Program-made: the position numbers and the translations under genes | The notes under the pieces: generated by a model | Told to the model about the DNA's origin: nothing | Databases searched by the model: none | What the model saw: the letters and a program-made list of their open reading frames with translations, nothing else | Shown here: positions 1 to 64,000 of the stretch, piece by piece | How positions within the stretch are numbered: position 1 is the stretch's first letter | How the letters are laid out: each line of letters starts with the position of its first letter | Assembly: GCA_947627105.1 (NCBI GenBank) | Contig: CANQUT010000001.1 | Coordinates: forward strand, 5,980 to 69,979 | Origin: an uncultured Clostridia bacterium | GTDB lineage: Bacteria > Bacillota > Clostridia > TANB77 > CAG-508 | DNA length: 64,000 nucleotides | Reading direction: 5' to 3'

Positions 1-64
1 TTTAAATTTATCACAGGCAATACAAAAATCATGTAACTATTATTTTTATGAACTAGGCTACCGT

Positions 65-769
65 ATGGGAATAGAACCAGTTATTAAATATGCAAAAGCT
101 TACGGTTTAGGCTCATTAACAGGAATTGAACTATCAGGTGAAGCTACAGGAACAGTAGACTTAACCAAACGTTGTTTAGAAGAAACAGGTCAAAACTGGC
201 AACTTGGAGATACATTATCAGCAGTAATTGGACAAAGCTATAATGAATACACACCAATACAAATGGCAAGATATATTAGTATGATAGCAAATGGTGGAAA
301 AGAAATAGATGTTACTTTAATAAAATCTATTAAGTTAGCAGATGGTACACAAATAAGTAAAGAGCAAATAGAAAAAACTGTAAACAATAAATTAGGAATA
401 AGTAATACAAATGTACCAAGCTTAAACTTAAAAAAAGAAACACTAAATGCAATTTTAAAAGGAATGAAAGGTGTTACTAGTGAGTATGGCGGAACAGCAT
501 ATTATATATTTTCAGATCTTGGAATGGATATAGGAGGAAAAACAGGTTCTGTAGAAACAAGTGTAAATGGAAAAGTAAATGGATGGTTTGCAGGATTTGC
601 CCCATATGATGATCCGGAAATTGCAGTAATAGTACTAATAGAAAATGCAGGGTCAGGTGGAAATACAGCACCTGTTGCAAAAGATATAATTAAAGAATAT
701 TTCGGAATGAATGCATCAAAAGTAGATGAAAATACAAATGCTATACCTAGTACTGAAACAGTAAGATAA
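65..769 (+). CDS. Penicillin-binding protein 2 (transpeptidase) C-terminal part; 5' end lies outside the window
   Basis: ORF runs from window edge; KTGS and SxN-type transpeptidase motifs (GGKTGSVETS); position upstream of minC is typical of the mreBCD-pbp-minC cluster. Confidence 0.7.
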   Translation: MGIEPVIKYAKAYGLGSLTGIELSGEATGTVDLTKRCLEETGQNWQLGDTLSAVIGQSYNEYTPIQMARYISMIANGGKEIDVTLIKSIKLADGTQISKEQIEKTVNNKLGISNTNVPSLNLKKETLNAILKGMKGVTSEYGGTAYYIFSDLGMDIGGKTGSVETSVNGKVNGWFAGFAPYDDPEIAVIVLIENAGSGGNTAPVAKDIIKEYFGMNASKVDENTNAIPSTETVR

Positions 770-851
770 GAAATTAAAAGGAGCAAAGTAAGGTTGAAAA
801 ATAATTACAATTCCAATCAGATTTGTGCATTAGAAAGGAATGATATTAAAA

Positions 852-1466
852 ATGAAAAATATAATTAGTATTCAAACAAAAAAAGATAGTGTAAATATTA
901 AAATAGAAGAAGATGCTACTCAAAAACAAATACTTCAAGAATTAAAGAAAAAATTAACAGAACTAAAAAAGTTATATAAAGAGGACACAACTCCAATTTT
1001 TATTACAGGAAAAGTATTTAAAAATGAAGAAATGGACCAAATTCAAGCATTAATTCAAAAAGCAATTCCAGTAGAAGTTAAATTTGATAGTCCTAAAATT
1101 TTAGGGCTACATGGAATTAAAAAAAGTTTTAGCAAAGAAATTGCTACATCTGAAACTAAATTTCATAGAGGCTCTTTAAGATCTGGACAAAAAATTGAAT
1201 TTGAAGGAAGCCTAGTAATATTAGGAGATGTTAATAGCGGTGCAGAAGTATTAGCTGGCGAAAATATAGTAGTACTTGGAATATTAAGAGGAATGGCACA
1301 TGCAGGAGCTAAAGGAAATAAAGAGGCCATTATTGCAGCAGCTGCTATTGAATCTGCCCAAATTCGTATTGCAAATATTGTAAAAGAAATAGAAAAACCA
1401 GAAATAGAAGATGAAATAAAAACATGTGCATATGTAAATGAAGAGTCAGAAGTTATACTAGAATAA
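852..1466 (+). CDS. minC: Septum site-determining protein MinC
   Basis: C-terminal beta-helical MinC signature (GSLVILGDVNSGAEVLAGENIVVLGILRG); ATG at 852 has better RBS spacing (AAAGGAA) than ORF-track start 840. Confidence 0.75.
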   Translation: MKNIISIQTKKDSVNIKIEEDATQKQILQELKKKLTELKKLYKEDTTPIFITGKVFKNEEMDQIQALIQKAIPVEVKFDSPKILGLHGIKKSFSKEIATSETKFHRGSLRSGQKIEFEGSLVILGDVNSGAEVLAGENIVVLGILRGMAHAGAKGNKEAIIAAAAIESAQIRIANIVKEIEKPEIEDEIKTCAYVNEESEVILE

Positions 1467-1743
1467 AAAAAGCATAGAAAATTTAAAAGTTTAAGTTATA
1501 AATTTAACAATAAAAAATTACTAACTTAATAAAAGCAAAATTAAAGCCATAAATAAATACTCGTCATTAACCTCTTCTTTATATAAAAAGAAAATAAGGC
1601 AAATAATTAAAATATCGTCAAAATATAATTTTAAACCAAAAACTTCAAAAAAATAATCATCTTTAGCTTCCTCAATTTTAGAGGAAGCTTTAATATTTTT
1701 TGTTTTATTTAAAGTATTAGAAGGCTTAGTACTTCCAAAATTA

Positions 1744-2151
1744 TTATAAACCATTTTTCTTTTCGCCTCCAAAAGGTCCCATCATTTCAAACGCCTTTCC
1801 CATGCTAAAAAGTTTAATATATTGGTCTACTTTTTCTTTCCTACTAGGCTTTAAATATGGTTTTAAAGATCTTAACAAATTAGCTCTTGGGTCATTTTGA
1901 CTCTTGTTCATACTATCTATAATAGACTTCATTTTAAGCATAGTATCCATATCAATATTAAAGTTATTATTAGTATTATCACTTTCAAAATTAGGAGACC
2001 CGCTATTTTTTATATTATTATTAGAAGATGAGTTATTGGCATTTGTATTAGAGCTAAGATTATTTAAAATATTTTTTACATTATCAGGTATTTCATTATT
2101 TTTTATCATATTATTCATTTTTTTCATAATCTCAGACATATCTTCACTCAT
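1744..2151 (-). CDS. Hypothetical Asn-rich low-complexity protein
   Basis: 135-aa ORF with long N/S-rich tract; overlaps an 83-aa ORF (1521-1772) in another frame; no recognisable family. Confidence 0.3.
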   Translation of the reverse strand: MSEDMSEIMKKMNNMIKNNEIPDNVKNILNNLSSNTNANNSSSNNNIKNSGSPNFESDNTNNNFNIDMDTMLKMKSIIDSMNKSQNDPRANLLRSLKPYLKPSRKEKVDQYIKLFSMGKAFEMMGPFGGEKKNGL

Positions 2152-2202
2152 ATATATGTAATATAACTAAGAAACTTCTCTTAGCTATTTCTCCTTCCTA
2201 AA

Positions 2203-2355
2203 CTAATTCCCCTTTTGAAATTGTTTTAAAATTTTCTCCTTATCTTCATTACTTATCATTTGATTTAATTTATTAAGCCCTTGCTCTAAATCTTTTTTAT
2301 CCATTTTAGAAAGCATTGTCATAAGCTTTGCCATATCTATATTATTATTGTCCAT
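2203..2355 (-). CDS. Hypothetical small protein (50 aa), not in ORF track
   Basis: ATG preceded by AGGGGTG RBS on minus strand; translation MDNNNIDMAKLMTMLSKMDKKDLEQGLNKLNQMISNEDKEKILKQFQKGN. Confidence 0.3.
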   Translation of the reverse strand: MDNNNIDMAKLMTMLSKMDKKDLEQGLNKLNQMISNEDKEKILKQFQKGN

Positions 2356-2587
2356 AAATTTCACCCCTATAAATTAATTATATAATTATATATATTCTAA
2401 TTATTAAAAAATGTTACTAAAAGATAAAAATAAATTTTTAAATTCAAATTATGTATACTAAAATCAAAAAAACTGCTATTATTGTAATATAGTAATACTT
2501 TTGTAATATAAATTTAATATTTTGTTTTAAAAAACAACTTCCGTAAACGAATTTCCATTATTCGACATTTTTGGAAAGATTCCACCA

Positions 2588-2616
2588 TTGAAAAATAAGC
2601 TAAAAATGCTAAAATA
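2588..2616 (+). promoter_or_regulatory. Putative sigma-A promoter of A1-B1 operon (TTGAAA-17-AAAATA, weak -10)
   Basis: Same -35 context (cattgaaaaat) as the A2 promoter; identical RBS block TTTTAGGAGGTTAC before both A genes. Confidence 0.35.
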
Positions 2617-2659
2617 TATTATAGAGTAATTATATTTTTAAATATTTTAGGAGGTTACT

Positions 2660-5600
2660 ATGAAATTAAAACAAAAGATAATTACAGCTTTCACAACAAC
2701 AATTTTGCTAGGAAGTTATTTATTGCCAGTTGGAAACTTAGCAATAGCAACAGCTACCGCTGAACTTGAAAGCCAAACATCAAAAACTAATAATCCAAAT
2801 GTAGAATTTAATACTTACCTTGAAGGAAATACACATGAAAACACTTATAACCTTACAGAAGGTGGAAAGTTATATATAGAACTTAAGGTAAAAGAAAACG
2901 GCTATTTAAAAAATGGAATAGTCGAATTTAGCAATTGTAATTATAATTTTAATAGTAACGAAATAAATTCGGAATATATTCAAAAAATAGAAAACAATGC
3001 TATATATTTAAAACAAATTAGTAATGAAGACAGTATAAGAATAGAGCTACCAATAAGTTTTAAAAAGGAAGAAGCTATTAATATAGAAGAATTTAATAAA
3101 GAATCTAAAGCAAAATTAAAAGGTAGTTATATAAATATAGAAGGAAAAGAAATATTAATAGAAAAAGAAATAACAAATAAACTAAAATGGGAAGCAGAAG
3201 CAGAAGCCAAAGTAAATGCAGAAATAACAAAATACATACCATATAAATTAGGAGAAGAATATGGATTATTATTACAAACAAAAATAAACTCTGGAATTAA
3301 TGAAAATATATTACCAATTGCAAGTACTTCTTTAGAAGTATCAGTACCTGTAATAAATAATAAAAAAGCAGACGTAGTAAAAGTAATAGCAAATAAAACA
3401 ATAGCAACTAATGGAGAAGAAAGCGGACTTAACTTTACATCTGAAAACTATGAATATAATGAGAATGAAAATAAAGTAAAAATAAATGTAAACAATAAAG
3501 TAAATACACAAGGAAACATGGCATGGAAAAATGGAGAAGATGAATATTTAATAACTTGTATTTATAAAGAAAAAGAAATATATGACTATGTAAAAGGACA
3601 GCTAGAAAAAGCAAATTCTACAAAAATAACAGAAGAACAAATAGCAAACGGAGATAATAATATTAATGCAATAAATATGCCAACACAAGTAAATGGAATA
3701 ATTACAGTTTATGGAATAGAACAAAAACAAATACAAGTAAATTCAAGTTTTTCAAGTATTATACAAGAGGAAAAAGGAGAATTATCTGATTCTACAGTAA
3801 AAACAATAAATAATATTAGTAAAGGCTATATATATGCAAATTATGCAAAAGAAGAAAATGAAAAACAAGTAGAAGAAAAAGAGCAAACTATATATGAATT
3901 AACCTATAATGCACAAATATATAGTACAGATATACTAAAAGAAATTAAATTTATAACAGAAGAAGAAAAAATATTTGCAGAAAATACTGAATATGAAATA
4001 GGAAAAAACATTATAACAAAAGAAGTAAAAATTAATGAAGCAATATTTAAAAAAATATTAGGAGAAGAAGGAAATCTACAAGTTTTAGACAAAAGTAATA
4101 ATGTACTAGGAGAAATTAATTCTTTAAGTCAAAAAGATGATCAAGGAAACTATATTTTAAATATAGAAGAAAAAAATATAAATGAGGTAATAGTTAAAGC
4201 TTCTAATCCTATTACAGAAGGAAGCTTAGAAGTAAAAGTAGAAAAAGCATTCGTAAAAAACCAAAGTTTTTCACAAGAGCAAATGAAAACTTTTACTAAA
4301 ATATTAATAACATCAAACATAGAAACAAATACAAACAATAAAAATTATAATATGGAAATAACATTACAAGAACCAGTAAGCAAGGCAGAAATAAAAGTAG
4401 AAGAGGAAAAACAAACACTATCTACTGTAGTAGTAAATAAAGATGTTAATATAAATGTAGTATTAGATACATCAAGTGTTCAAAACGCATTATATAAAAA
4501 CCCAGTTATAAAAATAGTAATGCCAAGTGAAATAAAAAAGGTAGATTTAAAAGATGCTAACCTTTTATTAGACGATGAATTAAAAATAGAGAATAAAAAA
4601 GTAACAACTGAAAATGGAAAACAAATTATTAATATTACATTAAAGGGAACACAAACTGAATATGAAAACTATTCAGATATAGAGCAGAATAATGTAATAA
4701 CAAAAGGAGCAAATATAATACTTAAAGCAGATCTTACATTAGACATGTTAGCATCAAGCCAAACAGAAAAAATATATATGTATTATACAAATGAAAATAC
4801 TAATCTTTATGAAAATGTAAATAATGAAGATTCAAATAAAATATATGGAATTGCAACAACAGACATAGATATTTCAGCACCAACAGGAGTAATATTAGCA
4901 AGTGGAATATCAAATTATTCATCAAAAGCACAAGAAATTATATCTATATCAGACATAAATGCTACAATAGAAACTTATGTAGAAAAAAGAATTGCTACTA
5001 TTTATGGAAAAGTAATTAATAATCATAAAAATGAAATTACAGATGTTGTTATTTTGGGAAGAATTCCAGCAAAAAATAATATTAAAATAGATGAAGAAGA
5101 TGAATTAGGCTCAAACTTTAGTACTTATTTAAATAGTCCTATCGTAGTATCTGGAATCAATAAAGAAAATTATGAAATTTATTATTCAGATAAAGCTAAT
5201 GCAACAAAAAATTTGGAAGACAATAGCAATGGATGGAAAGAAGAATCAAATACATCTTCAAAATCATATTTAATTGTTATAAAAAATTATAATATGCAAA
5301 AAGGTAAAGAAATAGATTTTGAATATAATGTAGAAATTCCAGAAAAATTATCATATAACAACAATAGTTATGGAGTGTATAAAGTATATTATAATAATGT
5401 TTCAGAAATTGGTACAATTGCTGAAACAAAAACATCTCCTATCATAAATATTTCAACAGGAGATGGGCCAAAATTAGATATTAAATTATCATCTATGTCA
5501 GATACAGTACGAGAAGGACAAATTGTTAAAATCATAGCAACAATTAAAAATGTTGGAGAAATGGCAGCTGAAAATGCAAAATTAATAATAGATGCTCCAG

Positions 5601-7831
5601 ATGGAACATCTCATATACAAATGAATGCAAATAATGCAAGTTATGTAGAAAGTAAAGAAAAGAAAAAAGAAATCTCTCTTGGAACTATTAATCCAGGTCA
5701 AACTATTGTAAAAGAATATGAGTTAAAAATTGAAAAAGGGGTAAAATCTCAAACTATTCATGATGATTCTACAGGAAAAGATATTACAACACAAATTAAT
5801 GAATACCCAGGAGACAAAGATTTGCAAAACATTGTTAAAATATCTTCAAGTAATATAACAAACGAAATTGAATCAGATCCATATATTTTACATGTTAAAG
5901 AGGGAGATATAAGCATTATAGTAAAAGAACTTTTAACAAAGGGAAATGTATTAAAAAAAGGAGATAATCTTAAATATGAAGTAAATGTAAGCAATATTTC
6001 ATATACTAAAGATGCGGAAAACTTAACTTTAAATGTAAGATTGCCAGAAGGTATAAAAATAAACGATATATATTATCAAAAAGAAGGATCAGGAGAAAAA
6101 GTAAAAGATAATATTACAATTAATGGCAATACTGCTACTATAAATATAGGAACATTAAAAAGTATAAATAAATATTTAAGCAATCTTGGCGAAATAACTG
6201 AAGGTACAAAAATTGATAATATTTGTACAATGGCGTATGTATATATTGAATGTACTGTTGAAAGTTTCCAAGGAGAGCAAAACTTTGCAATTGAAGCTGT
6301 AGCAGATGAGATATTAACACATTATTCTAATATACAAAATATAAAAGCAGAAGAAGTTAAATTAACAATAGAGCAAGATGAGCTAAACCAAAAATATATA
6401 AAAGAAGGATCAGAATACATAACACATTTTAAAGTAAAAAATATTGGAGAAATAGTTTCTACTAAGAATGAAATAAACATGGTACTTCCAGAAGGACTAA
6501 GTTTTGTAAAAGTACAATATAAATATGGAGATCAAGAAGTAGAAAAACAAATATCAAAAGAAGACTCTTTAAATGTTAGTATTCATGAATTAGAAGCAGG
6601 TCAAACAATAGATATTTATGTTACACTAAAAGCTAAATTACTTTCAAATACAAATAGTAAAGAAGTAATTACTGTAGCTACATTAAAGGCAGATGGATTT
6701 GAAAAAATAGAATCAAACAGTCAAACAGCAATTATAGAATATGATGAAACTGTACATAACAGTAGTGAAAATGGAGGAGCAATTCAAAATAGTTATAAAA
6801 TAACAGGTATGGCATGGTTAGATAAAGATCAAGATGGTAAAAGAGCAAGCGATGAACAAGTTTTATCAGGTATTCAAGTTATTCTTTTAAACAAAAAAGA
6901 TAACACAATTGTTAAAACACAAGATACAGGAGAAAATGTTAGAACTATAACAAAAGATGATGGAACCTATGAATTTGTAAATATTCCTAAAGGAGAATAT
7001 TTAGTATTATTCTTATATGATACAAAATTATATGGTTTAACATCTTACAAAGCAAGTGGAGTATCAGAATCAATAAATTCAGATGCAGCTAGTATAAATG
7101 TTATTCTAAATGGAGAAGAAATAGTAGCAGGAATAACAGATACTATAGAGATTAAAAATTCAAATATAATGAATATTGATATAGGTTTATACTCTTATCA
7201 AAAATTTGACCTAAAACTTGATAAATACATATCTAAAATTACTAGAACTACTCCGACATCAGGAACAACTACAACAACTTATACACCAGAAAAAGGCAAA
7301 GTAGCAAAATCAGAAATATTATCAAAAAATCTTGGAGAAAGCAATGTTATTATTGAGTATAAAATTGTTGTAACAAATGAAGGTACGGTTAGTGGTTATG
7401 TTAAAAAGATTGTAGATTATTTGCCAAAGAATGTAAGATTTAGTACAACATTAAATAAAGATTGGTATTTATCAGAAAAAGGTAATATATATAATGCAAG
7501 TCTAGAAAATGAAGAAATAAAACCTGGAGAATCTAAGGAAGTAACATTAGTTGTTACAGCAGTAATAACTAATAGTAACTTAGGAATTTTAACAAATAAT
7601 GCTGAAATTTATGAAAGCTATAATAAGCAAGGTCTACCAGATATTGACTCAAAATCAGGAAACAATATGGCAAATGAAGACGATATATCAAATGCAGATT
7701 TAGTATTATCTCTTACAACTGGTAGGGTAGCTACATATATGATATTATTAATAGGAATTATTGTTTTAATAGCATTTGGTGCATTCTTAATAAATAGATT
7801 TATATTAACAGAAAAAGAAGAAGAATGGTAA
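2660..7831 (+). CDS. Giant secreted surface protein A1 (1723 aa): signal peptide, SdrD-B/CnaB-like fold, DUF11-type repeats, C-terminal TM anchor
   Basis: N-terminal signal peptide; WLDKDQDGKRASDE...DGTYEFVNIPKGEYLV (SdrD B-like); DUF11-like block NAEIYESYNKQGLPDIDS; C-terminal DISNADLVLSLTTG + hydrophobic helix + charged tail; paralog of 13357-18318. Confidence 0.85.
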   Translation: MKLKQKIITAFTTTILLGSYLLPVGNLAIATATAELESQTSKTNNPNVEFNTYLEGNTHENTYNLTEGGKLYIELKVKENGYLKNGIVEFSNCNYNFNSNEINSEYIQKIENNAIYLKQISNEDSIRIELPISFKKEEAINIEEFNKESKAKLKGSYINIEGKEILIEKEITNKLKWEAEAEAKVNAEITKYIPYKLGEEYGLLLQTKINSGINENILPIASTSLEVSVPVINNKKADVVKVIANKTIATNGEESGLNFTSENYEYNENENKVKINVNNKVNTQGNMAWKNGEDEYLITCIYKEKEIYDYVKGQLEKANSTKITEEQIANGDNNINAINMPTQVNGIITVYGIEQKQIQVNSSFSSIIQEEKGELSDSTVKTINNISKGYIYANYAKEENEKQVEEKEQTIYELTYNAQIYSTDILKEIKFITEEEKIFAENTEYEIGKNIITKEVKINEAIFKKILGEEGNLQVLDKSNNVLGEINSLSQKDDQGNYILNIEEKNINEVIVKASNPITEGSLEVKVEKAFVKNQSFSQEQMKTFTKILITSNIETNTNNKNYNMEITLQEPVSKAEIKVEEEKQTLSTVVVNKDVNINVVLDTSSVQNALYKNPVIKIVMPSEIKKVDLKDANLLLDDELKIENKKVTTENGKQIINITLKGTQTEYENYSDIEQNNVITKGANIILKADLTLDMLASSQTEKIYMYYTNENTNLYENVNNEDSNKIYGIATTDIDISAPTGVILASGISNYSSKAQEIISISDINATIETYVEKRIATIYGKVINNHKNEITDVVILGRIPAKNNIKIDEEDELGSNFSTYLNSPIVVSGINKENYEIYYSDKANATKNLEDNSNGWKEESNTSSKSYLIVIKNYNMQKGKEIDFEYNVEIPEKLSYNNNSYGVYKVYYNNVSEIGTIAETKTSPIINISTGDGPKLDIKLSSMSDTVREGQIVKIIATIKNVGEMAAENAKLIIDAPDGTSHIQMNANNASYVESKEKKKEISLGTINPGQTIVKEYELKIEKGVKSQTIHDDSTGKDITTQINEYPGDKDLQNIVKISSSNITNEIESDPYILHVKEGDISIIVKELLTKGNVLKKGDNLKYEVNVSNISYTKDAENLTLNVRLPEGIKINDIYYQKEGSGEKVKDNITINGNTATINIGTLKSINKYLSNLGEITEGTKIDNICTMAYVYIECTVESFQGEQNFAIEAVADEILTHYSNIQNIKAEEVKLTIEQDELNQKYIKEGSEYITHFKVKNIGEIVSTKNEINMVLPEGLSFVKVQYKYGDQEVEKQISKEDSLNVSIHELEAGQTIDIYVTLKAKLLSNTNSKEVITVATLKADGFEKIESNSQTAIIEYDETVHNSSENGGAIQNSYKITGMAWLDKDQDGKRASDEQVLSGIQVILLNKKDNTIVKTQDTGENVRTITKDDGTYEFVNIPKGEYLVLFLYDTKLYGLTSYKASGVSESINSDAASINVILNGEEIVAGITDTIEIKNSNIMNIDIGLYSYQKFDLKLDKYISKITRTTPTSGTTTTTYTPEKGKVAKSEILSKNLGESNVIIEYKIVVTNEGTVSGYVKKIVDYLPKNVRFSTTLNKDWYLSEKGNIYNASLENEEIKPGESKEVTLVVTAVITNSNLGILTNNAEIYESYNKQGLPDIDSKSGNNMANEDDISNADLVLSLTTGRVATYMILLIGIIVLIAFGAFLINRFILTEKEEEW

Positions 7832-7847
7832 AAGAAGGAGGTAAAAT

Positions 7848-10800
7848 ATGAAGATTAAAAAATATAAAAATTTTGGAATTTTGTTATTTATTTTAATAAT
7901 TACAATAGCAATAATACCTAATTTTATTATTACATTACTTGATAATATAATTGAAAAAGATTCTCCTTCTGCCTATAGTTTTTCACAAGGTGATATATAT
8001 TCATTAGGAATTGTATTTGGAGAACAGAGACAAAAAATAGAATGGACAGGATCACAATTTGGACCAGAAGATAGTGTAACAGGTTACGGAGTTGTAGATG
8101 GAAAAACAGTACCAAAACAAGATCCATATATCTTATACTGTACAGAATATGGTACGGGTTTTTGGACAGGCAATGGAACAAGACATTATGCAACTTCACT
8201 TGAAGGATCTTATGGTACAATAGAACATTATTATAAATCGAATCCACATGAAAGTATAACATACACGGGTAAATGGCATTGTACAGGGATTCATATTGAA
8301 CAAAAATATGATGGAGAACTAAGTTTTCCATGGCTTGTTAAAGAAAGTGATATAAACTTAATTAAAGCAGGTGGGGATGAAAATATATCATTAGCTTATG
8401 CACTAACTTCTAAAGAAATAGATAAATATAGTGAAGAAAAGCAAATGGCAATTTGGGCATTAAAAGGTCAAAGAGGACAAACAAGTTTATCAGAAGAAGC
8501 TAAACAATATGCTAAATATTATGAAAAAACACAAGTAGATAGAGGAAGTACAGAACTTCCAGATTTAGATATTAAAGGATCAGCAGAAGATTTAAAAGTA
8601 TTAGCACACTATGATGAACAAAAAGGTGGAACATTAACAATTGGTCCAATTAATTTAACATATATTAATCAAAATAATGATAGTATTGCTTTTGAAGGAA
8701 TTTCTGCAATGTATTTTAGAGGCTATAATAAAAAAGGTGAAATGGTTAAAGGAAAAACATCTGCAGATAGAATAAAAGTTGAATATGTTATTGACTCTAA
8801 TGGAAAATATGTACCAAAATTCTTTAATCCAAAAAAAGAAGAATGTTATGTAGATCACAATAAACAAGCTTACCCAGATGGCCAAGGAGATGGAGAATTT
8901 TACTTAGTAATAAAAGATCCAAACATTGGAAAGACTTCTAAAGATGAAGATTTTATAGCTGAGTTAGACTTAAGAATTACTTTTAAATGGATGACAATAT
9001 TTGATGCCCAAGTTAGTAATTTTAACTCTTATGAATATCAAGTAAATTGGTATGAACATTTATACCCAATAACACATTCAGATCCAGATTATTCATATAA
9101 TTTAGAAACTAAAAGATGGGAGGTAAGTGGATATCATTCTGACTCAAGTTGTTTAAAACGTGTTAAATTAGAGGAGGCTAGTCTTCAAAAAGTACTTTGC
9201 TATTATGGCGGAGGAAGAGAACTATTTACTACAACATTTACTATAGGAAATGTTGGAGAAAGAATAAATATTACTATGGACTTAGGAGGAAATGTTTGGG
9301 AAGATGGTTTATCTACTAAAGAATCAAAAGCAGATGGCTTAAATAGTACTCCAGCAGAAAATGGAAATAATATTGATAAAAATCTTAGCAATATAAAAGT
9401 TAGTTTATGGAAAGTTCAAAAAGCAGGAAGTATACCAGGAGAATTTATCACATATACATATACTAATGAAAATGGAAATTATATGTTTACAGGTTTAAAT
9501 CCATTACTTAAATATTATGTTTCATTTGAATATGATGGACAAAAATACTTATCTACTGAATATTTAAATGCAGGTTCATCAAGATATGATTCAGTAAATG
9601 ATATGATAAATGCTGGTGAATATAATGGATCAGATATATGGCATGCTACTTCAAAAGGAACTGAGACTTCAAGTGAAAGAGAAGCTTATAACCAAAGATT
9701 TTCAGAGATAGGTTCAGCACCTAAAAATTATCCATCAGATGATTCTTTATCAAGCGGTGCATTAGTAGAAAGCTATAACGAAGCATTTTCAATGTATGAC
9801 TTAATGGGCTTTAAATTAGATGAAAATGGTAAATATTATATAGATTCAAATCTTGCTTTAATAGATGGATACTATACAGTTGAAAACGGAAATATTGTAG
9901 TAACAAATAAATATCAAAAAGGTAGAATTTCACAAGAAATTGAAAAATATATTAAACAATATTCAGATAGTGAAAAGTCTAGAATGAGATCTGAACTAGA
10001 AGCTTTGATTGCACAGCAAAAAGCAGACTGGAATAAAAAAGTAGATGAAGCTAAAGTAACTCAAGAAAATAATATTACAAATGACTTAAAAGGAAATTCA
10101 GATTATACAGATAGTTATGGAAATCTAACACAAAAAGGATTAGATAAAGTAAAAGAAGAAGTTCAAAAAATAGAAAATCAAAGATCTAGTGGATTAAGTA
10201 AAATAGAAAAACAAAAAGAAGTTAGTTTAGAATATATTGAAAAATTAGAAATAGTTCCAGACTATAACACAATGATAAAAGATGTTTATAAAACTATTGC
10301 AGGCTCAGATACTAATATGTGGAGAAAATTACAATTTATTGAAGACAGCAAAATAAGTTCTTATACACAAAATAATAGTGAGAAATTAGACTTATACCCA
10401 GTATATGATGACTTTTATCTAAACTATTTAGTAGATAATGATGCTGGTACAGGAAAGAAAAAATATGACACAATTGAAGACCAAATGAAAGATTCTTATG
10501 ATCAAACAATTATTACAGTAGATGGTATAGACTATAAACCAATTTACGAAGGACAATTCTTTGTAAATTTAGGACTATGGAAAAGACAGCAAAATAATAT
10601 GTCTATAAGAAAAGATATATATCGTGCAGCTACTAGAATAAACGGTAAAACAGAAGTATATAAATATAATAAACGTGAAGATAATAAGGATTATTGGGAA
10701 ATTCAGCTAAGAATGAGTGATTACGAATATTATTATGGAGGACGTTATAATAGAGAGTTATATAAATCAGATTATGAATATGATACAAAATCTACAAACC

Positions 10801-13148
10801 TAAATGGAAGTAACTTAGAATTATATGTAACATATAAAATAAGTTTAAGAAATACTTCTCAAGGAATAATAAACGAAATTACAGAAGTTGTAGATTATTA
10901 TGATAAAGATTATACTTATGTACCAGATTTATCTTGGGTAATGTATACAAATAGTGGAAACGATGAGGAAATGTCAGTTCCAGAAGACTCATATTATAAT
11001 ATGATACACAAATTAGATAGAAGCAATATAAAATATGCAAAAGAAGTAAATGGAAAAGAAAATAGTAAATATGGAACAGCCTCACAATCAGATATAGAGA
11101 AAGATTATAATTCTTTATATATACAAGGATTACAAAATAAAAAACTAGCAACTGGTGAGGAAGCATATATATATTTAACATTTAAAGTAAACTTAGATAA
11201 TAATGGACATATTATATTAGATGAAGATGATAGTCTAAAAGAAAATCTAGTTGAAATAAACGGATTCAAAAACTATTACAATAATGGAACTAACTTACCA
11301 AACAATGTAACAATTAGTGGAGATAGTACACCAGCAGGATTAATAGACTTTAACTCAACACCAGGTAACTTAGAAGCAAGCGACTTAATTGGAGAAAGAT
11401 ATGAGAAAAACTTTGAAGATGATACTGATAGGGCTAAAAGTTTAAAAGTATTTTTAGATGAAAATGCAGTAAGGTATCTAAAAGGTACAGTTTGGGAAGA
11501 TAAAAGAACTCAAAATGTAAGTAATGCAATAATTGGTGATGGTGTAAGACAAGCTGGAGAAATTGGTATAGCAGGAGTAGAAGTAGATTTAGTAGAAAAA
11601 ATGACAAATGGAAACGAATATATATGGCAAAAAACTACAACTGGTGCAGATGGAACTTATGAATTTTCAAGCTACATACCTGGAGACTATATTGTTAGAT
11701 TTAAATATGGAAGCAATAATAGCACTGTTCTTACAAAAGAACATGGAGGAAGTAATGCAGTATCATACAATGGACAAGACTTTAAATCAACAATATATAG
11801 TAAAGACTTAAAAAATAATAAGGTTTTATTAGATAACAACGAAAAATATTACAATATTCTAGAGGCAGATAAATTAAGCTTAAATCAAAAACTTAATTTA
11901 TCAGATGCAAAAGACTTATGGGAAAGAAGAACTGAAGTAAATAATTATAGTACTTCAAATGTAACTAACCATAAAGCAGAGGTTTTATCATCACCTTATG
12001 CACAAACTATAGATAATAACAACATATCAGAGTTAATTACAAATACAAATATGGTAGCAGAGACACCAATTATAGTAGTAGAAGGAGAATATGATAGAAC
12101 AAAAACAGATGGTTATAATACAGAAAGTAATGGCAATGATTTATACTTATTTGATAATGATGCTAATGGTAATTTCATATTAAATAATGTAGATTTTGGA
12201 CTTACAGAAAGACCAAAAGCTGGATTAGAGCTTAACAAAAAAATAACTAATTTAAAACTTACTTTATCAAATCAATCAGTAATATTTGATACCAATCAAA
12301 CAGTTAAAAACTTATCATGGAGTAAAGGAAAAGAATATAATTTAGCAAATAATATAAAAGGTAATAAATATGAAGAATATTACGAAGAAAGTAAAACAAA
12401 TAGCCAATATAATCGTTACTCATATAGATCAGAAATTAGTAATATTATAAACTCACTTTACTTAACTGGTAAAAATGGCTTGCTACAAGTTGTTTTAGAT
12501 CAAGAACTTATGCATGGTGCTACTATTGAAATTACTTATGATCTAACAGTTAAAAATATAGGTGAAACAGACTACGTAGGACAAGACTTCTATTATTTAG
12601 GAACAGGAGCATCTACAATTGTATTAACATCTGCAAACACAGTATTAGATTATATATCAAACAATTTACAATATAGAGAAGTTGATAATACAGGTTGGGC
12701 TATAACTACATCAGAAGAAGTTTTAAGAAATGGATTAGTTAATAATAGATTAGCTGATAATGTAAAAAAATATAGTAATATCATAACAACAAGTCAATTA
12801 AATACTAACTTAAAACCAGGAGATGAAGTAAGCAAAAAACTAATATTATCACAAACAATGTCAACAAATAATGGAAACGATAATAAAGTTTATGAAAATA
12901 TCTCTGAAATTGTTGAAACATCTAATACAGTAGGTAGAAGAATGGCATATTCAATTGTAGGAAATCAAAATCCAGATGAAATACCAACAGAAGTAGATAG
13001 CAGTAAAGCAGAACAGGTAGTAGTAATACCACCATTTGGTTCTCAAAATTATGTATATTACATAATTGCAATATCAATAGTAATAGTATTAGCTATAGGT
13101 ATTATACTAATTAAAACAAAAGTCCTAAGAAGAAAAGATACATTATAA
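7848..13148 (+). CDS. Giant thioester-domain (TQxA-type) adhesin B1 (1766 aa) with two SdrD-B/CnaB-like domains; N- and C-terminal TM segments
   Basis: GGAGG RBS 16 nt after A1 stop (operon); Cys motif YILYCTEYG and Gln motif EEKQMAIWAL about 100 aa apart (thioester domain signature); GTVWEDKRTQ...DGTYEFSSYIPGDYIVRF; C-terminal VVVIPPFG + TM + KTKVLRRK. Confidence 0.85.
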   Translation: MKIKKYKNFGILLFILIITIAIIPNFIITLLDNIIEKDSPSAYSFSQGDIYSLGIVFGEQRQKIEWTGSQFGPEDSVTGYGVVDGKTVPKQDPYILYCTEYGTGFWTGNGTRHYATSLEGSYGTIEHYYKSNPHESITYTGKWHCTGIHIEQKYDGELSFPWLVKESDINLIKAGGDENISLAYALTSKEIDKYSEEKQMAIWALKGQRGQTSLSEEAKQYAKYYEKTQVDRGSTELPDLDIKGSAEDLKVLAHYDEQKGGTLTIGPINLTYINQNNDSIAFEGISAMYFRGYNKKGEMVKGKTSADRIKVEYVIDSNGKYVPKFFNPKKEECYVDHNKQAYPDGQGDGEFYLVIKDPNIGKTSKDEDFIAELDLRITFKWMTIFDAQVSNFNSYEYQVNWYEHLYPITHSDPDYSYNLETKRWEVSGYHSDSSCLKRVKLEEASLQKVLCYYGGGRELFTTTFTIGNVGERINITMDLGGNVWEDGLSTKESKADGLNSTPAENGNNIDKNLSNIKVSLWKVQKAGSIPGEFITYTYTNENGNYMFTGLNPLLKYYVSFEYDGQKYLSTEYLNAGSSRYDSVNDMINAGEYNGSDIWHATSKGTETSSEREAYNQRFSEIGSAPKNYPSDDSLSSGALVESYNEAFSMYDLMGFKLDENGKYYIDSNLALIDGYYTVENGNIVVTNKYQKGRISQEIEKYIKQYSDSEKSRMRSELEALIAQQKADWNKKVDEAKVTQENNITNDLKGNSDYTDSYGNLTQKGLDKVKEEVQKIENQRSSGLSKIEKQKEVSLEYIEKLEIVPDYNTMIKDVYKTIAGSDTNMWRKLQFIEDSKISSYTQNNSEKLDLYPVYDDFYLNYLVDNDAGTGKKKYDTIEDQMKDSYDQTIITVDGIDYKPIYEGQFFVNLGLWKRQQNNMSIRKDIYRAATRINGKTEVYKYNKREDNKDYWEIQLRMSDYEYYYGGRYNRELYKSDYEYDTKSTNLNGSNLELYVTYKISLRNTSQGIINEITEVVDYYDKDYTYVPDLSWVMYTNSGNDEEMSVPEDSYYNMIHKLDRSNIKYAKEVNGKENSKYGTASQSDIEKDYNSLYIQGLQNKKLATGEEAYIYLTFKVNLDNNGHIILDEDDSLKENLVEINGFKNYYNNGTNLPNNVTISGDSTPAGLIDFNSTPGNLEASDLIGERYEKNFEDDTDRAKSLKVFLDENAVRYLKGTVWEDKRTQNVSNAIIGDGVRQAGEIGIAGVEVDLVEKMTNGNEYIWQKTTTGADGTYEFSSYIPGDYIVRFKYGSNNSTVLTKEHGGSNAVSYNGQDFKSTIYSKDLKNNKVLLDNNEKYYNILEADKLSLNQKLNLSDAKDLWERRTEVNNYSTSNVTNHKAEVLSSPYAQTIDNNNISELITNTNMVAETPIIVVEGEYDRTKTDGYNTESNGNDLYLFDNDANGNFILNNVDFGLTERPKAGLELNKKITNLKLTLSNQSVIFDTNQTVKNLSWSKGKEYNLANNIKGNKYEEYYEESKTNSQYNRYSYRSEISNIINSLYLTGKNGLLQVVLDQELMHGATIEITYDLTVKNIGETDYVGQDFYYLGTGASTIVLTSANTVLDYISNNLQYREVDNTGWAITTSEEVLRNGLVNNRLADNVKKYSNIITTSQLNTNLKPGDEVSKKLILSQTMSTNNGNDNKVYENISEIVETSNTVGRRMAYSIVGNQNPDEIPTEVDSSKAEQVVVIPPFGSQNYVYYIIAISIVIVLAIGIILIKTKVLRRKDTL

Positions 13149-13153
13149 AGTAA

Positions 13154-13199
13154 AAAAGCTTTTATAGAATTAATTATTCTAATAAAAGCTTTTTTTTTA
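13154..13199 (+). terminator. Rho-independent terminator after B1
   Basis: AAAAGCTTTTAT...ATAAAAGCTTTT stem followed by T9. Confidence 0.7.
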
Positions 13200-13298
13200 T
13201 GCTATTTTTTATTTAATAATGCAAAATACAAAATTACCTACGGAAACCCCTAAATTAACCCAAAATTCACATAATATGGAAAAAATAATGGAAATACA

Positions 13299-13327
13299 TT
13301 GAAAAATTGGTAAGAATGTCGTATAAT
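13299..13327 (+). promoter_or_regulatory. Sigma-A promoter of A2-B2 operon (TTGAAA-17-TATAAT)
   Basis: Consensus -35/-10 hexamers with 17-nt spacer, 30 nt upstream of RBS. Confidence 0.6.
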
Positions 13328-13356
13328 AGAATAAGAGTTTATTTTAGGAGGTTACA

Positions 13357-16300
13357 ATGAAAAAAATAAATCAAAAAATTATAGCCTTAATTTTAACTAT
13401 ATTACTAATTGGAACAAACCTAATTCCTCTAGGGAACCAAGTAATTGCGGCGAATTTATTAGAACAAAATAATAAAACAAGTAATAATAATGTAACATTT
13501 GATAGTTATTTAGAAGGAAATGTACATAATAAAATTTATAATGTAGAAGAGGAAGCTAAACTATACATAAAACTAAATGTATATAATACAGGGTATCTAA
13601 AAAATTCAACAATTACTATTTCAAATAATGCTAATTATGAAATAGATACAGCTAATTTAAAAAATGAAAACATATTATCTATGACTTCAAACCAAATAAC
13701 TATAAAACAAATTAATAGTAATGAAGAAGTAACTATAGAATTACCAATTAAAATAAAAACAGCAAATAGTGTAGAAAAAGATTTCGCACAAAAAGTTTCA
13801 GAAGTTTCATTAAATGCAATATATGTAGATGATAATGGAATAGAAAAAAACATAACAAAAACGATAAATAATCAAGTTATATGGAAAGAGCAAATGGAAT
13901 TAAATTTAAACTATGAAGTAACAAAATATATTCCATATAAACAAGAACAAGAATATGGTGTTTTATTGCAAACTGTAATAACAAGCAGTGTAAAAGACCA
14001 TGTTTTACCAATTTCAAAAACAGAATTAGAAATGTATGCACCACAAATAGAAAATGCAAAACCAACATCAGTAAATGTAATAGCAAATAAAACATTAAAT
14101 ACAAATTCAGATGAAAGTGGAATTAATTTTGAAACCTCAAATTATCAATATGATGAATCTACAGGCAAACTTACTATTACAGTAAGCAACATAGAAAACG
14201 AAAATAAATTAATTTCTTTAAATCCAAATGGTGTAGATGAATATATTGTAAACTTTATTTATAAAGGAAAAGAACTTTATGAAAAAATGTTAGAAAAAAC
14301 ATTTCAAACATCAATGAATGTAATAGGAAAAGTAACTATTGAAGATAGTGAACAAACATTAATAAAAAAAGATATTCAAGTTGAATATAATGAAAAAGAA
14401 GTAAAAGGTGTTTTAACAGATATTACACCTATAATTAAAACATCTATTAGCAAAGGAAACATATATGCTAATTATGATAAAAATGAAAATAAAAAAGAAA
14501 CAAATTATGAATACAGCTATATAGCACAAATAAATGAATTAAACCTTACAGAACAAGTACAAATGCAAACAGCAAAAGACTATTATTTAGACAATAACTC
14601 AAATGAATTTCCATTAGAAAATAATAGTTATATAAAACAAATAAAAATAGAAAAAAACAATTTTGAAAAAATACTTTCAGAAGAAGGAACAATAGAAATT
14701 AACAAAATAGATGGAACAAATATAGGAACAATAAATAAAGATACAAAACTAGAAAATAATAACTACATTTTAGATATTTCAGAAGCTAAAATGCAAGAAA
14801 TACAAATAAAAACAAGTAAGCCAGTATCAGTAGGAAATTTAGAAATAAAAATATTAAAAGCAATAATAGACGAGCAAACATATTCTAAAGAAGAAATGAA
14901 ACAATTTACCAAAATAAAATTAGGCATAATTAATAAAAGCGTAGAAAAAAATTTAGAATTAAGTTCTACTATTTCTTTAATAGAACCAGTAAGTACAGCA
15001 GAAATTACTATATCAGAAGAAAGTAAAAATTTATCAACAGTAGTAAAAAATGAAAATGTGGAAATTAAAGTAGTTCTAAATACATCTAATGTAGAATATG
15101 CTTTATATAAAAATCCAGTATTAGAAATAGAATTACCAAGAGAAATAGAAAAAGTTGATATTAAAGATATTAAAATTTTATTAGATGATGAGTTAAAAAT
15201 AGTAGAAAAACAAGTTATTACAAAAAATAAAAAACAAGTTATTCAAATTACTTTACAAGGAACACAAACAAATTATACAGAAACTACAAAAAGCGTAGAA
15301 GAAAATGTAATAGCTAAAGGTGCAAATATAATTATTAACGCAGATTTTACTTTAAATAAATTTGCTGTAAGTAAAGAAGATAAAATAACAATGTATTATA
15401 CAAACGAAAATACAAACTTATATGAAACTCCTACGAAAGAAGATATAGTAAGAGGAGTAGTATCTACTAATGTTAACATAGTAGCACCAAATGGAGTTTC
15501 AGCAATAAATAAAATAACTAACTATAATGCTAAAAACTCAGAATTAATTTCCTTAAACAGTGAAAAACAAGAAGCAATTATACCAGCAAAAGCAGAAAAG
15601 AAGACATTAACTATAGAAGGAATAATTACAAATAATTATGAAAATTCTATTGAAAATGTATCTATTTTAGGAAGATTGCCATTTAAAAACAATAAAGCTG
15701 TAGATGGAGAAACTTTAGGAAGTACATTTACGATGCCAATGGTACAAAAGATAGAATTTAGTGGAATAAGCAAAGATCAAGTAAAAGTATATTATAGCCA
15801 AAATGAAGAAGCAACAAAAGAATTAGAAAATACTTCAAACGAATGGAAAGAACAAATAGATGACTTATCTACTATAAAAAGCTACCTTATTGTTATATCA
15901 GGAAAAGTAGAAAAACAAACACAAATTAAATTTAATTATAAAGTAGAATTACCAGAAAACATAGGAACAGATAACAGTTCGTATGAAATGTACAAGGTAT
16001 ATTATAACAACAAAACACAAGAAGCAACTATAGGAGAAACAAAAATCTCAGGTATATTAGGTATATTAACAGAAAAAGCACCAGAATTAGAAATAACTTT
16101 AAACTCTAATGTCGAAGCAAATGGAATAGTTACAGAAGGACAAATTGTAAAATTCTTTGTAGAAGTAAAAAATATAGGAAAAGAAGAAATAAAAGATGCA
16201 GTATTAAATATTCCTGTTCCAAATGGAACTATTTATACTACATATAATTCTTCAGAGCAATTATATGTAGACTCTAATAAGCAAGCAATACAAATTTCAC

Positions 16301-18318
16301 TTGGAAATATAGGTGTTAATGGAGTAGCAAAAGCAAGTTATGATCTTAAAATGGGACAAGCAACATTAGGAAATATATCTAATAAAGTAAATGTAACAGC
16401 ACAAAACATAGAAGAAGCTGTTAACTCAAATGAATATATACTTACAAAAGTAGAAGGAAAATTAATATTAACATTATCTGCACCAAGAGATCCTAATGCT
16501 ACACTTAATAAAGGAAATATATTATATGCTACATTAATTTTAGAATCAAAAGAACAATTAAATAATGTAGTAGTAAATATAAGTATTCCAAATGGTATAA
16601 AAATAAATGAAACAAGCTATATAGACAAAGATGGAAACACACAAGACTATGTTCAAGTTCAAAATAATACTGTAATAGCTAATATTCCAAAATTAGAAGC
16701 AAACTATTTACAAAGTATTAAATTAAATCTTGAAATAGATAGCTTTACAGGTGATTTTAACTTTATTGCAAAAGCATCTTCTAATGAAACTAAAGAACAA
16801 ATATCTAACTTAATAAAATATCATGTTGGGGCACCAGAATTTGAAATTACACAAGCTTCATCTTCAGAAAAATATTTAAAAGAAGCAAAAGAAATTATAT
16901 ATGAATTTACTATGAAAAATGTAGGAGATTCAGATGCAAATGATGCCATATTTGAAGATGTGTTACCAGAAGGCCTAACATTTAAAAAATTAGAATATAC
17001 AAGTAAAGGAAAAATGCAAGAAATAAATTCTACATTAGATAATATAGCAAAAGTAAGATGGACCAAATTTGAACAAGGTGCTACGGAAACAGTAAAAATT
17101 ACAGCACAAGCAGACTTATTAGATGCAGAAAAGAAAGATAAAACGGTTAACAACATAGGTACAATTACAGCACAAGGAATAGAAAGTAAAAAATCAAATA
17201 ATATTACTACTATTATAGAATATAATCCAGAATTATATAAAGATAATAATCAAAACAATAATGAAATTACAGATAATAGTGCACTATACAAAATTACAGG
17301 TATAGCATGGTTAGATGAGAATAAAAATGGCAAAAGAGATGAAACAGAAAATTTATTATCAGGAATAGAAGTAAAATTATTTAAAAGAGAAAATAGTGAA
17401 CTTGTAAAAGATATACAAGATGGTACAGAAAAAACAACCAAAACTTTAGCAGACGGAAGTTATGAATTTACTAATTTAGAAAAAGGAAACTATGTAATAG
17501 TTTTCTGCTATGATGCTGGTAAATATAATGTTACAGATTATCAAAAAGAAAATATTAGTACAAGCTATAATTCAGATGCAGTTTCAATGCTAGTTACTTT
17601 AAATGGAAAGCAATTCCATGCAGGAGTAACAAATACTATAAATGTAACAAATGAAAATGTTAGAGACATAGATATTGGTTTATATGTAGCAAACAAATTT
17701 GACTTAAAAATAGACAAATATATTAATAAAATTACAGTAACTAATCAAACATCTGGAACAAAAACATATAACGTAAATAATTCAAAATTAGAAAAAGTAG
17801 AAATTTTTAAAAAAGATGTTAACAAATCAAGTATTGTTATTGAATATAAAATAGTTGTAACAAACGAAGGTGGACTTGAAGGCTATGCTAAAAAAATAGT
17901 TGACTATTTACCAAAAAATACTAAATTTAGTTCAGAATTAAACAAAGATTGGTATATTTCAGATAACAATAATGCAGTATATAACACAAGTTTAGAAAAT
18001 ACTATTTTAAAACCTGGAGAAAGTAAAGAAATAGCACTTACTTTAAGTGCACAAATTACAAATAGTAATATAGGAACAATTATTAATAATAATGCAGAAA
18101 TTTATGAAGCTTATAATGAATACGGAGAGCCAGATATAGATTCTATAGAAGCTAACATGATAGAAATAGAAGATGATATATCAAAAGCAGACATTATACT
18201 TTCTACAGCAACTGGTACAATAGTTATTTATTCAGGCTTAGTATTAGCAATATTATTTATTTTAGTAATTGGAACATTAGTAATAAGAAGAACTTTTAAA
18301 GAAGAAAATATATTATAA
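13357..18318 (+). CDS. Giant secreted surface protein A2 (1653 aa), paralog of A1
   Basis: Collinear similarity to A1 from signal peptide through SdrD-B-like (WLDENKNGKRDETE...DGSYEFTNLEKGNYVIVF) and DUF11-like region; C-terminal DISKADIILSTATG + TM + RRTFKEE. Confidence 0.85.
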   Translation: MKKINQKIIALILTILLIGTNLIPLGNQVIAANLLEQNNKTSNNNVTFDSYLEGNVHNKIYNVEEEAKLYIKLNVYNTGYLKNSTITISNNANYEIDTANLKNENILSMTSNQITIKQINSNEEVTIELPIKIKTANSVEKDFAQKVSEVSLNAIYVDDNGIEKNITKTINNQVIWKEQMELNLNYEVTKYIPYKQEQEYGVLLQTVITSSVKDHVLPISKTELEMYAPQIENAKPTSVNVIANKTLNTNSDESGINFETSNYQYDESTGKLTITVSNIENENKLISLNPNGVDEYIVNFIYKGKELYEKMLEKTFQTSMNVIGKVTIEDSEQTLIKKDIQVEYNEKEVKGVLTDITPIIKTSISKGNIYANYDKNENKKETNYEYSYIAQINELNLTEQVQMQTAKDYYLDNNSNEFPLENNSYIKQIKIEKNNFEKILSEEGTIEINKIDGTNIGTINKDTKLENNNYILDISEAKMQEIQIKTSKPVSVGNLEIKILKAIIDEQTYSKEEMKQFTKIKLGIINKSVEKNLELSSTISLIEPVSTAEITISEESKNLSTVVKNENVEIKVVLNTSNVEYALYKNPVLEIELPREIEKVDIKDIKILLDDELKIVEKQVITKNKKQVIQITLQGTQTNYTETTKSVEENVIAKGANIIINADFTLNKFAVSKEDKITMYYTNENTNLYETPTKEDIVRGVVSTNVNIVAPNGVSAINKITNYNAKNSELISLNSEKQEAIIPAKAEKKTLTIEGIITNNYENSIENVSILGRLPFKNNKAVDGETLGSTFTMPMVQKIEFSGISKDQVKVYYSQNEEATKELENTSNEWKEQIDDLSTIKSYLIVISGKVEKQTQIKFNYKVELPENIGTDNSSYEMYKVYYNNKTQEATIGETKISGILGILTEKAPELEITLNSNVEANGIVTEGQIVKFFVEVKNIGKEEIKDAVLNIPVPNGTIYTTYNSSEQLYVDSNKQAIQISLGNIGVNGVAKASYDLKMGQATLGNISNKVNVTAQNIEEAVNSNEYILTKVEGKLILTLSAPRDPNATLNKGNILYATLILESKEQLNNVVVNISIPNGIKINETSYIDKDGNTQDYVQVQNNTVIANIPKLEANYLQSIKLNLEIDSFTGDFNFIAKASSNETKEQISNLIKYHVGAPEFEITQASSSEKYLKEAKEIIYEFTMKNVGDSDANDAIFEDVLPEGLTFKKLEYTSKGKMQEINSTLDNIAKVRWTKFEQGATETVKITAQADLLDAEKKDKTVNNIGTITAQGIESKKSNNITTIIEYNPELYKDNNQNNNEITDNSALYKITGIAWLDENKNGKRDETENLLSGIEVKLFKRENSELVKDIQDGTEKTTKTLADGSYEFTNLEKGNYVIVFCYDAGKYNVTDYQKENISTSYNSDAVSMLVTLNGKQFHAGVTNTINVTNENVRDIDIGLYVANKFDLKIDKYINKITVTNQTSGTKTYNVNNSKLEKVEIFKKDVNKSSIVIEYKIVVTNEGGLEGYAKKIVDYLPKNTKFSSELNKDWYISDNNNAVYNTSLENTILKPGESKEIALTLSAQITNSNIGTIINNNAEIYEAYNEYGEPDIDSIEANMIEIEDDISKADIILSTATGTIVIYSGLVLAILFILVIGTLVIRRTFKEENIL

Positions 18319-18332
18319 GTGGGAGGCAAAGA

Positions 18333-21300
18333 ATGAATAGTAAAAATAAAATAGCACTTCTTGTAACAGGAATACTAGCAGTATTTATTACATTAGTAAT
18401 AATGTTTGCTACTATAGTTCAAGTAAATGGCAGAAAAATTCAAGAAGTAGCTAAACTTACAAAAGAAGCACTTACAATAAATAGTTCACAAGCTAATGGA
18501 AGTATAAAAACACCTGGAGCACATAACGGAAGTAGTAGTCTTTGGGTTGAAGCATTACCTAGTAATATAAATAAAGTATTTATTCCAACAGTTGGAAACG
18601 CACAACTATATTGTATAGAAAAAGGTGTTAGTTTAAAATCTGGATTAGAAAGAGTTTCAACAATTAAAGCATTAAAAGGAACATCTGGAAGTGTTAGTTC
18701 TTCTAGTTGTATGGCTTCTCTTCCAGAAAAACGTTATTCAAATACTTATTATGAATGTGTTAATAATCATACAGAAATGGTTCCATCTGGAGCATATATA
18801 GTTACAGCACCAGATAATTTCATAGCACCTTATGATGGAGTATATTCATATGGTTCATCTAGTAGCTTCAAAAAAGGTGAAAATATTAGCCAAGAAGTAA
18901 GACAAGTAGCAATTTGGTTAAATCCTGAAATGAATAAAGGAGAAAACTTTTATGAAAGTGGAGCTACATTTACATATATAGATATGGCAGAGCAATTAAA
19001 GGATGAAGCAATGGATTATAGAGATTATGAAAATAACTTAAAAAATAATGTAAATAATCCAATAAAAGATGCAACTTCTGACAAAATAAAAGTAAGTGTA
19101 GACCAAAAAGAACAAGTATTAATCTTAGGACCATATAAAATTAATTATGTAGAAGGAAACTCTGCATCAGCAAAATTTGCCGGAATTTCTAATATGGTTA
19201 TAAGAGGTTACAATGATAAGGCAAGAAAAGCATTTATTAAAAACTTAGAAATTGTAAGCTACATTCAAAATGGTAAAGAACATAAATTAGATTTCTTTAA
19301 TCCATTAAAAGAAAATGGCTATGTAGATAAAACAGCAAACTCATACCCAGTTAGCATGCAAGAATTTTACATTAAAATAAAAAATCCAAATCAAGGTATT
19401 TCAAATGGTGAGAAAAAAGTAAAATATATTGATATAAATGTAGAATATTCTTACATGACTGTTTATGCAATTCAATGTAATTTAAAAGGACATCAATTAG
19501 TTGCAACACCTATTCAAACATCACATAGTAATAGCTATCATTATAAATATGGCTATTTAACTTCTTGTAATGTGGGTTATCGTTGGAATGTAACTGAAAA
19601 TCCTTTAAAACAACAAGATGTAATAGATGCATGGGGAGAAAGAAACTTATATAAATTAAATATTAATTTAAAGGGTAATGTAGACGATATTACTACAGAT
19701 ATAACTATGAAATTAGGAGGTTATACTTGGGAAGATATACCAGAAGGAAAAGAAAATTTATCAAATGGTATAAAAACAGATGAAGATATAATTATTCCTA
19801 ATGTAAAAGTAACATTATATGAATGCATAATGGATTCTAATGGAAATGTACAATATAAAAATGGAAAACCACAAGCAAATGTTGCAAACTTATTATCTGA
19901 AGTAGACAAAGGAGAATTATCAGGGGAAGAATTACAAAACAGAGTTAATCCAAAACTTACAAATGCAAATGGCTACTATCAGTTTGATGGTTTAGATGTA
20001 TTTAAAAAATATTATGTTACATTTGAATATAATGGACAAATTTATATGTCTACAGATTATTTGCAAATAGGAAGCGGAAGTCACCAAAATTCTGTACAAA
20101 GCATGGTAAATGCTAAACTTTATAATACAGATATATGGGCTATAACTTCAAAAACATCAGAAATCTCAAGTGTAAGAACAGAATATAATAACAAATTTGC
20201 AGAAATTGGTTCATCACCAAAAGGTTATAGATCTAGTGATTCTTTAAAAAGTGGCAAACTAATAGAAGGCTATAATGAAACATTTTCTATAAATGATTTA
20301 TTAGGTTATGAATTACAAGAAAATGGTACATATAAATCAGTAGGACCAAGACTAATAGATGAGAAATATGTACTTGATGCAAATGGAAATGTAATAGAAG
20401 CACAATCTATTACAGAAGGCTTAATTAGCCAAAAAATTAAAGAATATATAACAAAAAATTATAAATACCCAGATAAAAATGCTTTAATTTCAATTTATCA
20501 AAATATTGTAAGGGAATATGCAAAAAATAGTAAAGATCAAGAAATTCTTTGGAAAAAATTACAATATATAGAAGACTGTAAAATTGAAGCATATACAGCA
20601 TCACCTTATGAAAAAGGAAATATAGATTTATACCCAGTATATAATAAATTTGTAGTAGATACACAAAGTGCTGTAATACCAGGAATTGGCACAATGCCAC
20701 CAATATATAATGGACAATATCATATAAATTCAGGACTATGGAGAAGACAATTAAATAATGTAGCATTAAGAAAAGATATTTATCGTGCAGCAACAAGAAT
20801 AAATGGAAAAACAGAAGTATATAAATATGATAAACGTTCTTCAAATGAAGATTACTGGAGAATTGAATTAAGAATGCAAGATTATCAAAACTATTATGGT
20901 TCTTACTATAATAGAGAAATATATCCATCAGATTATAATTATAAAGCATTAGCTACAAATTTATATGGTGAAGAATTAGAACTATATGTTACATATAAAA
21001 TCTCTATTAGAAATATATCACAAGGTATTTTAAATGAAATTACTGAAGTTGTGGATTATTATGATAAAGATTACACATATATGCCAGGTTTATCTTGGGT
21101 AATGTACAATGAAAACGGTATAGATGAAGAATTATCTATTCCAGAAAAATCTTATTATGATATAATGAACAACTTAAATTTAAATGGACTAAAATATGCA
21201 AAAAATATTAATAGCACTTATTCAAGTGTGCAAAATGGAAATGGTACTTATTGTGGTGCAAGCATTTACCAAGATGCATCAAAATCAGACTTAGAAAAAC

Positions 21301-23414
21301 AATACAACTCTGTATATGTACATGGACTAAACAATAAAAAATTACAAACAGGTGAAGAAGCATACATTTATTTAACATTTAAAGTAAATTCAGATGATAA
21401 AGGTCCAGTTATATTAGATAATGATGACAGTTTAAAACAAAACTATGTTGAAATTAATGGTTATAAAAGCTATTATAAAAACGGAACTAAACTACCAAAT
21501 AACATAACAATTAATGGTAATAATACAGTAGCAGGAATTATAGATAATAACTCTACACCTGGTAACTTATGCTTAAATGATTTACAAGGAGAAAAATACG
21601 AGAAAAACTTTGAAGATGATACAGATAGAGCAAAAAGTATAAAAGTTGCTTTAGACATAAATGCAATTAGAGAAATAAATGGTACAGTTTGGGAAGATGA
21701 AAGAACACAAACTGTAAATGGTGCAATAATAGGAGACGGCGTAAGACAAACAGGTGAAATAGGAATTAAAGGTATAACTGTAGAACTAGTAGAAAAACTA
21801 GCAAATGGAAGCGAATATGTATGGCAAGTAGCTGAAACTGATGAAAATGGTTTATATAAATTTACAGGCTTCATACCAGGAAATTATATTGTTAGGTTTA
21901 AATATGGTAATGATGTAAAAACTGTTTTAACAGAGGCAAATGGCGGAGAAAATGCAGTATCATATAATGGTCAGGACTTTAAATCAACAGTGTATAGTAA
22001 AGACTTAAAAAATAATATAACAGTTTCAAAATATACAGACGAATATTATAATATCTTAGAATCAGATAAACTAAGTGTTAATAAAAATGCAAATGTATCA
22101 GATGCAAAAGATATATGGGAAAGTAAAACTATAAACACTGGTAGAACAACAAATAATCAAACTAAATATCAAAATGAAAGCTATCAAGGAAGAACTAATG
22201 TTAATAATTATTCTTCAGGAGCTATAGGAAATTCTAAAGCACAAATATTAGCATCACCATATGCACAAAACATTAATAATAGCATGATACAAGAACTAAT
22301 AGCAAATACTAATATGGTAGCAGAAACTGCTATTATTAAAACAGAAGTAGAATATGATAGAACACTTTCAAATGGTAACAATACAGAAAGTAATGGAGAA
22401 CAATATTTATATAATAATGATAAAAACGGAGAATATGTTTTAAACAATATAGACTTCGGACTTACAGAAAGACCAAAAGCTCAAATAGAACTTGATAAAA
22501 AAGTAACTAATGTAAAATTAACTTTAGGAGATGGTCAAATAGTATTTGATACAAATAAATCTGTAGACAATTTATCTTGGCTTAAAGGTAATTCATATAA
22601 TTTATCTAACCAAATGAAAAACAATAAATATGAAGAATATTATAGCCAAAGTAAAACAAATAAATCATTTAATCGTTATTCATATAAAACACAAATTAAC
22701 AACTTAATTAATTCACTTTATAAAAACGGAAGAAATGGATTAATACAAGCAATAATAGATTCAGAGCTTGCACATGGAGCAACTATTCAAGTTTCTTATG
22801 AATTGATGGTTAAAAACGTAAGTGAAACAGATTATTCTAATAAAGATTTCTATTATTCAGCAACTGGTGCATCAGATAATTACAAAGTAACAACATCTGC
22901 TAATATGGTAATAGACTATGTAGCAAATAACTTACAATATAGCGCATTAAATAATGCAGGATGGACACTTGTAAAATCTCCTAATAGTACAATTGCAGAT
23001 GGCTTAGTTGATAATAATATAAAAGATAAAGCAAACTCATATAATAACATAATAGCAACTACACAATTAAGCAAAAATCTAAAACCAGGTGAAAATATAA
23101 CTAAAGATTTATTATTATCACAAATAATTTATAACGGATCTGAATCAGATAATAAATCTTACGAAAATATTTCTGAAATTGTTCAAACAACTAATACAGT
23201 TGGTAGAAGAATGGCATATTCAATTGCAGGTAACCAAGATCCAACAGCAGAACCTACTGAAGTAGACAGTAGCAAAGCAGAAACAATAGTTGTAGTTCCA
23301 CCATTTGGTTTAACACAAATTTTATATATAGGAATCGCTTTAGCAGTAGTTACTATATTAGCAGTAGGAATCGTATTCATTAAGAAGGGGACAGGTCCCA
23401 ATGCTCGTTTTTAA
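18333..23414 (+). CDS. Giant thioester-domain adhesin B2 (1693 aa), paralog of B1
   Basis: GGGAGG RBS 14 nt after A2 stop; QLYCIEKG Cys motif and EVRQVAIWLNP Gln motif; many blocks identical to B1 (RKDIYRAATRINGKTEVYKY, EEAYIYLTFKVN); C-terminal VVVPPFG + TM; last ~9 codons and the stop lie inside repeat element R1. Confidence 0.85.
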   Translation: MNSKNKIALLVTGILAVFITLVIMFATIVQVNGRKIQEVAKLTKEALTINSSQANGSIKTPGAHNGSSSLWVEALPSNINKVFIPTVGNAQLYCIEKGVSLKSGLERVSTIKALKGTSGSVSSSSCMASLPEKRYSNTYYECVNNHTEMVPSGAYIVTAPDNFIAPYDGVYSYGSSSSFKKGENISQEVRQVAIWLNPEMNKGENFYESGATFTYIDMAEQLKDEAMDYRDYENNLKNNVNNPIKDATSDKIKVSVDQKEQVLILGPYKINYVEGNSASAKFAGISNMVIRGYNDKARKAFIKNLEIVSYIQNGKEHKLDFFNPLKENGYVDKTANSYPVSMQEFYIKIKNPNQGISNGEKKVKYIDINVEYSYMTVYAIQCNLKGHQLVATPIQTSHSNSYHYKYGYLTSCNVGYRWNVTENPLKQQDVIDAWGERNLYKLNINLKGNVDDITTDITMKLGGYTWEDIPEGKENLSNGIKTDEDIIIPNVKVTLYECIMDSNGNVQYKNGKPQANVANLLSEVDKGELSGEELQNRVNPKLTNANGYYQFDGLDVFKKYYVTFEYNGQIYMSTDYLQIGSGSHQNSVQSMVNAKLYNTDIWAITSKTSEISSVRTEYNNKFAEIGSSPKGYRSSDSLKSGKLIEGYNETFSINDLLGYELQENGTYKSVGPRLIDEKYVLDANGNVIEAQSITEGLISQKIKEYITKNYKYPDKNALISIYQNIVREYAKNSKDQEILWKKLQYIEDCKIEAYTASPYEKGNIDLYPVYNKFVVDTQSAVIPGIGTMPPIYNGQYHINSGLWRRQLNNVALRKDIYRAATRINGKTEVYKYDKRSSNEDYWRIELRMQDYQNYYGSYYNREIYPSDYNYKALATNLYGEELELYVTYKISIRNISQGILNEITEVVDYYDKDYTYMPGLSWVMYNENGIDEELSIPEKSYYDIMNNLNLNGLKYAKNINSTYSSVQNGNGTYCGASIYQDASKSDLEKQYNSVYVHGLNNKKLQTGEEAYIYLTFKVNSDDKGPVILDNDDSLKQNYVEINGYKSYYKNGTKLPNNITINGNNTVAGIIDNNSTPGNLCLNDLQGEKYEKNFEDDTDRAKSIKVALDINAIREINGTVWEDERTQTVNGAIIGDGVRQTGEIGIKGITVELVEKLANGSEYVWQVAETDENGLYKFTGFIPGNYIVRFKYGNDVKTVLTEANGGENAVSYNGQDFKSTVYSKDLKNNITVSKYTDEYYNILESDKLSVNKNANVSDAKDIWESKTINTGRTTNNQTKYQNESYQGRTNVNNYSSGAIGNSKAQILASPYAQNINNSMIQELIANTNMVAETAIIKTEVEYDRTLSNGNNTESNGEQYLYNNDKNGEYVLNNIDFGLTERPKAQIELDKKVTNVKLTLGDGQIVFDTNKSVDNLSWLKGNSYNLSNQMKNNKYEEYYSQSKTNKSFNRYSYKTQINNLINSLYKNGRNGLIQAIIDSELAHGATIQVSYELMVKNVSETDYSNKDFYYSATGASDNYKVTTSANMVIDYVANNLQYSALNNAGWTLVKSPNSTIADGLVDNNIKDKANSYNNIIATTQLSKNLKPGENITKDLLLSQIIYNGSESDNKSYENISEIVQTTNTVGRRMAYSIAGNQDPTAEPTEVDSSKAETIVVVPPFGLTQILYIGIALAVVTILAVGIVFIKKGTGPNARF

Positions 23415-23431
23415 GCACTTAGGGACAGGTC
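23387..23431 (+). repeat. GGGACAGGTC double-box repeat element, copy R1 (type I)
   Basis: GGGGACAGGTCCC-22 nt-TTAGGGACAGGTC; near-identical to copy at 60784-60828. Confidence 0.8.
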
Positions 23432-23514
23432 ATAGTAATAAAACCAAGAGGTAATCCTAAAATAAACTAAAAGCAAAAGAGGGTCTCCTAGAATAGGAAC
23501 CTGAAAGCTAAAAA

Positions 23515-23578
23515 AATTCCAGTGAGAAATTGAAGACCAATTTTTTAAAAAGCTTCGAAAAATCACTGGAATTTTTAT
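23515..23578 (+). terminator. Long hairpin (11-bp stem AATTCCAGTGA/TCACTGGAATT) + T-run, likely terminator of A2-B2 operon
   Basis: Perfect 11-bp inverted repeat with ~37-nt loop followed by TTTTTAT. Confidence 0.45.
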
Positions 23579-23781
23579 ATGTAAAATATCGATAAAACCT
23601 TGTATTTTTGAACATTTTACGATAAAATAATAAACAGAAAAAAGTTTAAAAAGTAAAATAAACACAAAAGATGGCAAAATAAGAAGAAAACTTTTTTAAT
23701 TTGTGTATATAAAATGACAAACATTTTAAACAGCTTGTACTAAAATAAAAAGCAAATTAAAAAAGTAGAGGTGGTCACAAA

Positions 23782-26322
23782 GTGTTTCAAAATATACAAA
23801 AAAATATACAAGAACAAAGTGATGAAGAGCAAACAATAAAGCAAGAAAAAGTGCCTGTTAAAGAACTTTTAAAAGGTTTATTTAGCTTGCAAAATGTAGC
23901 TCTTTTTATTGTGGCATTTGCAGTATCAATGGTAGGCTTTCAAAGCGAAAATATAATATTAAGTATTAGTCCGTTTGCAATAAGCTTTTTAGCTGCAATG
24001 CTTAGCAATTATAAATCAATAGGAATTCCATATATTTTAACCTTAATTGGAACTTTTATTTCATTTGGTGCTAATAGCCTTTTAATATATTTTTTAACAA
24101 CTATAGTATTTTTTGTATTTGTACTATTAAAAATGCCAAAAGAAATAGAAAATGTAAATGAACAAAGAAGACTAGGCATGCACTTATTTTTAGCAGTGCT
24201 TATTACACAAATAGTGCCAATGTTCTTTAGAAGTTTTTATATTTATGATTTATTAACAAGCATAATGCTTGCAATTTCATCTTATGTATTTTATAAAATA
24301 TTTGCAAACTCAATATTTATGCTTCAAGAATTTAAAACTAAAAAAGCATATTCTATAGAAGAAGTAATAGGAACAAGCTTATTACTAGCAATTTCAATTT
24401 GTGCTTTAGGAAATCTTAGCATTTTTGGTTTTAGCGTAAGAAATATTTTATGCATATTATTAGTATTAATATTAGGCTGGAAAAATGGTATGCTAGTAGG
24501 TGCTACAGGTGGAATTACCATAGGAGTAGTTTTAGGAATAATACAAAATGGTGATCCAACAATGATAGCAGCTTATGCAATTTCAGGAATGCTTGCAGGC
24601 TTATTTTATAAACTAGGCAAAATAGGAGTTGTAATAGGCTTTATACTAGGTAACATATTATTAAGCTATGTATCTAATGGAAATACAGTTCCAGTTATAA
24701 TGTTTCAAGAAATATTAATAGCATTTTTAGGACTACTTGCAGTTCCAAAAAAATTCGAAATAAATATTGAAGATTTATACGGAAAAAATAAATTACTTCC
24801 AGAAACTACAACAAAAACCTTAAACGAAAATCAAGACACAATATTAAAACTAAATAGCATGTCAGAAACAATTAGTGACTTAGCTAAAAGCTATGAAGAA
24901 GCGGCAAGTACAATTTTAGATGAAAAAGATTTACAAGAGCAAGAATTATCAAATGAACAAATATTTAGAGAAGAATTAGAAATTAACTTAGAAGAATTAG
25001 AAAATAACATATTATATGAAGATATTTTAGAAAATAGAGATGAAATAGTAGATAGCATATTTAAACATTTATTAAAACAAGAATTAATAACAGAAAAAGA
25101 GTTAGTAAATATATTTGAAGAAAAAAATCACTATATTATAGGATTTAAAGAAAAAGATGAACAAGTACAAAATGATGTTTCTAAAATGATAAAAGCCATA
25201 AATTATTCTTACCGTATTAGCAAAATGAACTTTATTTGGAAAAAGAAAATGGAGGAAAATAAAAAAAGTGTGTCATCACAGCTAGACAGCGTATCTAAGG
25301 TAATATCATCTATGGCAAAAGAAATGCAAAACGAAGAAAAAGATAACTTTGAAACCGAGAAAAAAGAAATAAAAACATTACTAGAGCAAAAAGAAATTGC
25401 AGTAAATAATATAAAAATAAAACAAAATAATTCTGGAAGATATTTTGTAGAAGTATATACTAATTTATGTGATGATATAGAGGGAAAAAAATGTGGTATT
25501 AAAAAAATATCAAAAATTTTAGAAAAAGTATTACAACATAAATTTATTATACAAGGCCAAGAATGTGGCTTAAGAGAAGAAAAAGAAATTTGCAAATTTA
25601 CATACTATTCACAAGATAATTATAAATTACAAGTAGGAGTAGCATCTAGCACAAAGCAAGGTTCGTCAGTATCTGGAGATAGCCATGTAGAAACAAAATT
25701 AGAAGACGGAAAATATTTACTTGCCATTAGTGATGGAATGGGCTCAGGTCCGGAAGCCATGAAAAGTAGCAAAATAGCAATTAAAATGTTAGAAAGGTTA
25801 TTAAAAGCAGGATTTGATAAAGAATCATCATTAAACCTTATAAATTCAACACTAATAGCAAACACAAAAGAAGATATGTATGCAACATTAGATATTCAAA
25901 TATTGGATTTATATGCAGGAAACATGGAATTTATAAAAAATGGAGCATGCCCAACATATATAAAAAGAAATAACGAAGTACAGCTTTTAAAATCTCTAAG
26001 CTTACCTACTGGAATATTAGAAAATGCAGACTTAGTTGTATATGACTATGACCTTCAAAATGGAGATATTTTAGTAATGTGCACAGATGGCATTATAGAA
26101 TCAAATACAGAATATATAAATAAAGAACTTTGGGTAAAATATTTATTAGAAGACATTAAAACAGATGATCCAAAACAAATTGCAAACATGATTTTAAATG
26201 AAGCAATAGATAACGAATTTGGAATGCAAAAAGATGACATGACAGTAATTGCATTTAAGGTAAATTTTTTGGGTCGGAGACAAGAAAATCATATAAAGAT
26301 GAAAATTTACAGTAGATTTTAA
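23782..26322 (+). CDS. spoIIE: Stage II sporulation protein E (PP2C phosphatase, multi-TM N-terminus)
   Basis: ~10 N-terminal TM helices; C-terminal PP2C signature (LLAISDGMGSGPEAMKSS ... DDMTVIAF); in-frame CGG at 26275 near C-terminus (alternative +1 reading would end at 26296). Confidence 0.85.
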   Translation: MFQNIQKNIQEQSDEEQTIKQEKVPVKELLKGLFSLQNVALFIVAFAVSMVGFQSENIILSISPFAISFLAAMLSNYKSIGIPYILTLIGTFISFGANSLLIYFLTTIVFFVFVLLKMPKEIENVNEQRRLGMHLFLAVLITQIVPMFFRSFYIYDLLTSIMLAISSYVFYKIFANSIFMLQEFKTKKAYSIEEVIGTSLLLAISICALGNLSIFGFSVRNILCILLVLILGWKNGMLVGATGGITIGVVLGIIQNGDPTMIAAYAISGMLAGLFYKLGKIGVVIGFILGNILLSYVSNGNTVPVIMFQEILIAFLGLLAVPKKFEINIEDLYGKNKLLPETTTKTLNENQDTILKLNSMSETISDLAKSYEEAASTILDEKDLQEQELSNEQIFREELEINLEELENNILYEDILENRDEIVDSIFKHLLKQELITEKELVNIFEEKNHYIIGFKEKDEQVQNDVSKMIKAINYSYRISKMNFIWKKKMEENKKSVSSQLDSVSKVISSMAKEMQNEEKDNFETEKKEIKTLLEQKEIAVNNIKIKQNNSGRYFVEVYTNLCDDIEGKKCGIKKISKILEKVLQHKFIIQGQECGLREEKEICKFTYYSQDNYKLQVGVASSTKQGSSVSGDSHVETKLEDGKYLLAISDGMGSGPEAMKSSKIAIKMLERLLKAGFDKESSLNLINSTLIANTKEDMYATLDIQILDLYAGNMEFIKNGACPTYIKRNNEVQLLKSLSLPTGILENADLVVYDYDLQNGDILVMCTDGIIESNTEYINKELWVKYLLEDIKTDDPKQIANMILNEAIDNEFGMQKDDMTVIAFKVNFLGRRQENHIKMKIYSRF

Positions 26323-26379
26323 ATAATATATTAAAAAATCAAATAAATATAAATAAAATTCTTGTCATAATATGTATAA

Positions 26380-26430
26380 ATATGATATAGTATAGCTAGA
26401 AAAAATAGCTAATACTATATCATATTTTTG
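26380..26430 (+). terminator. Palindromic terminator-like element after spoIIE
   Basis: 19-bp inverted repeat ATATGATATAGTATAGCTA / TAGCTAATACTATATCATAT followed by TTTTT. Confidence 0.45.
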
Positions 26431-26495
26431 TATTAGCAAACTTATAGCGAACATTATAAATTATAATACATTCGCTATTAATTTGGAGGTAATTC

Positions 26496-28019
26496 ATGAG
26501 TAATAGTAGAGGAAGAAGATACCAAGGTTCACAGCCAAAACTAAACATTAAAAAAGTTATAGCAGTTATTATAGTATTTATTGTAATAATAATGGCAATA
26601 AGTAGCATTAAAAAAATGTTTAGCGGTAATAAAACAAATGGAAAACCAGTTGCAAATGCATACTATTCAGTATATACAAATGGAAAATGGGGAGTTATAA
26701 ACTCAAAAGGTGAAATAATTATAAACCCAGAATATGATGAGGCAATTATAATTCCAGATAATAAAAAAGATGTATTCTTATGTACTTATGATGTAGACTA
26801 TAGCAAAAATACATATAAAACAAAAGTATTAAACAGTAAAGGTGAAGAAATAATTACAGGTTATGACGAAATCACAGCATTAGAAAATTATGATAGCAGT
26901 AATAATTTATCTTATGAAACTGATGTATTATTAGCAAAAAAGAATGAAAGATATGGTTTAGTAGATTACAAAGGAGCAGAACTTTTAAATTGTGAATATG
27001 AATCTATAGAAGCACTAAAAGGAGTAGCAAAAAGTTTCCTAACTAAAAAAGATGGAAAATTTGGCTTAGTAGATAATATTGGTTCAATTATAATAGACAA
27101 TAACTATAAAGCAATTAAACCAGTTTCAGAAAAATATGAAAATGGCTATATTGTAACAAATAGTTCAAACAAAAAAGGCATTATAGGAAGAGATAAATCA
27201 GAAGTATTAGAAATAAAATATGATGATATTAAACAAATCTATGGTTCAGATTTATATGTTGTAAAAGAAGGAAAGAGTTGGGAAGTAGTAAATAAAGAGG
27301 GAGCAACATATTTAAAAGATAAATTTAGTGATGTTGTTTCAATAAATGGAGAAAATGTATTAGTTAAACAAAATGGTAAATACGGTGTTCTTACAATAAA
27401 TGGAGAACAAAAAATAGCAATAAAATATGATGACATGAAATATGCTTTTGATAATAACTATATCTATAAAGAAAATGGAAATTATGGTGTTATAAATATA
27501 AATGCAGAAACTGTTTTAAAACCAGAATATGAAACACTTATATATAGAGAAGATGTAGGCTTTTTCGAAGCTAGCAAAAAGGGTCAAGCAGAATCTACTT
27601 TTATTGGGCAAGACTTTACAGTAAAATTAACTGGTATTTTATCTGAATTAAATGTTACAAATGGCTATATGCAAATTAGAACAGGCTCAGAATATAAATA
27701 TTATAATTTTAAATTTGAAGAAAAAACAAATATAGAATTACTTACTACAAATACAATATTCTTAAGTAAAAAAGACGGAAAATATGGCTATGTTAATAAA
27801 GATGGTGTTGTTGTAGTAGACTACATTTATGATGATGCAAAAGAGCAAAATGAATTTGGCTATGCAAGTGTAAAAAAGAACGGAATGTGGGGTTGCATCA
27901 ATTCAAAAGGAGAAGAAGTAATAACACCAGCATATAAATTAGAAAATAACTATGTAATAGAATTTATTAACAAATGGCATAGAGGAGAAGACTTAAACTT
28001 AAATTACTACACAGATTAA
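26496..28019 (+). CDS. WG-repeat (KWG) containing protein with N-terminal TM anchor
   Basis: Repeated GKWGVIN / GKYGLVD / GMWGCIN motifs spaced ~35-40 aa; single N-terminal TM. Confidence 0.7.
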   Translation: MSNSRGRRYQGSQPKLNIKKVIAVIIVFIVIIMAISSIKKMFSGNKTNGKPVANAYYSVYTNGKWGVINSKGEIIINPEYDEAIIIPDNKKDVFLCTYDVDYSKNTYKTKVLNSKGEEIITGYDEITALENYDSSNNLSYETDVLLAKKNERYGLVDYKGAELLNCEYESIEALKGVAKSFLTKKDGKFGLVDNIGSIIIDNNYKAIKPVSEKYENGYIVTNSSNKKGIIGRDKSEVLEIKYDDIKQIYGSDLYVVKEGKSWEVVNKEGATYLKDKFSDVVSINGENVLVKQNGKYGVLTINGEQKIAIKYDDMKYAFDNNYIYKENGNYGVININAETVLKPEYETLIYREDVGFFEASKKGQAESTFIGQDFTVKLTGILSELNVTNGYMQIRTGSEYKYYNFKFEEKTNIELLTTNTIFLSKKDGKYGYVNKDGVVVVDYIYDDAKEQNEFGYASVKKNGMWGCINSKGEEVITPAYKLENNYVIEFINKWHRGEDLNLNYYTD

Positions 28020-28061
28020 GGGACAGTCCCTTTTTCCCTTTTTAGGTAATTAGGGACAGGT
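28019..28061 (+). repeat. GGGACAGTCCC double-box repeat element, copy R2 (type II)
   Basis: TAAGGGACAGTCCCTTTTTCCCTTTTTAGGTAATTAGGGACAGGT; near-identical to 35560-35604. Confidence 0.8.
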
Positions 28062-28099
28062 TAAACAATATTTATAGCTATAAATATGAAGGAGAGTCT

Positions 28100-29335
28100 A
28101 TGGAACTAAAGACGAAGTATCAATATACATATTTTATTTACCCATATATAATAGAAAAAAAGGACTATACAAATTATTTGTATAGTCTCTTAAAAAATAA
28201 AAAATGCAAATTAAAAATATTTAATAGTAAAAAAGATATTGGCATTGATTCTTACTTTTTACCAAGAATAAAAAATAAGCTATTTTGGACACTAAACTTA
28301 GGGCAAAAAGGAATTAAAAGCTATGAAAAAATGGACACAAGAATGAAAGCAAATATTTTAAGTAGCAAGTATTGTGCATTTTTTGAATACAATCTACAAG
28401 AAGATATTCCAGCTAAAATTGGGGAAGAAAACGGAATATTTTTTGATATATCAAAAGTAGAAATTGTTTGCTTTTCTACAGGAATTTGTTTTTTACTAAT
28501 GAAAACGATTCTAAATTCTAGCGAAAACTTTTCAGACATTTTAAATTTTAATTATAAATTTAAAGATATTCATTCAAAAAGAGAGCATCAAAAAGAATAT
28601 GATAATATAAAAATTCAAACTCAAAAGTTAAACAACATGAAAAATTTTGAAGAATTTTTAAAAGAAATTGTAGGAAATAATTTGATCTCAGCAAAAGCAG
28701 ATATTGATACTGAAAGCTTAATTACATATAGTTATGTTTGCTTAGAACAAAATAGTTGGAATGAAAACACAGATTTAATTGCACTTGAAAAAGAATTTGA
28801 AAAATACTATCATATACTTCCAGAAGTAGAACAAATAGATGATATTACATCTGAAGAAAAATTAATATATAAAGAAAAGTATTTATATTATGGATTTTCT
28901 AGCAATAGTAATGTATTAATGACATCAGAAGCTAATATAAAAAACTACACAAATTTGCTATTTAAATATGAAAATGAGTGGCTTTATCACTTTTTATATG
29001 ATTTACATCAAAAAATATATTTAAAAAGGCTAAATTTTAAAATTTCAAATACTAAAAAAATTTTAAAAGAGCATGAAGAATTTTTAAATTTTGTCAAAAC
29101 AAATTGGGCTTATGAAGTAACAAATAATGAAAAAGGTATTATATTAGAAAAGTATAATAAAAAAGCACAAAATATAGATGAAATTTTTAAAGAATTAAAA
29201 GATAAATATGATTTATTATATGAAGAATATAAAATTAAAAAAGTAAATAAACACAACAAATACATAATTGCAGTAATAGTTATAATGTTAATATTAAATA
29301 TTATTAATATGTGTATAATTTTTAAAAACCTATGA
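28100..29335 (+). CDS. Hypothetical protein (411 aa) with C-terminal TM segment
   Basis: Long ORF, Lys/Asn-rich, C-terminal hydrophobic helix; TGA stop overlaps ATG of next ORF (ATGA coupling). Confidence 0.6.
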   Translation: MELKTKYQYTYFIYPYIIEKKDYTNYLYSLLKNKKCKLKIFNSKKDIGIDSYFLPRIKNKLFWTLNLGQKGIKSYEKMDTRMKANILSSKYCAFFEYNLQEDIPAKIGEENGIFFDISKVEIVCFSTGICFLLMKTILNSSENFSDILNFNYKFKDIHSKREHQKEYDNIKIQTQKLNNMKNFEEFLKEIVGNNLISAKADIDTESLITYSYVCLEQNSWNENTDLIALEKEFEKYYHILPEVEQIDDITSEEKLIYKEKYLYYGFSSNSNVLMTSEANIKNYTNLLFKYENEWLYHFLYDLHQKIYLKRLNFKISNTKKILKEHEEFLNFVKTNWAYEVTNNEKGIILEKYNKKAQNIDEIFKELKDKYDLLYEEYKIKKVNKHNKYIIAVIVIMLILNIINMCIIFKNL

Positions 29336-29727
29336 AAGAGAGCTTATTAATGAAAATTCAAACAGGAGTAGATATTATAGAAGTAGAAAGAATAAAAGAA
29401 GCAATAGAAAAGCAGGGAGAAGCATTTTTAAAAAATGTATATACTAAAAATGAAATAGACTATTGCGAAAATACTAATAAAATGAAATATCAGCACTATG
29501 CGGCTAGATTTGCTGCTAAAGAAGCTGTTTTTAAAGCAATATCTTCTAAAATTTCTACTAATGAAGATGATATTTTAAATAAAATAGAAATAAAAAATGA
29601 AGAAAGCGGAAAGCCAATTGTTAATTTAGAAAAACTAAATATAACTGGAATTATAGATATGGACTTAAGCATTTCACACTTAAAAGACTATGCAGTAGCA
29701 AGTTTTACAGTATTATTTGAAAGCTAG
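29332..29727 (+). CDS. acpS: Holo-[acyl-carrier-protein] synthase (4'-phosphopantetheinyl transferase)
   Basis: MKIQTGVDIIEVERI...ARFAAKEAVFKA...SISH motif set; annotated start 29332 overlaps upstream stop (ATGA); conserved AcpS N-terminus begins at Met 29350. Confidence 0.8.
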   Translation: MKESLLMKIQTGVDIIEVERIKEAIEKQGEAFLKNVYTKNEIDYCENTNKMKYQHYAARFAAKEAVFKAISSKISTNEDDILNKIEIKNEESGKPIVNLEKLNITGIIDMDLSISHLKDYAVASFTVLFES

Positions 29728-29839
29728 AAGTAAAGACTTACTTATAAATACTTGATTTTTAATATAATTTAATATATAGTATTTATTATAGAAAATGGGA
29801 AAAACAGATGTGGTTGCCTCCAATAAGGAGGTGAGGCTT

Positions 29840-29959
29840 ATGGTAGAATCATGCTTAATAACAATTATTTACATATTATTTTTTTCATTATTAACAATAA
29901 CTATCATAGCTTTTGCCTTAATTATAGCGTTAGCAATAATTTTAAGCAAAAGAAAATAA
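29840..29959 (+). CDS. Small hydrophobic peptide (39 aa) with basic C-terminus; candidate type I toxin-like membrane peptide
   Basis: Strong RBS AAGGAGGTGAGG sequestered in hairpin CCTCC-AATAA-GGAGG; single TM helix + SKRK tail; followed by terminator. Confidence 0.35.
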   Translation: MVESCLITIIYILFFSLLTITIIAFALIIALAIILSKRK

Positions 29960-29972
29960 ACCAATAAAAAAA

Positions 29973-30007
29973 CACATCTGTACTTGACGGTTAGATGTGT
30001 TTTTTTC
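29973..30007 (+). terminator. Rho-independent terminator
   Basis: ACACATCT...AGATGTGT stem + T7. Confidence 0.7.
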
Positions 30008-30099
30008 ATATCAACTGGCAACCACCTTTGTGGTTTCTCATTTTCTAACTATATTATACTAAAAAAAATTTTAAATGTCAATTAGAAGGAGAAAAATAA

Positions 30100-64000: not shown

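Follow-up and report, generated by a model that had tools for sequence, protein, structure and literature searches.

A lineage-wide, recurrently duplicated gene pair for putative fibrillar surface proteins in uncultured gut Clostridia, one carrying a candidate thioester head

Organisation and distribution of the A-B locus

The window, by which we mean the whole 64-kb stretch of DNA that was analysed, contains two tandem two-gene operons, A1-B1 and A2-B2, as assessed from ORF calls. The original prediction placed four ORFs of ~1700 aa here as tandem A-B pairs, and they are present at exactly the coordinates claimed (Table 1); the A-to-B spacing, given as 14-16 nt, was measured as 16 nt in unit 1 and 14 nt in unit 2. 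A1 and A2 are 41% identical end to end. B1 and B2 are 57% identical across their last ~1000 aa and 36% identical in the central part, and no alignment was obtained over their first ~250 aa. The paralogs are diverged, as had been proposed, but the "long identical blocks" ascribed to them were overstated: the best DNA blocks between the units span 89-300 nt at only 74-79% identity, and identical protein runs extend over ~10-20 aa.

The expression signals that had been predicted are all present. Each unit has a sigma-70-like site of its own ahead of the A gene, recognised by consensus match, and an identical RBS block, TATTTTAGGAGGTTAC; beyond this block, comparison of the two upstream regions gave no convincing common operator. 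A hairpin with a U-run separates the units, and a second terminator lies 3' of B2. Both were detected by folding (dG, z) in place of a simple terminator scan, which overlooked them because their stems are AT-rich.

B follows A in every related locus with room for it (71 species-level loci). The usual gene order is mreBCD-PBP2-minC-three small ORFs-A-B-spoIIE, with A-B between minC and spoIIE in nearly all loci, and a tandem doubling of A-B recurs in ~15 of them. Comparative genomics had been proposed as a check, and a failure of A and B ever to co-occur as evidence against the pairing; the two always co-occur. The named relatives are Clostridium sp. CAG:508, CAG:567 and CAG:273, that is, the GTDB TANB77/CAG-508 type, and A-B is a fixed chromosomal, lineage-wide feature of these uncultured low-GC gut Clostridia. 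An accessory adhesin island is ruled out by the lineage-wide synteny between minC and spoIIE in the 71 loci, and a mobile-element or phage origin by the housekeeping flanks in conserved synteny.

Within the 64-kb window there are no sortase or secretion genes and no TLxTC motif, and by Pfam the neighbours are housekeeping genes only. A small ORF upstream of A-B gives a weak match to YlbD_coat. Adhesins are normally patchy in distribution and repeat-variable; the fixed synteny and near-constant length of A and B are unusual for adhesins and count against an adhesin reading.

Table 1. Features of the two A-B units, with positions in the window
Feature	Position	Strand	Basis and remarks
Promoter-like site, unit 1	2588-2615	+	TTGAAA-16-TAAAAT with TG; sigma-70-like, consensus match only
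RBS block TATTTTAGGAGGTTAC, unit 1	2643-2658	+	16 nt, identical to block ahead of A2
A1	2660-7831	+	ORF, 1723 aa; signal peptide residues 1-~30 (...LAIA/TA), all-beta stalk protein
A1 N-terminal module, residues 28-945	2741-5494	+	Conserved; successive Ig-like beta-sandwich domains outside all Pfam families
A1 CLIPPER/DUF11, residues 1243-1354	6386-6721	+	PF01345, E 3e-11; top scorer among middle repeats ~940-1360
A1 SdrD_B, residues 1381-1487	6800-7120	+	PF17210, E 4.7e-11
A1 terminal CLIPPER/DUF11, residues 1495-1690	7142-7729	+	Pfam 26.8 bits, cut-off 24.6
A1 tail, residues 1683-1723	7706-7828	+	LSLTTG + hydrophobic helix + charged tail; sorting-signal-like
B1	7848-13148	+	ORF, 1766 aa; fibrillar protein with thioester-type head
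B1 N-terminal hydrophobic helix, residues 1-34	7848-7949	+	Long signal peptide or signal anchor
B1 Class II-like thioester domain (putative), residues ~56-470	8013-9257	+	Motifs, model; enlarged beta-sandwich insert, residues ~240-440
B1 Cys98 codon	8139-8141	+	Candidate bond-forming Cys, LYC98TE
B1 Gln199 codon	8442-8444	+	TQXXphiW-like motif, KQ199MAIW
B1 Gln447 codon	9186-9188	+	Predicted bond partner, LQ447KVL
B1 first SdrD_B/transthyretin-like domain, residues ~480-585	9285-9602	+	Pfam
B1 charged insertion, residues ~700-800	9945-10247	+	Missing from B2 and most orthologs
B1 second SdrD_B, residues 1230-1321	11535-11810	+	Pfam, E 1.5e-12
B1 tail, residues 1726-1766	13023-13145	+	VIPPFG + hydrophobic helix + KTKVLRRK; Phe for Thr; sorting-signal-like
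Terminator hairpin + U-run, unit 1 (3' of B1)	13152-13195	+	Folding, dG -16.4, z -4.3
Promoter-like site, unit 2	13299-13327	+	TTGAAA-17-TATAAT; sigma-70-like, 11/12 consensus matches
RBS block TATTTTAGGAGGTTAC, unit 2	13340-13355	+	16 nt, identical to block ahead of A1
A2	13357-18318	+	ORF, 1653 aa; A1 paralog, same architecture; tail LSTATG + TM + RR
B2	18333-23414	+	ORF, 1693 aa; B1 paralog, different thioester-type head; tail VVPPFG + TM + KK
B2 Cys94 codon	18612-18614	+	LYC94IE
B2 Gln191 codon	18903-18905	+	RQ191VAIW
B2 Gln428 codon	19614-19616	+	Q428DVI
Terminator hairpin + U5, unit 2 (3' of B2)	23515-23573	+	Folding, dG -18.7, z -5.1

Stalk domains and the thioester-type head of B

Protein A consists of a ~900-residue N-terminus to which Pfam is blind, followed by CLIPPER/DUF11, SdrD_B and a terminal CLIPPER. 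This agrees with the signal peptide, DUF11 and SdrD_B repeats first assigned to A, but the Cna_B repeats assigned along with them drew no Pfam match. PF01345 scores 44 bits in A1 and 51.6 bits in A2 (gathering cut-off 24.6) and has no Pfam match in B; SdrD_B (PF17210) matches A1, B1, A2 and B2 at 43-52 bits (cut-off 29.7). In the terminal CLIPPER of A1, Lys1522, Asp1586 and Asn1646 are invariant in 15 sequences and, by analogy with the published domain (PMC12617251), represent a candidate isopeptide triad. T1687 and G1688 in the A1 tail are nearly invariant. The A N-terminus shows 40-47% identity in the ortholog conservation profile, and the middle repeats (~940-1360) are the least conserved stretch of the protein. 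A2 orthologs are 71-84% identical, as compared with 45-58% for A1 orthologs. With the N-terminal module, 1131 family representatives are found at E<=1e-30, and A is conserved along its whole length, with near-constant length, across >1000 representatives. No head domain is recognisable in A, which has stalk-type folds only and no Pfam match in its first 900 residues; its N-terminal domains resemble the major pilins BcpA, RrgB, CppA and SpaA, and solved shaft pilins such as BcpA, RrgB and SpaA have chains with 350-604 residues.

Pfam and NCBIfam scans of the whole proteins and of nine sub-segments left most of B, as well as the A N-terminus, without a match. A conserved xSA/Y lies ~12 residues downstream of the N-terminal hydrophobic helix of B1, and the charged insertion of B1 may, in our reading of its sequence, form a helix or coiled coil. 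Both A and B have the N-terminal secretion signal, the repeated Ig-like stalk and the anchor-like C-terminus of fibrillar adhesins. The TED-like head of B is the candidate adhesive head, and no comparable domain is recognisable in A.

The thioester domain (TED) fold comprises a beta-barrel and a helix bundle; Class II members additionally contain a beta-sandwich insert and a slipknot hairpin. The original prediction described B as a thioester-motif adhesin and proposed an HMM check. The motifs are real and conserved, but at E<=1 the thioester family models (TED, TQXA_dom; Pfam/NCBIfam) gave no match in B1, in B2 or across a set of 13 B heads. Following published definitions of [YFL]C-phi-zeta, TQXXphiW and phi-Q-zeta-phi-phi (PMC6194298), the B heads carry the first and third motifs and a TQXXphiW-like second one, in which Thr is replaced by Lys in B1 and by Arg in B2. 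Cys98, Gln199 and Gln447 are invariant in 13/13 B heads, even though these are only 22-52% identical; the Trp of TQXXphiW is kept in 11 of them and replaced by Tyr in two. In a fast and noisy alignment of 57 orthologs the three residues are kept in 54, 52 and 40, respectively, and the Gln447 count is conservative because the alignment was fast.

The predicted structure of the B head has a beta-sandwich insert and a long hairpin bearing Gln447, as in Class II TEDs, and the TQXXphiW motif of B1 falls within model helix 196-205. A B-head alignment profile run against PDB sequences returned no solved TED, only a chance match, and a Foldseek search of the model against the PDB returned nothing significant. 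Cys is scarce in the A/B proteins (1-9 per protein). Over the 57 orthologs the B head is 11-20% identical to that of B1, as compared with 45-55% for the B stalk. Taken together, the motifs and the weak fold match suggest that the B head is a thioester domain, albeit one that HMMs do not match.

C-terminal tails and the reading of the A-B pair

The tails of A and B are tripartite and conserved; in each, a motif is followed by a TM helix and then by basic residues. A carries the motif SxxTG, and B carries [IL]PP[FYT]G; in the window the motif reads SLTTG in A1, STATG in A2, IPPFG in B1 and VPPFG in B2. The C-terminal TM originally predicted for B is thus present, but not as a plain TM, since it sits in a PPFG sorting-signal-like tail. 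Canonical LPXTG/(S/P)PXTG is absent from all four proteins, where B has Phe for the scissile Thr and A has no Pro; no sortase is known to cleave after Phe. Tails of this type occur in the window only in the four A/B proteins and in one unrelated minus-strand ORF without the motif. Some B orthologs end in LPPTG or SPPTG, and basal relatives in SPPTG, TPPTG or LPPTG.

We consider it probable (roughly 60%) that A and B form a lineage-core pair of fibrillar surface proteins anchored by their C-termini, with B acting as a covalent adhesin. Both would be exported by Sec, and each would form a ~1650-residue rod in which CLIPPER/DUF11, SdrD_B and unclassified CnaA/CnaB-like domains, all of them Ig-like beta-sandwiches, follow one another; some of these domains probably contain intramolecular isopeptide bonds. 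The C-terminal motif, hydrophobic helix and basic tail would anchor the rods at the surface, with the tail either kept in the membrane or cleaved by a sortase encoded elsewhere, giving a peptidoglycan link. At its distal N-terminus, B would display a divergent Class II-type thioester domain with a predicted bond between Cys98 and Gln447 in B1 and between Cys94 and Gln428 in B2, and reaction of this thioester with an amine of a presumed target would attach B covalently. The head is hypervariable among species and between units, and the two units therefore probably bind different targets. A is most likely a conserved structural or partner fibre that is made together with B; the gene linkage suggests a "two-component" cooperation, which may involve A-B contact.

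A possible reading, less probable than the one above, is that both proteins serve as canonical sortase substrates, with a housekeeping sortase elsewhere cleaving SxxTG and PPFG and linking both proteins to peptidoglycan. It departs from the main explanation in the anchoring step only. Tripartite tails with strongly conserved motifs are consistent with it, and the basal SPPTG, TPPTG and LPPTG endings fit the (S/P)PXTG signals cleaved by C. difficile SrtB (PMC4155245). However, the residue that contributes its carbonyl to the acyl-enzyme is Phe or Tyr in most B proteins, including B1 and B2, and A lacks the LPXTG Pro; NVQTG, the nearest known Pro-less motif, is uncleaved by SrtB in vitro (PMC4155245). 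Two distant loci, L063 and L084, have the order A-B-sortase, with the sortase gene immediately behind B, and the A tail there, SVETG, matches the type seen in the window, but a sortase is absent from the window and from the other ~70 loci. The original statement that there is no sortase in or next to the locus accordingly holds for the window but not necessarily for the system. Sortases 51-60% identical to the A/B-linked one occur commonly as lone genes on gut-MAG contigs of ~30% GC, in favour of this reading, but their neighbourhoods are housekeeping contexts, and no tie to A/B-carrying genomes was found.

We think it unlikely, though worth stating, that the strongly conserved [IL]PPFG tails of B and the SxxTG tails of A mark a sorting route other than classical Thr-Gly cleavage by sortase, through a re-specified sortase or a sortase-independent membrane tether. 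A and B would then be an obligate heteromeric surface fibre, a core trait of TANB77/CAG-508, in which conserved A docks the hypervariable covalent B head and presents it to host mucus or partner microbes.

A and B could instead be mainly structural parts of the envelope, such as a lineage-core surface layer, fibres for cell-cell cohesion or an appendage tied to sporulation or division, and not host or substrate adhesins; we regard this too as improbable. The fixed place beside mreBCD-PBP2-minC and spoIIE in nearly all loci, the near-constant length, the end-to-end conservation of A over >1000 representatives and the weak YlbD_coat match of the small upstream ORF all argue for it. So does the precedent that TED adhesins may target other bacteria, as reported for pLS20 conjugation (PMC8092201). 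Adjacency to housekeeping clusters, however, is no proof of common function, the promoters look sigma-70-like, by consensus match, and not sporulation-specific, and a hypervariable B head that is recurrently duplicated into divergent heads better fits varied external ligands. A sortase-polymerised pilus in the manner of Cpa/FctA-type pili, with A forming the shaft and B the thioester-bearing adhesin at the tip, is very improbable and is ruled out as the main reading. It would account for the pilin resemblance of the A N-terminal domains, the existence of TED tip adhesins (2xi9, Cpa) and the best score of the L063 sortase being with a class C model, but that score reaches just 64 bits where the cut-off is 160, and a sortase is missing from the surroundings of most loci. 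A YPKN-type pilin motif ([WYFIV]PK[NDTSH]) is absent from both A and B, which at ~1700 aa also exceed the solved shaft pilins several-fold in size.

Members of TANB77/CAG-508 are uncultured gut bacteria with reduced genomes. The abundance of this clade has been linked to cancer immunotherapy response, and the only conserved surface structure singled out in it so far is a Tad-type pilus (PMC11680825). The A/B genes take 10-20 kb of chromosome per genome, in genomes of ~1.7 Mb; given this large share and their conserved position across the A/B-carrying lineage, their products are likely to be the principal means of contact with the host or partner microbes. The Thr-to-Phe swap in an otherwise conserved sorting motif poses a clean, testable question of sortase specificity or loss. 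Since the putative thioester head of B keeps the chemistry-defining residues yet is invisible to Pfam and NCBIfam, covalent adhesins of uncultured Firmicutes are probably underestimated in current surveys.

Comparison with known systems

The CLIPPER (DUF11) domain, CnaA-like and of the isopeptide type, builds stalks in fibrillar adhesins (PMC12617251; PDB 9ifr); unlike those adhesins, A has no recognisable adhesive head, and its first 900 residues lie outside Pfam. The C. difficile SrtB substrates (PMC4155245) have a similar tripartite signal, and the basal B homologs with SPPTG, TPPTG or LPPTG come closest to them, whereas in the window B has PPFG and A has SxxTG without Pro. SdrD_B stalk modules are common to A, B and the S. 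aureus SdrD/Sdr family, but the SD repeat region, DLL-type A region and LPXTG of the latter are lacking in A and B. The Class II TED adhesin of pLS20 is needed for conjugation, and such proteins are reported to be able to target other bacterial cells and not host tissue (PMC8092201); it is plasmid-borne in a conjugation operon, whereas A-B is chromosomal amid housekeeping genes with no transfer genes nearby.

The Class II TIE proteins BaTIE, SaTIE and EfmTIE86 (PMC6194298) have no HMM-level similarity to B. The head insert is ~200 residues in B as opposed to ~75 in these proteins, the stalk is built of SdrD_B and CLIPPER-like domains in place of CnaB or ester domains, and B is 3-4 times longer, ends in PPFG and not LPXTG and, unlike them, invariably has its gene behind that of a conserved partner, A. 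The Class I thioester adhesins SfbI, Cpa, FNE and C. perfringens CpTIE (PMC4450167; 5a0l, 2xi9, 5dcq, 5a0g) are without the inserted beta-sandwich, and sequence identity to them is 10-14%. They are accessory virulence or colonisation factors, whereas A and B are syntenic core genes.

Organization and history of the two units

The window has a G+C content of ∼27.6% and the character of a Clostridia chromosome. The four long plus-strand ORFs lie where the original prediction placed them (Table), and the expression signals it proposed, namely A-B spacing of 14-16 nt, a promoter for each unit, a common RBS block and a terminator between units, are all found, the promoters as sigma-70-like sites. 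The A-to-B gap is 16 nt in unit 1 and 14 nt in unit 2, each with a Shine-Dalgarno sequence of its own, and a 16-nt block, TATTTTAGGAGGTTAC, lies upstream of both A genes. We note that an AC-T-CG-AAAC element, loosely alike in both units (cttccgtaaacg and cctacggaaac, at 2530-2560 and 13235-13255), lies before the -35 hexamer at a distance of ∼40-60 nt; the likeness is too weak for an operator call.

Table. Coordinates of the A and B genes, their expression signals and the divergent small ORFs
Feature	Position (nt)	Strand	Description
A1	2660-7831	+	long ORF
B1	7848-13148	+	long ORF
A2	13357-18318	+	long ORF
B2	18333-23414	+	long ORF
Sigma-70-like site, unit 1	2588-2615
Sigma-70-like site, unit 2	13299-13327
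End of unit 1	13152-13195		stable hairpin and U-run
End of unit 2	23515-23573		stable hairpin and U-run
Small ORFs divergent from A1	1521-2364	-	whole region
Small ORF	2203-2364	-	53 aa
Small ORF	1744-2151	-	135 aa
Small ORF	1521-1772	-	83 aa

A1 and A2 align end to end at 41% identity. B1 and B2 share 57% identity over the C-terminal ∼1000 residues and 36% mid-protein, and no alignment was obtained for their first ∼250 residues. The best DNA blocks between the units (89-300 nt) are only 74-79% identical, so the duplication is old, as had been proposed, but the long identical blocks said to survive in it were overstated; in all else the original observation stands. About 15 related loci have the A-B-A-B arrangement, and the paralogs of a single locus are 38% to 67% identical; doubling is therefore recurrent or of varied age. 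Within the window's own subclade, second-unit A proteins are 71-84% identical to A2, whereas first-unit A proteins are only 45-58% identical to A1, which indicates that the duplication is older than these species and that unit 1 is evolving faster.

Distribution and neighborhood of the locus

With A1 as query, 404 homologs were obtained (E<=0.001); the best 120 listed are 1639-1748 aa long and 40-58% identical. A profile of the A N-terminus, searched exhaustively, matched 1131 representatives at E<=1e-30. A scan limited to a single genome per species yielded 71 loci, each from an uncultured gut Clostridia MAG (human, mouse, rabbit, roe deer and other hosts); carriers include Clostridium sp. 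CAG:508, CAG:567 and CAG:273. CAG-508 is a major family within the uncultured order TANB77 (PMC11680825). These relatives suggest that the window, too, comes from that clade. B follows A on the same strand in every related locus with room, so the pairing is decisively upheld in other genomes and the notion that A and B never co-occur falls away. Most often the genes run mreBCD-PBP2-minC-three small minus-strand ORFs-A-B-spoIIE-WG-repeat protein.

Several features of the surroundings deserve mention. In the window, as in related loci, the genes next to minC (840-1466) are the small minus-strand ORFs and A-B, not minD/minE. Nearly all related loci have the 135-aa ORF at the same site, flanked by minC and A (37-79% identity), and the 53-aa ORF matches YlbD_coat weakly, below the threshold (E 3e-5); the three small ORFs could be regulators or sporulation proteins tied to the A-B locus. 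In one related locus (L001, GCA_947628735.1), two more large ORFs (608 and 1021 aa, 15728-21125), with faint fn3 and DUF4992 matches only, lie between a single A-B pair and spoIIE, and the B-spoIIE slot appears to accept other surface-protein genes. Elsewhere in the window, an amidohydrolase (Amidohydro_1) is split between overlapping plus-strand ORFs (60978-61910 and 61855-62268, profile positions 1-247 and 246-344) by a frameshift, pseudogenization or assembly error. A 411-aa plus-strand ORF (28100-29335) has no Pfam/NCBIfam match, and a 419-aa plus-strand ORF (51525-52784), with far sub-threshold likeness only to polyprenol-phosphate-mannose-dependent mannosyltransferases (MptB-like), is possibly an envelope glycosyltransferase.

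Architecture of proteins A and B

A was described beforehand as a signal-peptide protein with SdrD_B and DUF11-type domains, and this description holds: the N-terminus is a classical signal peptide (...LAIA|TA), and within the last 500 residues Pfam places CLIPPER/DUF11 and SdrD_B, the terminal domain (1495-1690) being CLIPPER too. DUF11 was lately renamed CLIPPER, a CnaA-like, isopeptide-forming stalk domain of fibrillar adhesins (PMC12617251). Lys1522, Asp1586 and Asn1646 of A1 are invariant and would fit a candidate CLIPPER isopeptide triad. Across 70 A orthologs, identity is evenly 40-47% at the N-terminus, 17-33% in the middle CLIPPER repeats and 55-60% at the C-terminus.

In B, Pfam detects only SdrD_B and transthyretin-like domains. 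Even at E<=1, thioester models matched neither B1 nor B2 nor any of 13 heads from the family, and a profile of the heads found no solved thioester domain (TED) among the sequences of solved structures. Three motifs define TEDs (PMC6194298): the bond-forming Cys lies in [YFL]C-phi-zeta, the TQXXphiW motif sits on a helix and takes no part in the bond, and the third motif is phi-Q-zeta-phi-phi. B1 carries LYC98TE, KQ199MAIW and LQ447KVL, with Cys94, Gln191 and Gln428 as the B2 counterparts. When 13 heads (22-52% identical to B1) are aligned, only 11 columns are invariant, and these three residues occupy three of them; in a fast alignment they are kept in 54, 52 and 40 of 57 locus orthologs, respectively. 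The thioester motifs originally reported in B are thus the family's defining, conserved ones; Gln447, rather than the TQXA-type Gln, is the likely partner of Cys98. In an AF2 model of the head (pLDDT 73, with disordered stretches), Cys98 closes a strand, Gln199 sits in a helix bundle, residues 240-440 make a beta-sandwich of ∼200 residues and Gln447 lies on a long hairpin; as modeled, the topology is Class II with an enlarged insert.

Across the 57 orthologs, identity to B1 is 11-20% in the head (residues 1-250) and 45-55% in the stalk (residues 900-1766), and residues 700-800 of B1 are a charged insertion that only its clade has. A variable head on a conserved stalk, beside a conserved headless A, suggests that the covalent-type B head meets variable external ligands and that A has a conserved role, structural or as B's partner.

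A few B orthologs appear to be without the canonical pair. The B ortholog of L063 (15005-20095) has NEELWAL in place of KQxAIW, and the Cys/Gln spacing is a poor fit in the first-unit B proteins of L006 and L041; some heads may have lost the helix-motif Gln, or the alignment may be at fault. The most distant loci (L070, L072, L073, L075 and L076, about 15000-24300 each) encode a B homolog of nearly double length (2750-3190 aa) whose head carries a YVQTAWW-type motif, nearer the classical TQXAxW. L073 and L076 have a second B-like gene, about 3100 aa, upstream of A.

Anchoring and proposed function

The C-terminus of each of the four proteins consists of a motif, a hydrophobic stretch of about 23 residues and a charged/basic tail; in the window, the only other such tail is on an unrelated minus-strand ORF and lacks the motif. 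In related loci, 80 A sequences give the consensus EDD-x-S-x-A-[DE]-x-x-x-S-x-x-T-G, in which Thr-Gly hardly varies. Of 77 B tails, most read [IL]-L-P-P-F-G, some IPPYG, IPPTG or LPPTG, and the most distant SPPTG/TPPTG.

We consider it most likely that A and B are Sec-exported rods of Ig-like domains, anchored C-terminally and, by rough estimate, long enough to span the wall. B would attach covalently through its predicted thioester, and the two units would offer different heads under separate promoters. Classical sortase anchoring of A and B differs from this proposal in the anchoring step only; the proteins of the window may be linked to the wall or stay tethered in the membrane. C. difficile SrtB cuts the signal (S/P)PXTG between Thr and Gly (PMC4155245), and the SPPTG, TPPTG and LPPTG tails of some B homologs match it, but the scissile Thr is missing in B1 (IPPFG) and B2 (VPPFG). 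The predicted lack of a sortase by the locus holds in the window, where no TLxTC signature was found and Pfam scans of the other ORFs gave housekeeping genes only, but not in two distant relatives. There (L063, 20315-21064; L084, 10001-10750), a Pfam-confirmed sortase lies directly 3' of B in the order A-B-sortase-mraZ-rsmH, with LPPTG on B and SVETG on A. This sortase passes the general model and fails the class A-F models (best class C, 64 bits vs a cutoff of 160), so it may represent an unclassified group. Its homologs (51-60% identical) are abundant in housekeeping contexts on ∼30% GC gut-MAG contigs not tied to A/B carriers. Alternatively, A and B could be mainly structural or sporulation-linked envelope parts, a reading to be set beside the variability of the B head. 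A sortase-polymerized pilus is unlikely because A and B contain no pilin motif and their size speaks against it.

The system of anchored A and B rods would be a variant of the TIE-type fibrillar adhesins. It is notable in three respects: current HMMs do not see the head, the sorting motif has Phe in place of Thr, and linkage with a conserved partner gene is obligate, at a site fixed in the chromosome of an uncultured gut lineage that has drawn clinical discussion.

Follow-up and report, generated by a model that had tools for sequence, protein, structure and literature searches.

Organization of the giant genes

The window, by which we mean the whole 64-kb stretch of DNA analyzed here, carries four giant genes, A1, B1, A2, and B2 (Table 1). 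A1 and A2 are paralogs with 41% identity, and B1 and B2 are paralogs with 57% identity across their C-terminal ~1000 amino acids. B1 starts 17 nt past the end of A1. Judged by eye, the N-termini of A1 and A2 consist of a basic n-region, a hydrophobic core, and an A-x-A-like site, and those of B1 and B2 of a basic region followed by a long hydrophobic segment. The neighbors of the A–B operon are spoIIE, minC, a PBP, or mobile elements. The N-termini of the B proteins have a motif-level resemblance only to thioester domains (TEDs), through the conserved Y-C-[IT]-E and [KR]-Q-[VM]-A-I-W. A reading of this region as a TED adhesin was rejected because it has no Pfam or NCBIfam match at E ≤ 10 and no sequence match in the PDB.

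The four C-termini have a common layout: an acidic loop, the sequence D-x-S-x-A-[DE]-hhh, five residues ending in Gly, a hydrophobic helix of 23–24 residues, and a short tail. In the window, a hydrophobic stretch with basic residues at the C-terminus is present in the four giant ORFs and otherwise only in unrelated multi-pass membrane proteins. An earlier note on this DNA had described the shared tail as D-[IS]-S-K-A-[DE]-x-[IV]-[LV]...G, followed by a transmembrane helix and a K/R-rich end. The C-termini read as quoted there, except that A1 has N in place of K, and the tripartite architecture (motif, transmembrane helix, and short charged tail) is conserved across hundreds of relatives. The basic cluster is KK in B2, RR in A2, and RRK in B1, in line with the K/R-rich description, but it is absent from the A1 tail (NRFILTEKEEEW), which has two basic and four acidic residues.

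Table 1 Giant genes of the window and features of their C-terminal regions
Feature	Position	Strand	Remarks
Gene A1	2660..7831	+	1723 aa ORF; signal-peptide-like N-terminus, DUF11/CLIPPER and SdrD_B domains, C-terminal anchor
A1 terminal Ig-like domain	7202..7708	+	aa 1515–1683; last strand DISNADLVL at 7682–7708
A1 pentapeptide SLTTG	7709..7723	+	LPXTG-position motif
A1 helix and tail NRFILTEKEEEW	7724..7828	+	helix 7724–7792 (23 residues), tail 7793–7828, net acidic
Gene B1	7848..13148	+	1766 aa ORF; N-terminal hydrophobic segment, SdrD_B domains, C-terminal anchor
Internal motif copy in B1, EDDTDRAKSLKVFL	11415..11456	+	aa 1190–1203; SdrD_B domain next, no membrane helix
B1 terminal domain	12216..13025	+	aa 1457–1726; ends DSSKAEQVVV (12996–13025); A-domain homolog with insertions (hhalign)
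B1 pentapeptide IPPFG	13026..13040	+	
B1 helix and basic tail KTKVLRRKDTL	13041..13145	+	helix 13041–13112 (24 residues)
Gene A2	13357..18318	+	1653 aa ORF; paralog of A1
A2 terminal Ig-like (CLIPPER-type) domain	17695..18201	+	aa 1447–1615; last strand ISKADIILST, aa 1608–1617
A2 pentapeptide STATG	18202..18216	+	end of last strand extends into pentapeptide; A-T-G coil precedes helix (AF2)
A2 helix and tail RRTFKEENIL	18217..18315	+	helix 18217–18285 (23 residues; AF2 helix)
Gene B2	18333..23414	+	1693 aa ORF; paralog of B1
Internal motif copy in B2, EDDTDRAKSIKVAL	21612..21653	+	aa 1094–1107; directly upstream of SdrD_B, no membrane helix
B2 terminal domain	22476..23294	+	aa 1382–1654; ends DSSKAETIVV (23265–23294); AF2 model
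B2 pentapeptide VPPFG	23295..23309	+	AF2 model and sequence
B2 helix and tail KKGTGPNARF	23310..23411	+	helix 23310–23381 (24 residues; AF2 helix)

Terminal Ig-like domain and its last strand

In the AlphaFold2 (AF2) model of the C-terminal end of A2 (mean pLDDT 91.6), the terminal domain is predicted to fold as an Ig-like sandwich. ISKADIILST forms a beta strand (model residues 162–171), followed by a 3-residue coil (A-T-G) and a 30-residue helix (model residues 175–204). The B2 model (pLDDT 70) has the same layout, with strands at 265–267 and 270–274 and a helix at 280–305. The gap between the last strand and the helix is only 3–5 residues in the two models, and the 23–24 residues after the pentapeptide are uncharged and predicted to be helical. 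According to these models, the acidic loop leads into D-x-S-x-A-[DE]-hhh, and this stretch closes the last Ig-like stalk domain (CLIPPER/DUF11-type) as its final beta strand. Moreover, B1 and B2 both contain internal copies of the motif without a membrane helix. Therefore, the motif that the earlier note had put forward as a possible sorting tag is mostly a domain strand and not a tag. The more modest option given there, a conserved juxtamembrane segment, suits the first nine residues; for the pentapeptide that follows, it is a live rival reading.

Fibrillar adhesins use DUF11/CLIPPER as a stalk domain, and it is often found together with sorting domains (PMC12617251). PF01345 matches the upstream domain copies of A1 and A2, and homolog fragments likewise carry PF01345. 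The terminal domain of the window proteins resembles CLIPPER (DUF11, PF01345; PMC12617251) in its Ig-like fold and its K...E...N-x-A pattern, a likeness that explains the first half of the motif. However, the terminal copy is below the Pfam threshold, TIGR01451 gives weak matches only (22.2 bits in A1), and the isopeptide is a candidate only. In an alignment of relatives of the A terminal domain, K8, E50, and N132 of this pattern are invariant or near-invariant, and by sequence K1454/E1496/N1578 is a candidate isopeptide triad in A2. A Foldseek search of the PDB with the A2 model returned generic Ig-like domains only (an integrin calf domain plus helix, CARDB, and pilins), which did not illuminate the tail.

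Homology and distribution of the C-terminal module

In a profile–profile comparison, the A and B families prove homologous over their terminal ~220 columns (hhalign probability 99.6%, E 9.8e-24), and STATG pairs with VPPFG in this alignment. The genome collection contains 335 related stretches, and samples from rabbits, mice, humans, ruminants, and chickens have yielded hundreds of uncultured gut Clostridia with A–B giant pairs. A profile of the tail alone was run on a word-indexed database as well as exhaustively against 1.84 billion representatives; the exhaustive search yielded 667 clusters (50% identity), and the word-indexed search gave A- or B-type ends only. Within the window the four proteins are just two paralog pairs, as would be expected if the resemblance were coincidental or confined to paralogs and free of functional constraint. 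The 335 related stretches, the 667 tail-bearing clusters, and the conservation of the pentapeptide above its neighboring columns refute this idea, which we regard as extremely improbable.

All but one of the best 150 of the 667 clusters match the profile at the extreme C-terminus. In the 143 of these 150 that were examined, every parsable tail follows an A- or B-type domain end. Two apparent outliers, P0114 and P0112, proved from their contigs to be the 3' portions of B-like genes that assembly gaps had broken up. Since the parsable tails of these best clusters are found only on A- or B-type ends, and since these ends are homologous as modules, the tail does not appear to be a portable new tag, and we dropped this idea. 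Recognized sorting tags typically occur on diverse cargo proteins. The restriction to A- and B-type ends among the best 150 clusters also counts against a new sorting system, in which a non-sortase enzyme (e.g., an intramembrane protease or an unrecognized transpeptidase) would read x-x-x-[T/F/Y]-G together with the helix and an I-K-K-K-V-L tail and process both A and B proteins.

Pentapeptide at the membrane boundary

The helix-adjoining pentapeptide, S-x-x-T-G in A and [LIV]-P-P-F-G in B, is the candidate recognition element. Its columns are much more conserved than the neighboring columns in the family alignment. The T-G of the A proteins is invariant in 58/58 anchored fragments, 34/34 aligned sequences, and 75/75 classified ORFs, and P-P-x-G is near-invariant among B relatives. 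In 86 B-type ORFs, the pentapeptides include LPPFG (57), TPPTG (9), IPPYG (4), IPPFG (3), VPPFG (3), IPPTG (2), and LPPTG (2); most B proteins have Phe or Tyr in place of Thr. Some A relatives read SPGTG, SPRTG, or SPETG, and two read NPATG. Among further relatives, VPPTG, SPETG, SPRTG, TPSTG, and SPDTG are found, and polar G-E-N-R-like residues often come next, as in classic signals. The pentapeptide of the window proteins lies 33–35 residues from the C-terminus, and the range used for LPXTG signals was 17–45. Measured against LPXTG itself, the A pentapeptides of the window have T-G but lack L-P, and the B pentapeptides have [IV]-P-P-x-G with F for T. A literature search for "LPPFG" retrieved unrelated plant peptide papers only, and we know of no characterized sortase that cleaves after an aromatic residue.

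The tails of A and B proteins align nearly gap-free as G-x4-Y-x~12-G-x3-I-K-K-K-V-L, with a conserved Y at +5 and a conserved Gly four residues ahead of I-K-K-K-V-L. The latter is the family consensus of the tail and is basic. The helices of A and B proteins from the same genome are not more alike than those from different genomes (identity 0.267 vs 0.257, p 0.2). Because of this negative co-evolution test, a specific pairing of the A and B helices is unsupported; helix pairing and gene conversion were set aside. The tails are slightly more alike within a genome (0.49 vs 0.45, p 0.006), a difference that lineage composition might account for.

Several of these features would also be expected of a relic, namely an LPXTG-type signal that is no longer cleaved, with the stalks tethered by a type I transmembrane helix and with T-G or P-P-F-G serving as a hinge, a helix cap, or an interfacial aromatic. 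The last strand and the helix are just 3–5 residues apart. The helix and I-K-K-K-V-L are conserved at the sequence level in both families, which exceeds the need of a disposable retention signal, and the aromatic residue that replaces Thr in most B proteins is of a kind typical at membrane interfaces. However, a helix cap would accept Ser, Asp, or Asn, whereas the T-G of the A proteins is invariant even though the relatives share only about 40–50% identity in the adjacent domain. The P-P-x-G of the B proteins is likewise near-invariant, and the negative helix co-evolution test also speaks against a relic. We consider a relic possible but doubtful.

Matches to sorting-signal models

The curated cut-offs are 15.9 bits for TIGR01167 (LPXTG_anchor) and 20 bits for PF00746. 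When the C-terminal ~70 amino acids of the four window proteins were compared with NCBIfam and Pfam at E ≤ 10, no sorting model was matched apart from EF0750_LPXTG by B1 (18 bits). That the window tails match no LPXTG model accords with a relic anchor, and that they match no described sorting-domain model accords with a new sorting system. The relatives give a different picture from the earlier statement that the motif matches none of the known signals: they read LPPTG, IPPTG, VPPTG, TPPTG, and SPxTG, and 8 of 28 x-P-x-T-G relatives match TIGR01167 at E ≤ 0.016, about its curated cut-off. The LPPTG ortholog L072 scores 21.1 bits. These matches argue against a new sorting system. None of the 109 S-x-x-T-G or LPPFG tails reached TIGR01167, and no tail reached the PF00746 cut-off (best 14.7 bits).

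Among the same 109 tails, the sortase-type models Rumino_NPXTG and EF0750_LPXTG were matched by six and seven, respectively; one weak match to Loki-CTERM (E 0.008) was the only other sorting-domain match. Rumino_NPXTG (NF033846) gave the best E-value of any sorting model on these tails (7.2e-5; 6/109), and its motif occurs as NPATG in the two A relatives mentioned above. However, its sole bit score, 18.8, is below the cut-off of 23.5, and the four window tails do not match it. The PEP-CTERM/exosortase, PGF-CTERM/archaeosortase, and GlyGly-CTERM/rhombosortase systems have a similar tripartite C-terminal architecture, but their models matched none of the tails scanned (the window tails at E ≤ 10, 9 further tails, and the tails of 137 relatives at E ≤ 0.016), and no such enzyme was found in the window.

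Search for a processing enzyme

As the earlier note had stated, the window holds no sortase-like gene: the TLxTC signature is absent from all six frames, and no Pfam match to sortase, exosortase, or rhomboid was obtained on window ORFs of at least 150 amino acids outside the giant genes, a scan that left out three reverse-strand ORFs nested in other genes. A search of the 1.4 Mb that flank 77 related loci out to 10 kb, with TLxTC-type patterns and phmmer on all ORFs, detected no sortase; the phmmer query, used for the window as well, was an approximate S. aureus SrtA sequence. The count of 0/77 is consistent with a relic anchor. Neighbor genes were also examined, and no conserved candidate enzyme gene flanking the A–B operon was found, which argues against a new sorting system. 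For a single enzyme to act on T-G as well as F-G, the Gly and the helix and tail features common to A and B would suffice, a point in favor of such a system; weighed with the distribution of the tail and the LPXTG-model matches of relatives, we judge it quite improbable. A literature search for "TANB77" plus "sortase" returned nothing.

Discussion

In this study, we dissected the C-termini of four giant proteins. On balance, we consider it probable that the shared C-terminus is one inherited module consisting of a final Ig-like strand and a diverged LPXTG-class cell-wall sorting signal. Read in this way, the shared tail belongs to a known kind of signal, if in an unusual form, and does not constitute a new sorting system.

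The resemblance to the LPXTG signal (TIGR01167/PF00746) lies in the Gly-ending pentapeptide 33–35 residues from the C-terminus, the helix, and the charged tail, all on presumably secreted multi-domain Ig-like adhesins, and LPPTG, IPPTG, or TPPTG orthologs reach the TIGR01167 cut-off. The window proteins differ from it in reading S-x-x-T-G without Pro or [IV]-P-P-F-G without Thr and in leaving the model unmatched; furthermore, the helix and tail of the family are unusually conserved in sequence, the A1 tail is acidic, and no sortase gene has come to light. In S. pyogenes, the class B sortase Spy0129 takes EVPTG (Spy0128) and also VPPTG of the adhesin Cpa (PMC3019223). As in Spy0128 and Cpa, a P-P-T-G type motif comes right after the last Ig-like domain, and VPPTG is found exactly in some B relatives. 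However, the S. pyogenes sortase, which assembles a pilus, comes from the same operon as these proteins (PMC3019223), whereas none was found within 10 kb of the 77 loci, and the A and B proteins, at about 1700 amino acids, do not have the size of pilins; in most B proteins, F or Y stands in place of T. The (S/P)PXTG motif of C. difficile SrtB (PMC4155245) is a clostridial non-LPXTG motif with a Ser/Pro start and a T-G end, to which SPGTG, SPRTG, and SPETG of some A relatives are similar, but the Pro position is occupied by Val, Ile, or Thr in most A proteins. NVQTG was dropped as a precedent for a Pro-less motif because C. difficile SrtB failed to cleave this peptide in vitro (PMC4155245).

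We propose a pathway for the A and B proteins based on the diverged LPXTG-class reading. The giant proteins would leave the cell through Sec via their N-terminal signals, and the helix and charged tail would hold them at the membrane. For the A proteins, a sortase presumably encoded elsewhere in the genome would cut between T and G, and the stalk would be joined to peptidoglycan. In the B proteins of the sub-lineage, the putative scissile Thr is replaced by Phe or Tyr; consequently, either a sortase with altered P1 specificity would cut B, or B would stay membrane-anchored.

We regard it as rather unlikely that, in this large lineage of uncultured gut Clostridia, an enzyme of unprecedented specificity reads the anchor module, or that A is cleaved while B, from the same operon, is deliberately retained in the membrane. 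Such an enzyme may be a sortase that takes the aromatic LPPF|G besides S-x-x-T|G, or a non-sortase enzyme keyed to Gly, the I-K-K-K-V-L tail, and the conserved helix. In the other case, the operon would encode a two-tier pair of giant adhesins, with A linked to the wall and B linked to the membrane.

For the annotation of genomes, the lesson is that what looks like a motif beside a membrane helix may for the most part belong to the domain before it, as that domain's last strand. The A and B anchors are unrecognized by standard annotation models, so these proteins, which probably rank among the biggest surface structures of their organisms, would be filed as plain membrane proteins. The B proteins offer a natural case in which a conserved Phe or Tyr stands in for the Thr that sortase motifs normally require. 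According to how it turns out, this case would either extend the known specificity of sortases or document a wall-anchoring signal turning into a membrane anchor. Treating the tails with S-x-x-T-G or LPPFG as derived from LPXTG would provide a testable way into the cell-surface biology of this lineage of gut Clostridia.

Giant gene pairs and their relatives

The window (G+C approximately 27%) carries four giant surface-protein genes, arranged in the same direction as two tandem A-B pairs. A PBP fragment and minC are located upstream of these genes and spoIIE downstream, with rpoB and rpoC farther along. A1 and A2 (41% identity) contain DUF11 (renamed CLIPPER) and SdrD_B domains, and B1 and B2 (57% identity over the C-terminal ~1000 aa) contain SdrD_B domains.

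Features of the window (nucleotide positions, with residue numbers where marked aa)
Feature	Position	Strand	Length	Remark
minC	840-1466			no minD/minE after it on the plus strand
Three small ORFs, minC-A1 gap	within 840-2364	-	83, 135, 53 aa	Asn/Lys-rich; hydrophobic end in one
A-then-B unit (both pairs)	2660-23414	+		
A1	2660-7831	+	1723 aa	
A1 cytoplasmic tail	7793-7828			
B1	7848-13148	+	1766 aa	
B1 N-terminus	7848-9200			
B1 internal motif copy	aa 1190-1203			EDDTDRAKSLKVFL
A2	13357-18318	+	1653 aa	
A2 terminal domain	17695-18201 (aa 1447-1615)			
B2	18333-23414	+	1693 aa	
B2 N-terminus	18333-19700			
B2 internal motif copy	aa 1094-1107			EDDTDRAKSIKVAL
WG-repeat protein	26496-28019			membrane segment at N-terminus
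ORF	28100-29335		411 aa	no Pfam match at E ≤ 0.01
ORF	51525-52784		419 aa	no Pfam match at E ≤ 0.01

A scan of one genome per species returned 335 related stretches, with a top identity of 87% in rabbit MAGs. All of the best 80 of the 335 are from uncultured gut Clostridia, Clostridium sp. or Bacillota MAGs, sampled from rabbit, mouse, human, Hadza, deer and chicken; among them are a circular MAG of 1.57 Mb and Clostridium sp. CAG:508, which we take to belong to order TANB77 in GTDB. The B gene lies immediately 3' of the A gene in nearly all loci reaching far enough downstream, the pair adjoins spoIIE in several loci, and some genomes have two pairs, as in the window; A2 and B2 were also found on an ENA metagenome contig. 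The giant adhesin pairs are a very large, unannotated family in uncultured gut Clostridia.

The A-then-B pair is a conserved operon-like unit (also in related loci L003-L007, L001/L002 and L079), and the tandem A-B-A-B duplication is present in the window and in rabbit-gut MAGs. In two long-read assemblies (L001 5459-10570; L002 358-1855), the A gene is split into several ORFs beside transposase and PDDEXK genes, with B and spoIIE intact, reflecting either frameshift-prone assembly or a real pseudogene. The N-termini of B1 and B2 have conserved Y-C-[IT]-E and [KR]-Q-[VM]-A-I-W motifs, which resemble the Cys and the T-Q-x-A-[IV]-W Gln of thioester-domain adhesins. These Cys and Gln columns are ~80% conserved among 77 B orthologs, and the B N-termini matched neither TED/TQXA profiles nor PDB sequences.

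Structure and origin of the C-terminal module

The earlier note had reported a shared sorting-like ending on all four proteins, and the C-termini it quoted match the translated sequence exactly. Each consists of D-[IS]-S-[KN]-A-[DE]-hhh, a pentapeptide with Gly in last place (STATG in A2, VPPFG in B2), 23-24 uncharged residues and a tail of 10-12 residues. The K/R-rich tail claimed for A1 did not hold, as this tail (NRFILTEKEEEW) is net acidic. In the window's clade, the tails (IKRSFKEE..., IKKGTGPNARF) have moved away from the family consensus, I-K-K-K-V-L. A comparable ending was absent from every other secreted-protein-like ORF in the window.

The first half of the motif is a strand of the domain, not a tag, because B1 and B2 each contain an internal copy followed directly by an SdrD_B domain and no membrane helix, and because the structural models place it so. 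In the AlphaFold2 model of A2 (last 207 aa, 34 aligned homologs, mean pLDDT 91.6), I-S-K-A-D-I-I-L-S-T is predicted as the last β-strand of an Ig-like sandwich, followed by A-T-G as a three-residue coil and a 30-residue helix. The weaker B2 model (pLDDT 70) has the same order: strands S-S-K and T-I-V-V-V, P-P-F-G coil and helix. The terminal domain of A has a conserved K...E...N-x-A pattern (K8, E50 and N132 of the query), which fits a CLIPPER/DUF11 isopeptide stalk domain (PMC12617251) with a candidate bond. In A2, the near-invariant K1454 and E1496 and the invariant N1578 form the pattern of a candidate CLIPPER/CnaA-type intramolecular isopeptide triad.

When the C-terminal alignments of A and B were compared profile against profile, the probability was 99.6% (E 9.8e-24, 221 columns); the match spans the first strand, acidic loop, last strand, pentapeptide, helix and tail, with STATG opposite VPPFG. 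The tails align almost without gaps (G-x4-Y-x~12-G-x3-I-K-K-K-V-L). The whole terminal module is common to A and B by descent; inheritance of domain and anchor from a common ancestor accounts for the motif on all four proteins, so that no portable tag is needed. A test for co-evolution of the A and B helices within the same genome was negative, and specific A-B helix pairing is therefore unsupported.

An exhaustive search of 1.84 billion cluster representatives with a tail-only profile (four strand residues, pentapeptide, helix and tail) gave 667 clusters at E ≤ 0.001. Among the best 150 of the 667, all matches but one were at the extreme C-terminus, and in the 143 examined each parseable tail followed an A-type (E-D-D-x-S-x-A-D) or B-type (E-x-D-S-x-x-A-E) end. 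Two seeming outliers from an indexed search proved to be B-like genes interrupted by assembly gaps, of which the 3' ends had been hit; both lie downstream of an A gene. The module is thus widespread yet bound to these two homologous domain ends.

Pentapeptide and comparison with known sorting signals

The pentapeptide columns are far more conserved than adjacent columns. T-G is invariant in A (58/58 anchored fragments, 34/34 aligned sequences and 75/75 classified ORFs), preceded by [SGTA][VILTAM]x and occasionally giving SPGTG, NPATG, SPRTG or SPETG. The 86 B ORFs include LPPFG (57), TPPTG (9), IPPYG (4), IPPFG (3), VPPFG (3), IPPTG (2), LPPTG (2) and MPPFG (2), and remoter B relatives have VPPTG, TPSTG, TPNTG, TTNTG or SPDTG, often followed by polar residues (e.g., G-E-N-R-N-Y), as in classic signals. 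Since most remoter B relatives examined carry x-P-x-T-G, this is probably the older state. The Phe/Tyr form, including that of the window, looks derived, yet itself under selection; a conserved Phe or Tyr at the sortase-motif Thr is the single surprising feature.

In rabbit MAGs, upstream B copies have IPPYG (one GPPYG) and downstream copies IPPFG, VPPFG or TPPFG. All nine loci with TPPTG in B (L057, L061, L064-L066, L069, L071, L076 and L078) have Lys third in the A motif ([GS][ITV]KTG), a position at which Val or Ala predominates in LPPFG genomes; shared lineage may account for this, or both motifs may have adapted to one enzyme.

No sorting-domain model matched the window's four tails at E ≤ 10; their sole model match was that of B1 to the C-terminus of EF0750_LPXTG (18 bits). 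TIGR01167 (LPXTG_anchor) matched 8 of 28 x-P-x-T-G relatives at E ≤ 0.016, roughly its curated cut-off, and none of 109 control tails with S-x-x-T-G, LPPFG or IPPYG. An LPPTG ortholog scored 21.1 bits on this model (cut-off 15.9) and another ortholog 14.3. Apart from one weak match to Loki-CTERM, the 109 controls matched only sortase-type models among the sorting-type ones: Rumino_NPXTG (6), EF0750_LPXTG (7) and LPxTATN (1). Known non-LPXTG sortase motifs come near to these pentapeptides: the class B sortase Spy0129 of S. pyogenes accepts EVPTG and also VPPTG of Cpa (PMC3019223).

Proposed nature of the anchor

On balance, we read the tail as a diverged LPXTG-class cell-wall sorting signal fused to the terminal stalk domain right after its last strand. 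The ending that the earlier note observed stands, and the note's interpretation survives in part. The A proteins would probably still be cut at T|G by a putative sortase encoded elsewhere; the LPPFG form in B may or may not be processed. The main alternative, which we regard as less likely, is a relic signal, with A and B now permanent type I membrane anchors; in its favor, the linker is very short, helix and tail show sequence-specific conservation, and B has lost the scissile Thr. Another, undescribed processing enzyme has little support and seems improbable. Searches for sortase, exosortase and rhomboid genes were negative across the window and across the 10 kb flanks of the 77 related loci, which total 1.4 Mb. 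Because housekeeping sortases are as a rule encoded apart from their substrates, this absence carries little weight. Read as a diverged sorting signal, the tail would be a variant of an already known signal type, borne by giant adhesin pairs of uncultured gut Clostridia.

Follow-up and report, generated by a model that had tools for sequence, protein, structure and literature searches.

Very few bacterial proteins are known to attach to their targets covalently. The thioester adhesins belong to this small group, and so far they have been studied mostly in pathogens and conjugative plasmids. Their thioester domain (TED) combines a β-barrel with a three-helix bundle and holds the side chains of a Cys and a Gln within bonding distance. 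The Cys, which lies in a [YFL]CΦζ motif, and the thioester-forming Gln are universally conserved in known TEDs, whereas a further signature, TQxxΦW, is found on the central α-helix in most but not all of them. The Gln of that signature, TQxA(I/V)W, makes a hydrogen bond to the Cys backbone, and the thioester can form without it (Walden 2015, PMC4450167; Miller 2018, PMC6194298), and the Gln that does form the bond lies further C-terminal in a weak ΦQζΦΦ strand motif (PMC4450167, PMC6194298). Class I TEDs, of which SfbI, FbaB and Cpa (Streptococcus pyogenes) and CpTIE (Clostridium perfringens) are compared here, possess an extra helix α0, and in them helix 3 is joined to the P/Q strands by a linker of only ~10 residues; the target amine of SfbI is fibrinogen Aα Lys100. 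In class II TEDs, represented by SaTIE-TED (6FX6), BaTIE (6FWV), EfmTIE86 and TIEpLS20 (plasmid pLS20), a β-sandwich is inserted after helix α3 and ahead of the Gln-bearing βP-βQ hairpin, forming a slipknot. In TIE proteins, which are secreted, the TED is N-terminal and is followed by a stalk of isopeptide/ester Ig-like domains and a C-terminal LPXTG sorting signal.

The window, by which is meant the whole stretch of 64,000 nt that was analysed, comes from an uncultured gut Clostridia bacterium and contains two paralogous genes, B1 and B2 (Table 1), the heads of whose products are on balance probably a new, insertion-rich and very divergent variant of the TED with a class II-like layout. The two products are best explained as secreted, C-terminally anchored proteins of ~1,700 aa with the build of a fibrillar adhesin. 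B1 begins with a hydrophobic signal segment and a TED-like head, continues in a transthyretin/SdrD_B-like stalk and ends in an LPPFG-type motif that precedes a TM helix and basic tail, and hydropathy locates its hydrophobic segments at aa 5-35 and 1732-1762. The head, some 440 aa in length, is the N-terminal tip of the stalked protein. B1 and B2 are 57% identical over their last 1009 aligned columns and ~30% identical in their heads. There is no LPXTG in either protein and a conserved [ILV][PT]P[FT]G, TM helix and basic tail stand in its place; in ~45 full-length homologues the C-terminus keeps [ILV][PT]P[FT]G, the TM helix and IKKKVLKK. No sortase gene was found within the window. The overall arrangement of N-terminal head, Ig-like stalk and C-terminal tripartite anchor signal resembles that of TIE adhesins, and the resemblance speaks for the reading of the head as a TED.

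Table 1. Positions of the genes, motifs and predicted structural elements in the window.
Feature	Position (nt)	Strand	Remarks
A1 gene	2660-7831	+	1723-aa surface protein; Pfam DUF11 3e-11, SdrD_B 5e-11
B1 gene	7848-13148	+	1766-aa surface protein (ORF, translation)
B1 Cys motif, YILYC98TEYG, aa 94-102	8127-8153	+	[YFL]CΦζ type; Cys98 codon 8139-8141; proposed thioester Cys
B1 three predicted helices, aa 177-186, 196-205, 213-228	8376-8531	+	Taken as equivalents of TED α1-α3; AF2
B1 KQMAIW, TQxxΦW-like	8439-8456	+	Gln199 codon 8442-8444; proposed helper Gln and Trp (Trp203)
B1 large β-sandwich insert, aa ~243-403	8574-9056	+	Between helix 3 and Gln hairpin; AF2, conserved columns
B1 predicted long β-hairpin, aa 437-466, LQ447KVL (ΦQζΦΦ)	9156-9245	+	Gln447 codon 9186-9188; candidate thioester-forming Gln
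B1 SdrD_B-like stalk domain (GTYEF...GDYIVRF)	11535-11810	+	PF17210, E 1.5e-12, aa 1230-1321
B1 C-terminal sorting-signal-like region	13023-13145	+	IPPFG, hydrophobic helix of ~22 aa, then KTKVLRRKDTL
A2 gene	13357-18318	+	1653-aa A1 paralogue; Pfam DUF11 1e-13, SdrD_B 9e-13
B2 gene	18333-23414	+	1693-aa paralogue of B1
B2 Cys motif, QLYC94IEKG, aa 91-98	18603-18626	+	ORF translation, motif position
B2 TQxxΦW-like motif, EVRQ191VAIWLNP, aa 188-198	18894-18926	+	ORF translation, motif position
B2 hairpin region, PLKQQ428DVIDAWGERNLY	19602-19670	+	Candidate thioester Gln428, codon 19614-19616

The original prediction was that each head carries a Cys and a Gln motif of TED type about 100 aa apart. 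All four motifs are real (YILYCTEYG and EEKQMAIWAL in B1, QLYCIEKG and EVRQVAIWLNP in B2), although the first had been put at about aa 88, some 6-10 residues from where it lies, and the second occupies aa 196-205 (nt 8433-8462). The spacing is 101 aa between Cys98 and Gln199 in B1 and 97 aa between Cys94 and Gln191 in B2, and the Cys and Gln residues co-align despite the low identity of the heads. When stop-to-stop ORFs of at least 100 aa from the window and 42 related loci were searched with a regular expression consisting of [YFL]CΦζ, a gap of 40-130 aa and QxxΦW, it matched 25 of 782 ORFs (297 kaa searched) and was absent from every ORF identified as non-B. All 25 are read as B-family genes, 23 of them having been flagged by script; the remaining two sit where upstream B paralogues map, one in locus L022 and the other, a 249-aa ORF, probably so in locus L032. 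Chance can be excluded as the origin of the Cys and Gln motifs.

In the family alignment of 65 sequences the Cys column holds 61 Cys, two gaps, one Ser and one Thr. The Ser and Thr belong to two misaligned outliers, P0030 and L055; an FC motif was located at aa 48 of L055, and an equivalent Cys motif was looked for in the fragment P0030 and not found. The Cys is kept in all confidently aligned members of this family of ~65 proteins and is the only Cys conserved family-wide. A disulfide role was rejected for want of a second Cys conserved across the family, and a catalytic Cys-His reading because His and Asp are nowhere invariant. That the conserved Cys stands alone, with no invariant His or Asp to complete a catalytic dyad, supports the TED reading. 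On another reading the head would be a degenerate TED, a relic that binds non-covalently and in which the Cys and Gln are kept for folding alone. Its long and divergent loops, and the high variability of the specificity-loop/N-lobe region between B1 and B2, would be consistent with such decay, but a lone extracellular Cys that is conserved among heads only ~25% identical argues for direct chemical use, and the relic is considered improbable.

The sequence context of the Cys motif is specifically TED-like in both PSSM and hhalign comparisons. With a PSSM built exclusively from 20 canonical class II TEDs (SaTIE/6FX6 relatives and pLS20-type TIEs), the conserved Cys site ranked first protein-wide in 51 of 61 family members, including B1, and in B2 it ranked second protein-wide and first among the nine Cys of that protein. 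When the Cys column of the PSSM was zeroed, the site still had a median rank of 4 among ~1,670 positions in the 61 members, was second of 1766 positions in B1, and outranked every other Cys of the protein in 58 of 61 members as against 9.6 expected by chance. In hhalign comparisons of the family profile with a canonical TED profile the best local match was exactly the Cys strand (single-pair P 0.006-0.008), the score of this sub-region being 28 compared with 7.1±1.7 for column shuffles, none of 200 of which reached 28. Against pLS20-type TEDs the Cys strand alone was aligned, with P between 0.04 and 0.11.

At the level of the whole domain no TED was detected. Neither PF08341 (TED) nor PF20610 (TED_2) matched B1, B2, 31 representatives, 23 head domains or 29 N-lobe segments at E up to 10, and no NCBIfam model of any kind matched the same set at that threshold. 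The positive control TIEpLS20 scored 23.6 bits on PF08341 (cut-off 22) and 28.8 bits on PF20610 (cut-off 27); that even validated TEDs are barely detected by these HMMs was counted in favour of a divergent TED, and the lack of any match in the B heads against it. Searches of PDB sequences by phmmer/hmmsearch with B1 and with alignments A4 and A7 retrieved no TED; the single match, to a tyrosine phosphatase (AYIATQGP/FW, E 0.88), was rejected as spurious. Whole-domain hhalign gave a probability of 5-6% between the B head and the TED. AF2 with 23 sequences left the Cys-bearing lobe (model residues 1-111) at pLDDT below 50, and with a two-sequence alignment pLDDT was 36. A Foldseek search of the PDB with the AF2 model, in which the Cys lobe is unmodelled, returned nothing below E 0.001, no TED among the 50 matches listed and no match to 6FX6 or 6FWV, the matches being insignificant p53-like sandwiches. 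Searches for homologous proteins with the B proteins returned essentially self matches only, tblastn of B-family heads against plasmids gave nothing relevant, and a scan of genome contigs with B1 alone gave no match. The claim of a TED-like signature is supported in part, by the Cys context, by a QxAIW in a predicted helix and by the N-terminal tip position, but not by TED HMMs, PDB profiles or Foldseek.

This silence raises the possibility that the head is a new fold whose likeness to TEDs is convergent or coincidental, with the Cys acting as some other catalytic or covalent-capture nucleophile, a metal ligand or a redox-sensitive thiol. In hhalign the similarity to TEDs does not extend beyond some 20 plus 10 columns, and many homologues have a His/Cys-rich insert that could bind metal. 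However, the Cys is without an invariant His or Asp companion, its flanks, beyond the Cys itself, fall within the top 1% of positions against the TED-only PSSM in 52 of the 61 members, the two motifs follow each other in the same order as in TEDs, with the second one helical, and none of the ORFs identified as non-B among the 782 has the two-motif pattern. A new fold is regarded as rather unlikely.

The second motif, which in ~95% of the B family has the variant form (K/R)QxAΦW, is carried on the middle of three predicted helices (AF2 model helices H140-149, H159-168 and H176-191, with block pLDDT of 80-94 over model residues 131-190 and 80-86 in the helix of the motif), as is TQxxΦW in TEDs. 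In the third of these helices Tyr221 is invariant across the family. In the helical region the best local hhalign match pairs KQxAΦW with TQMxIWE; this match is collinear with that of the Cys strand, and its score was reached by three of 200 shuffles; the TED PSSM was uneven on the TQ block, which ranked first in B1 and 111th in B2 with a median of 25. The original prediction took the Gln of this motif to be the thioester partner, which would join Cys98 to Gln199 in B1 and Cys94 to Gln191 in B2. Both residues are conserved and co-aligned in the two proteins, Gln199 is kept in 61 of the 64 members with a residue in its column (the others being two Asn and one Lys), and a domain as divergent as this one might depart from known TEDs in its geometry. 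Yet in all solved TEDs the equivalent Gln is on helix α2 and hydrogen-bonds the Cys backbone only, its mutation leaving bond formation intact (PMC4450167, PMC6194298), and the three B proteins with a substitution (P0019 and L040 with Asn, L039 with Lys) have each retained the Cys. This pairing is considered unlikely, and that part of the prediction is not supported. By analogy with the same studies (PMC4450167, PMC6194298), the Gln and Trp of KQxAΦW would instead pack against, or hydrogen-bond, the Cys backbone.

A better candidate for the bond-forming residue is offered by the C-terminal part of the head. Helix 3 is followed by the sandwich insert, in which AF2 predicts strands between model residues 206 and 366 (block pLDDT mostly 67-91, with 60 and 57 at the two ends) and which contains the conserved motifs GPxxIxY, FGGIS, GYN, YP and NPN, and then by the hairpin with Gln447 (model strands 400-429, block pLDDT 65-86). 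The AF2 order of helices (aa 177-228), sandwich and hairpin is the class II order (PMC6194298) and supports the TED reading. Gln447 is never substituted in the ~50 members that reach its position (20 of 20 in one count). The Gln is followed by a turn of ~5 residues, a return strand of ~10 residues and then the next stalk domain, a spacing similar in the B proteins and SaTIE, the distance from the Gln to the stalk domain being 28-29 aa in the former and ~24 aa in the latter. The TED PSSM for the thioester-Gln strand gave no signal at Gln447 (median rank 275), and hhalign of the hairpin against the TED was not significant. By the rule established for known TEDs (PMC4450167), Gln447 is favoured over Gln199 because the Cys and Gln447 are conserved throughout and Gln199 is substituted in three members; from conservation and the model, Gln447 in B1 and Gln428 in B2 are the best candidates for the thioester-forming Gln.

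On the TED reading, a strand of the N-lobe would carry the conserved Cys (Cys98 in B1, Cys94 in B2) in a [YF]CΦζ motif and would be succeeded by three helices, the middle one bearing KQxAΦW as the counterpart of TQxxΦW. Downstream of helix 3 an unusually large β-sandwich would be inserted, after which the terminal β-hairpin would bring the conserved Gln of ΦQζΦΦ back to the Cys, and we infer that the two side chains would be close enough to form a Cys-Gln thioester. A nucleophile on the surface of the target, probably the amine of a Lys, would then attack the thioester, while the stalk of SdrD_B and transthyretin-like domains would hold the head away from the cell.

The presence of SdrD_B-like domains downstream of the head was predicted correctly. 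PF17210 scores 48.2 bits in B1 and 52 bits in B2 (E 9e-14), with a gathering cut-off of 29.7, and in B1 both SdrD_B and CarboxypepD_reg exceed their gathering cut-offs, with matches to TTR-52 and SpaA falling below theirs. It had also been suggested that these domains may contain isopeptide bonds, and the CnaB-like triad of a Lys in strand A, a Glu/Asp and an Asn/Asp in the last strand was sought. The SdrD_B family consensus has acidic EDDTD, WED and GDG motifs and keeps Glu in the Y.F-type strands and SYNGQ, but there is no conserved strand-A Lys, the position before G.VWED being K in B1, N in B2 and n in the consensus. Given the missing Lys and the retained acidic motifs, the SdrD_B of the B proteins looks more like a Ca-binding than an isopeptide type, and the suggestion is not supported for this region. 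Isopeptide formation is predicted for some SdrD_B members (PMC12617251), and among the proteins studied here the DUF11/CLIPPER domains of the partner A proteins are the more plausible place for it (PMC12617251). Both SdrD_B and DUF11 (CLIPPER) are families known from the stalks of fibrillar adhesins. The A proteins match DUF11 (PF01345) above the gathering cut-off, and A1 combines DUF11/CLIPPER repeats with an SdrD_B domain and ends in LSLTTG and a TM helix. The pairing of A and B is kept in related loci, and in CAG-508-like gut Clostridia the conserved pair of surface-protein genes is flanked by minC and spoIIE.

A more specific version of the TED reading, which we put forward tentatively, is that a Cys98-Gln447 thioester is embedded between a sandwich of 160-200 aa and an additional insert in the N-lobe, that the LPPFG-type motif is a non-canonical sorting signal, and that the TED-bearing B protein is one half of a conserved covalent-adhesion module, the other half being the DUF11/CLIPPER A protein, and that this module, flanked by minC and spoIIE, is a fixed part of the core genome of abundant, uncultured CAG-508-like gut Clostridia. 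Should the B heads indeed form a thioester, a widespread lineage of uncultured gut commensal Clostridia would join the bacteria capable of covalent adhesion, and the TED family would be wider than the Pfam and NCBIfam models, with an additional class distinguished by its large insertions and its anchoring signal. With Cys98, Gln199 and Gln447 as candidates, the thioester question can be tested directly from the alignment of ~65 sequences.

Comparison with other thioester proteins places the B heads at varying distances from them. Complement C3/C4 and the α2-macroglobulins, including bacterial A2M, use a Cys-Gln thioester for covalent capture as proposed here, but their Cys and Gln are in a single CGEQ tetrapeptide within an α-helical TED of unrelated fold. 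A CGEQ-type thioester was rejected for the B heads, in which the motif is absent; bMG3/bMG10 matches in A2 and one family member are weak, fall below the cut-off and reflect Ig-like folds only. Class I TEDs share with the B heads the Cys and TQxxΦW signatures and the proposed covalent capture of a target amine, but the large sandwich insert indicates that the B heads are not of this class. Class II TEDs differ from the B heads, which escape TED HMM and Foldseek detection, in several dimensions. In the B heads an additional insert of ~55 aa separates the Cys strand from helix 1, there are ~100 aa rather than ~55-60 between the Cys and the helper Gln and ~240-250 aa between helper and candidate Gln compared with ~117 in SaTIE, and the sandwich has ~160-200 aa compared with ~75; where class II has the Thr of TQ the B heads have Lys or Arg, and the Gln strand has no PSSM similarity to its class II counterpart. 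The two Cys-Gln and Gln-Gln intervals, each roughly double that of known class II TEDs, and the missing PSSM signal at the Gln strand tell against the TED reading. The anchor is LPPFG, TM helix and basic tail instead of the LPXTG of TIEs, and the B genes occupy a chromosomal core-genome locus of gut commensal Clostridia in which they are paired with a DUF11 protein. What the B heads and class II TEDs have in common is a [YF]CΦ(E/Q/D) strand in which the Cys is conserved and its surroundings are alike (turn-G-x-x-Φ-[YF]-C-Φ-E-x-G), (T/K)QxxΦW on the central one of three helices, a β-sandwich (predicted in the B heads) after helix 3, a conserved Gln in the terminal hairpin (likewise predicted) ~25-29 aa before the first stalk domain, and an N-terminal position on a long stalked surface protein.

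Translation of the two B proteins, paralogous giant surface proteins with a head resembling the thioester domain (TED) of TIE adhesins, placed the Cys and Gln motifs within a few residues of where the original prediction had put them, and the claimed spacing of about 100 aa was confirmed (101 aa in B1, 97 aa in B2). The heads are approximately 30% identical and BLASTP of B1 against B2 left the first 250 residues unaligned, but MAFFT puts the Cys and Gln of the two proteins in the same columns. When 65 family sequences were aligned, the Cys was found in all confidently aligned family members, the motif Gln column (Gln199 in B1) held Gln in 61 sequences, Asn in two and Lys in one, and Trp203, Tyr184 and Tyr221 were also near-invariant; the same alignment contained no invariant His or Asp and no second family-wide conserved Cys. 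Among 782 ORFs from the window and related loci, 25 matched a two-motif regular expression, and we read all of these as B-family genes. Given this conservation and these matches, the motifs are a real and selected feature.

When 1.84 billion representative proteins were scanned in full with HMMER, only 31 relatives came up, and 42 loci were located in GTDB species genomes, all of them MAGs of uncultured gut Clostridia (rabbit, human and chicken), Clostridium sp. CAG:508 among them. The order minC-A-B-spoIIE (window 840-26322), where A is the partner surface protein, is kept in around 30 MAG loci from uncultured gut Clostridia (within L022-L062), and several loci (e.g. L022-L024, L029, L032, L059-L061), like the window, have the A-B pair twice in tandem. 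The arrangement has the look of a core-genome locus specific to the lineage rather than of a mobile element. The interval between minC and A1 (window 1521-2364) holds three short ORFs on the minus strand (83, 135 and 53 aa), Asn/Lys-rich and of low complexity, and no minD-sized ORF. Two ORFs elsewhere, each longer than 400 aa (28100-29335 and 51525-52784), matched nothing in Pfam at E up to 0.001.

Features of the A-B locus (nucleotide positions in the window unless marked aa)
Feature	Position	Strand	Description
A1	2660-7831	+	giant ORF, first of four in tandem
B1	7848-13148	+	giant ORF, second of four in tandem
A2	13357-18318	+	giant ORF, third of four in tandem
B2	18333-23414	+	giant ORF, fourth of four in tandem
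spoIIE	23782-26322		after B2
B1 Cys motif	8127-8153	+	YILYC98TEYG (translation)
B1 Gln motif	8433-8462	+	EEKQ199MAIWAL (translation)
B2 Cys motif	18603-18626	+	QLYC94IEKG (translation)
B2 Gln motif	18894-18926	+	EVRQ191VAIWLNP (translation)
A C-termini	A1 7690-7831; A2 18180-18318		LSLTTG or LSTATG, hydrophobic TM helix, short charged tail
B C-terminal sorting-signal-like region	B1 13023-13145; B2 23280-23411		[ILV][PT]P[FT]G, TM helix, IKKKVLKK
His/Cys-rich insert of B homologues	e.g. P0007 aa ~340-380; P0020 aa ~400-440		also in L036, L043

The B family escapes recognition by current models. Pfam TED (PF08341) and TED_2 (PF20610) matched zero family members, and no NCBIfam model of whatever kind matched any, even at E up to 10, while profile searches with the family found no TED among PDB sequences. 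AlphaFold2 modelling of the head (23 sequences) gave a mean pLDDT of 63.8, with the first 111 residues, including the Cys, below 50, and Foldseek of this model against the PDB returned nothing significant. The sole PDB profile match of one alignment (A7) was between the B N-lobe and receptor tyrosine phosphatase sigma (3sr9, E 0.88), in which AYIATQGP...FWRALWE resembles the B-family AYIVTxxPxGxWxxxKQxAΦW; it was rejected as a chance look-alike and warns against reading too much into short motifs. The control TIEpLS20, an experimentally supported TED, itself barely clears the Pfam cut-offs (23.6 bits for a cut-off of 22, 28.8 bits for a cut-off of 27), and phmmer with it did not find a PDB TED. 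TEDs are extremely divergent as a group (PMC4450167; PMC6194298).

The family was compared with 20 plasmid-borne class II TEDs, comprising the pLS20 TIE and its relatives (L002-L011) as well as SaTIE, whose compared 113-aa fragment is the same as in PDB 6FX6, with relatives from Enterococcus, Vagococcus and C. perfringens (L012-L021). The top hhalign local alignment fell exactly on the Cys strand (P 0.006-0.008), pairing xGxxΦYCΦExG of B with dGkxaFCiEPg of the canonical TEDs. In sub-region tests against 200 column shuffles the Cys region scored 28 (shuffles 7.1±1.7; reached by none), the helical region, whose best hit paired KQxAΦW with TQMxIWE, had a score reached by three, and the terminal hairpin gave no signal. 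With a PSSM from canonical TEDs only, the top-ranking site of the whole protein was that of the conserved Cys in 51 of 61 members. Zeroing the Cys column still left the flanks of the site at a median rank of 4 of approximately 1,670, and in 58 of the 61 members the site outranked every other Cys (9.6 expected). Over the whole domain the hhalign probability stayed at 5-6%, so homology of the B head to TEDs is statistically unproven and the likeness is one of motifs. The motifs of the original prediction are confirmed and its TED reading is partly supported: the PSSM and hhalign motif results favour it, its choice of bond partner has no such support, and neither the database models nor Foldseek gave a TED match. 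We lean slightly towards a divergent, insertion-rich, class II-like TED; the main rival, a novel Cys-dependent head whose TED-like motifs arose by convergence, seems to us rather improbable. Were the TED reading true, abundant uncultured gut commensals would encode covalent adhesion in a core locus.

In known TEDs helix α2 bears the TQxxΦW motif, whose Gln and Trp form hydrogen bonds to the thioester Cys backbone and are dispensable for thioester formation, whereas the bond-forming Gln sits in a weak ΦQζΦΦ strand motif close to the domain C-terminus, in class II TEDs on the βP-βQ hairpin behind an inserted β-sandwich (PMC4450167; PMC6194298). In the AlphaFold2 model KQMAIW falls on the second of three confidently predicted helices (B1 aa 177-186, 196-205 and 213-228), followed by a β-sandwich (~243-403) and a long hairpin (437-466), which carries LQ447KVL in B1 and, in B2, QQ428DVI. 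The hairpin Gln is kept in every member reaching it (20/20 in one count), with a conserved Arg about 10 residues further on. At the Gln199 position P0019 and L040 have Asn and L039 has Lys, yet each of them keeps the Cys. A replaceable Gln199 beside a constant Cys and hairpin Gln agrees with the published rule, by which no residues but the bonding Cys and Gln are universal, and because of this fit, together with the predicted topology, Gln447 (B1) and Gln428 (B2) are the likely candidates for thioester partner; the canonical Gln-strand PSSM gave no support for this assignment. Gln199 and Gln191, taken as the partners in the original prediction, are instead likely to be helpers, and if the head is a TED its putative thioester would more likely be Cys98-Gln447 than Cys98-Gln199. 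From the hairpin Gln to the first stalk domain (ITMDLGGNVWED) there are 28-29 aa in B proteins, against approximately 24 in SaTIE, with a comparable strand-turn-strand pattern. In many B homologues, B1 largely excepted, a His/Cys-rich insert (HxHxxxHxH...CxxC...C) follows the β-sandwich and precedes the Gln hairpin; it could serve as a metal site or form a disulfide knot beside the putative thioester.

Behind the head the B stalk matches CarboxypepD_reg and SdrD_B above cut-offs and, more weakly, transthyretin-like and SpaA-like models. The SdrD_B match expected from the original prediction is real. As for its suggestion that such domains may carry isopeptide bonds, the strand-A Lys is not conserved in the family consensus (B1, window 11460-11900; nfEdDTDrA...R..nG.VWED.Rt...iGDG...E...G.Y.F...G.Y..RF.YG...SYNGQ), which retains acidic EDDTD, WED and GDG. 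Staphylococcal SdrD B repeats bind Ca2+; the acidic clusters suggest the same for B, whose domain looks more like the Ca-binding SdrD type than the Lys-Asn isopeptide type. The A proteins contain DUF11 (PF01345) repeats and an SdrD_B domain, and as DUF11, recently renamed CLIPPER, is a family in which a Lys-Asn isopeptide bond has been seen crystallographically (PMC12617251), the A proteins would be a likelier site of any isopeptide chemistry at the locus than the SdrD_B domains of B.

B proteins start with an N-terminal hydrophobic signal, with VSA/SFA-type cleavage sites in several orthologues, and end in a highly conserved C-terminus (~45 homologues) in which GRRMAYSxVGNQDP...EVDSxxAE..ILPPFG precedes a hydrophobic helix of ~22 aa and IKKKVLKK. 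No sortase gene or ORF was found in the 64-kb window. The LPPFG-type motif may be what an unusual sortase, or another sorting enzyme, recognises. The B terminus shares the three-part build of LPXTG sorting signals, with LPPFG (variants IPPFG, LTPFG and, in the one homologue P0020, IPPTG) as its motif, and the LSLTTG or LSTATG of the A proteins is a second LPXTG-like variant at the same locus.
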